Below, piece by piece: positions 1 to 57,992 of a stretch of 57,992 nucleotides of DNA (its first letter is position 1; every line of letters begins with the position of its first letter). The position numbers and the translations under genes were made by a program. This DNA is from an uncultured bacterium (GTDB lineage: Bacteria; UBP6; UBA1177), in NCBI GenBank assembly GCA_905235605.1, contig CAJOMF010000012.1, forward strand, positions 1 to 57,992, read 5' to 3'. The notes beneath the pieces were generated by a model. The model searched no databases. It was not told the DNA's origin and saw only the letters and a list, made by a program, of their open reading frames with translations.

Positions 1-2
1 AC

Positions 3-704
3 ATGCCCCGGGCGCAGGTGGTTGCCAGCGAATATGCCGCCTATGTGTTCACGCGACCAGGTGCCTATAAAACCATGCGTGAGCTCAATACGTGTCGTGC
101 GCAGGAAAAAGGTGAAGGCGACCATTACGTGGATGTCTATGACAATATTCCTGTGCACGTGGTGGTAAAAGACGGCGACACCTTCATGGTGGGCAATATG
201 GAATTCCAGGCTATTTCGGCGGTGGGGCATACGAAGTGCTGCATGGCTTATTGGTGCGCACACGAAGGCTTGCTTGTGTCCACAGAAACGGCAGGGGTGC
301 CCTGCGTAAGCATCCCTCAAAGCGTTGCCGTGCCTGACGACGTGCACTACATGATTGACCTTATCGAACTCATTAGCTTCCGCAGTGCGCTCGAGCATAT
401 TGAACGTCTGCGCGAACTTCCCACGCGCGTGTATGTTTCACCGCATTATGGCGTGCTTGTAGGTGCCGAAATTGACGACATGTGGGTTTCGGAGGGTTTC
501 TGGGCGGATTTCATTCGCGACTTTGTGGTGGGTAGGTACGAACAAGGTCAATCGGTTGAGGAAATTATTGCTGCCTACAAGGATATTTTTTACTGGGGTG
601 GTACGTCACCCTATCAACCCGAAGCGGCCTTCGACATTAATGTGTCCTATGCCATTCCTACCATCATCCGCGACTACTGTGGTGAAGAAAAAAGCAGCTC
701 GTAG
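3..704 (+). CDS. MBL-fold metallo-hydrolase, 5'-partial
   Basis: GHTKCCMAY and SPHYG motifs typical of the C-terminal half of metallo-beta-lactamase-fold proteins; the N-terminal HxHxDH motif would lie upstream of the window. Confidence 0.65.
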   Translation: MPRAQVVASEYAAYVFTRPGAYKTMRELNTCRAQEKGEGDHYVDVYDNIPVHVVVKDGDTFMVGNMEFQAISAVGHTKCCMAYWCAHEGLLVSTETAGVPCVSIPQSVAVPDDVHYMIDLIELISFRSALEHIERLRELPTRVYVSPHYGVLVGAEIDDMWVSEGFWADFIRDFVVGRYEQGQSVEEIIAAYKDIFYWGGTSPYQPEAAFDINVSYAIPTIIRDYCGEEKSSS

Positions 705-719
705 TGGTTGTAAGAATAT

Positions 720-1109
720 ATGGGGTCTTTTTCTGACAAAGTATTTGATGCGGTGAAGCAGATTCCCCGTGGCTACGTGACCACTTATGGTGACATCGCG
801 CGCGTTATTGGCAGCCCACGTTCAGCGCGCTATGTGGGTTGGGCCCTGCGCAACAATCCCAGCCCTTCTACAACAGCAACGCCCGAAGATGCCATTCCGT
901 GCCACCGCGTAGTGTTTAAGGACGGGCAGATTTGCGACAATTTTGCCTTTGGTGGGGTAGAGGTGCAGCGCCGTATGCTGCAGGACGAAGGCGTGATTTT
1001 TACGGACAACATGCATGTGGATATGAACCGCTGCCACTTTGCCTTCGTCACAGATACCCTTGGTCGTCCGACCGACATCGATTGGATCGTCGAATTTGGC
1101 GAAGACTAG
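720..1109 (+). CDS. MGMT/Ogt-family methylated-DNA-protein-cysteine methyltransferase (single domain)
   Basis: IPRGYVTTYGDIA, SARYVGWAL and active-site IPCHRVV motifs. Confidence 0.9.
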   Translation: MGSFSDKVFDAVKQIPRGYVTTYGDIARVIGSPRSARYVGWALRNNPSPSTTATPEDAIPCHRVVFKDGQICDNFAFGGVEVQRRMLQDEGVIFTDNMHVDMNRCHFAFVTDTLGRPTDIDWIVEFGED

Positions 1110-1143
1110 CTTTTAAATAGCTGGCTTCAGTAAGATTGGGCTG

Positions 1144-1488
1144 TTAACCGAGTGCGAGTGGTGAATTCCCTGCAAGCATCATCGGGACAATGTTGAAGAC
1201 GATGCTAAAGACGATGCCAACAACGGCGCCAATAATGGCAAAGCGTGCACGTTGGGGATTCTTTTTCCACCAGATAAGATAAAAGATTAAGCCGATAATG
1301 GGAATGAGAAAACTAATAACGCCGATGATAATAGAACTCATTTGGATGGCCGCATGAGTGCCAGCAACATTCCCAGCTTGGAAGGTCTGACCTTCTTCTG
1401 CCACCTCGTTATTCAGCGCTGCACCGCAGGAGGGGCAGGCTGCTAAACCTTCAGGAATGGGTTCTCCGCATGCTGCGCATTGTGTCAT
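1144..1488 (-). CDS. Zinc-ribbon domain membrane protein
   Basis: CAAC...CPSC N-terminus and two hydrophobic helices; AAAGGAAG RBS precedes the ATG at 1488. Confidence 0.7.
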   Translation of the reverse strand: MTQCAACGEPIPEGLAACPSCGAALNNEVAEEGQTFQAGNVAGTHAAIQMSSIIIGVISFLIPIIGLIFYLIWWKKNPQRARFAIIGAVVGIVFSIVFNIVPMMLAGNSPLALG

Positions 1489-1832
1489 GGAGCTTCCTTT
1501 CTCGTATTTATGAACGCGCAAATTGTATCACGACAGGTTTACGCAAACAGCTTTTCAGTCAATAGCTTACTCTTAATGAGCTGACGACAAAGGCTCCTCG
1601 GCAGGGGCACGCGGCAATTCAAGGTGCATCTTCCCCGCTTCAAGCACCCGTCTGAACTGCGGTTTTCCGTTCTCCCTCTTATATGCTCGCTTACCTAATA
1701 AATAACGTGCATTAATTGAAAGTGTGTGTATAATGCAATAGGATTATGGCTTTTCATAATCTGAGCAGTGTTTCAACAAAGTGGTTTGTTGACGGTGAAT
1801 ACAACGGGACTAGGTTCAAAAGGAGGATACCT

Positions 1833-3260
1833 ATGTATGCACTGATCGCTTTTATCCCGCTTGTTGTAGTTGTCGTGTTGATGATTGCATTCAACTGGCC
1901 AGCTACGCGAGCACTACCCTTGGCGTGGGCGCTGTCGCTCATTATCGCCGGGATTTTTTGGCAGCTGGGTCCTGTCGATATGACGGGTCTCACGCTGAGA
2001 GGCTTCTTGGACGCCTTCACAACCTTGTTTATCATTTTTGGCGCTATCTTAATTATGAACACGCTTTCCGCGTCTGGCGCCATGAGTGCTATCAACGGTT
2101 TGTTTAAGGGCGTGTCCAAGGACGCTCGTATCTTGGCAGTCTTGATCGGCTTCCTGTTTGGTGCCTTTATTGAAGGTGCTGCAGGTTTTGGTACGCCGGC
2201 CGCCCTGGCTGCACCGTTGCTGATTAGCGTTGGCTTCCCGCCGCTAGCTGCTGCGGTTGTCGCACTCATCTGCAATTCAACGCCAGTTTGCTTTGGTGCT
2301 GTGGGTACTCCGACCAACACGGCATTTGCCACAGTTAAGGATGCGGTTGTCGACGGTGGCGCGAGCCCCGATCAGTGGCTGATGGCCCTGACCCAGTGGT
2401 CCGCTTTTAACCTGACCGTTGGTTCGTTCTTTATGCTTATCATTTGCGTTGGTTTGATGTGCAAGGTGTTCGGTCCGAACAAGCGCTTCGGCGACGTTGT
2501 TCCTGTAATTCCGTTTATCATCTTTGTACTCATCGTATTCAATATTATCTATCTGCTTATTGCTACTTTCATTGGTCCCGAACTCGTATCCCTGGTTGCT
2601 GGTGTTATCACCCTGTTTGTTGGTTTGGCTGTAGCTCGTGCTGGATTCCTTCAGCCGAAGGAAATCTGGACCTTTGCAGAGAAGAGCCAGTGGGAAGAAG
2701 CCTGGCTGGCCAAGTCTGAAGTTTCGGAACCTAAGGTTTCCGACATGAACATCATCATGGCCTTCATGCCTTACTTCATCATTATTCTCGTGCTGGTTGG
2801 TACGCGTGTATGCCAGAATGTTGGTATGGAATGGGCAAACGCCATGAGGGCCTTCACCATTGGTACTGGTGAAAGCGGTATCATCCTTGGCCAAAACTGG
2901 AACTGGGCAGTTCTGTGGAGCCCTGGTCTGATCTTCGTCCTTACTGCCCTGCTTGTCATTCCAATGCATGGCATGAACGGTGGCGAAGTTAAGCAGGCCT
3001 GGATTAACTCCCTCAAGCAGGTTAAGGGCGCCGCTATCGCTCTGTTCTTTGGCGTTGCCATGGTTAACATCTTCCGTTACACCGGCATGACCAATCCCGA
3101 CCTCGTTCTTGTTGACGGTCTGGGCGCGGGCGCTTCCATGCTTACGGTTATGGCTAAGGGTCTGGCCGACCTGTTCCAGGGTGCGTACGTTATCGTTGCT
3201 CCGCTCATCGGCGCTGCACTTGCAGCATGCATCTGGAACTTCCTTTCGAAAGAGAACTAA
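1833..3260 (+). CDS. lctP: L-lactate permease, C-terminally truncated/chimeric
   Basis: [19 protein letters not shown] and [13 protein letters not shown] LctP motifs; AGGAGG RBS before ATG 1833; the conserved GSNT..SN C-terminal segment is absent and replaced after APLIG by an aquaporin-like tail. Confidence 0.85.
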
Positions 3261-3303
3261 ATTCTTATAAGCAGAATCACTATTTAAATTTTTTCCTTTA
3301 CGC

Positions 3304-3331
3304 TTGACATAGATTTTCATTATGATATTTT
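3304..3331 (+). promoter_or_regulatory. Putative sigma70 promoter of the arcE-like gene
   Basis: TTGACA-16 bp-TATTTT with extended -10 TG. Confidence 0.45.
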
Positions 3332-3336
3332 CCAGC

Positions 3337-3376
3337 GCCGTTGACTGTGTCCGGCCGCCGTTGACCTTGTCCGGCC
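3337..3376. repeat. 20-bp tandem direct repeat in the leader of the arcE-like gene
   Basis: GCCGTTGACTGTGTCCGGCC / GCCGTTGACCTTGTCCGGCC, 18/20 identical. Confidence 0.9.
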
Positions 3377-3410
3377 ATATTTTTAATAACTTAACATTTG
3401 GAGGATTCAA

Positions 3411-4766
3411 ATGACAAAGAAGAAAGTTCTCATCATGGGTGCTGCCGGTAGAGATTTCCACAACTTCAACACCTATTTCAGACACAATCCTGAGTACGAA
3501 GTAGTTGCTTTCACGGCTACGCAGATTCCCGACATTACAGGAAGAAAGTATCCGAAAGAGCTCGCAGGCGAAGACCTTTACCCGAACGGTATTCCGATTT
3601 ATGACGAGACCGAACTTCCGAGACTTGTAAAGGAACTCGGCGTTGAAATCTGTGTATTCGCATACAGCGACATCCACTACCCGATAGTTATGAACAAGAG
3701 CGCGCTCGTCAACTCACTCGGCGCAGACTTTGTTCTTATGGGCTATGACAAGACGAAGATCAAATCATGCAAACCGATCATCTCGATCTGCGCTGTCAGA
3801 ACGGGCTGCGGCAAAAGCCAGACCACAAGATTCATCTATGATATTTTCAAGAAAATGGGCAAAAAGGTCGTTGCTGTTCGTCACCCGATGCCTTACGATC
3901 CAGACCTCAACAAACAGGCTGTTCAGCGCTTCGCGAAGATCGAAGACCTCAAAGCCAACAACTGCACCATCGAAGAAATGGAAGAGTACGAGCCGCACAT
4001 TGCTGCAGGCAACGTAATCTATGCAGGCGTTGACTACGAAGCTATCCTTCGTCAGGCTGAAAAAGATATCGACGGCGAACCCGATGTCATCCTCTGGGAC
4101 GGCGGAAACAACGATTTCCCGTTCTATGATTCAGACCTCAAGATCGTTGTCGTAGATCCTCTCCGTCCGGGTCACGAATGCTCATACTATCCCGGTGAAG
4201 TCAATGTCCTTATGGCTGACGTTATCGTCATCAACAAGATGGACAGCGCAACTCCGGAAGATATCGAAACAGTTAAGGCAAACTGCAAGAGACTTGCTCC
4301 GAACGCAGTCATTATCGAAGCTGACTCCGAACTTACCGTTGACGGCGACATCAAAGGAAAGAGAGTCCTCGTTGTTGAAGACGGCCCGACACTCACCCAC
4401 GGCGGCATGAAGATCGGTGCTGCAAGCGTAGCAGCTAAGAGATTCGGCGTTAAAGAAATGGTCGACCCGAAACCGGCAGCTGTAGGAAAAATCGCTTTCA
4501 CCTACAGAAAGTATCCGAACATCGGCGAAGGTATCCTTCCGGCTATGGGATACGGCGAAGAGCAGATGAAAGACCTTGAGACCACGATCAACGCTATCGA
4601 TGCTGACCTCGTTCTCAGCGGTACCCCGATCGATCTCGGCAGAGTCGTAAAAGTCAACAAACCGATCGTACGCGTCGGCTACGAACTTGCTCCGAGAGGA
4701 AACGGTGCAGAAATGCTCAAAGAAGCTGTTGAAAAACTTTTCAAATGCAAAGGCTGCTGCAAATAG
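3411..4766 (+). CDS. arcE: COG2403 P-loop NTPase, probable arginine synthetase ArcE (often annotated GTPase or cyclic 2,3-DPG synthase)
   Basis: MGAAGRDFHNFN N-terminus, Walker A RTGCGKS, EEMEEYEPH, WDGGNND and VEDGPTLTHGGM motifs; sits directly upstream of carbamate kinase. Confidence 0.75.
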   Translation: MTKKKVLIMGAAGRDFHNFNTYFRHNPEYEVVAFTATQIPDITGRKYPKELAGEDLYPNGIPIYDETELPRLVKELGVEICVFAYSDIHYPIVMNKSALVNSLGADFVLMGYDKTKIKSCKPIISICAVRTGCGKSQTTRFIYDIFKKMGKKVVAVRHPMPYDPDLNKQAVQRFAKIEDLKANNCTIEEMEEYEPHIAAGNVIYAGVDYEAILRQAEKDIDGEPDVILWDGGNNDFPFYDSDLKIVVVDPLRPGHECSYYPGEVNVLMADVIVINKMDSATPEDIETVKANCKRLAPNAVIIEADSELTVDGDIKGKRVLVVEDGPTLTHGGMKIGAASVAAKRFGVKEMVDPKPAAVGKIAFTYRKYPNIGEGILPAMGYGEEQMKDLETTINAIDADLVLSGTPIDLGRVVKVNKPIVRVGYELAPRGNGAEMLKEAVEKLFKCKGCCK

Positions 4767-4787
4767 TTTTTTGTAACTGATTTTTTT

Positions 4788-4821
4788 AAAGAGGGGGCGC
4801 TTGTCCCCTCTTTCTTTTTTT
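4788..4821 (+). terminator. Intrinsic terminator between arcE and arcC
   Basis: AAAGAGGGGG-cgcttg-TCCCCTCTTT hairpin followed by a T tract. Confidence 0.7.
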
Positions 4822-4833
4822 GATGGAGTTTTT

Positions 4834-5772
4834 ATGAAAATAGTGATCGCGCTCGGCGGCAATGCCTTGATAAAACCGGGAGACAAAGGAACTGTCGAAG
4901 ATCAGGAAAGGAACATCCGCGCTTCAATGGACGGCATCGTGAAACTTATAAAGGACGGACATCAGGTCGTAATCACCCACGGAAACGGCCCTCAGGCGGG
5001 AGCGAGACTCATCCGCAACGAGATGGCCGAGACCGAAGTTTATCCCGATCCGCTCGTAGTATGCGTCGCAGACACACAGGGCAGCATGGGATATATGATC
5101 GAGCAGGGGCTTATGAACTGCCTCAGCAAAGCGGGATCCCGCGCAAAGGTCGCGACTTTGGTCACTCAGATCGAAGTCAACCCGCTAGATCCGGCATTCA
5201 AAAAACCGACAAAACCGGTCGGTCCTTTCTACAATCAGCAGAAAGCCCTGATGAAGATGAAAAACGGCTGGAAAATGGTCGAAGACAGCGGCCGCGGCTA
5301 CCGCAGGGTCGTTCCATCGCCCATGCCTCTCAGAGTCCTCAATCCGGAAGCCATGAACACCCTTATCGACGCAGGTTTCACCGTCATTACAGGCGGCGGC
5401 GGCGGAATTCCGGTATATCGCAGCAGGGACAAATCGGGTTATCAAGGGATCGACGCTGTTATCGACAAAGACTTGGCAAGCGTAATGATCGCGCAGACGA
5501 TCGATGCCGACATGGTCGTGATCCTCACCGGCGTTGAAAAAGTCGCGGTAAACTTCAAGTCCGACAAACCGACATGGCTGGATACTATGACTTCCGCAGA
5601 AGCCGAAAAGTATCTGGCACAGGGCGAATTTCCGGCAGGAAGCATGGGACCGAAGATAAAAGCGGCGATAGATTTCGTTAAAAACGACCGTGATAAAGTC
5701 GTTATCATCACTTCCGAAGACAAACTTACCGACGCAATGGAAGGCAAAACCGGAACAAGAATAGTCCATTAA
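4834..5772 (+). CDS. arcC: Carbamate kinase
   Basis: ALGGNAL, THGNGPQ, PTKPVGPFY, GYRRVVPSP, GGGGIPV, AVIDKD and GSMGPK motifs. Confidence 0.95.
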   Translation: MKIVIALGGNALIKPGDKGTVEDQERNIRASMDGIVKLIKDGHQVVITHGNGPQAGARLIRNEMAETEVYPDPLVVCVADTQGSMGYMIEQGLMNCLSKAGSRAKVATLVTQIEVNPLDPAFKKPTKPVGPFYNQQKALMKMKNGWKMVEDSGRGYRRVVPSPMPLRVLNPEAMNTLIDAGFTVITGGGGGIPVYRSRDKSGYQGIDAVIDKDLASVMIAQTIDADMVVILTGVEKVAVNFKSDKPTWLDTMTSAEAEKYLAQGEFPAGSMGPKIKAAIDFVKNDRDKVVIITSEDKLTDAMEGKTGTRIVH

Positions 5773-5789
5773 CAGATTTTGGTATTGGT

Positions 5790-6095
5790 ATGAAAAAAAT
5801 TGTCATTATTTCAATAATTATCGCAGCCGCAGTGGCGATTTTTGCGGTCGTTGCCGGGAAGAATGATGCTTTTAATCCGGTAGAAGCTGAAAATCCGGCT
5901 GTTGAAAAGAAAAATGAATCCGAAAATCTGAAAAAGGATATCAAAGTGCCGGTCAGAGCGATAAAAATGCAGAAAATCAAGCTCATTGACAAAGAAAAAT
6001 TCAAGGAAAACCTTAAAAAAATGAAAGAAAAACAGGGCAAAAATCCAGATAATGCCCCGGATTTTCAAAAAAAAGGTGAAAGCTGCGGCGAATAG
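5790..6095 (+). CDS. Small exported/membrane-anchored Lys-rich hypothetical protein
   Basis: MKK plus hydrophobic N-terminal segment; follows arcC. Confidence 0.6.
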   Translation: MKKIVIISIIIAAAVAIFAVVAGKNDAFNPVEAENPAVEKKNESENLKKDIKVPVRAIKMQKIKLIDKEKFKENLKKMKEKQGKNPDNAPDFQKKGESCGE

Positions 6096-6100
6096 CTGCC

Positions 6101-7690
6101 TCACATTCCGCTAACCATCAGAATTGCCTGTGATTTCAAAAATCTCACAGCCTCGTCGGAAATGTCGGCGATGCTTACCCAAAGTTCCCTTTTTCCGCCG
6201 TTTCTGATCATTTTCTTATGTGAAATGAACTCGGAGTAACCGATGTGGTTCTTGAGGAAAATATTTATGTCCGGCCATGCGTAATTGTTTCTGTTTTCCG
6301 ATCTGAAGCGGGATACGAATATCGAAGTCGAAGCCGAAAGATACGACGGAGCTTCTTCGGAATCGCTGTATGCCAGAGGGTGGAGCAGGATCTCCAGTTT
6401 CGGAAAGATTTTTTCGAGAACATCTTTCATTACGGGGTCTGAAACGACGATGCCCTTTAATTTTTCAACAGAGGCGATGTCATCGAAATCCTTTTCCACC
6501 AGATTCCCCGCAATGTAAATATAGTCGGAAAAACCTCTGGGAATATTGCGGTTGTAGATGAAAACGCACCGTTCGACGTTCTTGCTTTTGAAAGCGGCAA
6601 ATTTTTTGATGTCGTCTGAAATCAGGGTGATTTTTGCCCTTTCCGAGTATTTTCTGAAAGTTTTCTTCTTTTCCGGAGCATTCTCTTCTTTTGCCGGAGC
6701 CGGAAGCACTTCCTGAAGCGGCAGAGTGTAGATATGATGACGTGCTTTTTTGAGAAAGTCCTTTTCCTCTTCAGTATATCTGCAGATCATCAGAACTGAT
6801 TTGTAACCGCCTGAAATTTCAGCACAAAGCTTGGTGTTGTCGACTTTTCTCACATTTTTGGCATCGATCCATTTTCCTTTGTAGAAAGCGCCCGAATAGC
6901 CATAAAACCCGAGAAGGTCTTTGTCGAACATGACCGAAGAATTTTTGTCGAGAAGGAAAGAGTATGTCCTGCAGTCCTTTGTTTTCCCCGGTTTAAGTAT
7001 CTCCACTCCGACCGGATAGCGGTAATTCCATGATCTCTCAAGGATTTTGTCTCTGGCACATGCTGTTTTTACTTCCGGGAAAAAGGTCTTTTCCGAAAAA
7101 AGGAGAAACGGTGCATCGTTCGGCGCCTGGAGGTCGGGCTTCATTGAGACCGGGAATTCGAGTCCGGGTTTCGCCGTACTTTTCTCGCGGCAGCGGTTGT
7201 CGCAGTTGAAGCAGTGCTGCGGAACGCTTTTTCTCGAAAGGCAGAGCCCGAATTCTGCGATGCACGCCTTGTCTGAAACAAAATAAACCGGTTCCAGACC
7301 GTTCTCTTTCGCGAGTTTGAAATCAGCTTTTCCGCTGACAACGGGTATGACCGCTGAATCTTTGAAAAAATCAGGAAACGAGATCATCCTGAAATTTGAA
7401 AAAAGTGCGATCTTCCCGGTAAATCCGGCTTCACGCAGAGGTTTTACGATCGATGAATCAGTTAGAAAGACATAATCGAAAACGGCGCAATGCTGTAAAA
7501 AAAGATCAATGGGATAAGAATTTTTCTCGTAAAATACGGCTGTTACCGATTTTTTGCGCTTCAGCGAGGCAATAATGCGGTTAAATGTCTCAAACTCGTC
7601 AAAAAACGGAATTACAGGAATACCGTCGGGAATATTCTGCCGAAGATTGAATATCTGTTCGGGAAACCGGATAAAGTAGAAGTGTTCCAA
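6101..7690 (-). CDS. Hypothetical protein, possibly a divergent U32-family (RlhA/TrhP-like) protein
   Basis: 529-aa ORF with Cys cluster CIAEFGLC...CFNCDNRCR followed by SMKPD, resembling the U32 Fe-S motif; start uncertain (TTG). Confidence 0.5.
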   Translation of the reverse strand: MEHFYFIRFPEQIFNLRQNIPDGIPVIPFFDEFETFNRIIASLKRKKSVTAVFYEKNSYPIDLFLQHCAVFDYVFLTDSSIVKPLREAGFTGKIALFSNFRMISFPDFFKDSAVIPVVSGKADFKLAKENGLEPVYFVSDKACIAEFGLCLSRKSVPQHCFNCDNRCREKSTAKPGLEFPVSMKPDLQAPNDAPFLLFSEKTFFPEVKTACARDKILERSWNYRYPVGVEILKPGKTKDCRTYSFLLDKNSSVMFDKDLLGFYGYSGAFYKGKWIDAKNVRKVDNTKLCAEISGGYKSVLMICRYTEEEKDFLKKARHHIYTLPLQEVLPAPAKEENAPEKKKTFRKYSERAKITLISDDIKKFAAFKSKNVERCVFIYNRNIPRGFSDYIYIAGNLVEKDFDDIASVEKLKGIVVSDPVMKDVLEKIFPKLEILLHPLAYSDSEEAPSYLSASTSIFVSRFRSENRNNYAWPDINIFLKNHIGYSEFISHKKMIRNGGKRELWVSIADISDEAVRFLKSQAILMVSGM

Positions 7691-7701
7691 AATTCAGAAA
7701 C

Positions 7702-7944
7702 TTATTTCTTTTTGCCGGCTGCTCTTTTCGAAGCCTTAAGAGGATTGAGCTTCTTCGTAACAACTTTGACTTCTCTCTTTACATGGGAAGCGAAAGAGCA
7801 AACCTGATCATTTTCCCAATGAAATGAAGGATCTGCATATTTTTTGCAGAAGCTGCCTGCCTCTGTAGCTTCAACTTTGTCGCAGCCTTCGCAACGTTCG
7901 TCAACCGGAAGTTTTACTATTTTGTCGAAATCTTTGTTAGCCAT
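7702..7944 (-). CDS. PxxKW-family cysteine-rich protein
   Basis: CEGC...FC..Y.DP..HW....CSFASHV...KKLNPLKASKR pattern; GGAGG RBS before ATG 7944. Confidence 0.8.
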   Translation of the reverse strand: MANKDFDKIVKLPVDERCEGCDKVEATEAGSFCKKYADPSFHWENDQVCSFASHVKREVKVVTKKLNPLKASKRAAGKKK

Positions 7945-8076
7945 TTTTATACCCTCCAAAATGGTTAGAACCAAAAAACCGCGACAGCATATTCAAAAAC
8001 TCGGAAATGTCAATATAATTTGGTTGTTTTAGATGAAAAACGCTGTATAATGTCCCGTTTTTTGTAATTTGTTAAG

Positions 8077-8457
8077 GTGAAAAACATGAGAAAGATTTTT
8101 ATTTTGCTTGCATGTGCAATGATTTCACTGCTGCTTTCAGCGGAAGATGTGAAGAAAAGCGAACGGTTTTATTTTTTCTATTCAGATTCCTGTCCTCACT
8201 GCCACGAGGCGATGCCGTTTGTGGACGAGTTGGAAAAAGAGTTCCCGAATATTGAATTTAAAAGGCTTGAACTTTCCAAAGCGCCTGAAAATATGGCGAT
8301 TTTCAATAAAAAAGTTGAAAAACTGGGAATCAAGGGCGGCGGAGTTCCGACTTTTGTTTTCAGAGACCAGTATATTGTCGGTTTCAAAAAGGGTGTTTAC
8401 GAGGAAAAAATCCGCGCGATGATCGGAAAAACGGCCCGAAAGCCGGTCAAGGAATAA
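8077..8457 (+). CDS. Exported thioredoxin/glutaredoxin-like protein
   Basis: Signal peptide, CPHC and GVPTF...IVGF motifs; start may be ATG 8086. Confidence 0.85.
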   Translation: MKNMRKIFILLACAMISLLLSAEDVKKSERFYFFYSDSCPHCHEAMPFVDELEKEFPNIEFKRLELSKAPENMAIFNKKVEKLGIKGGGVPTFVFRDQYIVGFKKGVYEEKIRAMIGKTARKPVKE

Positions 8458-8535
8458 ATTCCGCTCTTTTTTTGTTAAAAAAATGTTTTTGGCTATGATT
8501 GCCGGATTTTTTGTTCCATAACTTTGGGGGTTTTT

Positions 8536-9678
8536 ATGAAAAAATTTTTCCTGCTCGCTCTTCTGGCACTTTTTTCATTCGCTGTTTCGGCTCAGGAAGT
8601 GCAGAAAGACAATGTTTTTTACTTCTTTTATTCGTATAAGTGTCCGCACTGCCACGAGGCGCAGCCTTTTATCGAGGCGATCGAGCATGAGTACACCGAT
8701 ATAACTTTCAAAAAACTTGAAGTGTTGAAAGTGCCTGAAAACATGTCGCTTTTCAGGAAAATGACTCAAGAACTCGGTATTCAGGGCGGCGGAGTTCCGA
8801 CATTCATTTTCAACGGAAAATTCATCGTCGGTTTCCAGGCCGGGCATCACGATGCGCTCATCCGCGAAATGATAGAAATGAACAAGGCAGACGGCGAATC
8901 GTGCGGAGAGCAGTGCCAGGAGTGCAAGGAAAACGTGATCGATGTCCCCGTTCTTGGCAAAATAGATGCGCAGCTCGTCAAACTTCCGAGTTTTACTTTC
9001 ATAATCGGGCTTCTCGACGGCGTGAATCCGTGTGCGATGTGGGTCCTGATGTTCCTTCTCACCCTTCTTGTTGCCGCGAAAAACAGGAAAAAAGTCATCA
9101 TAATAGGCACGGTTTTCGTTCTTTCGTCGGGTGTCGTCTACTTTCTTTTCATGACAGCCTGGCTCAACATTTTCACGTTCATGGGGATGACGACCTACGT
9201 TACGATCGCACTCGGTGTCGTCGCGCTCATCATGGGACTTATCAACATGAAGGAGTTTTTCTTCTTCAAAAAAGGAGTCAGCCTGATGATCCCCGACAAA
9301 GTGAAACCTAAACTTTTCGAGAAAATGAGGCGTGTCATCAACAACAAAAGTATGTTTTTATCGATCCTGGGCACTATTGCGCTTGCGTTTTTCGTAAATC
9401 TTATCGAGCTCGGCTGCACTATCGGACTGCCCGCGATTTACACGAGAGTCCTTTCGATCCAGAATGTTTCGACTTTGAAAAAATATCTCTTTATGGCTCT
9501 TTACAATGTTTACTATGTTGTTCCGCTTGCAATAATCGTTCTGATTTTCGTAGTCACGATGGGCAAGCACAGATTCGAGGAAAAACACGCGAAAAAACTC
9601 AAACTCGTGAGCGGACTTCTGATGCTCACGCTCGGTCTCATTTTGATCATCAAACCTGATCTTTTAGTTTTTTCTTAA
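8536..9678 (+). CDS. Thioredoxin domain fused to a CcdA/DsbD-like transmembrane domain
   Basis: CPHC domain, then DGVNPCAMWVL and ELGCTIGLP membrane Cys motifs with ~6 TM helices. Confidence 0.85.
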   Translation: MKKFFLLALLALFSFAVSAQEVQKDNVFYFFYSYKCPHCHEAQPFIEAIEHEYTDITFKKLEVLKVPENMSLFRKMTQELGIQGGGVPTFIFNGKFIVGFQAGHHDALIREMIEMNKADGESCGEQCQECKENVIDVPVLGKIDAQLVKLPSFTFIIGLLDGVNPCAMWVLMFLLTLLVAAKNRKKVIIIGTVFVLSSGVVYFLFMTAWLNIFTFMGMTTYVTIALGVVALIMGLINMKEFFFFKKGVSLMIPDKVKPKLFEKMRRVINNKSMFLSILGTIALAFFVNLIELGCTIGLPAIYTRVLSIQNVSTLKKYLFMALYNVYYVVPLAIIVLIFVVTMGKHRFEEKHAKKLKLVSGLLMLTLGLILIIKPDLLVFS

Positions 9679-9679
9679 T

Positions 9680-9745
9680 CGGAAATACCGGTAATACCGG
9701 TTGCCGCCTTCGGGATACCGAGATCCCGAGATTCCGGGATTCCGG
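9680..9745. repeat. Short 8-9 bp tandem repeats between convergent genes
   Basis: cggaaatac/cggtaatac, then cgggatac/cgagatcc/cgagattc/cgggattc. Confidence 0.7.
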
Positions 9746-9760
9746 TAAAATTTTTGGCGG

Positions 9761-12325
9761 CTAAAGAGTCGTTACTGAACAGCCGCTGGATTTTTTCTTT
9801 GCCGGCTGATCGTCGTCAAGAGTCATGTCGTCGGAATCGTCAACAGTTTCAGTGTCACCGGTATCTGTGTCTTCATCGGATGCAGTATCTGTGTCAGAAT
9901 CGGTTTCATCATGTTCGTTGAGCGGAACGCATCTTGAGTTCGAGCATTTTGCGTTTTCGTCAACGCAGTCAAGGTCTTCTTCGCACGGCATGCCGCAGAT
10001 ATTTTCCTTTTCGTTGTAGAGTTTGTGGCATTTCATACTGTAACCGTAGCCGAAGTTCCTGCACTGGCTGTCGTCTTCGCAGCCTGGCAGGCAGAGATTC
10101 ATCTTGTATCCCTGGAAATTGACTTCTGCGCATTTGTTTGTGCCGTCTTCATCATCGTTGCAATGACCGTCGTCTCTGCACATTACGAGGCAGATACCGT
10201 CAGGTATTTCGGTCAGACACATCATTGCGTTGTATTTGCAGTCTTCGGTGGTTTCGCATGGTCCCATCGGTTCAGACGGAATGTTTTTGCAGATTTTTGA
10301 TTTTTTGTCGCAGTAAGCAGATTCCTGATTGCAGTCGTCGTCGGATTTGCACTCGGGAACGCATATCCCGAGCGTATCGTCGGTGCAGGCGAATCCTTCA
10401 GAACACGGGTGCTCCTTGTTGCATTCAAGGAAGCAGTCGGTCGAAGTCTGGGAATCTTCGTAAGCCTCGGTTCCGTCAGGGCATGCGAAACGGGTGTTTT
10501 TGATTACGCAGTAACCTTCGTTGAAATTGTATTTTTTGTATTCGCCGGTAAGACATTTTACATCTTCTTCAGCATAGTCCGCATTTGCGCAGTCTGCATC
10601 TTTCGAACATTTGCTGCTGACCTTTGAGATATCGTTTTCGAAGCCTTCGTCAACTCTGCCGTCGCAGTTGTCGTCAAGGTTGTTTTTTATCTCTTCGCCG
10701 GTGTTTTCACACATATCGAGACCTACAGCCATACGTACAGCCTTAAGAAGATTGAGTCTGCCGTAGCCGAACTTTATGCTGTGACCGTTTTCATCGTAGA
10801 AACCCGTTTCAGGATTTACTTTGTCGGCGCTTTTGTGAAGGATTTCGACCGCTTCTTCAAGGGTGAGTTCCGGGTTTACCGAAAAAAGTACGCCTAAAGC
10901 ACCGGTGATCACCGGAGTTGCCGAGGAAGTTCCGCTGAACTGGTTCGTGTAGTCCTTGTCAAGGTCGCCGTAGCCGACGAGGTAGCTTGTCGCGATTCCG
11001 ATAAGAGGATTCATCGAAAGTGACGGAGCTACGATATCGATCATTGAGCCGTAGTTCGAATATCTGACCCTGGTGTCCCAAGCCGATGAAGCTCCGACCG
11101 TGATAACGCTTGGCGAAACCTGTTTGCCGTCTCTTTCGAATTCGAACTTATACTTCAGAATACCGGTATAGCTCGCGTCGACGCCGTCGTTTCCGCTTGC
11201 ATAAACGATAGCGCCGCCCTTACCGTTTCTGCCCTCTTTGATGAACTTCATGTGGCTGTCGATCTCGCCCTGTGAAGCGGGGATATCGCCGAAACCGGCC
11301 ATCGGACCGAAAGAGCAGTTGATTGCAACGATCGAGGGATCTTCAACATATTTCGTGTAAGCAGCCATAAGTTTTTTATCGCTGGAACTTTCCTGTGTTC
11401 CTATGCCGCCTTCCATGTAGGTTACAGGGTAGATCCCGCACCACGGGCAGATCCCGACAGTTCCGATCTCGTTGCCTTCAGCTGCAGCAACGCCTGCACA
11501 GTTTGTTCCGTGCGAATATCCCGATGTTCCGTACATTCCGGTGTTTTCGATCTTTCCGGGGTTTCCCGTTTCGCCCTCGTGGACCATGTTGTAACCGTCG
11601 TCGAGTTTGTTTTTGAGATCCGGATGTGCGAAATCGACACCGCTGTCCATGATCGCGACCTTTGCTGCTTCAAAATTTTCAAGCTCGCCGGCATCGATTT
11701 TTTCTGAGATAAGCTCGATCGCGTCGTCAAATTTTACATCGGCGTTCTTGAGTGTGTCGATCTCTTTGTTGTAAACATTGATGCCTTTGCCGGTGTTTTT
11801 GAGAGACCATTGATAATTATCCTTATAATATTTGTCCTCTACCGGGTATTTTACGGCTTTTTCTAGAAACTGCGCACGGCGGATAATGTTCGGGAAAGCA
11901 AATCCGTCGCCGTTTTCAACGATCTGCTGAGCGGTTTTTACGCTGTCGGATGCTCCGTCAAACTCGATGTAATCGTATCCGCTTACCAGCTCGCTGACCT
12001 TCAAATTGTATTTTTTTGCAATAAAATCAGCAGATTTGCTGCCTCTGTAAAAAATGATCGAATCTGCTACGACCATGTGTCCGTTAATAAAGTAAATCGG
12101 CAGATTTCCCTTGGAATCCTTCTGCATAACGATCATCTGGTCGCCGTGAGACCACTGGAAAACATAGTTCTCAGGCGCTTTTACGCTTACTCTGTCAAGT
12201 TTCAGAGCATAAATACCATCATTCTTTTTCACCTCGAAAAACGTTCCGTCGCTTCTGTAGACCTTTTCTGCGAACAAAGTCATGCAGAAAAGCGTCGCGA
12301 GCGTGAAAAGCATAAACTTTTTCAT
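9761..12325 (-). CDS. Secreted S8 (subtilisin-like) serine peptidase with Cys-rich repeats
   Basis: Signal peptide; catalytic AIMDSG, HGTNCAG, GTSSATP; NNLDDNCDGRVDEG motif; many C..D.DC repeats; Asp/Thr-rich linker; KKKSSGCSVTTL tail. Confidence 0.9.
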   Translation of the reverse strand: MKKFMLFTLATLFCMTLFAEKVYRSDGTFFEVKKNDGIYALKLDRVSVKAPENYVFQWSHGDQMIVMQKDSKGNLPIYFINGHMVVADSIIFYRGSKSADFIAKKYNLKVSELVSGYDYIEFDGASDSVKTAQQIVENGDGFAFPNIIRRAQFLEKAVKYPVEDKYYKDNYQWSLKNTGKGINVYNKEIDTLKNADVKFDDAIELISEKIDAGELENFEAAKVAIMDSGVDFAHPDLKNKLDDGYNMVHEGETGNPGKIENTGMYGTSGYSHGTNCAGVAAAEGNEIGTVGICPWCGIYPVTYMEGGIGTQESSSDKKLMAAYTKYVEDPSIVAINCSFGPMAGFGDIPASQGEIDSHMKFIKEGRNGKGGAIVYASGNDGVDASYTGILKYKFEFERDGKQVSPSVITVGASSAWDTRVRYSNYGSMIDIVAPSLSMNPLIGIATSYLVGYGDLDKDYTNQFSGTSSATPVITGALGVLFSVNPELTLEEAVEILHKSADKVNPETGFYDENGHSIKFGYGRLNLLKAVRMAVGLDMCENTGEEIKNNLDDNCDGRVDEGFENDISKVSSKCSKDADCANADYAEEDVKCLTGEYKKYNFNEGYCVIKNTRFACPDGTEAYEDSQTSTDCFLECNKEHPCSEGFACTDDTLGICVPECKSDDDCNQESAYCDKKSKICKNIPSEPMGPCETTEDCKYNAMMCLTEIPDGICLVMCRDDGHCNDDEDGTNKCAEVNFQGYKMNLCLPGCEDDSQCRNFGYGYSMKCHKLYNEKENICGMPCEEDLDCVDENAKCSNSRCVPLNEHDETDSDTDTASDEDTDTGDTETVDDSDDMTLDDDQPAKKKSSGCSVTTL

Positions 12326-12408
12326 GATTCCTCCTAAAAAACAGTTAAAAACACTGTATTTGCAAGCAAAAATTGAGCTGATATTTTTTGTTGAACAAAA
12401 TCAATGGC

Positions 12409-12903
12409 TTATGCGTCTCTCCCACAGCATTTTTTGTATTTTTTGCCGCTTCCGCAAGGGCACGGATCGTTTCTCCCGACTTTCGGAGTTTCGCGTCGTA
12501 CCTGCTCCGGCATGATCTGCGTTCCGTCCTCGAAGAACCACTTTCCGTCGATTTTCTTGAACATCGCATGCTCGTGATGGCACTGCATAACGCCGTCAAG
12601 CAGGGAAAACGCCTTGAAATCGACACTTCCTGTCTCGTCGTCTTTGCCGCCCGCTTCAGTTCCGGTGATTTCGAGTTTTTTCCAGTCGGTCTTTTTCGAC
12701 CATCTTTCGACAGCATCACGTGTCATGTTGCCCGTCTGGTCGGGAACGACGGTATCCATAATGAAATCTATTTCGTGAGCCGCAAAAGCCGAGTACCTTG
12801 CACGCATCAGCTCCTCAGCTGTTTCAGCAACTTTTCTGCCCTTGATCACCGGTTCGCAGCACTCTTCATAATTTTTTCCGCTTCCGCAGTAACATTCAGC
12901 CAT
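12409..12903 (-). CDS. ychJ: YchJ-family SEC-C domain protein
   Basis: [26 protein letters not shown] and [18 protein letters not shown] motifs. Confidence 0.92.
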
Positions 12904-12912
12904 TTTTTCCTC

Positions 12913-13446
12913 CTACTTCAAAATCCATTTTTTATCTTCCTTTGAAAACTCGAACTCCGATTTTTCAACAGTGCTTTCGGGTTTTATATACTGTTTGTCG
13001 GCGAGCGGCTTGAAAATTTCGTAAAGTTCGCCCCCGCAGACCGTTTTGACCTGATATTCCGCCATCGCGAATTTGCCTTTGTTCACGATCCCGTTGAAAC
13101 GGTCGAAAACCGTCGAGCATACTTCGACTGTGCAGCGGTTTTTCTCGCATTTGAATATTTTTTTACCCTCTTCGGTCGCTTCGAACATCGGCATTTTCTT
13201 TCCTGCCGCTTCGACAAAAACGTCATCTTTGAAAGTGAGATATTTTCCGGTCGCAATCGCTTTGTAGACCGGTTTGTAGCTCGGATCTGTCATCGCACCG
13301 AGATAGAACGAAACGCTGCGGCCCGGCATTTTTGCAAGACGCTCCTTAATCAGCGCTTCCGCCGTTTCCGGTTTGAGCGAGTTGTCTTCGCCGCATGAAA
13401 CGAGCAGAAGTAAAATAATGGAAACAAGGATCAAAACCTTTTTCAT
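12913..13446 (-). CDS. Hypothetical lipoprotein
   Basis: MKK plus hydrophobic segment and lipobox LVSC; GAGG RBS before ATG 13446. Confidence 0.7.
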   Translation of the reverse strand: MKKVLILVSIILLLLVSCGEDNSLKPETAEALIKERLAKMPGRSVSFYLGAMTDPSYKPVYKAIATGKYLTFKDDVFVEAAGKKMPMFEATEEGKKIFKCEKNRCTVEVCSTVFDRFNGIVNKGKFAMAEYQVKTVCGGELYEIFKPLADKQYIKPESTVEKSEFEFSKEDKKWILK

Positions 13447-13527
13447 AGTAAACCTCAAAAAATAGAGAACCTCAATTCCGCGAATGGTAGTTGTTTTTCT
13501 AAGAATGTCCATTTTTAGCCGTTTGCC

Positions 13528-13688
13528 GTTATCTTGAGCAACGCGAAAGATCTCTTGTCATGTTGAGACTTGCCGGAATCTCTCTCGTCATCTTGAACGA
13601 ATGTGAAAGATCTCTTAGATTCTTCGCTTCACTCAGAATGACAAACAGATTCTTCGCTTCACTCAGAATGACAAACAGATTCTTCGCT
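13528..13688. repeat. REP-like cluster with a 30-bp tandem repeat
   Basis: AGATTCTTCGCTTCACTCAGAATGACAAAC x2 plus a partial copy (13617-13688), preceded by degenerate inverted units such as gtcatcttgaacgaatgtgaaagatct. Confidence 0.85.
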
Positions 13689-13751
13689 ATTTTTTTCTAT
13701 TTGTGTATAATCCCGCGTTTTTGGTATTTATTTTTTAGAAAGAGGTTGAAT

Positions 13752-14798
13752 ATGACTGAATTTAACGGCGCAACACTGATGATCACGGGCGGAACGGGCT
13801 CTTTCGGGAACACGGTGCTGAAACATTTCCTCACTTCCGATATCGCGCAGATACGCATTTTTTCGCGTGACGAGAAAAAGCAGGACGATATGCGTCACGA
13901 CTTGCAGGCGAAATATCCCGATCATGCAAAAAAAGTTAAGTTTTATGTCGGAGATGTCAGAGATCCGCGCTCTCTTGCCGATGCGATGCCGGGTGTCGAC
14001 TATATTTTTCATGCAGCTGCACTGAAACAGGTGCCAAGTTGCGAATTTTTCCCGATGCAGGCAGTAAAGACCAATGTCGAAGGAACCGACAACATGCTTC
14101 ATGCAGCAATAAATGCCGGTGTAAAGCGCGTCGTCTGCCTCAGTACCGACAAGGCTGCCTACCCGATCAACGCGATGGGTATCAGCAAGGCGATGATGGA
14201 ACACGTCATCTATGCAAACGCGAGAGTCGCGGCAGAACGCGGCGGAACAGTCATCTGCTGCACCCGTTACGGCAACGTAATGTGTTCGCGCGGCTCGGTA
14301 ATCCCTCTTTTCATCGACCAGATCCACGCCGGAAACCCGATAACGATAACCGATCCCAACATGACGCGTTTCCTGATGAACCTCGACGAGGCGGTAGAAC
14401 TTGTCAGATTTGCTTTCGGTCACGCTAATCCGGGCGATCTTTTCATTCAGAAAGCTGATGCATCGACTATCGGAGATCTGGCAAAAGCTGTGCAAAGACT
14501 TTTCGGTGACACCGGAACGAACATTATCGGAACGCGCCACGGCGAAAAACTTTACGAGACCCTCATGACAAGAGAGGAAAGGCTCCGTTCTGAAGATATG
14601 GGAAAATACTTCCGCGTCGCAGCCGATAACCGCGACCTCAACTACGACAAATTTTTCGTCAAAGGCGAAGTCCACACAATGGCTGACGAGGCTTACACGA
14701 GCCACAACACGAACAGGCTTGACGTTGACGGCACTGTCGAAAAGATAAAGACCGCCGACTATGTCAAAGAGGAACTTCAGGGCATCCGCCACAACTAA
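13752..14798 (+). CDS. fnlA: UDP-GlcNAc 4,6-dehydratase (FnlA/WbjB/CapE)
   Basis: TGGTGSFG, SRDEKKQDDMR, HAAALKQVPSCEFFP, STDKAAYPINAMG and SHNT motifs. Confidence 0.92.
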   Translation: MTEFNGATLMITGGTGSFGNTVLKHFLTSDIAQIRIFSRDEKKQDDMRHDLQAKYPDHAKKVKFYVGDVRDPRSLADAMPGVDYIFHAAALKQVPSCEFFPMQAVKTNVEGTDNMLHAAINAGVKRVVCLSTDKAAYPINAMGISKAMMEHVIYANARVAAERGGTVICCTRYGNVMCSRGSVIPLFIDQIHAGNPITITDPNMTRFLMNLDEAVELVRFAFGHANPGDLFIQKADASTIGDLAKAVQRLFGDTGTNIIGTRHGEKLYETLMTREERLRSEDMGKYFRVAADNRDLNYDKFFVKGEVHTMADEAYTSHNTNRLDVDGTVEKIKTADYVKEELQGIRHN

Positions 14799-14808
14799 AG
14801 AGGCTTCA

Positions 14809-16050
14809 ATGAACGTGCTTATAACCGGAGCGGCTGGTTTCGTGGGGCGCAATCTTGTTGAAAATCTCAAAAATATACGCGACGGCAAAAATAGAACGAG
14901 ACCGGCTCTTTCAATCGGAGAAATTTTTGAATATGACCTCGGGAACACCTCATCAGAACTAGACGAATGGTGCTCAAAAGCCGATTTCGTCTTCAATCTT
15001 GCCGGTGTCAACAGGCCGAAAGATCCGAAAGAGTTCCGTGAAGGAAATTTCGGATTCGCTTCGACGCTTCTGGATACGCTCAAAAAACATGGAAACCCTG
15101 CTCCGGTAATGCTTTCGAGCTCTCTGCAGGCGACTTTAGCTGGGAGGTTCGGAACTTCGGAATACGGTCTCAGCAAAAAGGCCGGTGAAGAACTTTTTTT
15201 CGATTACGCCAAAGAAACAGGTGCAGAAGTTTTCGTCTACCGCTTCCCAAACCTAGTCGGAAAGTGGGTGAGACCCAACTACAACAGCGCGGTCGGGACA
15301 TTCTGCAACAACATCGCGAACGATCTTCCGATAACGGTGAATGATCCCAATGTCGTGCTTGAAATGCTTTTTATTGACGATTTGATCGACGAGATGCTTG
15401 ACGCGATGGAAGGTCATCCGCACAGATGTGACTATCCCGCTGCTGGCGAAGTCGTTGAGGGCATTGAATTTGACGGACTCACACCGCTTTGGAGCGAAAC
15501 TGGCAGATACTGCGGAGCGAAAGTCACTCACAAAGCGACTCTGGGCTATATCGTTGAGTGCCTGAACAAGTTCCACGACCAGCCGCAAACGCTTGTTATG
15601 CCCGAAATTGCGCCTGCTAGTTTCGAAAAAAAACTCTATTCGATGTACCTCAGTTATCTTCCGAAAGAAAAAGTTGCGTTTGACCTCAAAATGAACTGCG
15701 ACGAAAGAGGTTCTTTTACCGAAATAATGAAGACATTCGACCACGGACAGTTTTCGGTGAATATCAGTAAACCCGGCATAACAAAAGGGGAGCACTGGCA
15801 TAACACGAAGTGGGAGTTCTTCATCGTTGTCAGCGGTCACGGACTCATTCAGGAACGCAGGATCGGAAGCGGCGAAGTGATCGAATTCGAGGTGAGCGGC
15901 GAAAAGATCCAGGCAGTTCACATGCTTCCGGGTTACACTCACAACATCATAAATCTTTCCAAAACCGAGAATTTAGTCACGCTGATGTGGGCGAACGAGA
16001 CTTTCGACCCTGCTCATCCAGATACATTTTTTGAAAAAGTCGTGAAATAG
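14809..16050 (+). CDS. fnlB: UDP-2-acetamido-2,6-dideoxy-hexulose reductase with cupin domain (FnlB/WbjC/CapF)
   Basis: GAAGFVG, LAGVNRP, RPNYNS, DERGSFTE, PGITKGEHWH motifs. Confidence 0.92.
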   Translation: MNVLITGAAGFVGRNLVENLKNIRDGKNRTRPALSIGEIFEYDLGNTSSELDEWCSKADFVFNLAGVNRPKDPKEFREGNFGFASTLLDTLKKHGNPAPVMLSSSLQATLAGRFGTSEYGLSKKAGEELFFDYAKETGAEVFVYRFPNLVGKWVRPNYNSAVGTFCNNIANDLPITVNDPNVVLEMLFIDDLIDEMLDAMEGHPHRCDYPAAGEVVEGIEFDGLTPLWSETGRYCGAKVTHKATLGYIVECLNKFHDQPQTLVMPEIAPASFEKKLYSMYLSYLPKEKVAFDLKMNCDERGSFTEIMKTFDHGQFSVNISKPGITKGEHWHNTKWEFFIVVSGHGLIQERRIGSGEVIEFEVSGEKIQAVHMLPGYTHNIINLSKTENLVTLMWANETFDPAHPDTFFEKVVK

Positions 16051-16058
16051 GAGGAAAA

Positions 16059-17222
16059 ATGGCAAACTGGAAAAACAACGGAAAACTGAAACTTCTGATA
16101 ATCGTAGGCACGAGGCCCGAGATCATCCGCCTTGCCGCGGTGATCAAAAAGTGCAGGAAGTATTTTGACACGATCCTCGCCCACACCGGTCAGAACTACG
16201 ATTACAATTTGAACGGTGTCTTTTTTCACGACCTCGAACTTGAAAATCCGGAAGTCTACATGGATGCAGTCGGCGAAAATTTAGGTCAGACAATGGGAAA
16301 CATCATCGCGAAAAGCTACGAGCTCATGGTCGAGCTTATGCCGGACGCGGTTTTGGTGCTCGGCGACACAAACAGCTGTCTTTCAGTCATCGGCGCAAAA
16401 CGGCTGCACATCCCGATTTTCCACATGGAAGCCGGCAACCGCTGCAAGGACGAATGCCTTCCCGAAGAAACGAACCGCCGCATCGTGGACATCATTTCCG
16501 ACGTGAACATGGCTTATTCTGAACATGCCCGCAGATACCTTGCCGACTGCGGTCTGCCGAAGGAACGCACTTATGTCACAGGTTCCCCGATGGCTGAAGT
16601 GCTTCACTCAAATCTTGCAAAGATCGAAGCCTCGGACATTCACGAGAAACTCGGCCTCAAAAAAGGAAAATACATCCTTCTTTCGGCTCACAGAGAGGAG
16701 AATATCGATACCGAAAAGAATTTCACGAGCCTATTTAGTGCGATAAACGCGATGGCTGAAAAATACGACATGCCGATCCTTTACAGCTGCCACCCGAGAA
16801 GCCGCAAAAGGCTTGGAGCAAGCGGATTTAAGCTTGACAAGCGCGTCATCCAGCATGCTCCGCTCGGCTTCCACGACTACAACTGTCTGCAGATGAACGC
16901 TTTCTGCGTCGTTTCCGATTCGGGAACTCTTCCCGAAGAAAGCAGCTTTTTCACATCAGTCGGACATCCGTTCCCTGCAGTCTGCATCAGGACTTCGACC
17001 GAACGCCCTGAAGCGCTTGACAAAGCGTGTTTCATCCTCTCAGGAATCGATACTCTCGGACTTTTGCAGGCAGTCGATACCGCAGTCGAAATGGTGAAAA
17101 ACGAGCAAAACGGCGGCGCTATCCCCGTTCCCGACTACACCGATGAAAACGTCTCCGACAAAGTAGTCAAAATCATCCAGAGCTACACCGGCATCGTCAA
17201 CAGAATGGTGTGGAGAAAGTAG
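16059..17222 (+). CDS. fnlC: Non-hydrolysing UDP-sugar 2-epimerase (FnlC/WbjD/CapG)
   Basis: GTRPEIIRL, HTGQNYD, HMEAGNRC, PEETNRR and TERPE motifs; third gene of the fnl trio. Confidence 0.92.
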   Translation: MANWKNNGKLKLLIIVGTRPEIIRLAAVIKKCRKYFDTILAHTGQNYDYNLNGVFFHDLELENPEVYMDAVGENLGQTMGNIIAKSYELMVELMPDAVLVLGDTNSCLSVIGAKRLHIPIFHMEAGNRCKDECLPEETNRRIVDIISDVNMAYSEHARRYLADCGLPKERTYVTGSPMAEVLHSNLAKIEASDIHEKLGLKKGKYILLSAHREENIDTEKNFTSLFSAINAMAEKYDMPILYSCHPRSRKRLGASGFKLDKRVIQHAPLGFHDYNCLQMNAFCVVSDSGTLPEESSFFTSVGHPFPAVCIRTSTERPEALDKACFILSGIDTLGLLQAVDTAVEMVKNEQNGGAIPVPDYTDENVSDKVVKIIQSYTGIVNRMVWRK

Positions 17223-17287
17223 TTTCCCCAAAAAACAACTTTCTCTCATAACACTTGTTATTTTTTTTGCCGCTTTTTATATTTTTA

Positions 17288-17316
17288 TTGACTTTATAGG
17301 TATGATATGATATAAA
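17288..17316 (+). promoter_or_regulatory. Sigma70 promoter of the AbiE pair
   Basis: TTGACT-17 bp-TATAAA with extended -10 TG. Confidence 0.6.
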
Positions 17317-17339
17317 ACGGTGTAAGTGGAGGTTTTTAA

Positions 17340-17957
17340 ATGAGATTTTATGACTGGCTTTTAGAAAAATACGGCTACAACGAGCCGATTTTCACGAGCG
17401 AAATAGAGTTCGAGGATTATTCGCGTCCGTGGATATTCAAAGAGTTGAACCAACTTTGCAGAAAAGGGCTGCTTGCCCGTTACGACAAAGGCGTCTGCTA
17501 TATTCCGAAAACGACTTTTTTAGGAAAGACGCTTCTTGATCCGAGAAAAGTCATTACTAAAAAATATATTTCCGCTAACGGTGATGTTGTCGGATATTAT
17601 TCAGGAAACACCTTGCTCAACCTGATGGATCTCTCCACTCAGATGTCGAACAGCATTGAAATTTACACGAATAATGAAAAAACAAAAATAAGGGAGATAA
17701 AAATCGGTTCCCAAAAGGTGATACTGCGGCGCTCCAGAGCGAAAGTCACCAGGGAAAACTCAGCTGTCATGCAGCTTTTAGAACTGATGAATTTTTCTTC
17801 CGCTGAATTTTTTGACAAAGAGCGTAAAGACATTGTCTGCAATTTTATAAAAGAGAAAAACATAACGCGCAAAATGATAAGCGAATATGCGCCGTTTTTT
17901 CCTGACAAGGCGATCCGAAACCTGATAACGAGCGAGGTGATATACAGTGTTGCATAA
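17340..17957 (+). CDS. AbiEi-like (DUF6088-type) antitoxin/transcriptional regulator
   Basis: N-terminal wHTH-like region with GVCYIPK and GYYSG...N.M.LSTQ motifs; overlaps the downstream nucleotidyltransferase. Confidence 0.75.
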   Translation: MRFYDWLLEKYGYNEPIFTSEIEFEDYSRPWIFKELNQLCRKGLLARYDKGVCYIPKTTFLGKTLLDPRKVITKKYISANGDVVGYYSGNTLLNLMDLSTQMSNSIEIYTNNEKTKIREIKIGSQKVILRRSRAKVTRENSAVMQLLELMNFSSAEFFDKERKDIVCNFIKEKNITRKMISEYAPFFPDKAIRNLITSEVIYSVA

Positions 17958-18849
17958 AGACCGCGAGATTTTTGAAGATATTCTGCTGAGAGTTTCGGGC
18001 GAATACGGCATAGATGCCGCCATAATAGAAAAAGATTATTATGTTACTCTGCTGCTGAAAAACATAGCCGAGCTTGTTCCAGAGATCATTTTCAAAGGCG
18101 GGACATCTTTGTCGAAATGCTACCGGCTGATAGAAAGATTTTCCGAAGACATCGACCTTTCCATATTTGAAGAAGTGAAGCCGCCTGAAAGCAGGAGACG
18201 CAAGCTGAAGGAAGGTATTGTCAAAGCAGTAGAACTTTCGGAACTGACGCTTGAAAACAAGGATGACATCAGAAGCCGCCGCGATTTTAACCGCTATATC
18301 ATAGCCTATCCGTCAGTTTTTTCTTCGTCAGCAGTAAAACCTAAACTTATCGTTGAAACTGCTGTTTTTACAGGGATATATCCGACAGAAATACAAACCG
18401 TCGGAAATTATATTTTTGATTATCTCAGCAAAAACAACGCGCTTAATTTCGTCGATACAACTACCTTAAGACCGTTTCCGATAAAAGTTCAGAAGCCTGA
18501 AAGGACCTTCATCGACAAGGTTTTTGCTCTGTGCGACTATCATCTTGCAGGCAGTCACGAGCAGCATTCACGACACATATACGATATTTACCGACTTTTC
18601 GGAATCATAAAAATCGACGAATCTTTGAAAGAACTCATCGAAAAAGTCAGAAAAGAACGGAAATCGCTGCAGATGTGCCCTTCAGCGCAGGACGGTGTCG
18701 ATATAAACGCGCTACTTGAAGAAATAATCGGCAAAGATGCCTACAAAGCTGATTATAACAACACAACATATAGGCTGCTTTTCAAAAAAGTGCCGTATGA
18801 AGAAGCGGTAGAAGTTTTAAGAAAGATCACAAAATCGAGGCTTTTTTAA
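17947..18849 (+). CDS. abiEii: AbiEii/AbiGii nucleotidyltransferase toxin
   Basis: IEKDY, FKGGTSLSK, RFSEDIDL and RHIYD motifs. Confidence 0.9.
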   Translation: MLHKDREIFEDILLRVSGEYGIDAAIIEKDYYVTLLLKNIAELVPEIIFKGGTSLSKCYRLIERFSEDIDLSIFEEVKPPESRRRKLKEGIVKAVELSELTLENKDDIRSRRDFNRYIIAYPSVFSSSAVKPKLIVETAVFTGIYPTEIQTVGNYIFDYLSKNNALNFVDTTTLRPFPIKVQKPERTFIDKVFALCDYHLAGSHEQHSRHIYDIYRLFGIIKIDESLKELIEKVRKERKSLQMCPSAQDGVDINALLEEIIGKDAYKADYNNTTYRLLFKKVPYEEAVEVLRKITKSRLF

Positions 18850-18942
18850 TGTTTTTTTTCACAGTATTCCCGAGAATCTCGAAATTGAAAAAAATTTCAA
18901 TATGATGCACTGTTTTTTTTGCTTGACTGAATGAGGTTGATT

Positions 18943-20025
18943 ATGAAAATCACTATTCTCGGGGGCTCGGGATTCCTCGGAACGCGCCTTGTTAAAAGGC
19001 TTCTCGACGCAGGACACGAAGTAAAAATTGCCGACAAAAGGAAAAGCAGAACTTATCCCGATCTTTGGATAAGGTGCGATATTCGCAACAAAGGCGATGA
19101 AACGAACGAATTTCCAGAATCTCTGACTGATGCAGCAGCCGCTCCAGGCCAGGCTGAAGAGGCAGCAAAGGCAATGCCGATGAAATCCTTGATCGAAGTT
19201 CTCGAAGACAGCGATGTCGTCATAAATCTTGCGGCTGAACACCGCGACGACGTAACGCCGAAATCGCTTTACGACGAAGTCAACGTCCAGGGCAGCGAAA
19301 ACATCTGCAATGCATGCACAAAGCTCGGGATCCGCAAGATAATCTTCACAAGTTCTGTCGCAGTCTACGGCTTCGCTCCTGCAGGAACTGACGAAAACGG
19401 TGAGATAAACTACTTCAACGACTACGGCCGCACGAAATATTTAGCCGAAGGAAAATACCGTGAATGGTTGCAAAACGACCCCGCAAACAATGCCGTTATT
19501 ATCCGTCCGACCGTTATTTTCGGCGAGCAGAACAGAGGCAACGTCTACAACCTTCTGCGGCAGATCGCAAACGGAAAATTCCCGATGGTCGGCAAAGGAA
19601 CGAACAGAAAAAGCATGAACTATGTCGAAAACGTAGCTGCTTTCATCGAGTACGAGATCACGCATGACACGGATTCCGGAGAGCACCTTTACAACTACTG
19701 CGACGAGCCGGCTTACGATATGAACAGTCTCGTTCTTGACTGCTACAAAGCGCTCGGCAAGAACAAAACGACGCTTTTCCACTGGCCTTACTCGTTGGCT
19801 TATTTCGGCGGTATATGCTTCGATCTTCTGGCGAAGATCCTGCACAAAAAACTGGTCATAAGTTCGATCCGGGTCAGAAAATTCACGCAGGATACCTATT
19901 TTGTCGGGAAAAACATCAAAAAAACCGATTTCGTTCCGCCGGTAACTCTGGCTGAAGGACTCAGAAGGACGATCGAATACGAATTCGTGAACAAAGTCGA
20001 AGGTCATACTTTCAGTTGTGAATAG
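18943..20025 (+). CDS. NAD-dependent epimerase, Gnu/Gne-like HexNAc 4-epimerase
   Basis: GGSGFLG, LAAEHRDDV, FTSSVAVYG, YGRTK and GEQNRGNVYNL motifs. Confidence 0.85.
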   Translation: MKITILGGSGFLGTRLVKRLLDAGHEVKIADKRKSRTYPDLWIRCDIRNKGDETNEFPESLTDAAAAPGQAEEAAKAMPMKSLIEVLEDSDVVINLAAEHRDDVTPKSLYDEVNVQGSENICNACTKLGIRKIIFTSSVAVYGFAPAGTDENGEINYFNDYGRTKYLAEGKYREWLQNDPANNAVIIRPTVIFGEQNRGNVYNLLRQIANGKFPMVGKGTNRKSMNYVENVAAFIEYEITHDTDSGEHLYNYCDEPAYDMNSLVLDCYKALGKNKTTLFHWPYSLAYFGGICFDLLAKILHKKLVISSIRVRKFTQDTYFVGKNIKKTDFVPPVTLAEGLRRTIEYEFVNKVEGHTFSCE

Positions 20026-20101
20026 TCTTATTTATTGACATTTTTCTTAAATTTGATATGTTTCCAGCTTGAATTTGTTTTTTGTTCTGGGAGAATAGAT
20101 A

Positions 20102-21418
20102 ATGTTTTCAAAATTGTATGACAAAATAGTAGCAGGAAAGGAAAAAATATCTTTAGTTGGTCTCGGTTATGTCGGAATGCCGATAGCTGTAGCTTTTGCG
20201 AGAAAAGTAAAAGTCGTCGGATTTGATCTGAATGCCGGTAAGATAGCTCTCTACAAGAAAGGAATCGATCCGACACATGAAGTCGGCGATGAAACAATAG
20301 CAAACACTACGGTCGAATTTACGTCTGACGAAACCAAACTGCGCGAGGCGAAGTTCCACATTGTTGCGGTTCCGACGCCGGTAAACGATGACCACACTCC
20401 AGATCTTTCACCGGTCGAAAGTGCAAGCACCATTCTTGGCCGCAACCTTGTCAAAGGCTCGGTCGTCGTGTTCGAATCAACGGTCCATCCAGGTGTGACG
20501 GAAGATGTCTGTGTTCCGATCCTTGAGCGCGAATCAGGACTCAAATGCGGGCGTGATTTCAAGATCGGATACTCGCCGGAACGGATCAATCCCGGTGATA
20601 AAGTGCATCGTTTGGAGACGATCACAAAAATCGTTTCGGGTATGGATGAAGAGACCTTGGACTGCGTCGCAAAAGTTTACGAACTTGTAGTCGAAGCGGG
20701 CGTCCACCGTGCGGAAAGCATAAAAGTCGCGGAAGCGGCAAAAGTAATAGAAAACAGCCAGCGCGACATCAACATCGCCTTTATGAACGAGCTTTCCATC
20801 ATATTCAACAAAATGGGGATCGACACCCAGTCTGTTCTTAGAGCTGCCGGAACGAAGTGGAATTTTCTCAAGTTTTATCCCGGTCTTGTCGGCGGTCACT
20901 GCATCGGAGTGGATCCTTATTACCTGACATACAAAGCCGAGAAGATCGGTTATCACAGCCAGATCATCCTCTCGGGCCGCAGGATCAACGATGATATGGG
21001 AAAATATGTTGCAGAAAGCTGCGTCAAAAATCTGATCGCCTCGGATAAAGCTGTCAGAAAGGCAAAAGTCGCAATCCTCGGCTTCACATTCAAAGAGAAC
21101 TGCCCGGATACGAGAAATACAAAAGTTATGGACATCGTTCACGAGCTGCGAGAATACGGCATAAATCCCGTTATAGCCGATCCTGAAGCCGACGCTGCCG
21201 AGGCAAAAGCTCTTTACGGAGTTGAATTCGCCGATATCAAGGACGTTAAAGGAATGGATGCCGTCATTATTGCTGTCGCTCACAAAGAGTTCAGCAATCT
21301 GAAAATGAAAACTGTTGATAAATTTTTCGGAAAAGGCAAAAAAGTTCTTCTTGATTTAAAAGGGCTTTTGAACCGCAAGGAATACGAGGAGGCCGGATAC
21401 AACTACTGGAGACTGTGA
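20102..21418 (+). CDS. UDP-N-acetylhexosamine 6-dehydrogenase (WbpO/TviB/CapL family)
   Basis: GLGYVG, SPERINPGD, ENSQRDINIA, GGHCIGVDPYYL and FKENCPD motifs. Confidence 0.92.
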   Translation: MFSKLYDKIVAGKEKISLVGLGYVGMPIAVAFARKVKVVGFDLNAGKIALYKKGIDPTHEVGDETIANTTVEFTSDETKLREAKFHIVAVPTPVNDDHTPDLSPVESASTILGRNLVKGSVVVFESTVHPGVTEDVCVPILERESGLKCGRDFKIGYSPERINPGDKVHRLETITKIVSGMDEETLDCVAKVYELVVEAGVHRAESIKVAEAAKVIENSQRDINIAFMNELSIIFNKMGIDTQSVLRAAGTKWNFLKFYPGLVGGHCIGVDPYYLTYKAEKIGYHSQIILSGRRINDDMGKYVAESCVKNLIASDKAVRKAKVAILGFTFKENCPDTRNTKVMDIVHELREYGINPVIADPEADAAEAKALYGVEFADIKDVKGMDAVIIAVAHKEFSNLKMKTVDKFFGKGKKVLLDLKGLLNRKEYEEAGYNYWRL

Positions 21419-21517
21419 TGGTAGCCCCCTCAGTCTGCTGTGTCTTGAGAATGCATGGATTTTTTAATAATTGAGTGTAATATTTTTAGGTGAGCGGTTG
21501 CAAAAATCGGAGGAAGC

Positions 21518-23092
21518 ATGGGAATTTATATCAATGCGGGTAACGAGAATTTAAGAATGGCTTTAAATTCGGAGATTTTTGTTGACAAGTCTTTGGTACT
21601 GCAAAAACTTTGCTCTCTATTGAATTCCACCCAGAGATTTATCTGTGTTTCGCGTCCGCGCCGATTCGGTAAGACAATGGTCCGTGATTTAATGGTTGCC
21701 TATTTTTCAAAAGGGTGTGATTCGAGAGAAATGTTCTCGGGTCTTAAAATTGCACAGGCTCCGTGCTTCGAAGATAATCTCAATAAATTCAATGTAATAG
21801 CGGTTGACTTGGGTGCGATTTACAATGCTGCGGCAAACAGAAACGATACAATTAAAACTCTTGAAAATTGGCTTAGAAAAGATTTCCGGGAAGAATACTC
21901 TGAAATTGAATTTTTGGATGAAGATCCGGTTGCAAGAATGATTCAAAAAGTTTACGATTCACGCAAAACACAATTCATTATAATCATTGACGAATACGAC
22001 ACTTTTATCCGTGAACGCCAAAGTGAAGCACTTGTTGAGGAATACCGCTCTTTCTTAAATTCCATCTTTAAAAACAATGAACTTTCACCAGCGATTGCGC
22101 TCGCATATTTGACCGGAATCCTGCCGATAGAGCGCGACAAAGTGCAATCAAAACTTAATAATTTCAATGAGTCCACCATTCTCAGCCCTATTGGTTTGGA
22201 AGAGTTTTTCGGTTTTACGAAAGCTGAAGTGAAAGCTCTTTGCAAAGAATACAAAATGAAATTCAAGGATTGTGAAAACTGGTATGACGGCTACAAAATC
22301 AATAAAATCAGCATCTACAACCCGAATTCTGTTGTTAAAGCGATGCAGGAGCACGAATATGCAAATTATTGGGCAAAAACAGGGTCTTACGAGGCTGTTT
22401 CGGACTATATCAAGCTCGACTACGACGGCACAAAAACGGCTGTGGTTGAAATGCTGTCAGGCAGGGAAGTTCCTGTAAATGTTGTCGATTTTAAAAATAA
22501 ACTGGATGAAATAAAGACTAAAGACCACGTTTTAACATATCTAATACACCTAGGCTACTTGAATTACGACAAAAAGACGGGGCTTTGCCGCATTCCGAAC
22601 AAAGAAATCAAGCAGGAGTGGGAATCGGCAATAAAAGACGCAGACAATTTTTCCAAAATAGCTGAAATGATAAGAAATTCAGATAATCTTCTGTATCTTA
22701 CTCAAAACGGGGTCGCGGAAGAAGTTGCCGCTGCTCTTGACAAAGCTCACACCGAAGTTTCAAGCGTTTTGAACTATAACTTTGAATCATCTCTTCAGGC
22801 TGCGATAATCCTTGCTTATTACACAGCCAAAACAAAATACACGATCATTCAGGAACTTCCTGCAGGATACGGTTTTGCCGACATAGGTTTTATCCCGCTT
22901 GACAAAAAAGATCCTGCAATGATCATCGAACTCAAATATGATAAAAATGCGAAAGCTGCAATTTCACAGATAAAAGATAAAAAATATCCGAAAGCCTTTG
23001 AAAACTACATCGACAATCTTCTTCTTGTTGCTGTAAATTATGACAAAACTACAAAGGTACACGAATGTGTGATTGAAAAATACGGGGAATAG
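21518..23092 (+). CDS. AAA-ATPase-like protein with C-terminal PD-(D/E)XK nuclease
   Basis: RPRRFGKT Walker A, IIDEYD, WYDGY, IPNKE and C-terminal ADI...IIELK motifs. Confidence 0.88.
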   Translation: MGIYINAGNENLRMALNSEIFVDKSLVLQKLCSLLNSTQRFICVSRPRRFGKTMVRDLMVAYFSKGCDSREMFSGLKIAQAPCFEDNLNKFNVIAVDLGAIYNAAANRNDTIKTLENWLRKDFREEYSEIEFLDEDPVARMIQKVYDSRKTQFIIIIDEYDTFIRERQSEALVEEYRSFLNSIFKNNELSPAIALAYLTGILPIERDKVQSKLNNFNESTILSPIGLEEFFGFTKAEVKALCKEYKMKFKDCENWYDGYKINKISIYNPNSVVKAMQEHEYANYWAKTGSYEAVSDYIKLDYDGTKTAVVEMLSGREVPVNVVDFKNKLDEIKTKDHVLTYLIHLGYLNYDKKTGLCRIPNKEIKQEWESAIKDADNFSKIAEMIRNSDNLLYLTQNGVAEEVAAALDKAHTEVSSVLNYNFESSLQAAIILAYYTAKTKYTIIQELPAGYGFADIGFIPLDKKDPAMIIELKYDKNAKAAISQIKDKKYPKAFENYIDNLLLVAVNYDKTTKVHECVIEKYGE

Positions 23093-23096
23093 AAAA

Positions 23097-23122
23097 ATGA
23101 ACATCCTCTTCATAAATTCAGT
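23097..23122 (+). pseudogene. 26-bp remnant of the 5' end of the MKLLFINSV glycosyltransferase
   Basis: ATGAACATCCTCTTCATAAATTCAGT vs ATGAAACTCCTCTTCATAAATTCAGT at 26036 and 27326; 19 bp identical. Confidence 0.7.
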
Positions 23123-23131
23123 GTTGGTGCG

Positions 23132-23214
23132 GACCTCTCAGGCGCTTTGCGCCAGCTCCCCTACCTCAGGGGAGTCGAAAATCGGTTTTGTAGAGACGTA
23201 ACCTGATGCGTCTC
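23132..23214. repeat. Composite REP-like hairpin element
   Basis: CTCCCCT-acctc-AGGGGAG hairpin and GTAGAGACG...CGTCTC hairpin; related copy in inverted orientation at 37972-38043. Confidence 0.7.
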
Positions 23215-23230
23215 AGAAGGAGATAAATAA

Positions 23231-24688
23231 ATGACACCGAACCTTAACATAATTGACACTGTTACGAACCTGATTTCGCTTCCGCACGAATACGAATGGC
23301 TCGATTTCAAGGAAAACTGGTTTTCAAAGGATGAAATCGGCGAATATATTTCCGCAATTTCCAACGGCGCGGCTTTGAGCGGACGGGAATACGGCTATAT
23401 TGTCTGGGGAGTGAGCGACAAATCGCATGAAATCACCGGAACAACGGTTAATTTCGACAAGGATATCAAGCACGAGCCTTACAAACATTATCTTGCACGC
23501 AACTTAAAGCCGAGTCTTGCGTTTGAAGTCGATGAGGCTGAAAATTCCGGCAAAAGAGTTGTTTTGCTGACTGTTCCTGCCGCGAAATCCGTTCCGACGA
23601 AATTCATGGATCAGACATTTATCCGTATTGGTTCAAGCAAAGAGAAACTTTCGAAATTTCCGGAATGGGAAATACGCCTGCTGAACGTGCTTTCAAACGG
23701 AATTCCTACTATCGTGAATACTGCCGCGCCTGATTACGCGCAGGATCTGACTTTTGAGAAACTTTTTTTGTATTACGGTGCAAAAGGGATCGAACTCAGG
23801 CGGGACACTTTTAAGAAAACGCTCAAACTGCTGACTGCGGACGGCCGCTACAACATAATGGCACTCCTGCTTGCCGATTCAAATGATATTCCGATCCGCG
23901 TTTCTGTTTTCAGCGGAAAAACCAAGGCTGACACTCTTTTTTCCGTGAAAGAATACGGAAATTCCTGCATTTTGTATTCAATGGATAAAATACTGGAATA
24001 CGGCGACGCGATAAACATCATTCAAGCTGACGAGCGCGGGCGGATTTCTGAACGCAAAGATGTTCCTCTTTTTGATTACGAGGCTTTTCACGAAGCACTT
24101 TTGAATGCTTTTATCCACAACAAATGGCTTGCAATGAATGCACCGATGATAAGCGTGTTCACCGACAGAATAGAAATCGTCTCCCACGGCGGGCTTGGAA
24201 TCGAACAAGATCTAGAAGGTTTTTATAATGGAGTCAGCATTCCCGTAAACGAAGCACTTGCCTCGATTTTCCTTCAGCTTAGGCTGAGCGAGCGTTCAGG
24301 ACGCGGTGTTCCGACAATCGTCAAGGCATACGGACGCGATTCAATCACTGTCAAAAAGAATTTTATCGTAGTCACAATTCCCTTCAACAAGATAGATGCC
24401 GCACCTTTTGAACTGAATGCCGGTGAGGAAGGGAATATAGAGGGAAATGAAAAAAGTAACGATAAAGTAGAAAATGTCATGGTAAATGACAGGGTAAATG
24501 TCATGGTAAATGACGCGGTAATAAAAATTATCCAAGAAAACCCAAATATAAATGTCATGGAAATTGCAAGAATTATTCAAAAATCAGAACGACAGGCAAG
24601 AAGAATTATTTCTGATTTAAAAAATGCCGGAATTATAAAACGAGTCGGAGCAGACAAAAACGGTCATTGGGAGGTTGTTGAAAAATGA
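23231..24688 (+). CDS. AlbA_2/Schlafen domain plus RecG-C-like (HATPase_c_4) and C-terminal HTH protein
   Basis: EWLDFKEN, ISAISN...YIVWGVSD, EALLNAFIH, ERSGRGV and RVGADKNGHWEV motifs. Confidence 0.85.
   Translation: MTPNLNIIDTVTNLISLPHEYEWLDFKENWFSKDEIGEYISAISNGAALSGREYGYIVWGVSDKSHEITGTTVNFDKDIKHEPYKHYLARNLKPSLAFEVDEAENSGKRVVLLTVPAAKSVPTKFMDQTFIRIGSSKEKLSKFPEWEIRLLNVLSNGIPTIVNTAAPDYAQDLTFEKLFLYYGAKGIELRRDTFKKTLKLLTADGRYNIMALLLADSNDIPIRVSVFSGKTKADTLFSVKEYGNSCILYSMDKILEYGDAINIIQADERGRISERKDVPLFDYEAFHEALLNAFIHNKWLAMNAPMISVFTDRIEIVSHGGLGIEQDLEGFYNGVSIPVNEALASIFLQLRLSERSGRGVPTIVKAYGRDSITVKKNFIVVTIPFNKIDAAPFELNAGEEGNIEGNEKSNDKVENVMVNDRVNVMVNDAVIKIIQENPNINVMEIARIIQKSERQARRIISDLKNAGIIKRVGADKNGHWEVVEK
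24473..24520 (+). repeat. 12-bp in-frame tandem repeat x4
   Basis: aatgtcatggta aatgacagggta aatgtcatggta aatgacgcggta, immediately before the HTH domain. Confidence 0.9.
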
Positions 24689-24824
24689 TTGCCAACTTCC
24701 TCATAAGAAAAAAATGTAATATTATTACATCTTTTTCTGATATAAATCACCAAATTTTAAAAAATCATGTAATTTCAATGTGTTTCACGCGCGAGATGTC
24801 TCAAATGGAGATAAGGAGTTAGGA

Positions 24825-26039
24825 TTGAAAGATATTCTGTTTTTGTGTCAGTTTTTCTATCCGGAATACAATTCTTCGGCAACATTGCCTTTTGATACTG
24901 CTAAATATCTGGCTTCCCACGGTTTTACGGTGGATGCGCTTGTGGGTTATCCGAAAGAGTACAGTGCAGATAAAAACACCAAGGTTAAAGAAACTGTTGA
25001 AGGTGTCGGCATCAGAAGATTGAAGTATCTTCAACTGAAACGCACAGGCACGATCGGTCGTTTGATCAATTATTTTTCATTTACGTTCATTGCTTTTTTA
25101 AACATTTTCCGTTTGAAAGGTTATAAGACAGTGATTGTCTATTCAAATCCGCCGGTTCTTCCGCTTGTTCCGATTATTGCAAAAAAACTGTTTGGCACGA
25201 AATTCGTATTTGTTGCTTACGATGTATATCCGGAAGTGGCCTATGCTTCTCAATCGCTTACTCCGACGAGCTTGATTAGCCGGGTTATGAATCTGATTAA
25301 CGGTATGCTTTACAAAAATGTTGATTGTGTCGTGACTCTCACTGATGAAATGAAGGATTTCCTTCTTAAAAACAGACCGGGATTAACTGCAGACCGCGTA
25401 ACTCCTATTGCAAACTGGGCGCATGAGAAGGAAAGTGCTCCTGACCATGAGGCTTACAAGCGTTTCGGATATAAGGATGATGATCAGTTTATAGTCTCAT
25501 ATTTCGGCAATATGGGAACCTGTCAGGATGTCGAAACTATGTTGGAAGCGGCTGAACTTTTGAAAGACGATGACAGAATCCGTTTTCTGTTTGTTGGACA
25601 CGGCAATAAAAAGGATGCAGTTGCTCTCAGAATGAAGGAACGCGGATTGAAAAACGTCCAACTCCTTAATTTCCTTACCGGAAAGGATTTCCAGCAGGCT
25701 GTTGCAATCAGTTCCTGCGCTATCGTCAGCCTTGAAAAAGGTCTCATCGGCACCTGTGCTCCAAGCAAATATTACAGTTATCTTCAAGGCGGTATGCCTG
25801 TTTTGACGGTAGTCGAAAAGGAAAGCTATTTGGCTAAGGAAGTCAGAGAAGAGAAGATCGGTCTCACTGTCGAGATTGGAGACGGAAAGGCCATGGCTGA
25901 TGCGATTGTTGATATGTTGGAACATCCGCAGGAATGTTCTGAAATGGGAAAACGCGCAAAGAAACTTTATTCTGAGAAATATTCGTATGAAATCGCTATG
26001 CAGAAGTATGGCGAAGTGATTGAAGGTTTGGTTAAATGA
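24825..26039 (+). CDS. GT4 glycosyltransferase, WbuB-like (candidate L-FucNAc transferase)
   Basis: QFFYPE, SNPP, DVYPE, YFGNMG..QD and PSKYYSYL motifs; TTG start after AAGGAG. Confidence 0.85.
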   Translation: MKDILFLCQFFYPEYNSSATLPFDTAKYLASHGFTVDALVGYPKEYSADKNTKVKETVEGVGIRRLKYLQLKRTGTIGRLINYFSFTFIAFLNIFRLKGYKTVIVYSNPPVLPLVPIIAKKLFGTKFVFVAYDVYPEVAYASQSLTPTSLISRVMNLINGMLYKNVDCVVTLTDEMKDFLLKNRPGLTADRVTPIANWAHEKESAPDHEAYKRFGYKDDDQFIVSYFGNMGTCQDVETMLEAAELLKDDDRIRFLFVGHGNKKDAVALRMKERGLKNVQLLNFLTGKDFQQAVAISSCAIVSLEKGLIGTCAPSKYYSYLQGGMPVLTVVEKESYLAKEVREEKIGLTVEIGDGKAMADAIVDMLEHPQECSEMGKRAKKLYSEKYSYEIAMQKYGEVIEGLVK

Positions 26040-26187
26040 AACTCCTCTTCATAAATTCAGTCTGCGGCATCGGCAGCACCGGTAGTATCTGCACCGATCT
26101 GGCGCAGGAATATGAAGCACAGGGGCATGAAGTGAAAATCGCTTACGGGCGTAACGCATTCGTTCCTGAAAAGTTCAGGAAATATGC
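26036..26187 (+). pseudogene. 5' fragment (~50 codons) duplicating the glycosyltransferase at 27326
   Basis: About 90% nucleotide match to 27326-27477, ending abruptly before the YhcG gene. Confidence 0.9.
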
Positions 26188-26207
26188 GGAGATTATAGGG
26201 GAAAATA

Positions 26208-27329
26208 ATGAGCAAAGAAATAATGAATTACGATGAAGATGTTAAAATCATAAAATCTGCGATTCTCGAATGCCAGCACAAAGTTGTAAGGCAGGCAAAC
26301 GGAGACCAGCTTTCCTTGTATTACGGAATAGGGCGCTATATTTCGTTCAAAACACGTAAAAACGCATGGGGAACAAATGCGATTGATACAATAAGCGACA
26401 AACTCAGGAAACAATTGCCCGGACTGCGAGGTTTTTCTGCGACAAATATGAAGTATATGCGTATTTTTTATGAGACTTGGTGCGAAACTGTAAATCGTCA
26501 GCCGTCGGCTGACGATTTGGAAAACGGAACTTCAGGCGATCTCATCCCGATAAATCTTTTGAATCAAAATTTTATTATTAATCTTGAGGAATTTACAGGC
26601 ATAAGCTTCACCCACCATGTCGAAATTTTTACAAAAGCCAAAACCTTGGAAGAACGTTTGTTCTATATTCATCAGGCATTTTTGCTGCGTTGGGATAAAT
26701 ACACGCTCAGAGATAATTTAAAAGCCGACGTTTTCCATAAACAAAGCAACCTGCCGAGCAATTTTTCTGCAACAATATCAGATTCAAGGCAAAGATTAAA
26801 GGCGATAGAGATGTTTCGCGATGAATATCTTTTGGATTTTGTAAATGTTGAAGAACTTGGTGAGCGTGACAAAGAAGATCTTGACGAAAGAATTGTTGAA
26901 AATTCAATAGTGCATAATTTAAAAAATTTCTTTATGACGTTTGGGCAGGATTTCACATTTATCGGCAATCAATACCGGATAGAATCATTAGGAAAGGAAC
27001 ATTTTATAGATTTGCTTTTTTACAACCGCGAACTCAGCTCTCTTGTAGCAGTCGAGCTGAAAAAAGGTGAATTTAAACCGTCCTATCTTGGTCAAATGAA
27101 TATTTATTTGCAACTGCTTGACGATTTCGTGAAAAAGCCGAATGAAAATCCGTCAATCGGAATAATTTTATGCCGCAGTGCGGACAAAACTTATGTCGAG
27201 TATGCAGTGCGTGATTATTCAAAGCCAATGGGTGTTGCAACATATAAGACTTTCTCTGATATGCCGGAAAAATTGCGAAAAGCTCTACCGAGTATTAAAG
27301 AAATTGAAAAAGAACTGGAGGCGAAATGA
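26208..27329 (+). CDS. YhcG/DUF1016 PD-(D/E)XK nuclease-domain protein
   Basis: GFSATNMKYMR.FY, Y.LDF, F.FIGNQY, IDLLFYNR, VELKKGEF and ENPSIGIILC motifs. Confidence 0.92.
   Translation: MSKEIMNYDEDVKIIKSAILECQHKVVRQANGDQLSLYYGIGRYISFKTRKNAWGTNAIDTISDKLRKQLPGLRGFSATNMKYMRIFYETWCETVNRQPSADDLENGTSGDLIPINLLNQNFIINLEEFTGISFTHHVEIFTKAKTLEERLFYIHQAFLLRWDKYTLRDNLKADVFHKQSNLPSNFSATISDSRQRLKAIEMFRDEYLLDFVNVEELGERDKEDLDERIVENSIVHNLKNFFMTFGQDFTFIGNQYRIESLGKEHFIDLLFYNRELSSLVAVELKKGEFKPSYLGQMNIYLQLLDDFVKKPNENPSIGIILCRSADKTYVEYAVRDYSKPMGVATYKTFSDMPEKLRKALPSIKEIEKELEAK
26492..26518. repeat. Perfect intragenic palindrome, 13-bp arms
   Basis: AAATCGTCAGCCG-T-CGGCTGACGATTT, encoding NRQPSADD. Confidence 0.95.
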
Positions 27330-28444
27330 AACTCCTCTTCATAAATTCAGTCTGCGGCATCGGCAGCACCGGTCGCATCTGCACTGACTTGGCGCAGGAA
27401 TATGAAGCACAGGGGCATGAAGTGAAAATCGCTTACGGCCGCAACGGTTATGTTCCTGAAAAGTTCAGGAAATATGCTGTCCGCATAGGCACTGATTTTG
27501 ATGTTAAGGTTCACGGAGTTATCTCTCGTCTTTTCGATGCGCACGGTCTCGGCTCGAAATCGGCGACAAAAAAATTCCTCGAATGGGCTGAAGAATACAA
27601 ACCTGATCTGCTTTGGCTGCACAACATTCACGGATATTATATCAACTATGAACTTCTGTTTGAGTGGATAAAAAAACATCCTGAAATGGAAGTAAAATGG
27701 ACGCTCCATGACTGCTGGACATTCACCGGTCACTGCTCCCACTTCACTTTTGCAGGATGCGGCAAATGGAAAACCCGGTGTGAAAACTGTCCGCAGGAAA
27801 AGTCTTATCCAACAAGTTTCTTTCTTGACCGCTCGAAAGAGAATTTTGACAGAAAAAAACAGGCATTCACCGGTGCCAAAAACATGACTTTGATAACTCC
27901 GTCAAAGTGGCTTGCGGACTTGGTGAAGCAGAGCTTTTTGAAGGAATATCCCGTTGAAGTGCGCTACAACACAATCGACACAAATATTTTTAAGCCGACT
28001 CCAAGTGATTTCCGTGAAAGATACGGATTGCAGAACAAAAAAATCGTGCTCGGTGTCGCTGGTGTGTGGAATGATAGAAAGGGTTTGAACGATTTTCTGT
28101 GGCTCTCTGAAAAACTGGATGATTCTTACCAGATCGTTCTTGTCGGTTTGTCTCAGAAACAACTTGATACTCTGCCGAAAAACATAATCGGCATAAGACG
28201 GACAAATAGCCCCAAAGAACTTGCTGAAATTTACACTGCCGCAGATGTTTTTGCGAACCCGACTTATGAAGATAATTATCCCACAACAAATCTTGAGGCA
28301 CAGGCTTGCGGAACACCGACAATAACTTATAGAACAGGCGGCAGCCCTGAAAGTGTGCCGACAGAAAATGTTGCGGAATATGGAAACAAAGAGCATGTGC
28401 TTGAGAAAATTAAGGTGGTCTTAGAAAAAAATAATGGAAAATAA
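27326..28444 (+). CDS. GT4 glycosyltransferase (WcaC-like)
   Basis: GSTGRI, LHNIHG, WTLHDCW.FTGHC and EDNYPTTNLEA motifs. Confidence 0.9.
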   Translation: MKLLFINSVCGIGSTGRICTDLAQEYEAQGHEVKIAYGRNGYVPEKFRKYAVRIGTDFDVKVHGVISRLFDAHGLGSKSATKKFLEWAEEYKPDLLWLHNIHGYYINYELLFEWIKKHPEMEVKWTLHDCWTFTGHCSHFTFAGCGKWKTRCENCPQEKSYPTSFFLDRSKENFDRKKQAFTGAKNMTLITPSKWLADLVKQSFLKEYPVEVRYNTIDTNIFKPTPSDFRERYGLQNKKIVLGVAGVWNDRKGLNDFLWLSEKLDDSYQIVLVGLSQKQLDTLPKNIIGIRRTNSPKELAEIYTAADVFANPTYEDNYPTTNLEAQACGTPTITYRTGGSPESVPTENVAEYGNKEHVLEKIKVVLEKNNGK

Positions 28445-29834
28445 AGGCATCCTCTCATCCAAAAAACTCATTGTTTTTATCGCAATTATTGTTCTGTTGA
28501 TTGCCATCCTGCCTGGTCAGATCACTAATACAGTTCCCTTGGAAATATCGCTTCTCTTTTTTGTTATCGCGATGTTCAGTGTTATCGGAATAATTCGTGA
28601 ACTTGATTATGCTGCAGTAACTTTGAACATGATTCACTGGATTTTTATGCTGATTTTCTTTTTTATTGCACCGCTTATACAGACTTCTTTCGGATTCTCA
28701 GCATGGGGATTTAACTCCATGGATAACGATAATGTTACCAAAAGTTGTCTGGCAATTATTTTATGGATTGTTGTCTACTCTTTAAGCGGCATTCTTATTG
28801 GAAAAAAAATTCATCTGACAGGGGGCGAGCAGAGAGAAAAAATATCATCCGGCTGGCTTTATATTTTCACATTTCTCAGCCTTGTTTGCGGAATCACGAT
28901 TGTTGCAAGATATGGTTTTTTTAATCTGTTTTCGCGTGCTGATTTGAAAGCTGGAGAGGATGCTTTTGAGATGTCAAAAGCTGTCGGATTGATTTGGGCA
29001 AAGTGTTCAAGAGCAACGATAGTTTTCACTGAAGTGTTGCTGGTTATGACACTTATAAAAAAAGAAATTAATGTGAGCAAGCTTTTGACTATTAATACTA
29101 TTGTTTTAATACTTTCGTGTTTTCCTTTTGCTTTATCTAGAAACGAAGCCGGTATTATTTATCTTGGACTTTTTGTGGTATTTTTCTATCGTGATTTAGA
29201 AAAATTCAGACAGAAACCTTGGTATATTTTCTGCTTTTTGGGAGCGACACTTGTAGTTTTCCCCGTTTTGAATGTTTTTAGAAAAATGAGTCTGTATGAT
29301 AAAAATCTTTTTTCTATAATTTATAGTATGTTTACTAATTTGCCAATGGAATATCTGTCAGCAAATTATGACGCTTTTTCAATGATTGAGGGTGTTAGAA
29401 ATTATACCGAAATTGCTGATTTTACGTATGGTTATCAGCTTTTGGGTGCAATCTTTTTCTTTGTTCCAAGAAGCATCTGGGGAAGCAAACCAATTGGTTC
29501 CGGAGCTATGATATCACAATTTCAAGGTCAGCAGTTTTCAAATATTTCATGTCCGCTTATTGGAGAAGGTTATATCAATTTTGGGATTTTCGGAGTAGTT
29601 TTGTTTGCATTTGTTTTCGGTGTTCTGAATACTGTTTTTGACAGAAAATATTGGGAGAATGCTACAAGTCAGAATTTTAGTTTTATAAAAATTATTTATC
29701 CTTTTCTTCCCCCCTGTTTTTTCTTCATGCTGCGAGGAGATTTGATGTCGAGTTTGGCATATACATTGGCGTATGTGTTTATATTTTGGTTTTTGTTTAA
29801 AATAAGCAAATGGCATGTTAGGTTAAAACAATAA
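28434..29834 (+). CDS. wzy: Wzy O-antigen/polysaccharide polymerase
   Basis: AT-rich multi-TM protein with FFVPRSIW..KP, GEGYINFG and FFMLRGDL motifs. Confidence 0.8.
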   Translation: MENKGILSSKKLIVFIAIIVLLIAILPGQITNTVPLEISLLFFVIAMFSVIGIIRELDYAAVTLNMIHWIFMLIFFFIAPLIQTSFGFSAWGFNSMDNDNVTKSCLAIILWIVVYSLSGILIGKKIHLTGGEQREKISSGWLYIFTFLSLVCGITIVARYGFFNLFSRADLKAGEDAFEMSKAVGLIWAKCSRATIVFTEVLLVMTLIKKEINVSKLLTINTIVLILSCFPFALSRNEAGIIYLGLFVVFFYRDLEKFRQKPWYIFCFLGATLVVFPVLNVFRKMSLYDKNLFSIIYSMFTNLPMEYLSANYDAFSMIEGVRNYTEIADFTYGYQLLGAIFFFVPRSIWGSKPIGSGAMISQFQGQQFSNISCPLIGEGYINFGIFGVVLFAFVFGVLNTVFDRKYWENATSQNFSFIKIIYPFLPPCFFFMLRGDLMSSLAYTLAYVFIFWFLFKISKWHVRLKQ

Positions 29835-29856
29835 AAGCTGGTGAGGTGGACGACTT

Positions 29857-30696
29857 ATGGATAATCTTAAACAGATTCAGCAATGTTTGTTAACCATGTT
29901 AAAAGCGTTTCACAGTTATTGTGTTGAGCATAATATCAGATATTACGCTTTAGGCGGGACATTGCTTGGAGCATTGAGACACAAGGGATTTATCCCTTGG
30001 GATGACGATATTGATCTCGGAATTCCACGTGAAGATTATAACTCGTTGATAACATTATTGAATAATCAAAAAATTGATGACAGATATATTTTGGAAACTC
30101 CACTTTCGAATGATCCGAATTACTGCTCTCCTTATTGCAAACTCTATGACACGCAGACAACCTTGATAGAAAATGTAAAAAACAAATTGGTTCGCGGAGT
30201 TTATCTGGACATCTTTCCCCTTGATGGACTGGGAAATTCCAAAGAAGAAGCGAGGAGTAATTACAAGGTAATTCAGCACAAATTAAATCTTTTGGCTTTA
30301 AGGCAAATCAAGCTTAAAAAGGGGAGAAGTTTTTATAAAAATGCATTGCTGTTTTTTGCTCAGGCAATTCCCAATTTTATAATTTCTGAAAAAAAGTTGT
30401 CACAAGAAATCGATGAAATTTGTCAAAAAGTGCCATATAAAACAGCTGCTTGGGGTGGTAATTTGGTGGGAGCTTGGGGACTCAAAGAAATTGTGCCTCT
30501 TTCTGAATTTTCTGAACCAACTTTATATGATTTTGAAGATACGAAGATATTTGGACTGGAACAGGCAGAAGATTATCTGAAAAATATATATGGCGACTGG
30601 AGAAAGTTGCCGCCAGAGGAAAAAAGGGTTTCTCACCATGGTTATTATCTGGATTTAACAACTCCGTATGCGAAATATTCAGACAAGGAGGGATAA
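29857..30696 (+). CDS. licD: LicD-family phosphotransferase
   Basis: GGTLLGALRHKGFIPWDDDIDL, LDIFPLD and YL..IYGDW.KLPP motifs. Confidence 0.93.
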   Translation: MDNLKQIQQCLLTMLKAFHSYCVEHNIRYYALGGTLLGALRHKGFIPWDDDIDLGIPREDYNSLITLLNNQKIDDRYILETPLSNDPNYCSPYCKLYDTQTTLIENVKNKLVRGVYLDIFPLDGLGNSKEEARSNYKVIQHKLNLLALRQIKLKKGRSFYKNALLFFAQAIPNFIISEKKLSQEIDEICQKVPYKTAAWGGNLVGAWGLKEIVPLSEFSEPTLYDFEDTKIFGLEQAEDYLKNIYGDWRKLPPEEKRVSHHGYYLDLTTPYAKYSDKEG

Positions 30697-31413
30697 ATGA
30701 ACATTGCTGTAATTATTGCCGGAGGTTCCGGCTCCAGAATGGGACAAGACATTCCTAAACAGTTTATCAATGTCTATGACAAACCTGTTCTTATCTACAC
30801 TTTGGAAGGTTTCCAGAAACATCCGCAGATAGATGCGATAGAAGTTGTCTGCATTGACGGCTGGCACGATGTTCTCTGGGCATATGCGAAACAGTTTAAT
30901 ATCTCCAAGCTCAAATGGGTGGTCTCAGGCGGAGCAACAGGACAGGAATCTATCCGCAACGGTGTGTACAATCTTGAAGGCAAATGCGCTGATGATGATA
31001 TCGTTGTTATTCATGACGGAATAAGACCTCTTGTTGATGAAACCGTTCTCACGGATGTTATTTTAAAAGCTCAGCAATATGGGAATGCTGTCACTTCACT
31101 GCCTTATAATGAGCAGATTTTTGTGGTTGATGATGAAATCAGTACGGTGAAATATATTCCGCGTGAAACATTGCGCAGAGTCTCAACTCCACAGGCATAC
31201 AGGTTCGAAAAACTGCTTTGGGGTTACAAAAAAGCATTCGCTGAAAAAATCGGCATTTACGGTTCATCTTACACCAACACAATGATGGTTGAATTGGGCG
31301 AGCGTCTCTATTTCGCGGCAGGGTCTGACAAAAACATAAAGCTGACTACAAAAGATGATTTGGAAATGTTCAAAGCATATCTTAAGTCGGATAAGGATAA
31401 TTGGTTGAAATAA
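30697..31413 (+). CDS. IspD/TarI-family polyol-phosphate cytidylyltransferase
   Basis: AGGSGSRMG...PKQF, IHDGIRP, TPQAY and NIKLTT motifs. Confidence 0.9.
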   Translation: MNIAVIIAGGSGSRMGQDIPKQFINVYDKPVLIYTLEGFQKHPQIDAIEVVCIDGWHDVLWAYAKQFNISKLKWVVSGGATGQESIRNGVYNLEGKCADDDIVVIHDGIRPLVDETVLTDVILKAQQYGNAVTSLPYNEQIFVVDDEISTVKYIPRETLRRVSTPQAYRFEKLLWGYKKAFAEKIGIYGSSYTNTMMVELGERLYFAAGSDKNIKLTTKDDLEMFKAYLKSDKDNWLK

Positions 31414-31423
31414 AGAGGTTCTG

Positions 31424-32497
31424 ATGTCTCTCTATACAAATAAGTTCTATCTTGATGATGTTAAAAATGTTGCAAACTTACTTTTACCATGGGAAAAACT
31501 TCAGAACAAATCTGTTCTCTTGTCCGGTGCTACCGGTCTTCTCGGCAGTTTTTTTGTTGATGTTGTCATGCAGAAAAATACTGAAGGACTCAACTGCACT
31601 GTTTATGCTTTAGGTCGCACACATGAAAAGGCAAAAGAGCGTTTTTCCAAATGGTGGGGAGACAAAAATCTGGTTTTTATTCCGTACGACATCAACAAAC
31701 CTTTTGTCATGGATGATCTCGGAACTATTGATTATGTCCTGCATCTTGCTTCGAACACGCATCCTGTGCAGTATGCGACAGATCCTATAGGAACCATAAC
31801 CACAAATATCATCGGACTTCAGAATATGCTTGATTTTGCGGTTGCTCACAATGCCGTCAGGTTTGTTTTTGCATCTTCCAATGAAGTTTACGGTGAAAAC
31901 CGCGGTGATGTAGAAATGTTTGACGAGCACTACTGCGGATATATCGATTCCAACACCCTCAGGGCAGGTTATCCTGAAAGCAAACGCTGCGGCGAAGCTC
32001 TTTGCCAAGCATATAAATCACAGAAATGTCTTGATGTCGTGATTGCGCGCTTCACACGTTCTTACGGACCTACAATACTTATGAGCGATACAAAAGCAAT
32101 AAGCCAGTTCATAAAAAAAGGTGTGTCAGGGGAAGATATCGTTTTGAAGTCGCCAGGTACTCAAAATTATTCCTACACATACATGGCTGATGCGATATCC
32201 GGATTTCTGTTCCTGCTTTTGAAGGGTGAAAACGGAGAGGCATACAACATTGCCGATGAAGCATCAAACATTATGCTTAAGGATCTTGCCGGGATAATTG
32301 CGGAACATGCAGGAAAAAAGGTCGTGTTCGAGATCCCTGATGCAGTCGAAGCGGCCGGATACAGCAAGGCGACAAAAGCTCTTCTTGACGGCAGCAAACT
32401 GAAAAAGCTGGGATGGAAACCGCGTTACGCGATTAAAGAAGGGATTGAAAGAACGATGGATGTTCTTAGGAAGGAGGGTTTTTCATGGAACAAATAA
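31424..32497 (+). CDS. NAD-dependent epimerase/dehydratase-family reductase, probable CDP-polyol synthesis partner
   Basis: GATGLLG, SSNEVYG and YPESKR motifs; adjacent to TarI-like and LicD genes. Confidence 0.8.
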   Translation: MSLYTNKFYLDDVKNVANLLLPWEKLQNKSVLLSGATGLLGSFFVDVVMQKNTEGLNCTVYALGRTHEKAKERFSKWWGDKNLVFIPYDINKPFVMDDLGTIDYVLHLASNTHPVQYATDPIGTITTNIIGLQNMLDFAVAHNAVRFVFASSNEVYGENRGDVEMFDEHYCGYIDSNTLRAGYPESKRCGEALCQAYKSQKCLDVVIARFTRSYGPTILMSDTKAISQFIKKGVSGEDIVLKSPGTQNYSYTYMADAISGFLFLLLKGENGEAYNIADEASNIMLKDLAGIIAEHAGKKVVFEIPDAVEAAGYSKATKALLDGSKLKKLGWKPRYAIKEGIERTMDVLRKEGFSWNK

Positions 32498-32721
32498 TGG
32501 TGAGTATATCCTGCAACACATACAACCACGAAAAATATATTGCGGATCCTCTGGAAAATCAGAATTTTAGTTCCATAAAAGTGATCTATCCTTTTCTTCC
32601 GCCGTGTTTTTTCTTTATGCTATGTGGAGATTTGATGTCAAGCTTGGCATATACATTGGCGTATGTGCTTATGTTTTGGTTTAAAATCAGCAGATGGCAT
32701 GTCAAGGTAAATCAAAGTTAA
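32485..32721 (+). pseudogene. Chimeric remnant: GT2 5' end fused to a second copy of the wzy 3' end
   Basis: MVSISCNTYNHEKYIAD is a GT2-type N-terminus; 32559-32702 matches wzy 29669-29818 (IYPFLPPCFFFML.GDLMSSLAYTLAYV). Confidence 0.88.
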
Positions 32722-32735
32722 AATGGGAGCTTGAT

Positions 32736-33770
32736 ATGACTGAAAATCTTAAACCTTTTCTCGTTGATGTTCCTGTGAAAATAAACATTTGGATTCGTCC
32801 TGAATGTCAAAAAAGGCAGTTTGAAGTTATCAGACAGGCGAGACCCAGCATCCTCTTCATTCAATCTGACGGCGGAAGAAATGAAAAAGAATGGGAGGCC
32901 ATCAGACAAAACCGTGAAATGATTGATAACGGCATTGATTGGGATTGCAAAGTATACAGGCTCTATGAGGATAAAAATAACGGTTTGTATGCCATGGGGC
33001 GAAAAACGCAAGCTCTTATTTGGGATACTGTTGATCACTGCATTTTTACAGAAGATGACCAGATTCCGTCTGTAAGTTTTTTCCGTTTTTGTGCGGAATT
33101 ATTAGAAAAATATAAAGATGATCAGCGAATAGAATGTATTTGTGGCATGAATCATCTTGGCATATACGATGAACCGCAGAGTGATTATTTTTTTTCACGG
33201 GAAGGTTCTATTTGGGGAACGGCAACTTGGAAGAGGGTTTTTCAAGAGCGCGGTGATTTCACTTATATAGATGATCCGTATGTAATGAAACTTCTTAAAC
33301 AAAGAACCGGAAGAGATAAGATAGTTTGGGAAAGAATCCTCAATTACCCCAAAAATAAGTTTTTTCAAGGTCATGTTGCCGGAGGTGAATTCTGGCGTAA
33401 ATTTAGCGTGTATGCGCAAAACAGATTGCAGATCATCCCGACTAAAAATATGATTCGCAATATTGGATGCACAGCAGATTCAGAACATTCAACGGAGTTC
33501 GAGTGTCTGCCACGCAGCACGCGTAGAGTTTTCAATATGCAAACTTATGAATATGAGTTCCCTCTGAAACACCCCAAATATGTGATTCCGGATGTTTTTT
33601 ATGAGGAAAAACGAAATAAAATTATGGCGCACAACAAGCCTTTTTTGCGGTTCATCAGAGATATAGAAAAGACAATTTTGATGATAAAACATGGGAATAT
33701 TCAAGTTTTGTTAAATAAAATAGTCAAAAGAAAACAGAGAAATAAATCTGATAAAATAGTGGAAAAATAA
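32736..33770 (+). CDS. GT-A fold glycosyltransferase ('hemolytic protein HlpA'-like)
   Basis: RQARP..LFIQSDG.R, IDWDC, FTEDD, SIWG.ATW and P..NMI.NIG motifs. Confidence 0.8.
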   Translation: MTENLKPFLVDVPVKINIWIRPECQKRQFEVIRQARPSILFIQSDGGRNEKEWEAIRQNREMIDNGIDWDCKVYRLYEDKNNGLYAMGRKTQALIWDTVDHCIFTEDDQIPSVSFFRFCAELLEKYKDDQRIECICGMNHLGIYDEPQSDYFFSREGSIWGTATWKRVFQERGDFTYIDDPYVMKLLKQRTGRDKIVWERILNYPKNKFFQGHVAGGEFWRKFSVYAQNRLQIIPTKNMIRNIGCTADSEHSTEFECLPRSTRRVFNMQTYEYEFPLKHPKYVIPDVFYEEKRNKIMAHNKPFLRFIRDIEKTILMIKHGNIQVLLNKIVKRKQRNKSDKIVEK

Positions 33771-33777
33771 TAGATAA

Positions 33778-35313
33778 ATGCGTAGCAGAACCAAATCTTC
33801 AGTTGTAAATATCTTAACAGGTGTCGGTGGAAAATTTCTGACATTTATCCTCGCTTTTTCTCTTAGAACAGTCTTTATTCGTTTGCTTGGCGCGGAATAT
33901 AACGGCGTAAGCGGGCTTTTTATCAATATATTGTCTTTTTTCTCTCTTGCGGAATTAGGTGTTACCAATGTCCTGAATTATAGTCTGTACAAAGTCTTAA
34001 AAGATAACGATATTGACACTATTAATCTTTACATGGTGAAATTCAAGCGAATTTATCATGTAATAGCTTTTTCAATATTGGGAATGGGTTTGTTGTTTAT
34101 TCCGTTCCTGCACTTGTTTGTAAAGAGTTCTTTACCCTTCAACATGATAATAATTTATTATCTTCTTTATCTTTTTGATTCAGTCGTCTCATATTTTGTC
34201 GCATATAAAACATCTTTGATAGTTGCAGATCAAAAAAGATATATTGTGAATATATGTGTATCGTGCGGAACCTTTGCAACTTATCTTATTCAGATTGCAT
34301 ATTTGTTTTTCCGCAGAGATTTCTTGGGATATTTAATAATTCAAGTGATTTGCACCATAGGCAGAAATGTTGTTCTTAATTTCATTGCCAACAGGCATTA
34401 TCCTTATATTAAAAATCCAAAAAATATTGGCTCACGAAGTTTGAATCTTAATGAATTAAAACAAAACATTAAAGCCACTTTCGTATATAAAGTAAGCACA
34501 AAATTGCTGAATAATATTACCAATATTGTTATCTCGGCTATTCTTGGAACAGTGACCGTCGGCTATTATTTTAATTATTATCTGATAATCCAATACATCG
34601 ATGCATATATATATGCAATAACAACAGGTCTGTTAGCAAGTATAGGAAATTTTAATGTTAGTAAAAGCGAGAGTGAGTCTTATGATTTATTTAAGACTTC
34701 CATATTTATATTTTCAGTAATCACCAATGTTTGTATTTGTGCATTGCTTAATTGTTATCAGGAATTTATTCCTATTTGGATCGGAAAGGAGTTTTTGTTG
34801 GGTTGGGATGTTGTGGCAGCAATACTGCTTTTGTTTTATATACATGCGATGTCAAATCCATCATATTTGTTTCGAGAAGCAATGGGTTTGTTTAAAGAAG
34901 TCAAATACACAATGGTTTTTGCCGCTGTTTTTAACATAATTTTCTCTATTATCGGTGGTTATACCATAGGATTGGCCGGCATTATTTTTGCATCCTCTCT
35001 TGCCCGTTTGCTGACAAATGTATGGTATGAACCATTGGTGATTTACCGAAAGAAATTTAAGAATGAGAAAATTCGGGAATATGTGTGGCTTCAGATCAAA
35101 TATCTTGTCATAACAATCGTCTCTTTGATTTTGACAGTCGCAATATGCTGCCAGATTCCTTTCGATGGCATATTCGGTGTGTTGCTTCGAGGCACAGTGT
35201 CTGTTTTGACGGCATTACTTGTCAGCATAATTGTTAGTTGTAAAACTCAGGAATATCTTGCGATAAAAAATAAAATTCTTTCGTTTTTGAAGATTAAAAG
35301 AAAGGCGCCATGA
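33778..35313 (+). CDS. wzx: Polysaccharide flippase (Wzx/MOP superfamily)
   Basis: ~14 TM helices; RTVFI..LG.EY.G...LF.NILS..SLAELG motif. Confidence 0.82.
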   Translation: MRSRTKSSVVNILTGVGGKFLTFILAFSLRTVFIRLLGAEYNGVSGLFINILSFFSLAELGVTNVLNYSLYKVLKDNDIDTINLYMVKFKRIYHVIAFSILGMGLLFIPFLHLFVKSSLPFNMIIIYYLLYLFDSVVSYFVAYKTSLIVADQKRYIVNICVSCGTFATYLIQIAYLFFRRDFLGYLIIQVICTIGRNVVLNFIANRHYPYIKNPKNIGSRSLNLNELKQNIKATFVYKVSTKLLNNITNIVISAILGTVTVGYYFNYYLIIQYIDAYIYAITTGLLASIGNFNVSKSESESYDLFKTSIFIFSVITNVCICALLNCYQEFIPIWIGKEFLLGWDVVAAILLLFYIHAMSNPSYLFREAMGLFKEVKYTMVFAAVFNIIFSIIGGYTIGLAGIIFASSLARLLTNVWYEPLVIYRKKFKNEKIREYVWLQIKYLVITIVSLILTVAICCQIPFDGIFGVLLRGTVSVLTALLVSIIVSCKTQEYLAIKNKILSFLKIKRKAP

Positions 35314-35398
35314 TGGTAGTTAAACTGCTTTTCAAAATTGACAGTTTTAAATATTTATTGAGTATATTGAACGGTTTTTTGAGAAAGAGAAAAAAAAT

Positions 35399-36646
35399 AT
35401 GAAGAAAAAAATTTTAATATTGGGTGGTGCAAGTGTTCACTGCAAGTTGGTCGAAGTTGCCCAAAAATTGGGATGTTATACAATAGTTACTGATTACCTT
35501 AATAATTCTCCGGCAAAGCAAATTGCTGATGAAAGTTGGAATTTGAACATTATGGATGTCGACCTGATTGTCGAAAAATGCAAAGAGGAGAAAGTCGATG
35601 CAGTTATTTCTGGATGGCTTGATCCCTGTCAAAGACCGTATTGCGAAATATGTGAAAAATTAGGACTGCCGTGCTACGGAACAAAGGAGCAGTTCTATCA
35701 AATGACGGATAAACATGCTTTCAAGAAGATGTGTATCGATAACGGCGTAGATGTTATACCCGAGTATGATGAAAGAGATATAGATAAAGTCGAATACCCT
35801 GTATTTGTAAAGCCTGTGGACAACAGGGGATCAAGAGGGCAGACTGTATGTTATGATAAGGAATCCCTTGTCAAAGCTATTGAATATGCCAAATCGGAAT
35901 CGTCAAACGGAGATATTCTGATTGAAAAATATATGAAAGATGCTGAGGAATTGCAGGTTACATATTTTTTTGTTAATGGTGAACCGTTTCTTCTTAGAAC
36001 GACAGATAGTTATTGTGGCTCAGAGGATAACCACCTCGAAAAAGTGGTGGCTTGCGCGATTTCGCCTTCCAAACATACCGAACAATATTTGAAAACCAGC
36101 CATAACCAAGTCATAAAAATGTTCAAACGGCTCGGTTTTATGAATGGGCCGATATTTATGCAGGGATTTGTCGATAAAGGTGTTTTCCGCTTTTTTGATC
36201 CTGGTCTCAGATTCCCAGGTGTTGATTATGAACGCATCTATGAAAAAGTTTTCGGTATCAGTCTCATGGAACTTATGGTTCAAATTGCAGTCAACGGAAA
36301 ATGCGATCAAGGAGTCGTTCTTCCCAAAGACGGTGTCAATTTAAACGGGAAGCGTGCGGCTGTTCTGTTCCCGACGGTAAAAGCTGGAAAAGTTGGAAAA
36401 ATATGCGGCTTGGAAGAATTGATTTCCGATGATCATGTCGTCTCTGTATGGCGGAGATGTGATGTCGGTGATGAAGTGAAGTGGTGCTATAACGTTAATC
36501 AGCGATCATTGGAGGCCGATATTCTGTGCGATGGAACGGAGCAATTAAAAAAGTATCTGAAGAAGTTTTTATCAAAATATAAGGTCTACGATATCAATGG
36601 AAACGATATGGTTTTCGAAATTTTTGATGCAGAAAGGGTGATCTGA
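35399..36646 (+). CDS. ATP-grasp ligase (module 1)
   Basis: ILILGG, DKHAFK, YPVFVKPVDNRGSRG, LIEKY and R.PG motifs. Confidence 0.88.
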   Translation: MKKKILILGGASVHCKLVEVAQKLGCYTIVTDYLNNSPAKQIADESWNLNIMDVDLIVEKCKEEKVDAVISGWLDPCQRPYCEICEKLGLPCYGTKEQFYQMTDKHAFKKMCIDNGVDVIPEYDERDIDKVEYPVFVKPVDNRGSRGQTVCYDKESLVKAIEYAKSESSNGDILIEKYMKDAEELQVTYFFVNGEPFLLRTTDSYCGSEDNHLEKVVACAISPSKHTEQYLKTSHNQVIKMFKRLGFMNGPIFMQGFVDKGVFRFFDPGLRFPGVDYERIYEKVFGISLMELMVQIAVNGKCDQGVVLPKDGVNLNGKRAAVLFPTVKAGKVGKICGLEELISDDHVVSVWRRCDVGDEVKWCYNVNQRSLEADILCDGTEQLKKYLKKFLSKYKVYDINGNDMVFEIFDAERVI

Positions 36647-36679
36647 TTTTAGGTTAAAAAATAGAAAAGGAGAAATGCT

Positions 36680-37705
36680 ATGAATTTTAAGCGCGACATT
36701 CTTGTTTTAACACAACGTGATTTGATGGATTCCGGCTGTTTTGATTTTAAAGCCGCAATTGAAGTGATCGAAAAAACATTGGTCGATTTTTCTAAAGGCA
36801 GAATAATTTTCCCCGATAAAGTTTCTGTCGTTTTTAATGAGTCCACTCAGGATAGAATAAATTGTCTGCCTGGTGGTCTCATAGATGAAAAAATCTACGG
36901 AATGAAATGGGTGTCGGTTTTTCCGGAAAATCCTTATTTGAAAAATCTGCCTAATTTAAGTGCTGTTATTTTGCTTTCGGAATTAGAAAACGGATTTCCT
37001 GTTGCTTTTATGGAAGGAACTCTCTGTTCAAATATGAGAACTGCTTCAATGAGTGCTATAGGTGCCAAATATCTGGCTAATCCGAATCCGCAGACTATAG
37101 GTTTTATCGGCACTGGCGAACAAGCTAAATCACACTTTCTTGCAATGAAAAATGTGTTTCCGTCGATTCGTATATGTAAAATATCGGCTAACAGCGAAGC
37201 AAGTGAAGAATTGTTTATTGCACAAATGAAAAAGTTCCATCCAGATGTGGAATTTACAGCTTATCACGAGAATTATAAAGATGCTGCAACGGATGCAGAT
37301 ATCATTGTCACTGCGATCAGCGGACAAGAACCTATTTTGAAGGCGGCATGGATCAAAAAAGGAGCTTTTTACTGTCATGTTGCCGGTTATGAAGATGAGT
37401 TCAAGGTCGCACAAAAAGCAGATAAAATCGTTTGCGATGACTGGAATGTAGTAAAACACAGAACTCAAACAATCAGCAGAATGTATAAACAAGGATTGCT
37501 GAAAGACGAAGATATTCACGCCAATTTATACGAGATTGTAACCGGACATAAGCCTGGACGCGAAAATGCAGATGAATTTATATATTATAACGGTGTCGGA
37601 TTGTCCTACATCGATGTTGCGCTTGCGACCTGGATGTACAAAAAAGCCAAAGCAAAAGGTTGTGGTCAGGTAATTACAATGCAGGACAAATCAATGTTCG
37701 ATTGA
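36680..37705 (+). CDS. Ornithine cyclodeaminase/mu-crystallin-family imine reductase
   Basis: GMKWVSVFPEN, MRTA, GFIGTGEQA, ADIIVTA and G.KPGREN..E...Y..VG....D motifs. Confidence 0.88.
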   Translation: MNFKRDILVLTQRDLMDSGCFDFKAAIEVIEKTLVDFSKGRIIFPDKVSVVFNESTQDRINCLPGGLIDEKIYGMKWVSVFPENPYLKNLPNLSAVILLSELENGFPVAFMEGTLCSNMRTASMSAIGAKYLANPNPQTIGFIGTGEQAKSHFLAMKNVFPSIRICKISANSEASEELFIAQMKKFHPDVEFTAYHENYKDAATDADIIVTAISGQEPILKAAWIKKGAFYCHVAGYEDEFKVAQKADKIVCDDWNVVKHRTQTISRMYKQGLLKDEDIHANLYEIVTGHKPGRENADEFIYYNGVGLSYIDVALATWMYKKAKAKGCGQVITMQDKSMFD

Positions 37706-37793
37706 TGCCTCAAATCATTTTCTTATATTCCCCCAAACTATCCACCCAATCTCCAACACACCGAATCTAAACGAGGTTCCAGCACCAGATTCT

Positions 37794-37954
37794 TGCCGCT
37801 TTATGCGATAGGTTGCGTTATCGCGATATTTACGGTCTGCACTTTAATCGACATTCTGAGAATAAACTGTCTGGAAAAGCCTTTCTTCAGGTTGCTTCGA
37901 CAGGCTCAGCAACCGGTGCCGCCGCAGGATTAGGGTGTATAGGGTGTTTAGGGA
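37794..37954 (+). pseudogene. Orphan copy of the acyltransferase 3' end and trailer (direct repeat of 56106-56266)
   Basis: ~160 bp near-identical to 56106-56266, including the GGTTGC-ttcgacaggctca-GCAACC hairpin and ttaggg repeats. Confidence 0.92.
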
Positions 37955-37971
37955 GCGGCGGAGGGAATGAT

Positions 37972-38043
37972 TCTACCGATTCAAGCCTCCCCTGAAGTAG
38001 GGGAGGTGCCGTAAAACGGCGGAGAGGTCTGAAACGTCTCTAC
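37972..38043. repeat. REP-like hairpin element, inverted relative of 23132-23214
   Basis: CCTCCCCT-gaagt-AGGGGAGG...GAGAGGTC followed by CGTCTCTAC. Confidence 0.7.
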
Positions 38044-38164
38044 GAATCAATGAATGAAAAATTTAAAATTCGGTTAAAATAAAAATCTAAAAATAATTTG
38101 ACTTTCATTTATTCTTTGGATATGTTTCTTTTTCAGTGATCATTTTGAGGAATGGGGGCGGCAT

Positions 38165-38941
38165 ATGAATAAAGACCTGACTGCTTCAAGGATAGATCGG
38201 CAGAATATTTTGAATAATGAAATGGCTATTGAAGAAATTCAAGATAAGTCCGGTATCGTTGGAATTGAGTGGGACGGCAAGACTTATCTGACAAAGGAAG
38301 CTGTTGCATCGTTTTTTGAGGTGGATATCAGAACGATTAGCCGATATATTGAACAGAATAATAATGAGTTGACAGAAAACGGATACGTTGTTCTTCGAGG
38401 AAAGCAATTGAAGAGTTTTCTTGCTACAGCTTCAGAATACTATGCTAAGGACATTAATGTCCCTAGCAAAATTAGTCAGCTGGGTCTTTTTGATTTCAAA
38501 GTATTTCTAAATATGGCGATGCTTTTGTCTGAAAGTGAAAAAGCCAGGGCTTTACGGCAACTTATGCTGGATATTGTTATTGATTTGATAAATCGGCGGA
38601 CTGGCGGAGGTACAAAATATATTAATCAGCGCGATAAAGATTTTATCGGGTCGTATTTGCAGGAAGAAAACTATAGAAGAGAATTTACGGATGCTCTTAA
38701 ACAATGCGTCGCAGAAGATCGTTACAAATACGCACATTTTACAGATATGATTTATGTGAGTATTTTTAAAGAAAAAGCACGTGAATATAAAAAGATACTT
38801 GATCTCAAAGCAAGTGAGAAGGTGAGAGATACTTTCTATAGTGAAATCCTTGATATTATTGCTGCGTATGAAAGCGGATTGGCAGATGCTATAAAGTCAG
38901 ATGAAGAATTGAAATTGGCAATTATTAAAGCAATTCAATAA
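38165..38941 (+). CDS. Putative DNA-binding protein (ORF6N/KilA-N-like N-terminus), possibly C-terminally truncated
   Basis: LTKEAVASFFEVDIRTISRY HTH-like segment, GY.VLRGK.LK.F and AMLL.ESE.A..LR motifs resemble ORF6N-type antirepressor domains. Confidence 0.65.
   Translation: MNKDLTASRIDRQNILNNEMAIEEIQDKSGIVGIEWDGKTYLTKEAVASFFEVDIRTISRYIEQNNNELTENGYVVLRGKQLKSFLATASEYYAKDINVPSKISQLGLFDFKVFLNMAMLLSESEKARALRQLMLDIVIDLINRRTGGGTKYINQRDKDFIGSYLQEENYRREFTDALKQCVAEDRYKYAHFTDMIYVSIFKEKAREYKKILDLKASEKVRDTFYSEILDIIAAYESGLADAIKSDEELKLAIIKAIQ
38443..38468. repeat. Intragenic palindrome, 13-bp arms with 1 mismatch; second copy at 57289
   Basis: TGCTAAGGACATT|AATGTCCCTAGCA, encoding AKDINVPS. Confidence 0.95.
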
Positions 38942-38959
38942 ATAACGTTTTTAACCTTT

Positions 38960-38988
38960 TTCGCATTTCCTAAAAAAATCAGTATAAT
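38960..38988 (+). promoter_or_regulatory. Promoter of vioA copy 1
   Basis: TTCGCA-17 bp-TATAAT; TCGCATTTCCTAAAAAAATCAGTATAATG is repeated at 57324-57352. Confidence 0.7.
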
Positions 38989-39014
38989 GGGGCGGTTTTT
39001 TGAAGGAGAGCACC

Positions 39015-40124
39015 ATGACCATAAACGTTACCCGTTCCTCGATGCCGGGTTTTGAAGAGTATTGCGAGGAGATAAAAGAGCTTTGGGAGAGCCGCTGGCT
39101 TACGAATTCAGGGGCAAAGCACCAGAAATTTCAGGCTGAGCTTGAAAAAATGCTGGGAGTGCCGCATGTTGTGCTTTTTACGAACGGGCATCTGGCGCTT
39201 GAAAACATAATTGCGGCGTTCGGATTTCCGAAAGGGGCTGAAGTCATTACGACTCCTTTCACTTTCGCTTCGACGACTCATGCTATCGTGCGGAACGACC
39301 TTACTCCTGTTTTCTGCGATGTGAATCCTGAAAATTACACGATCGATGCTGATAAGATCGAGGCTCTGATAACCGAAAAAACGGTTGCGATAGTGCCTGT
39401 TCATGTTTACGGGAACATGTGCGATGTCGAAAAAATCGCCGGTATCGCGAAAAAGCACAACTTGAAGGTGATTTACGATGCGGCTCACGCTTTCGCGGTG
39501 AAATACAAAGGCATTAGTTCGGCTTGTTTCGGTGATGCTTCGATGTTCAGTTTCCATGCGACCAAGGTTTTCAACACGATCGAAGGGGGCGCGGTCTGTT
39601 TTTCGGACGATCCGCTTGTGGACAAACTTAACAGCATGAAAAATTTCGGCATAACGAGCCCTGAAAGTGTCGGATTTGTCGGCGGGAATGCGAAAATGAG
39701 CGAGTTTCAGGCGGCGATGGGGATTTGCAACCTGCGTCATCTTGAAGGGGAAATCGCAAAACGGAAAGCTGTAGTAGAACGCTACTTTAGTCATCTTGAC
39801 GGAGTGAAAGGGATAAAACTTTGCAAAACTGATAAGGACGTCACGCCGAATTATGCTTATTTCCCGGTCGTTTTCGACGGTTTCGGAGCAACGAGAGACG
39901 AAATCTTCGCAAAACTCGGGGAAAACGGCATTATGGCGAGGAAATATTTCTATCCGCTGACGAATTCGTTCGAGTGTTACCGTGATTTTCCGACTGCCGG
40001 CAGCGAAAAAACGCCGGTCGCCGCATACTTTGCCGACAGGGTGCTGACACTTCCGCTTTATGCAGATCTTGCGTTGGAAGATGTCGATAAAATTTGTGAG
40101 ATAATTTTGAACTGCAGGAGATAA
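39015..40124 (+). CDS. vioA: DegT-family aminotransferase, VioA-like (dTDP-4-amino-4,6-dideoxyglucose)
   Basis: TTPFTFASTTHA, PVHVYG, YDAAHAF, SFHATKVFNTIEGG, NAKMSEFQAAMG and RKYFYP motifs. Confidence 0.85.
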   Translation: MTINVTRSSMPGFEEYCEEIKELWESRWLTNSGAKHQKFQAELEKMLGVPHVVLFTNGHLALENIIAAFGFPKGAEVITTPFTFASTTHAIVRNDLTPVFCDVNPENYTIDADKIEALITEKTVAIVPVHVYGNMCDVEKIAGIAKKHNLKVIYDAAHAFAVKYKGISSACFGDASMFSFHATKVFNTIEGGAVCFSDDPLVDKLNSMKNFGITSPESVGFVGGNAKMSEFQAAMGICNLRHLEGEIAKRKAVVERYFSHLDGVKGIKLCKTDKDVTPNYAYFPVVFDGFGATRDEIFAKLGENGIMARKYFYPLTNSFECYRDFPTAGSEKTPVAAYFADRVLTLPLYADLALEDVDKICEIILNCRR

Positions 40125-40126
40125 AA

Positions 40127-40327
40127 ATGAAAGGAATAATTCTTGCCGGCGGCAAAGGAACAAGGCTTTACCCGATTGTTCAAAAGGATGACGACGGTTA
40201 TTCCTCTTTGTCTGCACTTTCTGATTTTAAAGTGCGTTCAGATGCTTCGTTCGAAAAAGATTACCTTTCCGGAGTCTACGGCGGAATACCCATGCTGAAA
40301 GAATTTTCAATGAAAGCAGGGGAGTGA
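40127..40327 (+). pseudogene. rmlA: Chimeric remnant: rmlA 5' end fused to an RloA-like ATPase 3' end
   Basis: MKGIILAGGKGTRLYP is the RmlA N-terminus; VQKD..G.S.L.ALSDF...FEKDYL.G.YGGIP matches the C-terminus typical of the AAA ATPases that precede RloB. Confidence 0.85.
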
Positions 40328-40328
40328 A

Positions 40329-40997
40329 TTGAAGAAAGAAGATCTGTTTAAAAAGCGTCGCGAACCTCGCAAAAATAGAAGGTATGGCTTTAAAACTCCA
40401 AAGGCGAACTCTTACCTTATCGTGACGGAAGGAAAATGCACAGAACCGAATTATTTCAACGGATTAAAAAAAAGGATTCTAGATAATGTCGGCGGAAATG
40501 TAGAAGTTATAGATATTTCTGGAGAGGGTGCATCGACCCAAAAACTTATAGAGATCACAGATCAGCGTGTTAACCGAGCCAAAATTCCATATCAGAATAT
40601 TTGGGTAGTTTTTGACAAGGATGATTTTAAGGATTTTGATCAGGCGATCAGAGAAGGCGAAGACAGGGGATATAATGTCGCTTGGAGCAATCAGAGCTTT
40701 GAATATTGGATCTATCTGCATTTTGGATACAGCGATGCAGATCTGCATAGAGACCAATGGAATGCCAAGCTTGATGAGCTGTTTAAATCTAAAGGGCTTT
40801 CAAAATCAGGATATAAGAAAAATATCAATGACCTTTATGAGCTGCTGGATTCCTTCGGCGGTGTTCAGAAAGCAATAAACAATGCAAAAAATAGAATGAA
40901 GGAATTTAAATCTAAAAAATCTAAACCATCGGAATATGCTCCAGGAACAACCGTGCATATTCTTGTGGAAGAGTTGCGGGGTTATTTAGAGTATTAG
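40329..40997 (+). CDS. rloB: RloB-family protein
   Basis: IVTEG..TEPNYF, WVVFDKD, SNQSFEYW..LHF and P.T.VH.LVE motifs. Confidence 0.9.
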   Translation: MKKEDLFKKRREPRKNRRYGFKTPKANSYLIVTEGKCTEPNYFNGLKKRILDNVGGNVEVIDISGEGASTQKLIEITDQRVNRAKIPYQNIWVVFDKDDFKDFDQAIREGEDRGYNVAWSNQSFEYWIYLHFGYSDADLHRDQWNAKLDELFKSKGLSKSGYKKNINDLYELLDSFGGVQKAINNAKNRMKEFKSKKSKPSEYAPGTTVHILVEELRGYLEY

Positions 40998-41031
40998 GAG
41001 CGGTGGAAAGAAAACTGGATGAGTGAGGGGG

Positions 41032-43287
41032 ATGAAACTCGTATTTTCTTCGATAAAAAATGGGACAATATTTGAACCTGATTTTCAGAATTTGACTCCT
41101 GATGTGGGAACCATTGAGTTTAAGCATATGAACACGCCAGGCGGTATCGCTGTTGTGTATGCCCCTAATGGTACCGGGAAGAGCAGTTTTGCAAAAGTGT
41201 TAGAAAAAGAAACAGCGAATGATTTGTCATTCGTAGCAACAGACGATATTGGAGCAACTATCACATTTAATGCATTCCACATTATCCAAGACCAGATAAA
41301 TCGAAATGTTATTCCAGGAAAAGAAACTGATTACTTGATTGGGCAACAAATCAGAAGAGAATATGAACTGCGAAACAGAATAAATTCCGCTTTTGATACC
41401 GTCTATAAAAAGTTGCCTGGGAAATACAAGAGTGATTTTAAAGTTTCCAAGGTCGAAGACTATCTTCTTACACAGATAGGGACACTTCAAAATCTACCTT
41501 ATCCTACAGCGTTTAAATACATGAGGTGCATCATCAATATTCATTCACACGGAACAAATATCGATCAGGCAGAGTTTCTCTCTTTTATTCGAAATGACAA
41601 TAACAGGCCAAACTTGACTGAGCTGGACACAGACAAGAAAACATGGGTTATTGCTGATTGCAGTGGAAAATCCAAAATAGTAAAGCGAATTATCGGGCTT
41701 GATTGTAACAAGATTGTAGCAAATCAGGGGACAGCACAGATTGAAAGGCATGATGATGCAATTGGTATTTTAGAAAAATATCACTCTTTGGACTCCTGCA
41801 TAGTTTGTGATAATCATGATTTTAATGGAGACGACCTGTTAACCAGAAAGAAAGAAAATCGCAAACGTATTTACGATGGTTTGGATCAAAACACAAAAGA
41901 ATTGCTGGATAAGGTCATAAAGGACAGTAGCCTTGTTTCTTCTGACCCATTTGATATTAAACGTATTGTGAGCGAGTTTGTCTCTGGCGGAGAGGCAATA
42001 GAACTGCATGAGCTTCAAAGTAATCTGAAGATGTATGTTCATGCCATAGGCGATGAAATGATAAATGTTCTATTTCATTGCTTTGACGACACTTCTCTTT
42101 TCCAGGATTATGATGAGTATACAAAGCTTGTGTCTACACAGCCACAATTGGATTCAGAGGAACTTCTTTTCATAGAGGATGTTATCAACGAGAATATCGG
42201 TAAAGACATTACCATTGAGCGGGATCCTGACAGCAAAAACTATAAGCTGAAACTGGGCGATAAGGATCTGTTGGGAATTGACCGCAGCTCTATGGAGCTT
42301 AGCTCTGGAGAACAGAACTTCATATCACTAGCTTTCGAACTGTTGCTGGCACGGCACTCTAATAAGGAATATGTTGTACTAGATGATCCGATCTCAAGCT
42401 TTGATTCAGTGTATAAGAACAAGATAGCTTTTTGCATCATCAAATTCCTTGATAAAAAGAAGCAAATCGTACTTACTCACAATACCGATTTGATTCGACT
42501 CTTAAATGTGCAGCTTAGCAATTGTTTCAACCTATACATTCTCAACAATGTAGAAAATGGACGTAATGGTTTTATTCCTGTCAATGCGCAAGAAAAAGCC
42601 ATGCTGATAAACTTACATGAATTGGTGAAGTTCTTCCAGAATAAATGCAAACAACTTGCTCCGGCTATTAGAAATCGTAGACAATTCCTTATGGCTATGA
42701 TTCCCTTCATGCGTGGATATGCTCATGTGAGCTTGGATCTAGATGATGATTATGGAACGCTTTCAGATATCATGCATGGATATGGAAGCGGAAAAGTAGA
42801 TGTTGTTCCTATCTATAAGAAACTTTTCGGGTATGACTTCGGTGGAACAGAAAAAATCTCTGTTGATGATATATTGAATATAGATTGCACTGCGCTTGAT
42901 ATTCTTGATGGGACTAAATTCCCTTTGCTATCTGATACGCTCAAGCAGACTCTTATTTATTATCATCTTCGGATGAAAGTGGAAAAAGTGCTAGTTGATG
43001 CATTTAGAATCGATGCTCATGATATGGATACGCTTAATCAGATTATTCAGAGAGCGTTTCGAAGAGAACTTGACAATGATGAGCGGAACAGAAATCTGCG
43101 TGTGTTTTTTACAAGTCGGAAAACTCTTCTGAATGAGTTTAATCACTTTGAAGGCAACATGAATATCTTTCAGCCGGCTATAGATATTACTCAGGCTGCA
43201 CTTCAAAAGGAAATTGGTGATATAAAAAATAAGCTCGTCGAAGTTCAAACATTTGCTAATGGTACACAATGGCAGATCGCAAAATAA
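41032..43287 (+). CDS. ABC/SMC-type ATPase with zinc hook (AAA_13/RloC-like)
   Basis: YAPNGTGKSS Walker A, central CIVC, LSSGEQ signature, LDDPISSFD Walker B, LTHN; C-terminal RKTLLNEFNH resembles a HEPN motif. Confidence 0.75.
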   Translation: MKLVFSSIKNGTIFEPDFQNLTPDVGTIEFKHMNTPGGIAVVYAPNGTGKSSFAKVLEKETANDLSFVATDDIGATITFNAFHIIQDQINRNVIPGKETDYLIGQQIRREYELRNRINSAFDTVYKKLPGKYKSDFKVSKVEDYLLTQIGTLQNLPYPTAFKYMRCIINIHSHGTNIDQAEFLSFIRNDNNRPNLTELDTDKKTWVIADCSGKSKIVKRIIGLDCNKIVANQGTAQIERHDDAIGILEKYHSLDSCIVCDNHDFNGDDLLTRKKENRKRIYDGLDQNTKELLDKVIKDSSLVSSDPFDIKRIVSEFVSGGEAIELHELQSNLKMYVHAIGDEMINVLFHCFDDTSLFQDYDEYTKLVSTQPQLDSEELLFIEDVINENIGKDITIERDPDSKNYKLKLGDKDLLGIDRSSMELSSGEQNFISLAFELLLARHSNKEYVVLDDPISSFDSVYKNKIAFCIIKFLDKKKQIVLTHNTDLIRLLNVQLSNCFNLYILNNVENGRNGFIPVNAQEKAMLINLHELVKFFQNKCKQLAPAIRNRRQFLMAMIPFMRGYAHVSLDLDDDYGTLSDIMHGYGSGKVDVVPIYKKLFGYDFGGTEKISVDDILNIDCTALDILDGTKFPLLSDTLKQTLIYYHLRMKVEKVLVDAFRIDAHDMDTLNQIIQRAFRRELDNDERNRNLRVFFTSRKTLLNEFNHFEGNMNIFQPAIDITQAALQKEIGDIKNKLVEVQTFANGTQWQIAK

Positions 43288-43413
43288 AAAATGTAACGTG
43301 GAAGGAAGTGTAGGGGATTGTGAGGTAGATAATGAAAAAGTATGGATTCCTTTTTGGAGCAGGAGCAAAGGTCTCTGAAATATAGCTAACTTATATAATT
43401 TACGGGGGTAAAA

Positions 43414-43749
43414 ATGGGAAAACAGAAAATTGTGAAGGAAGAGAAAAATACGCCTGTATACACTACCGTCGCAACAATTACCAAAATTGAAAAAGACGGT
43501 GTCCGCATCAAGGGCTTTGGCAAATACCTTTATGAGGATTCCAACAAACAACAGTGGAATATTTTGGAAGGTAATGGAGATCCTAAATTGCTGCCAACGG
43601 ATAAACCTCAAATAATTGCTGATGCTTTGATTAAAGATTCTGTTGCTGTGCAGTTGCTTGCCTTGTCAATGTTCCACAAGAAACCACTGAAATTGACGAT
43701 CGAAGAAGAAGACAAAAAATATTCTATTACTGCTGTAGAGGTCGAGTAA
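43414..43749 (+). CDS. Small hypothetical protein coupled to the FRG gene
   Basis: GGGGG RBS-like sequence; TAATG stop/start overlap with the next gene. Confidence 0.65.
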   Translation: MGKQKIVKEEKNTPVYTTVATITKIEKDGVRIKGFGKYLYEDSNKQQWNILEGNGDPKLLPTDKPQIIADALIKDSVAVQLLALSMFHKKPLKLTIEEEDKKYSITAVEVE

Positions 43750-44687
43750 TGGCGGAATACCACGATATTTACTCTGTTGTCGATTACATCGAAGCGATAA
43801 AAAATTTTAAGCGTTACGGTGTTAATGGTTCACGCAGAGAAGATACCCGCCTGTATTATCGTGGTGAGCCGGCTGATTATGGAGAAACAGCTGGAACTCC
43901 TTCAATTGCTCGAGGCGAATGGTTGGAAGGCAACAACGAATCGACTTTGTTCCGGGAATGCGAGCGCCGATTGCCGCGTGAATTTGCCAACTGCAAGACG
44001 ACTTTCGAAAAATTGGTGCTTATGCAGCATTATCAAATCCGCACACGCTTGCTGGATGTGTCATTTGGACCTTTGCAGGCTCTGTTTTTCGCGCTTTATA
44101 TCGATCCAAAGAGCAAACAGGACGATTTTTGCGATAGTATAGTTCTGGTGTATGAAATCCCGGATGAAGCCATTTGTTCGTGGCATTCCGACAAGGTGAG
44201 CGTCATTTCAAACATCGCCGTTTACGCATACGATGATTTGGACATCTGGGATTTACCGTATAATGAAGAATCAACAAAGTTGTTCGATAAAAAGGATTCT
44301 TTTAATGAAAATGAAAAAATACAGCAATTAGTTCATGAAATCAGGGCCGAAAAACCCTATTTCATAAACAGGATCATAAAAAGTCACATGGAATCTATTT
44401 ACTGTGTGCATCCGTTACTGGATAACCCTCGTATCAGGGCGCAACAAGGGGCGCTCCTTCTGTTTGGAATGGATGGCGACAAGCATCACTTGGCGACGCT
44501 GGAATCAAACAAAGGTCCGAAAATCAGCATGGCTAAAATCCGCATTCCGCAAGGAGCCAAAACCCGCATCCGTGAAGAATTGGAACTGCTCAGCCAAACA
44601 GTAGACACTATCTATCCTGACTGGCAGGGCGTTTCCGATTATTTTGAACGTTTCTCCGGTAAAAAAGCAGAAGATTTTTATAAGTGA
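43749..44687 (+). CDS. FRG-domain protein
   Basis: YYRGE, MQHY..RTRLLD.S...L.ALFFA and NPRIRAQQG.FL-like motifs. Confidence 0.9.
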   Translation: MAEYHDIYSVVDYIEAIKNFKRYGVNGSRREDTRLYYRGEPADYGETAGTPSIARGEWLEGNNESTLFRECERRLPREFANCKTTFEKLVLMQHYQIRTRLLDVSFGPLQALFFALYIDPKSKQDDFCDSIVLVYEIPDEAICSWHSDKVSVISNIAVYAYDDLDIWDLPYNEESTKLFDKKDSFNENEKIQQLVHEIRAEKPYFINRIIKSHMESIYCVHPLLDNPRIRAQQGALLLFGMDGDKHHLATLESNKGPKISMAKIRIPQGAKTRIREELELLSQTVDTIYPDWQGVSDYFERFSGKKAEDFYK

Positions 44688-44809
44688 AAAAGAAACGAAC
44701 AGGTGGGTATTGGAAAACTTTTTGGAATTTTAGAATGCCTTGAAAAAATCGAATAATTCAATAAAATCCATATTCGCCTTATCGGCTCTTGTTACATGGA
44801 GGTGTTGAT

Positions 44810-45892
44810 ATGTTGGAAAATATTAAATTCCAAAATTTCAGAGGATTTAAAAGCCTGGATTTGTCCGGTCTTTCGCAAATTACATTGTTGGCCGGAAAGA
44901 ACAGTGCCGGAAAGAGTTCCGTTCTCGAAGGAATTTTTCTTATTATGGCATCTTCTTTACCGGATATTTTTGAAAAATTAAGAAAAATTCGTGGTTTGCC
45001 TGTTCCGCCTGATATAACGAAACTGTGGGAACCACTATTTTATCATTGCGATACATCAAAGCCAATCGAAATATCTGTGAACTATCAGGAAAAACATATA
45101 AATCTCAAATACGAGAGGGATGATGCTTTTTCAACTTTGGACACGAATCAAAATATTCTGAATACTTTTATTACATTTGGTAGTCCTGCAGCATCAGATT
45201 ACACCCTCCGTTATACTTTTTCTGTCGATGAAGTTACTCAAAACGGGCATATATTTCAGAATCCTGCGATAGGTCCTTACGGGGTGCTCGCGATGAATAA
45301 AAATAATAAAGTAAATCTTGCGGCTATTCCAAATACGCAAATTGTTAAATTTGTATCTGTTGAGAGAATGGATGATCTAGAACTTGCTGAATGGTTGGGA
45401 AAGCTTGAATTAAATAGAGAACGCAAACTGATAATTGAGGCTCTCCAAATAATTGATCCTGATATTATTGACATCAAGGCCATAGTTCAACAGAGATATA
45501 CTCAACTTTACCTTATGACAAAAAGCTCATCTCTTCCTTTAAAACTGGCCGGAGACGGTATGTGCAAGCTTCTATATTTTGTGTTAAGTGTTTTAAGCAA
45601 CCCGAATTCGATCGTCTTGATAGATGAGATAGAAAATGGTTTCCATTATTCCATACAAGAGTCCCTGTGGGAAAAACTCGCAGAAGCTGCAAAAAGGAGC
45701 AATACACAAATTATTGCTACAACTCATAGTTATGAATGTATACAAAACGCGGTGGCAGGGATTGCCAAAGCTGGAATGTCTGAAAACTTTAGTCTTCACC
45801 GGATTGACAAAATAGGTGAAGAGAGCCGTGCAACCCGCTATTCAGGAGAACTTGTAAAATATGCAGTAGATTCCTTGATGGAGGTGCGGTAA
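44810..45892 (+). CDS. AAA_15/AAA_21 ABC-type ATPase
   Basis: NFRGF, GKNSAGKSS, GDG signature, LIDEIENGFH and TTHSYE motifs. Confidence 0.88.
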   Translation: MLENIKFQNFRGFKSLDLSGLSQITLLAGKNSAGKSSVLEGIFLIMASSLPDIFEKLRKIRGLPVPPDITKLWEPLFYHCDTSKPIEISVNYQEKHINLKYERDDAFSTLDTNQNILNTFITFGSPAASDYTLRYTFSVDEVTQNGHIFQNPAIGPYGVLAMNKNNKVNLAAIPNTQIVKFVSVERMDDLELAEWLGKLELNRERKLIIEALQIIDPDIIDIKAIVQQRYTQLYLMTKSSSLPLKLAGDGMCKLLYFVLSVLSNPNSIVLIDEIENGFHYSIQESLWEKLAEAAKRSNTQIIATTHSYECIQNAVAGIAKAGMSENFSLHRIDKIGEESRATRYSGELVKYAVDSLMEVR

Positions 45893-46557
45893 TGTCAGGC
45901 ACAGAAAACCGGTCTATTAAAAAAGGGATGCAGCACTTAATACTGTGTGAAGGAAAAGACGAGTGTTTGTTTATGATTTACTATCTAAACAGCCAAGCTT
46001 TGTCTTATAATAAGCAATACTCTGAAACTGTTCAGGTCGAAGATTTCGGTGGGAACGAAGATCTTTGCAATGCCCTGAAATCGTGGTCAAATGATCCTAA
46101 CTTCCTTGAACTGAAGTCGCTTGTTGTTGTTCGTGATGCAGAAAAGAATGCTCAGGCTGCTGTTGACAGTATCATAAATGCTTTTAAAAATGCCGATTTG
46201 CCGGTTCCTCCACGTTCTAATGAATTTAAAACGGGAAATGGCTTGAAGACAGGTTTTTTCCTGTTTCCAAAATGTTCTTCCGAACCTGTCAATGGAACTC
46301 TTGAAGATTTATGTTTTTCTATTTTAATGGAAAAAGAAGCTCCTATAAGTGAAATTGAAACTTTTCTTTCAGACTTGCAAACGCATAAAAACAGAACTTT
46401 TCCCCGTCCTTTTAAGACAAAACTGCACACATATTTTTCTATTACTGATAAATTCGTGTCGTTAAAGATCGGAGAAGCTGCTAAAGCAGGTGCCTTTGAT
46501 TGGAGTAGTCCTGAACTTGAGCCGATAAGGATTTTCTTGGACGAAATGTTGCAGTAG
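45892..46557 (+). CDS. DUF3226-like TOPRIM-fold partner of the ATPase
   Basis: LCEGKDE, GG, VRDAE and GTLEDLC motifs; TAATG overlap with the ATPase gene. Confidence 0.78.
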   Translation: MSGTENRSIKKGMQHLILCEGKDECLFMIYYLNSQALSYNKQYSETVQVEDFGGNEDLCNALKSWSNDPNFLELKSLVVVRDAEKNAQAAVDSIINAFKNADLPVPPRSNEFKTGNGLKTGFFLFPKCSSEPVNGTLEDLCFSILMEKEAPISEIETFLSDLQTHKNRTFPRPFKTKLHTYFSITDKFVSLKIGEAAKAGAFDWSSPELEPIRIFLDEMLQ

Positions 46558-46637
46558 GAAAAACTTATATGCTTTGGTCTAAAACTTTGATTTTCTTAAG
46601 TGATGGAAACAGTGCCAAACAGACTAAGGATTGTTGA

Positions 46638-48083
46638 ATGTCAGCCAGCATTAAAAATAAAGCATTTTCCAATATGCTCTGGCGTTTCATGGAACGCTCA
46701 GGAGCTCAAGCAGTGGCCTTTATTGTGCAGATCGTTCTTGCCCGCCTGCTTGCGCCGGAAGCATTCGGAATAATTGCGATAGTCACTGTTTTCATCAATA
46801 TTCTTCAGGTTTTTATCGACAGCGGCATGGGAAATGCCCTGATCCAGAAGAAGAATGCCGACGACCTCGATTTTTCGAGTGTTTTCTACTTCAACATGAC
46901 GGTGTGCATCGTGCTTTATGGGCTCATGTTCGCTGCGGCACCTTTCATTGCTGATTTTTATAGTATGCCGGACCTGACCCCGGTTGTCAGGGTTCTCAGC
47001 CTTATGCTCATAATTTCCGGTGTCAGAAACATCCAGCAGGCTTATGTCTCGCGCAACCTGATGTTTAAGAGGTTTTTCTATTCGACTTTGATCGGAACTG
47101 TTCTTGCAGCGGTTGTCGGAATCACGATGGCATACAAAGGTTTCGGTGTTTGGGCGGTTGTGGGGCAGCAGCTCACCCACTCGGCTTCGGCGGCTCTTAT
47201 TCTCTGGATTACTGTCAAGTGGCGGCCGAAACTCATGTTCTCTCTTGAGCGGCTGAAAGGGCTTTTTTCATTCGGCTGGAAGCTGCTTGTTTCTGCCTTG
47301 ATAGATACTGTTTATACCAATCTGCGGAAAATGATTATCGGTAAACTTTATACTGCTTCTGATTTGGCTTTTTATGACAGAGCGGCGCATTTCCCCAGGT
47401 TTATTGTTTTTAATATAAATACTTCGATTGACAGTGTTCTTCTTCCCACGATGTCAGCTGAGCAGGATGACAAGTCACGTGTCCGAGCCATGACAAGACG
47501 TGCAATAAAATCGAGCACTTATCTTATGATGCCGTGCATGGTTGGTCTTGCAGTGTGTGCGGAGCCGGTAGTTCGCCTGATACTTACCGAAAAATGGCTG
47601 CCGTGCGTGCCGTTTTTGAGGATTTTCTGCTTTACTTATGCATTTTATCCGATCCATACGGCAAACCTTAATGCTATCAAGGCGATAGGAAGAAGCGACC
47701 TTTTTTTGAAGCTTGAAATTTTGAAGAAAATTGTCGGATTGATCGCTATTGTTTCGACAATGTGGATAAGTGTTCTGGCTATGGCTTACAGTGCGCTTGC
47801 GGTATCCGTGCTCAGCCAGCTTATCAACTCTTGGCCAAACAAAAAATTGCTGAAATATAGTTATCTTGATCAGTTCAAGGATATGCTTCCGCAGATAACG
47901 CTTTCACTCGGCATGGGTGCGGTTGTTTACTGCGTAAGTTTTATCGGGTTTGGTGATATCCCGACACTCCTGATTCAGATTCCGCTCGGCGGAGTGCTTT
48001 ATATCGCCGGATCAAAGCTCTTTAAAATTGATAGTTTCGAGTATTTGTTTAGTATGATCAAAGGTTTTTTGAGACGTAAATAA
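46638..48083 (+). CDS. wzx: WzxC-family flippase (module 2)
   Basis: LARLLAPE.FG, DSGMGNALIQ, GFGVWA and IIGK.Y....L.FY motifs. Confidence 0.9.
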   Translation: MSASIKNKAFSNMLWRFMERSGAQAVAFIVQIVLARLLAPEAFGIIAIVTVFINILQVFIDSGMGNALIQKKNADDLDFSSVFYFNMTVCIVLYGLMFAAAPFIADFYSMPDLTPVVRVLSLMLIISGVRNIQQAYVSRNLMFKRFFYSTLIGTVLAAVVGITMAYKGFGVWAVVGQQLTHSASAALILWITVKWRPKLMFSLERLKGLFSFGWKLLVSALIDTVYTNLRKMIIGKLYTASDLAFYDRAAHFPRFIVFNINTSIDSVLLPTMSAEQDDKSRVRAMTRRAIKSSTYLMMPCMVGLAVCAEPVVRLILTEKWLPCVPFLRIFCFTYAFYPIHTANLNAIKAIGRSDLFLKLEILKKIVGLIAIVSTMWISVLAMAYSALAVSVLSQLINSWPNKKLLKYSYLDQFKDMLPQITLSLGMGAVVYCVSFIGFGDIPTLLIQIPLGGVLYIAGSKLFKIDSFEYLFSMIKGFLRRK

Positions 48084-48097
48084 TTGGAGATAAACAA

Positions 48098-49339
48098 ATG
48101 AAAGCACTGGTTCTTGCAGCGGGATTTCCGCAGATAGCACTGATACAAGAGTTAAAAAAACGGAATATTGAAGTTGTTCTTGCTGACTACAATGCAGAAC
48201 CTGTGGCAAAACCTTATGCCGACAAATATTATCAGGAATCCACGCTGGATATTCCGAAAATTAAGGAGATAGCAGTCTCCGAAGCGGTCGATTTTCTGAT
48301 TACGGTGTGCACTGATCAGGCTTTGCTGACTGTCGCAAAAGTGTCGGAAGAGCTCGGGCTCCCGTGCTATATTGATTATAAAACTGCTTTGAATGTCACC
48401 AACAAGCAGTATATGAAAGATGTGTTCATGCATCACGGGATTCCGACATCGAAATATGTCATTCTCAAGGAATTTGACGAAGAAAAAATCAAAGGTTTCC
48501 GTTATCCGCTGATTGTCAAACCAGTGGACTGCAACTCCTCCAAAGGGGTGAGACGGTGCGACAACCTTGAAGAATTGAAGGAATTTTTCTCGGCGGCTGC
48601 AAAAATGAGCAGAACCGATACCGCAATTATTGAAGAGTTTATTGAAGGAAAGGAACTTTCGGCTGATTTTTATATCAGTGACGGAAAGGCCAATCTGCTT
48701 TCTCTTAGCCAGAGCAATAAAATTGCTGAAAAAGATAAATTCGTGATTTTCAGGGCTGTATTTCCTCCGGCATGCAGCAAAGGGCTTGAGTCAAAAGTTC
48801 AGAAAATCGGACAGCAGATCGCGGATGCGTTCGGGATTAAAAATGCTCCGATGCTGGTTCAGATGCTGACAGACGGCAGAAATCTTGATGTAATTGAATT
48901 CAGCGCCCGCACCGGCGGCGGTATCAAATATCTCCTTATCAAACATATTTCTGGTTTTGATGTGATAAATGCGGTTGTCGATTTGACTTTGGGCAATCAT
49001 CCTGAATGTGACGTAAAAGCTCCTGCGACAAAATACCTTGTCAATGATTTTATTTATTGCAAACCCGGAACATTCGACCGCCTTGAGAACTTTGAAGAGA
49101 TGAAAGAACAAGGCTATTTGAAAGATTATTATATTTTCAAATGGAAAGGCGCGAAGTTTGACAGCATAAACAATAGTGGAGACAGGGTTGCAGGATATAC
49201 AGTGACTGCAGATTCACTCGATGAGCTGATAAACAAACATAACATAGTACGAGCGAATATACGGGTAGAAGATTCTAACGGCACGGATATCGCGCGGCAT
49301 GATTTACTGACTGATTTGGATAGAGCAGAGTTCCAGTGA
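48098..49339 (+). CDS. ATP-grasp ligase (module 2)
   Basis: NKQYMK, YPLIVKPVDCNSSKGV, IIEEFIEG and IEFSARTGGG motifs. Confidence 0.88.
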   Translation: MKALVLAAGFPQIALIQELKKRNIEVVLADYNAEPVAKPYADKYYQESTLDIPKIKEIAVSEAVDFLITVCTDQALLTVAKVSEELGLPCYIDYKTALNVTNKQYMKDVFMHHGIPTSKYVILKEFDEEKIKGFRYPLIVKPVDCNSSKGVRRCDNLEELKEFFSAAAKMSRTDTAIIEEFIEGKELSADFYISDGKANLLSLSQSNKIAEKDKFVIFRAVFPPACSKGLESKVQKIGQQIADAFGIKNAPMLVQMLTDGRNLDVIEFSARTGGGIKYLLIKHISGFDVINAVVDLTLGNHPECDVKAPATKYLVNDFIYCKPGTFDRLENFEEMKEQGYLKDYYIFKWKGAKFDSINNSGDRVAGYTVTADSLDELINKHNIVRANIRVEDSNGTDIARHDLLTDLDRAEFQ

Positions 49340-50685
49340 GAATGTTGAATAAATCATCCGAATATTTTGATATGCTTCATGGTGTCTGGCAAAAAGAGAC
49401 ACCGCCGAGCGTAATAAAAAGAGCGAAACAAAGTCTCCTTGACTATTTGTCTGTAACCTGTGCGGGTGCAAGATTCCAGAAAGCGAAGTTGGAAAAATAT
49501 TTTTCTTTTGCAGAACCCGAAAACGGCAGCTTCAAGGCTATCGGAACAGGAAAATCCCTCGCTCTGAAGGAAGCAGTTTTCCTGAACGGTTTAAACGGTC
49601 ATGCCCTTGATTATGATGACGGGACAAATTCAGGCATTATTCATCTCGGTTCACCGATATTCTCGCTGCTTCTGCCGCTTGCACAAAAGTATGATCTCTC
49701 CATCGAAAAGATGCTGAAAGCGGCAATTATCGGATATGAAGCGTCATATACAATGGCTGTGTCGATTCAGCCGATGCACAAAGCGCTCGGATATCATGCA
49801 ACCGGCACTTGCGGAGTGCTCGGTGCGACTCTGGCAGCCGCATATATGATCGGATTCACGGATGAAGAAAGATTTCAGGCTTTTGCGACAGCATGCGTTT
49901 CTGCATCAGGCATGCTAATGGTGCTTGATGACGGAAGTGAACTGAAGCCTTACAATGTCGCAAAAAGTGCTATGCTCGCTCTTACTTCAATACAGCTTGC
50001 AAAAGCCGGGTTCAAAGGGCATCCTGATCCTCTCGGGCATTCCAGAGGTTTCTTGAAAATGATGGCAGGCAAGGAAAACATTGAATTGAAACCTGTCCTG
50101 TTGAACAGTACCTATGCCATTGAAAAAACATACACAAAACCTTATGCATCCTGCCGTTACACACATCCTTCGGTTGAAGCCGCAATACGTATGCGCTCTG
50201 TTGTGAAACTTGAAGAAGTTAAAGAAATAGTTGTAAAGACTTATGATTTGGCTGTGTCAGGTCACGATCATACTGATATTCACGGCAGCTACAGCGCTAA
50301 AATGAGCATCCCTTATTCAACAGCAGCGGGATTTGTGTTTGGCAAGGCAGGTTTACAGGAATTCGGTGAGGAAATTATCAAAAATCCCGAAGTTCTTTCC
50401 CTTGCAAAAAAAGTAAAAGTTTTGGCTGATGAGAACCTGAGCGCTTCTTTCCCGAAAGAACAGACTGCCATAGTCGAAATCAGAACAACAGACGGCAGAA
50501 AGTTCACCGAAAGAGTCGATTATCCCAAAGGAGAGCCGGAAAATCCCATGACTGATAAGGAATTCAAGGAAAAATACGACGGATTATTTGTTTATGCAGG
50601 ATATGAAAAAACTGTTTCGGATAGAATTTATGACTATGTCACAAGCGGTGGAAACAGCGTCCGTGAACTTCTTGAAATGCTTTGA
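49336..50685 (+). CDS. MmgE/PrpD-family protein
   Basis: NG..GHALDYDD, IIH, GYE, G.HATG, KPYASCRYTH, AKMSIPY and PKGEPENP motifs. Confidence 0.9.
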   Translation: MRMLNKSSEYFDMLHGVWQKETPPSVIKRAKQSLLDYLSVTCAGARFQKAKLEKYFSFAEPENGSFKAIGTGKSLALKEAVFLNGLNGHALDYDDGTNSGIIHLGSPIFSLLLPLAQKYDLSIEKMLKAAIIGYEASYTMAVSIQPMHKALGYHATGTCGVLGATLAAAYMIGFTDEERFQAFATACVSASGMLMVLDDGSELKPYNVAKSAMLALTSIQLAKAGFKGHPDPLGHSRGFLKMMAGKENIELKPVLLNSTYAIEKTYTKPYASCRYTHPSVEAAIRMRSVVKLEEVKEIVVKTYDLAVSGHDHTDIHGSYSAKMSIPYSTAAGFVFGKAGLQEFGEEIIKNPEVLSLAKKVKVLADENLSASFPKEQTAIVEIRTTDGRKFTERVDYPKGEPENPMTDKEFKEKYDGLFVYAGYEKTVSDRIYDYVTSGGNSVRELLEML

Positions 50686-50694
50686 GGTAAAAAT

Positions 50695-51654
50695 ATGAAA
50701 CATCCAAAACTGGTACTCGGCACAATGACATTCGGAGAAAGCGTTTTTTCACCTGATGTCGCTTCTTTTATAAACACTTTCTTGGATTCGGGATATAACG
50801 AGCTTGACACAGCCTATGTTTACAATGAAGGGAATTGTGAAAGACTTATTGGCGAGGTACTTCCGACTTTAAATAAGTCCTATAAAATCGCCACCAAAGT
50901 AAATCCGAGAATCAGTGGAAAACTGGACGGAGAGGCGGCATACAAACAGGTGAATGAATCTTTGGATCGCCTCAGACTTTCAAGTGTTGACACGGTCTAT
51001 CTTCATTTTCCGGATCCTGCGACACCCGTTTCATCGGTGCTTTCGGCAATGGATGAGCTCAACAGGCAGGGTAAATTTAAAGAACTCGGTCTTTCAAATT
51101 TTCCTGCATGGATGGTGGCGGATTCCTGGCATATCTGTGACAAGAACAGATGGGTGAAACCTACGATATTTGAAGGCATCTACAATCCTCTTACCAGAAA
51201 GGCGGAAACTGAGCTCAATGCGTGCCTGAACAATTTCGGAATGCGTTTCTATGCATATAATCCGATGGCCGGAGGACTCTTGACCGGGCGTTATGAAAAA
51301 TTCGAGGATGCCCCGACTGACGGACGTTTCACACATCGTCCGAATTATCAGAACCGCTACTGGAAAAGGAGTTTCTTTGAGGCGGTAAATTTGCTGAAAG
51401 CCGCATGTGAAAAGTGTGGAATCACTATCATTGAGGCGACTTACCGCTGGCTTGCATATCACTCGATGCTTAATGCGGAACGCGGAGATGCGATTATAAT
51501 CGGTGTGTCGAAACTGAGTCATTTGCAGCAGAATATGGATGCACTGAATGCTGGTCCGCTGCCTGAAGAACTGATAAAAGTGTTCGAAGAGGCGTGGAAT
51601 ATAACAAAAGCTGACAGTCCGGAATATTTTACATTATTCAAGGCTAAGAAATAG
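50695..51654 (+). CDS. Aldo/keto reductase (AKR7-like)
   Basis: LGTMTFG, LDTAYVY, IATKVNP, YLHFPD, GLSNF and YNP.AGGLLTG motifs. Confidence 0.88.
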   Translation: MKHPKLVLGTMTFGESVFSPDVASFINTFLDSGYNELDTAYVYNEGNCERLIGEVLPTLNKSYKIATKVNPRISGKLDGEAAYKQVNESLDRLRLSSVDTVYLHFPDPATPVSSVLSAMDELNRQGKFKELGLSNFPAWMVADSWHICDKNRWVKPTIFEGIYNPLTRKAETELNACLNNFGMRFYAYNPMAGGLLTGRYEKFEDAPTDGRFTHRPNYQNRYWKRSFFEAVNLLKAACEKCGITIIEATYRWLAYHSMLNAERGDAIIIGVSKLSHLQQNMDALNAGPLPEELIKVFEEAWNITKADSPEYFTLFKAKK

Positions 51655-51662
51655 GAGGATTC

Positions 51663-52808
51663 ATGTTAGATCAGAAAATAGTTTTTGAAACACTTTCCCG
51701 GCATGGTGTCAGTTGTTTTGTCGGAGTCCCGGATTCATATCTGAACGGTTTCTGCAACTATGCACTGGCGAATTTCCCGGAGCGGACAATTATTGCAGCA
51801 AACGAGGGAAACGCTGTCGGTATTGCCGCCGGTCACTATTTCGCGACAAAAGAAATTCCTCTTGTTTATATGCAGAATAGCGGCATGGGAAACACAATAA
51901 ATCCTCTTGCATCGCTTGCCGACAAGGATGTTTATGCGGTTCCTATGCTTCTTTTGATAGGATGGCGCGGTCAGGGAAATACTGAACCCAATCATCCGCA
52001 GCATAAACTTCAAGGCGAAATAACTCCTAAGTTACTGGATGTTATGCATATTCCTTACAGCATTCTGACAGACGACAACGATGATTTTAAGGCCGTTATC
52101 GAAAAAGCAGCTGCTTACTGTTTGGCAAACCGTCAGCCTTACGGTCTTATCTCTCCGAAAGGCGTGATGGCCGCTTCGGAAAAGGCCAACAATGTCGATG
52201 ATGTCTATCCGATGAGCAGAGAGGAAGCAATAGAAGTCGTTCTTGACAATATGCCCGCAGATACAATTTATTCCGCAACGACCGGCAGGGCTACACGCGA
52301 ACTTTTCTTTTTGCGTGAGAAACGCAATGAATCAAAATCCCGTGATTACCTGAATGTCGGTTCAATGGGACACGCTTCATCTGTAGCGCTGGGAGTGGCA
52401 CTTGCAAGACCTGAACGGAAAGTAGTATGCCTTGACGGTGATTCCGCCTGCATTATGCACATGGGTGCAATGACGATGGCAAGCAAACTGAATGCTCCCA
52501 ACTTCATGCATATCGTTCTTAACAACGGAGCGCACGAATCGGTCGGCGGACAGCCGTCAGCGGGACACAAGCTCGATTTTACCAGTATTGCGGAATCCTG
52601 CGGCTATGCAACAGTAGGAAAAGCTGTAGAAAATAAAATGGAATTTATAGAAGCTATAAATAAACTTAAAGACTGCGGAAAGGCTTCTTTTATCGACTGC
52701 CGTATCCACAAAGGGCTTAACAGCAAGCTGCCTCCGATTGTTTTTGATCACGTAGCGGCTATTGATGAATTTATTGCTGATTTAAATAAAAAGGAGAAAA
52801 TGCAATGA
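51663..52808 (+). CDS. ThDP-dependent phosphonopyruvate/sulfopyruvate decarboxylase-family enzyme
   Basis: GVPDS, ANEGNAV, YMQNSG.GN.INP, PQH..QG, GSMGHAS, DGD and NNGAHESVGGQP motifs. Confidence 0.88.
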   Translation: MLDQKIVFETLSRHGVSCFVGVPDSYLNGFCNYALANFPERTIIAANEGNAVGIAAGHYFATKEIPLVYMQNSGMGNTINPLASLADKDVYAVPMLLLIGWRGQGNTEPNHPQHKLQGEITPKLLDVMHIPYSILTDDNDDFKAVIEKAAAYCLANRQPYGLISPKGVMAASEKANNVDDVYPMSREEAIEVVLDNMPADTIYSATTGRATRELFFLREKRNESKSRDYLNVGSMGHASSVALGVALARPERKVVCLDGDSACIMHMGAMTMASKLNAPNFMHIVLNNGAHESVGGQPSAGHKLDFTSIAESCGYATVGKAVENKMEFIEAINKLKDCGKASFIDCRIHKGLNSKLPPIVFDHVAAIDEFIADLNKKEKMQ

Positions 52809-53707
52809 ACAGTATGGAAAAAACAAGAGAATTTTTGAAATCTATTGGTCTGCCGGGCGGTGATGCATATAATCTTCCGACTTCTCAGAAAAGATTCGCT
52901 GACGGTGGACAGTATCGTTTTGAAGTCCCCGGTATTCAGGGACCAAAAGTAATGAAGGCTCTGCTTGAAGCAATGGACAGCTATGGTGTATATCTGCACA
53001 GAGTCACCCAGACTCAGGGAATCATGCGTCTGACTGATAACGAAATCGCTAAAATGGTGGAACTTGCGCATCAGTGGCAGACAGATTTGATTCTTGCCAT
53101 CGGTCCGCGTGCAACGACAGACGCATCGGCTTCAGTCAATACCGAAGAGGGTGTCAGGATGGGTTACAGGCTTCGCGGTCAGGAACAGATTGTCCGCGCT
53201 ATCGAGGATGTAAAGCGCGCGGTAAAACTCGGCTGCAGAGGTTTCCTTGTTTATGACGAAGGATGTCTTTGGGTTCTTAATGAAATGCGCAAAGCCGGTG
53301 AAATTCCCGCTGAATGCCATTTCAAAGTATCTGCTCATGCAGGTCACGGTAATCCCTGTTCGGCTAAAGTTCTTGAAATGCTCGGCGCAAACTCGATCAA
53401 CCCGGTTCGTGATATTCAGCTTCAGATGCTTTCGGCTATGAGACAGGCTGTTGACTGCGTTATCGATATTCACACCGAGAACCCCAAATCGACAGGCGGT
53501 TTCATCCGTCATTACGAGGTTCCGGAAATGATTCGTATTGCAGCTCCGATTTATTTGAAAACAGGCGGCTCGGTAGCGGCGACACACAGCTGGGACAGCA
53601 CCGAGGACGATGCAAGAAAACGCGCAAAACAGTGCAGTCTCGTAAAGAGAGTCATTGACGAATATTATCCTGAAGCAGTCTGGTCGCCGAAAGGCAGTCT
53701 TGTATAA
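52805..53707 (+). CDS. Uncharacterised enzyme, probably TIM-barrel (U32-like annotation)
   Basis: In-operon ORF with RF.DG.QYR.E.P, G.RG.LV.DEG.L and P.YLKTG motifs; no function recognised. Confidence 0.55.
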   Translation: MNSMEKTREFLKSIGLPGGDAYNLPTSQKRFADGGQYRFEVPGIQGPKVMKALLEAMDSYGVYLHRVTQTQGIMRLTDNEIAKMVELAHQWQTDLILAIGPRATTDASASVNTEEGVRMGYRLRGQEQIVRAIEDVKRAVKLGCRGFLVYDEGCLWVLNEMRKAGEIPAECHFKVSAHAGHGNPCSAKVLEMLGANSINPVRDIQLQMLSAMRQAVDCVIDIHTENPKSTGGFIRHYEVPEMIRIAAPIYLKTGGSVAATHSWDSTEDDARKRAKQCSLVKRVIDEYYPEAVWSPKGSLV

Positions 53708-53723
53708 ATGCGGGAGTAATAAA

Positions 53724-54233
53724 ATGAATGAAATTACAACGCCTATCTCCGATGAAGTTATAAAAAAACTCAATGTCGGTGATGTAATCTATATCTCCGG
53801 ATATATTATTTGCGGCAGGGACGCAGTTCTTCCGAAGGTGCTGAAAATGATTGAAGACGGCACTGTCGGTCAGCTTGGTGTCGATCTGAAAGGTCAGGTG
53901 ATTTTTCACACGGCTTTCAGCACTGCCGGTCTTGGCCCCACATCAAGCAACAAAGTTGAAATCGAGGGCAGTATAGAACCTCTTTCAGCTGCAGGAGTGA
54001 AGATCCATATGGGTAAAGGAGCCCTTCATGCCGAAACAATAAAGGCTCTTGACAAGTATAACGCTATATACGCCGTCATAGCGCCTGTCACGGCTCTTCT
54101 TGTGGACAAAACCTCAGAGCATCGTGTGCTTGCTTTCCCTGAGCTCGGTATAGAAGCTTTGCATTTAATCAAAATCGACAAGTATCCTGCGATTGTAGCA
54201 GCAGCACACGGGAGGAGCATATATGATAAGTAA
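53724..54233 (+). CDS. Fe-S hydro-lyase beta subunit (FumA-C/TtdB-like)
   Basis: L.VGD...ISG....RDA, GPTSS and GKG motifs. Confidence 0.85.
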   Translation: MNEITTPISDEVIKKLNVGDVIYISGYIICGRDAVLPKVLKMIEDGTVGQLGVDLKGQVIFHTAFSTAGLGPTSSNKVEIEGSIEPLSAAGVKIHMGKGALHAETIKALDKYNAIYAVIAPVTALLVDKTSEHRVLAFPELGIEALHLIKIDKYPAIVAAAHGRSIYDK

Positions 54234-55083
54234 AAGTTATGACGAAATTATAGAGCGTGTCAGAGATACGCTTGTTCTGGCTGGTTCCACTTTCAGACCT
54301 GATAAAACGGAAGCATTCAAGAGAGCGATTGAAACCGAAAGCAATCCTCAGGCTAAATGGATCCTTGAAACAATGCTGGAAAATGCCGAAGTCGCCGGAA
54401 AAAACCGCAGACCTATCTGTGATGATACGGGAATACCGCATTTCCTTCTTGAAATCGGTGAAGATACACCGATTACCGGAAAAACGCTTGATGCTATAAA
54501 AGAAGGTGTAAAAGCTGGTTTGCGCACACTTCCCGGAAGACCTATGGGTATTATGGGTGACGACAGCCACAGAATAGATCAGTCAGGCGGTTTGAATCCT
54601 GACAGTGCCGGAGTAGAACCTGCTCCTATACTGATAAGAAAATGCAAAGACAATGTTTTGAGACTGCATATTCTGATGTTCGGCGGAGGTCCCGCGATCC
54701 GCGGTAAAACATACCGAATCTTCCATAAACACAACACACAGGTCGTTATGGACGAGATAGTAGGATGGGCAAAAGAATCCGTGTCACAGCTCGGTTGTTC
54801 CCCGTGTACTCTTGCAATCGGTGTAGGCAGAAGTCATTTCGAAGCGTCATCATTGATGCTTCAGGCTCAGGTCGACGGCAATTACGGTGTACAGTCTGAA
54901 ATGGAACAGGAAATCACCAGACGTGTAAACGAAACAAATGTCGGAGCTTTAGGACTCCACGGTGATGTCAGCGTATTGGCGACATTCATGAAAGTAGGAC
55001 CCCAGAGAGCAAGCGGTGTGCGTATAGTATGCCTGAGACCATGCTGCTGTTTCGAACCGAGAATCGCAACGGTTGAATTGTAA
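54223..55083 (+). CDS. Fe-S hydro-lyase alpha subunit (FumA-N/TtdA-like)
   Basis: PICDDTG, GGG, CSP...IG.G, G..GL.G and C-terminal CC motifs. Confidence 0.85.
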   Translation: MISKSYDEIIERVRDTLVLAGSTFRPDKTEAFKRAIETESNPQAKWILETMLENAEVAGKNRRPICDDTGIPHFLLEIGEDTPITGKTLDAIKEGVKAGLRTLPGRPMGIMGDDSHRIDQSGGLNPDSAGVEPAPILIRKCKDNVLRLHILMFGGGPAIRGKTYRIFHKHNTQVVMDEIVGWAKESVSQLGCSPCTLAIGVGRSHFEASSLMLQAQVDGNYGVQSEMEQEITRRVNETNVGALGLHGDVSVLATFMKVGPQRASGVRIVCLRPCCCFEPRIATVEL

Positions 55084-55150
55084 GTTTTCTGCGTCTTTGA
55101 GACATGTCCGATTGCATATCCGCCGATAAGGTTTTTTTAGGAGACCCTCA

Positions 55151-56245
55151 ATGTCAAATACACCAAGTTTAAACGAAGTCACCCCGAAACAACGTGACTC
55201 TAATCTTGAGTTGATGCGCATAATCGCAATGCTTCTCATAGTCGCTCACCATTATGTTGTCAATTCAGGTCTGACTCTTCCAGAAGGGCCGATTTTTGCC
55301 GATCCGATGTCAAAACGCTCGCTGTTCCTGCTTGTTTTCGGCGCATGGGGAAAAATCGGGATAAACTGCTTTATGATGATAACCGGATATTTCATGTGCA
55401 AATCGAATATAACAGTGAAGAAATTCGCGAAGCTGTTCTTGGAAATCTTATTTTATAATATTGTGATATATCTCATTTTTCTGCTTAGCGGATACGCACC
55501 TTTTGCTTGGACTTCTTGCATAAAAGCATTGATTCCTATTACAAGTATCAACCAGAATTTTACCTCATGCTTTATTGTGTTTTTCCTCTTTATCCCTTTT
55601 CTCAACAAACTTGTGCAGAACCTGAATGAAAAACAGCATTTGGCATTGATCGGGCTCTGTTCTTTCACTTACATTCTTTTCGGGACACTGCATCGTGTCT
55701 CGATGAACTATGTTTCGTGGTTCATAGTGCTTTATTTTATATCTTCATACATCAGGCTTTATCCGAAAAAATGGTTCTCAAACAATAAAATCTGCGGTAC
55801 CTTGCTGTTTCTGTCGCTTGCAGCTGGTATTGCAAGCATAGTCGGCTGTGCATGGGTCGGAACAAAGATAAACAGATTCTCTCCTTTCTTTTTTGTCAGC
55901 GATTCCAATACTTTTCTTGCTGTGGCAATAGGAGTCAGCGCGTTCATGTTTTTTAAAAACCTCCGTATTCCTTACAGCAGATTCATCAACACTGTCGCCG
56001 CTTCGACATTCGGGGTGCTTTTGATACATGCATCCGGTGATACGATGAGACAGTGGCTTTGGAAGGATGTCGTCGATTGCGTTGGTCATTATGGCGACAA
56101 ATATCTGCCGCTTTATGCGATAGGTTGCGTTCTCGCGATATTTACGGTCTGCACTTTAATCGACATTCTGAGAATAAACTGTCTGGAAAAGCCCTTCTTC
56201 AGGTTGCTTCGACAGGCTCAGCAACCTGCGCCGCAGCAGAATTAG
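55151..56245 (+). CDS. Acyltransferase-3 family membrane O-acyltransferase
   Basis: RDSNLELMRIIAM..IV.HH, F..ITGYF and TFGV.LIH motifs; ~10 TM helices. Confidence 0.9.
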   Translation: MSNTPSLNEVTPKQRDSNLELMRIIAMLLIVAHHYVVNSGLTLPEGPIFADPMSKRSLFLLVFGAWGKIGINCFMMITGYFMCKSNITVKKFAKLFLEILFYNIVIYLIFLLSGYAPFAWTSCIKALIPITSINQNFTSCFIVFFLFIPFLNKLVQNLNEKQHLALIGLCSFTYILFGTLHRVSMNYVSWFIVLYFISSYIRLYPKKWFSNNKICGTLLFLSLAAGIASIVGCAWVGTKINRFSPFFFVSDSNTFLAVAIGVSAFMFFKNLRIPYSRFINTVAASTFGVLLIHASGDTMRQWLWKDVVDCVGHYGDKYLPLYAIGCVLAIFTVCTLIDILRINCLEKPFFRLLRQAQQPAPQQN

Positions 56246-56269
56246 GGAGTTTAGGGATTTTAGGGAAAA

Positions 56270-57184
56270 TCACAGATTCCGCATGATTTCGGGAATCCAG
56301 GATGGATCCAAGATTTCGAAAGCGAAGCACTGTTTGGCGAGATCTTTGAGCGACGCTCCGATGTGGTAAAGAATTTTGTTGTCGATAATCAAAAAGCGGT
56401 CGTGGATTTTTTCCGTGTGTTTTAGCTCAAGTATCGGATATTGTTCGTTAAATTTTTGAACGTCGAGAGGTGTTATTTTTGTTTTTGGATAGGTGTAGAT
56501 TATGACTTTTACACCGCTTTTCTTCTTGGCGAAGCGCTCCAGAACCGTAAGATCGACATAATTGTCGATTAGAACAATTTCTTTTTCAGCCTCGGCGATA
56601 AATGACTCGAATTTTGCGTAGGCATCGAAAATCTGCCCTTGGAAAAAGAGCCCCTGTTTGTCTTCGATTTTGTATCTGTCCATTTTGTCGAAAAGTTCAT
56701 CGATTTTTTTGCCGTGTTCCAATAAGTGAATCTCGCTGGTTGTCTGCCGTTTTTCCATAAAGTCGAGTCTTTGAAAAATTTGGGAGTTTGTCTGAACAAA
56801 CCGGCGCAAAGCGACAAAGGCTTCTATAATCATTATACTTGTCAGCACTGCTGTATCGCTTTTAAGAACGGAAGCCAGCATTGCCACTCCCTGTTCCGTA
56901 AAGGCGTAAGGCAGATATTGGCGGCCGCCCCTGGTTTCTGTTTTTGAGGTCGCAATTTGCGACCTCAAAAATTCAAATTCACTTTCATTGAGTTGAAACA
57001 TGAAATTTGAGGGGAATCTTTCAATATTTCTACGCACTTGTTCATTCAACCTTTTTGTCTCCACCCCGTAAAGTTTTGCCAAGTCTCGGTCGAGCATCAC
57101 CTGCTGCCCTCGAATAACCAAGATTTTACTTTCAATATCTGCTTTTATTTGATTGTCGCTACTTATTACAATTTTATTTGTCAT
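56270..57184 (-). CDS. ORF6N-domain DNA-binding protein with C-terminal PLD-like domain
   Basis: IRGQQVMLDRDLAKLYGVETKRLNEQVRRN.ERFP, PYAFTEQGVAML, LIDNY and HDRFLIID...YH.GASLKD motifs. Confidence 0.92.
   Translation of the reverse strand: MTNKIVISSDNQIKADIESKILVIRGQQVMLDRDLAKLYGVETKRLNEQVRRNIERFPSNFMFQLNESEFEFLRSQIATSKTETRGGRQYLPYAFTEQGVAMLASVLKSDTAVLTSIMIIEAFVALRRFVQTNSQIFQRLDFMEKRQTTSEIHLLEHGKKIDELFDKMDRYKIEDKQGLFFQGQIFDAYAKFESFIAEAEKEIVLIDNYVDLTVLERFAKKKSGVKVIIYTYPKTKITPLDVQKFNEQYPILELKHTEKIHDRFLIIDNKILYHIGASLKDLAKQCFAFEILDPSWIPEIMRNL
56941..56971. repeat. Perfect intragenic palindrome, 15-bp arms
   Basis: TTTTTGAGGTCGCAA-T-TTGCGACCTCAAAAA, encoding FLRSQIATSK on the minus strand. Confidence 0.95.
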
Positions 57185-57288
57185 GTTCTTCTCTCGATAA
57201 ACAGATAAGTGCAATGCTTGAATAATAATATCAAAATATTTGTCAATAAAAATTTTATTTAAAATATAAGTTTTAGATTATTGATTTC

Positions 57289-57314
57289 TGCTAAGGACAT
57301 TAATGTCCCTAACA
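57289..57314. promoter_or_regulatory. Intergenic copy of the 38443 palindrome, candidate operator
   Basis: TGCTAAGGACATTAATGTCCCTA identical over 23 bp to 38443-38465; ends about 8 bp upstream of the vioA-2 -35 box. Confidence 0.6.
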
Positions 57315-57322
57315 AAAAACAT

Positions 57323-57351
57323 CTCGCATTTCCTAAAAAAATCAGTATAAT
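57323..57351 (+). promoter_or_regulatory. Promoter of vioA copy 2
   Basis: CTCGCA-17 bp-TATAAT, same core as 38960-38988. Confidence 0.65.
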
Positions 57352-57377
57352 GCGGCGGTTTTTTTAGGAGAGACGCC

Positions 57378-57992
57378 ATGACAATAAACGTTACCCGTTC
57401 CTCAATGCCCGGTTTTGAGGAATATTGCTCAGAAATAAAGGAGTTGTGGGAGAGCCGCTGGCTTACCAATTCGGGTGCGAAGCATCAGCAGTTTCAGGCG
57501 GAGCTTGAAAAGTTTCTCGGCGTGCCGCATGTAGCGCTCTACACGAACGGACATCTGGCGCTCGAAAATGTCATCGCGGCTATGCAATTTGAAAAAGGCT
57601 CGGAAGTTATTACGACACCGTTTACCTTTGCTTCGACGACTCATGCGATAGTCAGAAACGGCCTGGTTCCGGTTTTCTGCGATGTGAATCCTGACAATTA
57701 CACGATCGATGCTGATAAGATCGAGGCTCTGATCACAGACAAAACTGTTGCGATAGTTCCGGTGCATGTTTACGGAAATATGTGCGATGTCGAGCATATC
57801 GCGGATATTGCTAAAAAACACGGTCTGAAAGTCATTTACGATGCGGCGCATGCTTTCGCGGTGAAATACAAAGGCGTTAGCTCGGCTTGTTTTGGTGATG
57901 CTTCGATGTTCAGTTTCCATGCGACCAAGGTTTTCAACACGATCGAAGGGGGCGCGGTCTGTTTTTCGGACGATCCGCTTGTGGACAAACTT
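57378..57992 (+). CDS. vioA: Second VioA-like aminotransferase, 3'-partial (missing from the ORF track)
   Basis: AGGAG RBS; ATG ACA ATA AAC GTT (MTINVTRSSMPG); colinear with 39015 onward and open to the window end. Confidence 0.9.
   Translation, partial: MTINVTRSSMPGFEEYCSEIKELWESRWLTNSGAKHQQFQAELEKFLGVPHVALYTNGHLALENVIAAMQFEKGSEVITTPFTFASTTHAIVRNGLVPVFCDVNPDNYTIDADKIEALITDKTVAIVPVHVYGNMCDVEHIADIAKKHGLKVIYDAAHAFAVKYKGVSSACFGDASMFSFHATKVFNTIEGGAVCFSDDPLVDKL

Follow-up and report, generated by a model that had tools for sequence, protein, structure and literature searches.

Comparison of homologous genes shows that selection holds a palindrome of 25–33 bp at a fixed coding position, where the N-terminal module has a structurally permissive loop or linker, and that this nucleotide-level feature is family-wide in at least four defence-associated bacterial gene families: ORF6N (PDC-S05), PDC-M59A, YhcG/DUF1016 (PDC-S02) and RhuM. 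A DNA-level element in these phage-defence-associated genes is apparently undescribed so far. Palindromes are not described in the openly accessible literature that we searched on ORF6N, DUF1016/YhcG, RhuM, KilA-N and BstA, and one paper in which yhcG appears (PMC7967276) names it solely because an antisense RNA lies next to it.

The feature had been predicted from three genes in a 57,992-nucleotide stretch of DNA from an uncultured bacterium (hereafter the window). All three palindromes are indeed present where they had been placed, in frame within their host ORFs (Table 1). Read directly from the sequence, 13/13, 12/13 and 15/15 pairs of their arms match in palindromes 1, 2 and 3, and each shows dyad symmetry, as a classical dimeric-regulator operator would.

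Table 1. Genes and palindromes of the window, with positions counted from its first nucleotide.
Feature	Position	Strand	Description
YhcG/DUF1016 gene	26208–27329	+	PADLOC PDC-S02; 373 aa; hosts palindrome 1
Palindrome 1	26492–26518		Perfect; 13-bp arms, 1-nt centre; genome-unique
PDC-M59A-family gene	38165–38941	+	258 aa; 3′-truncated; hosts palindrome 2
Palindrome 2	38443–38468		13-bp arms, no spacer, one A.C mismatch
ORF6N-domain gene	56270–57214	−	PADLOC PDC-S05; probable ATG at 57184, 304 aa; hosts palindrome 3
Palindrome 3	56941–56971		Perfect; 15-bp arms, 1-nt centre
Twin of palindrome 2	57289–57317		Intergenic; the flanking ORF6N and DegT genes are divergent

Palindromes of this size rarely arise by chance. 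Allowing up to one mismatch and a spacer no longer than 1 nt, the window has four palindromes with arms of at least 13 nt, against 0.16 expected from 100 order-2 Markov shuffles, and a 15-nt arm arose in 1 of the 100 shuffles. The fourth palindrome (24706–24738) belongs to a different class: it is intergenic and terminator-like, with an A-run, a stem and a T-run. As predicted, the sugar genes of the window hold nothing comparable, none having a palindrome with arms of at least 12. The three intragenic palindromes had been predicted not to be terminator-like, and no terminator shape was found. Palindrome 3 was rejected as an intrinsic terminator because its runs are in the wrong order on both strands, the T-run before the stem and the A-run after it, and a terminator scan of 56200–57500 did not flag it. 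An Rfam 15 scan of the whole window gave no match at the gathering score.

Each palindrome pattern is single-copy in the genome, except for one paralogue copy and one twin, which rules out dispersed palindromic repeats of the REP or MITE kind. These gene families account for about 23 of the host genome's 41 longest perfect palindromes. The genome also has a 28-bp perfect palindrome upstream of relB-yoeB (contig C80), an ordinary operator palindrome that looks similar.

All three host genes fall in PADLOC "phage defence candidate" families. The YhcG gene matches PDC-S02 (E 2.8e-119), YhcG_C (E 1.2e-50) and DUF1016_N (E 1.8e-26), and passes both Pfam cut-offs (PF17761 and PF06250, 93.3 and 171.9 bits). 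Its palindrome, AAATCGTCAGCCG-T-CGGCTGACGATTT, encodes VNRQPSADDL (about residues 95–104) in a variable linker of DUF1016_N, which to our knowledge is not an established DNA-binding domain. The ORF6N gene matches PF10543 (E 3e-37, 127.2 bits against a cut-off of 27.8) and PDC-S05 (E 1.9e-115). In an AF2 model its protein has a coiled coil and, at the C terminus, a PLD-like domain. By Foldseek search the model resembles TrmBL2, in an architecture that joins a winged-helix DNA binder, coiled coil and PLD-like domain. Palindrome 3, TTTTTGAGGTCGCAA-T-TTGCGACCTCAAAAA, encodes FLRSQIATSK, the gappiest stretch of the ORF6N alignment, in a loop of pLDDT 54–64 (about 90 around it). This ORF6N subfamily occurs in only 5 of the 50,697 records of a phage collection. 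A sequence search of solved structures found none matching the three proteins.

The third gene matches PDC-M59A (E 5.4e-83) over profile positions 2–241 of 338 only, and we regard it as 3′-truncated because its relatives are 338–339 aa long. Palindrome 2, TGCTAAGGACATT/AATGTCCCTAGCA, encodes AKDINVPSK. The protein had been described as ORF6N-like, with its palindrome at the position equivalent to that in the ORF6N protein. The likeness is weak: the gene has no Pfam match, ORF6N included, and hhalign joins the PDC-M59A and ORF6N family alignments at E 0.11, over 32 HTH-like columns. The layout makes an equivalent position plausible, but statistically it is unsupported. Both proteins weakly match phrog_2657 and phrog_7755. 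The conserved blocks that flank the PDC-M59A segment lie 489 and 490 nt from its palindrome; we took this apparent symmetry for a coincidence, as the segment has no terminal inverted repeats.

How is the feature conserved? Within each of the four families, RhuM genes included, the palindrome lies at one position across phyla. In ORF6N, PDC-M59A and YhcG genes the mean best palindrome scores are 12.2, 11.1 and 9.5, compared with 6.3–6.5 in synonymous-codon shuffles, and the palindrome outscores at least 98% of the synonymous shuffles in 47, 49 and 16 genes of the three families. Because the palindrome was the centre of the alignments (A1, A3 and A4), and kinship or horizontal transfer links many of the sequences, the following counts overstate independence: the best palindrome of the whole gene lies no more than 45 nt from a homologous anchor in 55/62 ORF6N, 76/81 PDC-M59A and 30/41 YhcG genes; paired cells make up 85.3% of the ORF6N arms (31–43% in slid controls) and 86.9% of the PDC-M59A arms (33–48%), and Watson–Crick pairs 81.6% of the YhcG arms (20–30%); and compensatory cells number 194 in ORF6N against 62 ± 7 in shuffles (0/500), and 101 against 35 in PDC-M59A. 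The YhcG homologues came from a genome search, used instead of a locus search that gave 3 loci.

Symmetry spans 13–16 bp per arm, and covariation is free at nearly every position. The middle 3–5 nt are free of the symmetry constraint, and the ORF6N and RhuM centres are AT-rich. Within the palindromes there are also conserved sequence cores (GACAT..ATGTC, TC[G/A]C..G[C/T]GA and an outer AATT).

The alignment of homologues had been set beforehand as a test that could refute the prediction. It revealed that symmetry is kept by compensatory changes while the peptide varies. Indeed, the ORF6N core occurs in two reading frames, with its centre on codon position 1 (34 distinct cores) or position 2 (6 cores), so that the peptide reads LRSQIATS or LVAxCDR. 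Synonymous differences amount to 5/91 (5.5%) within the palindrome and 120/331 (36%) in the flanks. An ORF6N paralogue on contig C32 has a compensatory G:C to A:T change in its palindrome, and another, on C10, has four palindrome units in the loop, three perfect and one imperfect. E. coli K-12 yhcG carries three palindromes in tandem, another E. coli allele a single, perfect unit, and half-site spacing among YhcG genes differs by 1 bp (26 or 27 nt). Because symmetry survives in homologues whose peptides differ, and in ORF6N even across a change of frame, the claim of a shared design with a nucleotide-level element in each gene is well supported, and it reaches wider than predicted (four families, many phyla, E. 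coli K-12).

Gene-specific copies also occur in intergenic upstream positions, in three cases. Locus L154 has a perfect copy of 32 nt, 28 nt before the ATG, the intragenic copy being about 275 nt into the gene; at L058 a further copy lies about 90 nt upstream; and the third is the twin of palindrome 2 in the window, which the original prediction had overlooked. The 29-nt twin is identical to palindrome 2 at 28 of 29 positions, and 11 of its 13 pairs match. As a single strand it folds no better than shuffled sequences: its sequence has been kept and its hairpin stability has not. A near-identical relative (L006) has the same twin arrangement. Few loci have such an additional upstream copy (1 of 80 for PDC-M59A; 3 of 66 ORF6N rows flagged, one being an upstream copy and two the tandem genes of L052).

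A known defence system offers a likeness. BstA, an abortive-infection protein with a KilA-N-like N-terminal domain (Owen et al. 2021, PMC8585504), has a coding sequence that overlaps its cognate DNA element, aba, which acts as DNA, is variant-specific and prevents self-harm; aba comprises 63 bp across the start codon (29 bp upstream and 34 bp coding), needs terminal direct repeats instead of a palindrome and serves prophages during induction. The genes described here resemble BstA in one respect: the locus of a defence protein holds a short DNA element that overlaps the coding sequence. They differ in that the elements are mid-gene inverted repeats, and the genes are chromosomal and sit in a polysaccharide locus. 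The proteins were not assigned to the BstA family; PADLOC BstA matches the PDC-M59A protein faintly (E 0.0074) and the other two not at all.

We tentatively favour, at a little under even confidence, the reading that the palindrome is the cognate DNA site of the DNA-binding protein encoded around it and serves autoregulation or self-immunity. The BstA/aba analogy, the three upstream copies, the lack of an RNA wobble signal (below) and the DNA-binding-like architecture of the ORF6N protein all point this way, as does the resemblance to the operator palindrome of relB-yoeB. The palindrome would act as DNA and not as mRNA, and the protein of the same gene would bind it as a dimer, on the duplex or on an extruded hairpin. 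Lying within the ORF, the site would accompany the gene to every new location, in this case a polysaccharide operon, where the gene may have no promoter of its own. Binding could have either of two consequences. The site might throttle transcription of its own gene, as an intragenic operator that forms a roadblock and possibly loops with an upstream copy. Alternatively, it might mark or titrate the protein as a "self" signal, much as the aba element neutralizes BstA. Through diversification of the arms, paralogues would each retain a private protein–site pair. Several observations sit less easily with a cognate site, among them the rarity of upstream copies, the 1-bp difference in half-site spacing among YhcG genes and the fact that DUF1016_N is not known to bind DNA. 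Free covariation along the full arm fits an intrastrand stem better than it fits the half-site of one helix-turn-helix; arm class shows no coupling to the HTH-like residues beyond background (0.46, with 0.42–0.43 for the rest of the protein); and a roadblock in an operon-embedded gene would also lower expression of the downstream sugar genes.

A broader version of the cognate-site reading covers ORF6N, RhuM, PDC-M59A and YhcG/DUF1016 as guest genes; we think it possible but, taken whole, doubtful. Each gene would carry, in a permissive loop of its ORF and inseparable from it, a private palindrome or hairpin recognized by its own product, which sets the level of the protein or, like aba, silences it towards its own replicon, and which co-diversifies with the protein under phage pressure. 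Phages able to copy the site would supply the pressure that drives joint diversification of protein and site, and this proposed co-diversification would account for the many paralogues per genome with different arms. A single mutational step could alter both specificity and site, since the palindrome doubles as coding sequence for part of the protein.

Could the palindrome act in the mRNA instead? A coding-region stem-loop working after transcription, whether in processing or stability through RNase III or RNase E, in ribosome pausing or as the binding site of translational autoregulation, would allow a guest gene to be tuned without affecting its host operon. Predicted sense-strand hairpins of palindromes 1, 2 and 3 are stable (−20.9, −17.0 and −21.1 kcal/mol; z −3.3, −3.0 and −4.8), the unconstrained centres are loop-like, and covariation runs along the whole arm as in a stem. 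Mismatches in the ORF6N arms include more G.T than A.C (14 versus 5), but 39 of the 58 belong to neither class, and where a pair changes between G:C and A:U almost no G.U intermediates are seen. Moreover, the YhcG arms lean the other way (A.C 28, G.T 12, other 40) and the commonest PDC-M59A mismatch is a sense-strand A.C in mid-stem (45/78), so the arms of the three families share no consistent G·U wobble bias. Copies at intergenic divergent-promoter positions, and the window twin that kept its sequence while losing its foldability, also argue against an RNA role. Because there is no wobble signature, the shape is not that of a terminator and no Rfam family matches, we read the element as DNA rather than RNA and consider an mRNA hairpin unlikely.

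DNA that forms a hairpin or cruciform might alternatively serve another process without being a sequence-specific site of the gene's own product: a hotspot where paralogues recombine or exchange modules, a target of a structure-specific nuclease or recombinase, or a sensor, during infection, of supercoiling or replication stress. This too we judge improbable. The strand-neutral symmetry, full-arm covariation and relaxed centres would suit such a structure, as would the predicted DNA hairpins (−13.1, −8.1 and −15.7 kcal/mol) and the AT-rich ORF6N and RhuM centres. Several tblastn matches start or stop at the palindrome (L021 72–314, L069 19–88), unit number is polymorphic in E. coli, and the effector domains are nuclease-like (PD-(D/E)XK, PLD-like). 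Against it, the conserved sequence cores exceed what a pure structure needs, and distance correlation in a sliding-window scan does not fall at the palindrome of PDC-M59A (0.69 and 0.64 beside it), which leaves the recombination role of the original prediction without support. IS-associated breakpoints in E. coli do not amount to an enrichment, because the query is itself about 60% palindrome. The distance correlation of PDC-M59A is lower 40–150 nt downstream of the palindrome.

It is very improbable that the palindrome has no function of its own, being a by-product of a conserved peptide or a symmetry that perpetuates itself by template-switch mutation (quasi-palindrome correction), in which a change is copied from arm to arm in a single event: compensatory changes with few intermediates fit such one-step copying and some motifs are well conserved as peptides (DINV in PDC-M59A), but symmetry persists through widely differing peptides and two frames, synonymous sites are strongly constrained, a single position is retained across phyla and four families, the single-unit E. 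coli allele keeps its unit perfect, and multiple units occur in the loop or linker of the C10 ORF6N and E. coli K-12 yhcG genes.

Other known arrangements share parts of the design. Intragenic operators and roadblocks include lac O2 within lacZ and a PurR site within purB. Being sites for dimeric DNA binders, they are likewise palindromes inside coding sequence that could loop with an upstream site, as the L154 layout would allow; they differ in regulating genes other than the regulator's own, and in being single cases instead of family-wide and coevolving. Toxin–antitoxin operators are also long perfect palindromes with 0–1-nt spacers, but they lie in promoters and not in coding sequence. The lambda origin lies in gene O and the pT181 origin in repC, within the genes for their initiators. 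Here, as there, a (putative) cognate site that includes a hairpin-forming inverted repeat lies within its own coding sequence; unlike those origins, the present families have no replication role or replicon context. Rickettsia palindromic elements are mobile repeats of about 100–150 bp that are scattered in frame over unrelated genes. They resemble the present palindromes in that palindromic DNA is tolerated in ORFs, adding peptide in permissive loops, whereas ours are genome-unique and occupy one homologous position per family.

Few unexplained genes are as common in restriction-modification and other defence loci as those for YhcG/DUF1016, ORF6N and RhuM. DUF1016 and RhuM are enriched beside inversion targets (NAR 2023 inversion paper), and a preprint reports that a PDC-S05 representative lowered T7 and T5 plating about 1000-fold (bioRxiv 2024.09.26.614923). 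A conserved intragenic DNA element gives a testable handle on how these genes are controlled or tell self from non-self, and E. coli K-12 yhcG is a ready laboratory model. The families' conserved peptide motifs may reflect a constraint that acts on the DNA. Recoded or codon-optimized constructs in defence screens would destroy the element. Short-read assemblies break at these palindromes: three contigs that end at one palindrome are an assembly effect (common 99-nt overlap), and Logan contigs from public sequencing, which cover small shares only, break at the edges of palindrome 3 (56939/56972).

Three genes of the window carry a long palindrome within their own coding sequence: a YhcG/DUF1016 gene (gene 1), the gene starting at 38165 (gene 2) and an ORF6N gene (gene 3). 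The original prediction had located all three palindromes, and direct reading of the sequence showed its coordinates to be exact. Palindromes 1 and 3, both perfect, are the longest perfect palindromes of the window. Allowing up to one mismatch and a spacer no longer than 1 nt, a scan finds four palindromes in the window with arms of at least 13; the expectation from 100 order-2 Markov shuffles is 0.16. The fourth, with its A-run, AT-rich stem and T-run, is terminator-like and a class apart from the three in-gene palindromes; it is probably a bidirectional intrinsic terminator. Palindrome 2 has a near-copy, the twin, and the repeated core (57292-57311) had been overlooked.

Palindromes of the window and defence-like genes identified by domain matches
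Feature	Position	Pairing or match	Setting
Palindrome 1	26492-26518	13/13 pairs, one central base	in frame in ORF 26208-27329(+), gene 1
Palindrome 2	38443-38468	12/13 pairs, 0 spacer, mismatch A.C	in frame in ORF 38165-38941(+), gene 2
Palindrome 3	56941-56971	15/15 pairs, one central base	in frame in ORF 56270-57214(-), gene 3
Fourth palindrome	24706-24738	16-bp arms, 1 mismatch, AT-rich	18 nt past Schlafen/AlbA_2 gene stop; A-run before, T-run after
Twin of palindrome 2	57289-57317	matches 38443-38471 at 28/29	163-bp intergenic region, ORF6N gene / DegT aminotransferase gene
AbiEii gene	17947-18849	domain match	
AAA-ATPase/PDDEXK_9 gene	21518-23092	domain match	
Schlafen AlbA_2 gene	23231-24688	domain match	
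RloB gene	40329-40997	domain match	with AAA_13 gene
AAA_13 gene	41023-43287	domain match	with RloB gene
FRG gene	43749-44687	domain match	
AAA_15 gene	44789-45892	domain match	with DUF3226 gene
DUF3226 gene	45892-46557	domain match	with AAA_15 gene

The window is a long polysaccharide-synthesis locus with defence-like genes scattered in it. A palindrome scan of the window found no arms of at least 12 in the AbiEii, PDDEXK_9, Schlafen, RloB/AAA_13, FRG or AAA_15/DUF3226 genes. Gene 1 has DUF1016_N and YhcG_C domains and gene 3 an ORF6N domain; gene 2 matches nothing in Pfam or NCBIfam. All three match PADLOC "phage defence candidate" families: gene 1 PDC-S02 (2.8e-119), gene 3 PDC-S05 (1.9e-115) and gene 2 PDC-M59A (5.4e-83). 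Gene 2 covers only the first 241 of 338 PDC-M59A profile positions and encodes 258 residues where its relatives have 338-339, so that the window copy is 3'-truncated. Modelled with AlphaFold (mean pLDDT 75), the ORF6N protein resembles TrmBL2 in architecture, with a predicted winged-helix DNA binder, a long coiled coil and a C-terminal domain like those of PLD-family nucleases. The PLD-like half (window 56270-56800) carries the motif HDRFLIID, that is HxR and not the usual HxK; its H, R, F and D are unchanged, or almost so, across 29 relatives.

In all three families arms and peptides differ between relatives, yet symmetry is retained through compensatory changes, as expected if each gene carries a nucleotide-level element. 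DNA of ORF6N relatives from 68 loci, anchored on the protein alignment, has an odd-centred palindrome at the same place in nearly all; read by eye, 8 of the 76 matches listed have none of at least 17 nt at the homologous site (loci L068, L037, L033, L046, L067, L071, L069 and L041). The arms are wholly different between clades and remain complementary (..GAGGTCGCAA/TTGCGACCTC.., ..GGAAATCACAA/TTGTGATTTCC.., ..TGGTATCGCAA/ATGCGATACCA.., ..TCAAGGTCAAAA/TTTTGACCTTGA..), over peptides as varied as FLRSQIATSK, NWKSQFVISNS, MVSQNAIPS and SRSKFLTLN. The minimal case is a same-genome paralogue, in which a G:C pair becomes A:T via one synonymous Ser change and an Ala-to-Val substitution. PDC-M59A genes from 80 loci in many phyla share TTTTG-N6-GACAT(2 nt)ATGTC-N6-CAAAA with covarying N6, the pattern being absent from three sequences (L184, L186, L190). 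YhcG genes, sampled as own-genome paralogues and loci from 39 genomes of the phylum, have AATT-N7-9-(0-5 nt)-N7-9-AATT in the linker ahead of the conserved C-terminal half.

An unselected test gave the same location. The single best palindrome of each whole gene, compared afterwards with the homologous anchor, lay at most 45 nt from it in 55 of 62 ORF6N, 76 of 81 PDC-M59A and 30 of 41 YhcG genes, the YhcG anchor sitting in an indel-rich linker. It equalled or exceeded at least 98% of same-gene synonymous-codon shuffles in 47 ORF6N, 49 PDC-M59A and 16 YhcG genes. Pair counts were made on alignments centred on the palindrome, and thus defined by the feature itself. In these, ORF6N pairing is 85.3% against 31-43% with slid partners, with double-sided changes in 13 of 16 pairs and 194 compensatory cells, where shuffles give 62+-7 (0/500); L069 and L067, whose palindromes lie elsewhere, were left out. 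The centred PDC-M59A alignment gives 86.9% against 33-48%, with 101 compensatory cells against 35+-4, and that of YhcG 81.6% Watson-Crick pairing against 20-30%, positions 3-8 from the centre being paired almost always, with 2-4 pair types each. These counts are not independent events, since many of the sequences derive from related metagenome-assembled genomes or from genes that spread horizontally.

Comparison of sequences places the signal in the nucleotides rather than the peptide. The ORF6N core GGTC(G/A)CAAWTTG(C/T)GACC is read in two frames, giving ..LRSQIATS.. and ..LVAxCDR..: of the distinct cores, 34 have codon position 1 at their centre and 6 have position 2 there. In comparisons with nine relatives at least 75% identical, 5 of 91 conserved codons within the palindrome differ synonymously, against 120 of 331 across the 39 codons that flank it. 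The palindrome occupies a change-tolerant part of the protein: its site is the gappiest stretch of the ORF6N family alignment, flanked by two highly conserved motifs, and is modelled as a helix end and loop at pLDDT 54-64, with adjoining blocks at about 90. Units can also be multiplied, as in an ORF6N paralogue on host contig C10 with four in tandem, of which three are perfect palindromes.

Our best-supported reading, still a tentative one, is that each palindrome serves as a DNA element which the protein of the surrounding gene recognises, for autoregulation or as a self signal. A site inside the ORF would be inseparable from its gene, and these genes are mobile: the YhcG gene is flanked by a duplication, and the ORF6N and PDC-M59A genes share a slot between two conserved-block pairs. 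Acting as a roadblock or through looping, the site might let a DNA-binding effector that could be harmful regulate its own gene; alternatively, it might be a self signal. Locus L154 has, besides its in-gene copy, a perfect 32-nt copy 28 nt upstream of the ATG, and L058 a copy about 90 nt upstream of the start; judged by sequence and position, these copies and the window twin are gene-specific and lie in classical operator positions. Three observations speak against a simple operator: few loci have upstream copies, no coupling of arm class to HTH-like residues was found, and the symmetry behaves like that of a stem.

An intrastrand stem would stay symmetric while covarying freely along arms of 13-16 bp, as is seen here, which makes a hairpin or cruciform in the DNA a serious rival; that the palindromes are structure-forming sites serving recombination or some other factor we consider unlikely. 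An mRNA hairpin is likewise improbable. Single-strand folding predicts stable hairpins both as RNA and as DNA, and stability therefore does not decide between the two. DNA is favoured on several grounds. Across the three families, mismatches lack a consistent wobble bias (ORF6N: G.T 14, A.C 5, other 39; YhcG: G.T 12, A.C 28, other 40; in PDC-M59A the commonest is sense-strand A.C, 45 of 78), and G.T intermediates are almost absent from pairs that switch between G:C and A:T. No Rfam family matched. The ORF6N palindrome has the inverse shape of a terminator, with no terminator or promoter call at it. Upstream copies are intergenic, and the twin, with two arm mismatches, folds no better than shuffles though its sequence is conserved. 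That palindromes so maintained have no function at all is very improbable.

The nearest experimental precedent, by analogy, is BstA/aba. In the excerpted text of Owen et al. 2021 (PMC8585504), BstA is a KilA-N-like abortive-infection protein, and aba, a 63-bp element overlapping the start of BstA's own coding sequence, acts as DNA and is cognate to each BstA variant. The likeness is a cognate DNA element within its own gene, the cognate role being the one we propose for the window palindromes; the differences are that aba has direct repeats rather than a palindrome and serves prophages. Excerpts of an inversion survey (PMC9881135) list DUF1016 and RhuM only as neighbours of inversion targets. 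Those of bioRxiv 2024.09.26.614923 report protection of E. coli B from T7, T5 and T4 by one PDC-S05 representative, and a PDC-S02 representative is outside the four positives. A cognate element inside its own gene is a known kind; we found no description of the present palindromes in the open-access PMC and bioRxiv literature, where those of these families are apparently undescribed.

The host genome has 41 perfect palindromes (arms at least 11, spacer at most 5) against a mean of 8.3 (range 5-12) in six shuffles. Fifteen lie in ORF6N homologues, five in YhcG homologues with one or two more in YhcG fragments on contig C80, one in a weak PDC-M59A relative and one (C14:38616) at the start of a RhuM-type match. 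Others are ordinary, for example a 28-bp palindrome upstream of a relB-yoeB pair. On C80 (L110), six long palindromes fall within about 2.6 kb (6600-9250): one at 6784 upstream of relB-yoeB has a near-copy at 7810, which lies with an ORF6N-type palindrome (7743) inside an unannotated 148-aa ORF, and the stretch also includes a fragmentary YhcG gene (8408) and a complete one (9180). Another type, GTAGAGACGTTTCCTGAAACGTCTCTAC (C96:4402-4429), is at the 5' end of a TonB-dependent receptor ORF and has a relative at C72:14026-14049; its right half, GAAACGTCTCTAC, also occurs upstream of gene 2 at window 38024-38046.

The feature extends to RhuM (PF13310) and to E. coli. In a cruder test on longest ORFs with no protein anchor, the best palindrome of RhuM relatives falls at about residues 65-93 in 23 of 30 loci (for example AACTATTCGAAAATTTCGAATAGTT, encoding ATIRKFRIV). 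In E. coli K-12 yhcG, the linker described above for YhcG genes contains three palindromes in tandem (nt 303-329, 338-372 and 378-410, the last with perfect 15-bp arms), all containing CAGAC-N3-GTCTG. Of 5426 complete E. coli genomes, 3943 contain this stretch, which has no RefSeq annotation in K-12. Among the alleles sampled is one with a single unit, a perfect one; the first K-12 unit has a mismatch. Two of three sampled genomes with partial matches (L229, L231) have yhcG broken at the third palindrome beside IS/transposase sequence. We do not call a breakpoint hotspot: the sample is too small and the query palindrome-rich.

Defence-type genes interrupt the polysaccharide locus across 13560-56245. 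The YhcG gene lies between 154-bp direct repeats (26034-26187 and 27324-27477, 93% identical) corresponding to the 5' end, ATG included, of the downstream glycosyltransferase gene, and looks like a homology-mediated (Campbell-type) guest insertion that duplicated its target; a third, 28-nt copy (23095-23122) follows the AAA-ATPase gene. Two parallel slots share boundary blocks (37794-37954 with 56106-56266, 94%; 38961-39629 with 57324-57992, 85.5%), slot 1 holding the PDC-M59A fragment (+) and slot 2 the ORF6N gene (-), which looks like cassette-like replacement between an acyltransferase 3' end and a DegT gene. The acyltransferase gene is absent from some variants, as shown by public-run contigs that jump 55088-56106 and 55173-56087. 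Elsewhere, ORFs 8077-8457 and 8524-9678, neither matching Pfam, share a 264-nt direct repeat (8123-8385 and 8573-8835, 70% identical) and are probably tandem paralogues.

What the first reader, a model, noticed from the sequence alone, without database searches (positions are those of the whole stretch)
57289..57351. The intragenic palindrome of the 38165 gene reappears alone at the vioA-2 / ORF6N divergent promoter
Seen: TGCTAAGGACATTAATGTCCCTA (23 bp identical, flanks unrelated) lies inside the DNA-binding gene in slot 1 and intergenically in slot 2, just upstream of the vioA-2 -35 box and between it and the divergent ORF6N gene. Only the palindrome is shared, which suggests it works as a DNA site independently of coding. 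Inference, alternatives: (a) it is the operator through which the slot-1 protein controls the module-2 promoter or ORF6N, a cassette cross-regulation switch; (b) it is a footprint left when such a gene is lost or replaced; (c) it is the target site these genes insert at or capture. This is the best evidence in the window for an undescribed system.
Basis: partly seen in the sequence, partly recalled or inferred. Interest (0 to 1): 0.85.

Follow-up and report, generated by a model that had tools for sequence, protein, structure and literature searches.

The report
Orphan copy of a coding palindrome
The lone palindrome before the second sugar-aminotransferase gene is most likely the last remnant of a lost DNA-binding-protein/Doc toxin gene pair, and that palindrome proves to be a conserved DNA element built into the coding sequence of a large group of such genes.

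Summary
The 23-mer is exact at 38443-38465 and 57289-57311 (29 nt, one mismatch), 0 of 100 shuffles match, and the genome has no third copy.

The 38165 gene is a deletion derivative of a two-gene module. 'A' is a 339-aa DNA-binding protein; Doc is a Fic/DOC toxin. A relative (G022) has the module intact in front of the same promoter; G011 has another decayed form.

Slot 2 keeps only the palindrome, so reading (b), a footprint, fits best. A 99%-identical twin locus lies in a genome without any A gene. Another relative has the same junction without the palindrome.

The flanks keep no gene remnant, and lone, exactly trimmed copies recur elsewhere. So it is not an ordinary pseudogene scar.

The larger result is that A genes keep a palindrome at this codon position through compensatory changes: 64 sequences, 87.8% paired against 33-47% in slid controls. 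ORF6N and RhuM genes do the same. My searches found no description of it.

A working cross-regulation switch is not supported, but not excluded.

The parts
57289..57317 (.). Orphan palindrome: 23 nt exact, 29 nt with one mismatch (G->A at 57312) relative to the copy inside the 38165 gene
   Evidence: ssDNA fold only -3.4 kcal/mol, z -1.4
38443..38471 (+). Intragenic palindrome of the truncated A gene (codons YAKDINVPSK), in the loop that follows helix 79-92 of the N-terminal domain
   Evidence: ssDNA fold -7.6 kcal/mol, z -3.7; loop 93-104 in the model
38165..38896 (+). A-derived part of the 38165 ORF: codons 1-244 of a 339-codon 'DNA-binding protein' gene
   Evidence: 99% identical to G022 over aa 1-246 within a 360-aa open frame; compared by eye with L004
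38897..38941 (+). Last 14 codons and the stop of the Doc (Fic/DOC) gene, fused in frame to A by an internal deletion
   Evidence: Same 3' end as Doc in L004:2524-2961; Doc is Pfam Fic 2.3e-11
38961..39015 (+). Promoter unit of slot 1 (28-nt conserved core with TATAAT) and leader of the first aminotransferase gene
   Evidence: (D1)
57324..57377 (+). Promoter unit of slot 2 (same 28-nt core, TATAAT at 57346-57351) and leader of the second aminotransferase gene
   Evidence: (D1); not called by the simple scan
57378..57992 (+). Second DegT/DnrJ/EryC1 aminotransferase gene ('vioA-2'), cut by the contig end
   Evidence: family by likeness to 39015-40124 (Pfam 6e-96)
56270..57184 (-). ORF6N-domain gene, divergent from the promoter; with its upstream region to about 57288 it forms a unit shared with G019 and G021
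56941..56971 (.). A separate 31-nt perfect palindrome inside the ORF6N gene (codons FLRSQIATSK), the counterpart in that family of the A palindrome
56106..56266 (+). 3' end of the acyltransferase gene 55151-56245; left conserved flank of slot 2
   Evidence: D2, 94% to 37794-37954; Pfam Acyl_transf_3
37794..37954 (+). Relic of the same acyltransferase 3' end; left conserved flank of slot 1
   Evidence: D2
37983..38044 (+). GC-rich hairpin repeat upstream of the A gene; in G021 a copy of this repeat occupies the place of the orphan palindrome

Best explanation
The element at 57289-57317 is an orphaned copy of a palindrome that genes of the 'A' family carry inside their coding sequence. A is a 339-aa DNA-binding protein encoded just upstream of a Doc (Fic/DOC) toxin gene. 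In this genus an A-Doc pair sits directly before the conserved promoter of the aminotransferase gene. It is intact in G022, internally deleted in window slot 1 (A codons 1-244 fused to the last 14 Doc codons), and reduced to A codons 67-116 plus a Doc tail in G011. Slot 2 is the end of that series: everything is gone except the palindrome, and an ORF6N gene unit now lies on its other side. This is reading (b), a footprint. Shown: the synteny, the decay series, the absence of an A gene in the twin genome, and the family-wide constraint on the palindrome. Inferred: that slot 2 once held an A-Doc pair; that the trimming to exactly the palindrome reflects deletions stopping at a stable hairpin or retention of the element for its own sake; and that in this window the site is now probably inert. 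At family level the palindrome is most likely a DNA-level two-fold symmetric site, perhaps the binding site of the dimeric protein that the gene encodes. That step is inference.
For: Synteny: the 28-nt promoter core is preceded by A-Doc sequence in 3 of its 13 copies (G022, G011, window slot 1) and by the orphan palindrome in 2 (window slot 2, G019). Decay series: of the 64 sites in the 63 stretches that hold the 20-mer, 37 lie in A matches of 300 aa or more, 9 in shorter A matches, and 18 outside any A match. One of those 18 (L082) has the palindrome about 30 nt before a Doc C-terminal fragment with no A flank left. Absence of the protein: the slot-2 arrangement is 99% identical over 1138 nt in G019, a 99%-complete genome with no A match. 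Three other genomes with lone A-type palindromes also gave no A match (completeness not given). Dispensability: G021 has the same ORF6N unit and promoter with a GC-hairpin repeat in place of the palindrome. Signs of decay: the only difference from slot 1 (57312) breaks a stem pair, and the ssDNA fold is -3.4 kcal/mol (z -1.4), against -7.6 (z -3.7) for slot 1 and about -14 for perfect family members. Family constraint: on 64 distinct 48-mers centred by the protein alignment alone, 87.8% of cells pair against 33-47% when slid, 10 of 14 pairs change on both sides, and the covariation score is 0.385 against 0.108 in shuffles (0 of 500 as high). This is the only palindromic codon boundary of 339 (0.857; next 0.438; mean 0.263, sd 0.069).
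Against: No residual gene homology flanks the 29 nt. Two independent deletions ending exactly at the base of the palindrome are unlikely by chance. Lone copies trimmed in the same way recur: L085, L116, L117, L128, L132 and L133, and a second copy 54 nt before the A start codon in L099. This points to a non-random process: structure-guided deletion, selection on the element, or copying of the element. The last 5 nt of the 29-nt match (CAAAA) may belong to the promoter unit rather than to A. The site lies just upstream of the promoter and an A-derived ORF is still open in the same genome, so residual function is not excluded. The G019 twin is 99% identical, so it had no time to lose a useless site.
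Confidence: 0.6

Rival explanations
1. Working operator, the reader's (a): the truncated A protein of slot 1 binds the orphan palindrome and controls the vioA-2 promoter and/or the divergent ORF6N promoter.
For: The palindrome keeps two-fold symmetry across the family. There is no excess of G.U-type mismatches on the sense strand (A.C 44 against G.T 18 in A genes; 14 against 6 in ORF6N genes), which fits a DNA-level rather than a sense-RNA constraint. A is modelled as a homodimer: ipSAE score 0.50, best of 3 controls 0.01. That mark was reached by 20 of 30 proteins solved as pairs of one chain and by 1 of 23 solved as single chains. The runs agree in at least 84% of contacts and the partner pLDDT is at least 83. 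This is the model's confidence, not a measurement. In L099 a second, perfect copy lies just after an AT-rich -10-like stretch, 26 nt before the A start codon, an operator-like place. The window's site lies immediately upstream of the promoter unit.
Against: G019 carries the site and has no A gene. G021 has the same junction without the site. Only 2 of 13 promoter copies have it. The window's A protein lacks residues 245-339, which hold part of the modelled dimer interface (269-278, 306-312), and it has lost its Doc partner. Second sites are rare: none in 80 unbiased A loci covering 543,220 nt, and one of 46 A-bearing loci. The slot-2 substitution lowers the symmetry. Symmetry extends up to 15 bp per arm, with many alternative pairs among close relatives, which looks more like base pairing than protein read-out.
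Confidence: 0.15
2. Recombination or copying site, related to the reader's (c): the palindrome is a discrete DNA element that is copied or recombined on its own. It could act through a hairpin or cruciform, as an insertion target for units such as the ORF6N gene, or as a crossover point between slots.
For: Orphan copies are trimmed to the palindrome in several unrelated genomes. In L099 an orphan lies 332 nt from its parent gene with no other shared flank. In G021 a different hairpin repeat occupies the same position beside the ORF6N unit. Palindromes are their own inverted and direct repeats.
Against: There are only one or two copies per genome. No recombinase family appeared among the 22 ORFs of 35399-57214 that I scanned against Pfam. 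No contig in 4 runs from 4 studies joins 38443-38465 to 57289-57311, though contigs cannot exclude rare forms. No target-site duplication is visible. The L082 and G011 intermediates are explained by plain deletion.
Confidence: 0.15
3. Structure kept for a role independent of A: the remnant hairpin is retained as an insulator, pause site or RNA-end structure between the divergent ORF6N and aminotransferase promoters. It would be interchangeable with the GC hairpin repeat that G021 has there.
For: Two different hairpin-forming elements occupy the same junction in related genomes. Several orphans elsewhere lie just downstream of genes (L133 after hsdR, L116 and L098 after ORFs).
Against: The slot-2 hairpin is weak (z -1.4). 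No T-run follows it on either strand, and no terminator-like site was called. No expression data could be read: the RNA runs held only 5-6% of the words and are contigs.
Confidence: 0.07

Closest known systems
phd-doc type II toxin-antitoxin modules, and their relatives embedded in R-M loci (pneumococcal tvrAT)
   Same: A Doc/Fic-family gene lies directly downstream of a gene for a DNA-binding partner. The pair sits between the methylase/specificity genes and the restriction gene. tvrAT, phd-doc homologues between hsdM and hsdR, repress a neighbouring gene, and the authors note that P1 phd-doc is autoregulated through a palindromic operator (PMC6265443, passages read). Doc and RhuM-like genes in R-M operons are described in PMC3710099 (passages read).
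   Different: A is 339 aa, matches no Phd/YefM family and no Pfam family above cut-off. Its palindrome lies inside the coding sequence about 280 nt after the start, not in a promoter. In the window the Doc gene is gone except for 14 codons.
Intragenic auxiliary operators (lac O2 in lacZ, gal OI in galE; recalled, no call)
   Same: A symmetric protein-binding site embedded in a coding sequence. The L099 pair of sites 332 nt apart resembles a promoter-proximal plus intragenic operator pair.
   Different: Here binding is untested. The site lies in the regulator's own gene, is conserved at one codon position across whole gene families, and changes by paired substitutions over up to 15 bp per arm.
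Palindromic elements inside protein-coding genes: Rickettsia palindromic elements (recalled) and coding palindromes of Nematomorpha mitochondrial genes (PMC6649704, abstract in the search listing only)
   Same: Inverted repeats that overlap reading frames, so that both arms are translated; this is considered rare.
   Different: Those are multi-copy or lineage-specific insertions. This one is a single element at a homologous position, inherited with the gene family, with orphans at one or two copies per genome.
REP / RAYT-type extragenic palindromes (recalled, no call)
   Same: Short imperfect palindromes that exist as discrete units in intergenic DNA.
   Different: REPs occur in tens to hundreds of copies and have a dedicated transposase. 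Here there are 2 copies in the genome and no such gene was seen.
Pseudogene footprint after gene loss
   Same: Position syntenic with an intact gene in relatives, and intermediate decay forms exist.
   Different: No flanking gene remnant survives. The remnant coincides exactly with a structured element.

Membership tests
Footprint (relic) of a lost gene | Lies where relatives have the intact gene | tested here: met
   An A-Doc pair lies directly before the same promoter in G022. Decayed forms lie there in slot 1 and G011.
Footprint (relic) of a lost gene | Flanks retain degraded homology to the gene | tested here: not met
   Only the 29-nt match is significant. The other matches are AT-rich words of 13 nt or less with E >= 0.05.
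Footprint (relic) of a lost gene | Intermediate stages of decay exist | tested here: met
   Nine of 64 sites lie in shortened A matches. L082 has the palindrome plus a Doc C-terminal fragment. G011 has A codons 67-116 plus a Doc tail.
Operator of the adjacent promoter | Two-fold symmetric sequence | tested here: met
   The 14-nt core is a perfect palindrome; 26 nt with 4 asymmetric positions in slot 2.
Operator of the adjacent promoter | Cognate binding protein encoded wherever the site is kept | tested here: not met
   G019 has the site and no A match. G038, G039 and G040 have lone A-type sites and no A match.
Operator of the adjacent promoter | Site accompanies the promoter in other copies | tested here: not met
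   Two of 13 promoter copies have it. G021 has the same junction without it.
Operator of the adjacent promoter | Protein binds the site | not testable with these tools
   Needs EMSA or DAP-seq. Only a modelled A homodimer is available: score 0.50, best control 0.01; the mark was reached by 20 of 30 proteins solved as pairs of one chain and by 1 of 23 solved as single chains; the runs agree in at least 84% of contacts and the partner pLDDT is at least 83.
Doc / Fic type II toxin-antitoxin module | Toxin gene with a Fic/DOC domain | tested here: not met
   In the window only the last 14 Doc codons remain. In G022 the gene is intact: Pfam Fic 2.3e-11, 44.8 bits against a cut-off of 24; TIGR01550 38.0 bits against a cut-off of 38.65.
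Doc / Fic type II toxin-antitoxin module | Upstream partner of the Phd/YefM antitoxin family | tested here: not met
   A has no Pfam or NCBIfam family above cut-off. There is a weak ORF6N hit (E 0.013) at aa 35-83.
Site-specific inversion or excision site | Recombinase gene nearby and alternative junctions in sequence data | tested here: inconclusive
   No recombinase family among the 22 ORFs scanned. No joint between the two copies in contigs of 4 runs; contigs drop rare forms.
Structured RNA family (Rfam) | Match to a curated covariance model | tested here: not met
   No match at E <= 1 for 37700-39100. For 56200-57992 only a sub-threshold rivX match over the ORF6N palindrome: 19.7 bits against a gathering score of 100.

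The most novel reading that the evidence does not exclude
The palindrome is one instance of an undescribed class of element: a two-fold symmetric DNA site written into the coding sequence of the N-terminal DNA-binding domain of A, ORF6N and RhuM genes, and recognised by the dimeric protein that the same codons help to encode. On this reading the operator travels with its regulator through horizontal transfer and domain shuffling. Orphan copies such as 57289-57317 would then be operator copies that wire other promoters, here vioA-2 and ORF6N, to that protein. The weaker core of this reading is that the coding palindrome is real, is under nucleic-acid-level constraint in all three families, and is not described in the literature I could search. 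I put that core at about 0.8.
Probability: 0.12. Interest if true: 0.9.

Novelty: new variant of a known kind. Interest (0 to 1): 0.7.

Why it matters
For this window the result removes a tempting story: there is no supported cassette cross-regulation switch. What remains is the trace of a lost A-Doc module at a spot where defence genes come and go inside a polysaccharide locus.

The wider point is the palindrome itself. Three related families of phage- and defence-linked DNA-binding genes (A, ORF6N, RhuM) keep a 10-15 bp stem at one fixed place in their reading frames by paired substitutions. Some of these couple a synonymous site to an amino-acid change.

That is an overlapping second code in very common genes, and my searches found no description of it.

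If it is a self-operator or a structure-forming DNA site, it would explain how R-M-linked Doc/RhuM modules are controlled. It would also explain why these genes break assemblies, and why exactly trimmed orphan hairpins turn up in intergenic DNA. It gives a concrete experiment: recode the stem synonymously, or break and restore its symmetry.

Tried and rejected
- The pairwise MAFFT alignment of the two slots misplaced the palindrome and was uninformative. It was replaced by a local comparison.
- Rfam gave nothing usable.
- A sequence-profile search of the PDB gave 0 hits. Foldseek gave only a weak match to DdrC of Deinococcus (E 1.8e-3, TM 0.28/0.41). I use it only as a hint that A binds DNA.
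- The simple promoter/terminator scan called neither the conserved promoter nor any terminator at the site.
- Searching A in 401 genomes of another order gave only 3 hits, so I turned to metagenome contigs.
- The scan for a second cognate palindrome in 80 A loci found none.
- Sequencing runs: all were Logan contigs.
- Contigs of X1, X2, X3 and X5 show the slot-2 arrangement in other samples and a G011-like deletion form. They show no joint between the two palindromes, which does not exclude rare recombinants.
- Strand asymmetry of mismatches (A.C against G.T) was tried as an RNA-versus-DNA test. It argues against a sense-RNA hairpin, but it is confounded by the A-rich coding strand and by shared ancestry.
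- I rejected chance.
- I rejected an assembly artefact, because the element is in frame in genes from isolates and from many independent assemblies.
- One search failed on a wrong frame and was repeated without that ORF. One search failed on a wrong handle type and was redone through handles.

Full report
**1. The observation**

The 23-mer of the finding is present without mismatch at 38443-38465 and 57289-57311. None of 100 dinucleotide-preserving shuffles of the window gave a match. The repeat finder extends the match to 29 nt with one difference (family D12).

A search of the whole assembly (2.67 Mb, 96.2% complete) for the 18-nt core with up to two mismatches finds only these two places. 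The window is the whole of contig C12, which ends at 57992 inside the second aminotransferase gene.

Copy 1 lies in ORF 38165-38941. Copy 2 lies between the ORF6N gene on the minus strand and the aminotransferase gene starting at 57378.

**2. The two 'slots'**

Both copies lie in a stretch of about 1 kb between conserved flanks:
- On the left is the 3' end of an acyltransferase gene (56106-56266). Its relic at 37794-37954 is 94% identical.
- On the right is a promoter-plus-aminotransferase block (38961-39260 and 57324-57623, 80% identical).

The 28-nt promoter core with a perfect TATAAT is identical in both slots. It recurs 13 times in 10 of 23 genomes of the family, before various genes. A simple sigma-70 scan does not call it because the -35 is poor, so 'promoter' rests on conservation.

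**3. What the 38165 gene is**

Its product has no Pfam family. It matches a PHROG 'transcriptional regulator' family at 3.5e-6.

In G022 the same position holds an intact two-gene module directly before the same promoter. The first gene, A, has 339 codons. It is followed after 3 nt by a 145-codon gene that is Fic/DOC (Pfam 2.3e-11; TIGR01550 at its cut-off).

The other forms are deletion derivatives:
- The window's ORF is A codons 1-244 fused in frame to the last 14 Doc codons.
- G011 has A codons 67-116, palindrome included, joined to the last third of Doc.
- A contig of run X5 shows that same form.

A belongs to a very large family: 6759 proteins at E <= 0.001 among the 8000 candidates scored. 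Where sources name them, the name is 'DNA-binding protein'.

I scanned the neighbours in 4 loci. In 3 the pair lies inside an R-M operon: hsdM-hsdS-A-Doc-hsdR in L141, and methylase-A-Doc-helicase/endonuclease in L206 and L217. Doc and RhuM-like genes in R-M operons are described in PMC3710099. A phd-doc pair inside the pneumococcal tvr locus is described in PMC6265443 (passages read in both).

**4. The slot-2 copy in relatives**

The whole slot-2 stretch (1138 nt) is 99% identical in G019. That genome is 99% complete and has no A match.

G021 has the same ORF6N unit (86% identical) and the same promoter. Between them it has a 73-nt GC-rich hairpin repeat instead of the palindrome. In slot 1 and G022 that repeat lies upstream of A.

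A local comparison of 57185-57330 with the intact A-Doc region gives only the 29-nt match. So the site lies where an A-Doc pair is expected, but nothing of the gene besides the palindrome is left.

**5. The palindrome in the A family**

A scan of one genome per species for the 20-mer (two degenerate positions) gave 63 stretches from many phyla. By my own arithmetic about 2 are expected by chance.

The 63 stretches hold 64 sites:
- 37 lie in A matches of at least 300 aa, down to 42-48% amino-acid identity.
- 9 lie in shorter A matches.
- 18 lie outside any A match.

Because that scan required the motif, I drew an unbiased sample. It consists of 80 A genes from metagenome contigs, found through peptide patterns that do not cover the palindrome. 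At the aligned codons the sequence differs widely but stays symmetric.

On 64 distinct 48-mers centred by the protein alignment alone:
- 87.8% of cells pair, against 33-47% when the partner is slid.
- 10 of 14 pairs show changes on both sides.
- The covariation score is 0.385, against 0.108 in shuffles (0 of 500 as high).

One search adds the following:
- Of 339 codon boundaries this is the only palindromic one (0.857; next 0.438; mean 0.263, sd 0.069).
- In 61 of 77 distinct genes the best 14-pair centre of the whole gene lies exactly here.
- The protein is more variable here than elsewhere (column entropy 1.82 against 1.10).

The model places these residues in a loop (93-104) of the N-terminal domain (mean pLDDT 73). 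Three genes (L188, L190, L191) lack the palindrome, and the G006 and G024 copies are degenerate.

**6. The same feature in ORF6N and RhuM genes**

The ORF6N gene of slot 2 carries its own 31-nt perfect palindrome at 56941-56971. Its paralogues in the genus and ORF6N genes from phage contigs keep a stem there with paired changes. On 44 distinct sequences, 87.3% of cells pair against 27-46% slid, 12 of 14 pairs change on both sides, and 0 of 500 shuffles are as high.

A RhuM gene of the same genome (Pfam 2.4e-23) has a stem at the equivalent place. So do all 28 distinct RhuM genes drawn from 151 genomes of another order. There, 86.2% of cells pair against 22-43% slid, and 13 of 14 pairs change on both sides.

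Two caveats and two further points:
- The ORF6N and RhuM windows were centred with a hairpin finder inside the homologous segment, so they lean towards the structure. The A windows were not.
- In these stems a synonymous position covaries with an amino-acid-changing one, for example Ser TCG/TCA with Ala GCG / Val GTG. A protein-level constraint does not explain that.
- In the window's genome, 14 of the 43 strongest hairpins (at least 11 perfect pairs) lie in ORF6N-like N-domains.
- A's N-terminal domain gives a weak ORF6N match (E 0.013). By eye, the residues after the palindrome resemble the ORF6N motif. That homology is a lead, not a test.

**7. What kind of constraint**

G.T-type mismatches are not enriched on the sense strand. 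In A genes there are 18 G.T against 44 A.C. In ORF6N genes there are 6 against 14. This argues against a sense-RNA hairpin and fits a DNA-level symmetry. The test is confounded by the A-rich coding strand and by shared ancestry.

A is modelled as a homodimer: score 0.50, best of 3 controls 0.01. That mark was reached by 20 of 30 proteins solved as pairs of one chain and by 1 of 23 solved as single chains. The runs agree in at least 84% of contacts, and the partner pLDDT is at least 83. This is model confidence only.

A dimer that reads a palindrome would keep both half-sites in step. But symmetry over up to 15 bp per arm, with many alternative pairs among close relatives, looks more like base pairing.

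My odds for the family-level element are:
- site of the gene's own dimeric product: 0.4
- structure-forming DNA with another role: 0.25
- RNA hairpin: 0.25
- non-adaptive homogenisation of the two arms: 0.1

**8. Orphans**

Of the 18 sites outside A matches:
- Nine look unrelated: a tandem repeat, a Paenibacillus repeat family, a Bacteroidia element, and sites inside or just after other ORFs.
- The other nine have A-type arms.
- One of these is L129, which shows the slot-2 junction itself.
- Another is L082, where the palindrome lies about 30 nt before a Doc C-terminal fragment.
- A third is L099, where a perfect copy lies 26 nt before the start codon of an intact A gene that also has its internal copy 332 nt away.
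- The other six (L085, L116, L117, L128, L132, L133) are intergenic and trimmed to the palindrome. The three of their genomes that I searched gave no A match.

Second copies are rare. There are none in the 80 unbiased loci and one among the 46 A-bearing loci.

**9. Verdict on the finding**

The position, the decay series, the twin locus without an A gene and the symmetry-breaking substitution make a footprint of a lost A-Doc pair the best reading (0.6).

The clean trimming and the recurrent orphans show that the palindrome behaves as a discrete element. It either outlives its gene or is copied without it, so rival readings keep some weight: operator 0.15, recombination or copy site 0.15, A-independent structure 0.07.

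No contig in four runs joins the two copies. No recombinase family was found among the 22 ORFs scanned in and around the interval.

**10. Literature**

- A search for 'ORF6N' returned 12 papers, none with the term in title or abstract.
- Searches combining RhuM or KilA-N with palindrome, hairpin or coding, and a search on intragenic palindromes, gave nothing on a coding palindrome in these genes. The passages I read do not mention it.
- Subscription journals and supplementary files were not searchable, so 'undescribed' is limited to these searches.

Noticed in passing
window 56941-56971: The ORF6N gene has its own 31-nt perfect palindrome inside the reading frame. ORF6N genes of the genus and of phage contigs keep a stem there by compensatory changes.
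   Followed up: yes
L299:1617-1641 (G000:C14:38616-38640): A RhuM-family gene of the same genome carries a stem at the equivalent codons. All 28 distinct RhuM genes sampled from another order do too.
   Followed up: partly
L299:1426-2265 and window 56270-57184: The RhuM-type protein on contig C14 and the window's ORF6N protein share a closely similar C-terminal half (from about FFQGQIFDAYAKFESFI to the end) behind different N-terminal domains. This looks like domain swapping. No Pfam family matches that half.
   Followed up: no
window 40127-46557: An island of defence-type genes sits inside the polysaccharide locus, right after the first aminotransferase gene. It holds a 66-codon rmlA-like fragment, RloB, an AAA_13 ATPase, an FRG-domain protein, and an AAA_15/AAA_21 ATPase with DUF3226.
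   Followed up: no
window 37983-38044; L027:2520-2592; L004:3010-3130: A GC-rich hairpin repeat (two stems) recurs around these promoters in the genus. It also lies between promoter and start codon in G021 and G022.
   Followed up: no
G000 contigs C15 (start), C48 and C60 (ends); window 56943-56977 in runs X2, X3, X5: Contigs end or break at ORF6N-type palindromes, so these elements appear to fragment short-read assemblies.
   Followed up: partly
L006 (G011) and L082: Two unrelated genomes carry deletions that join the region just after the A palindrome to about the same point in the last third of Doc. In G022 a 12-nt word is shared by both genes at the G011 junction.
   Followed up: partly
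window 13617-13676: A perfect tandem duplication of 30 nt (D11).
   Followed up: no
window 26034-26187 / 27324-27477 and 29666-29792 / 32556-32682: Two pairs of direct repeats (93% and 87% identical) among the sugar-modifying genes. They suggest duplicated gene starts or ends (D3, D4).
   Followed up: no
window 24472-24519: A short array of 12-nt units at the end of ORF 23231-24688 (D5).
   Followed up: no
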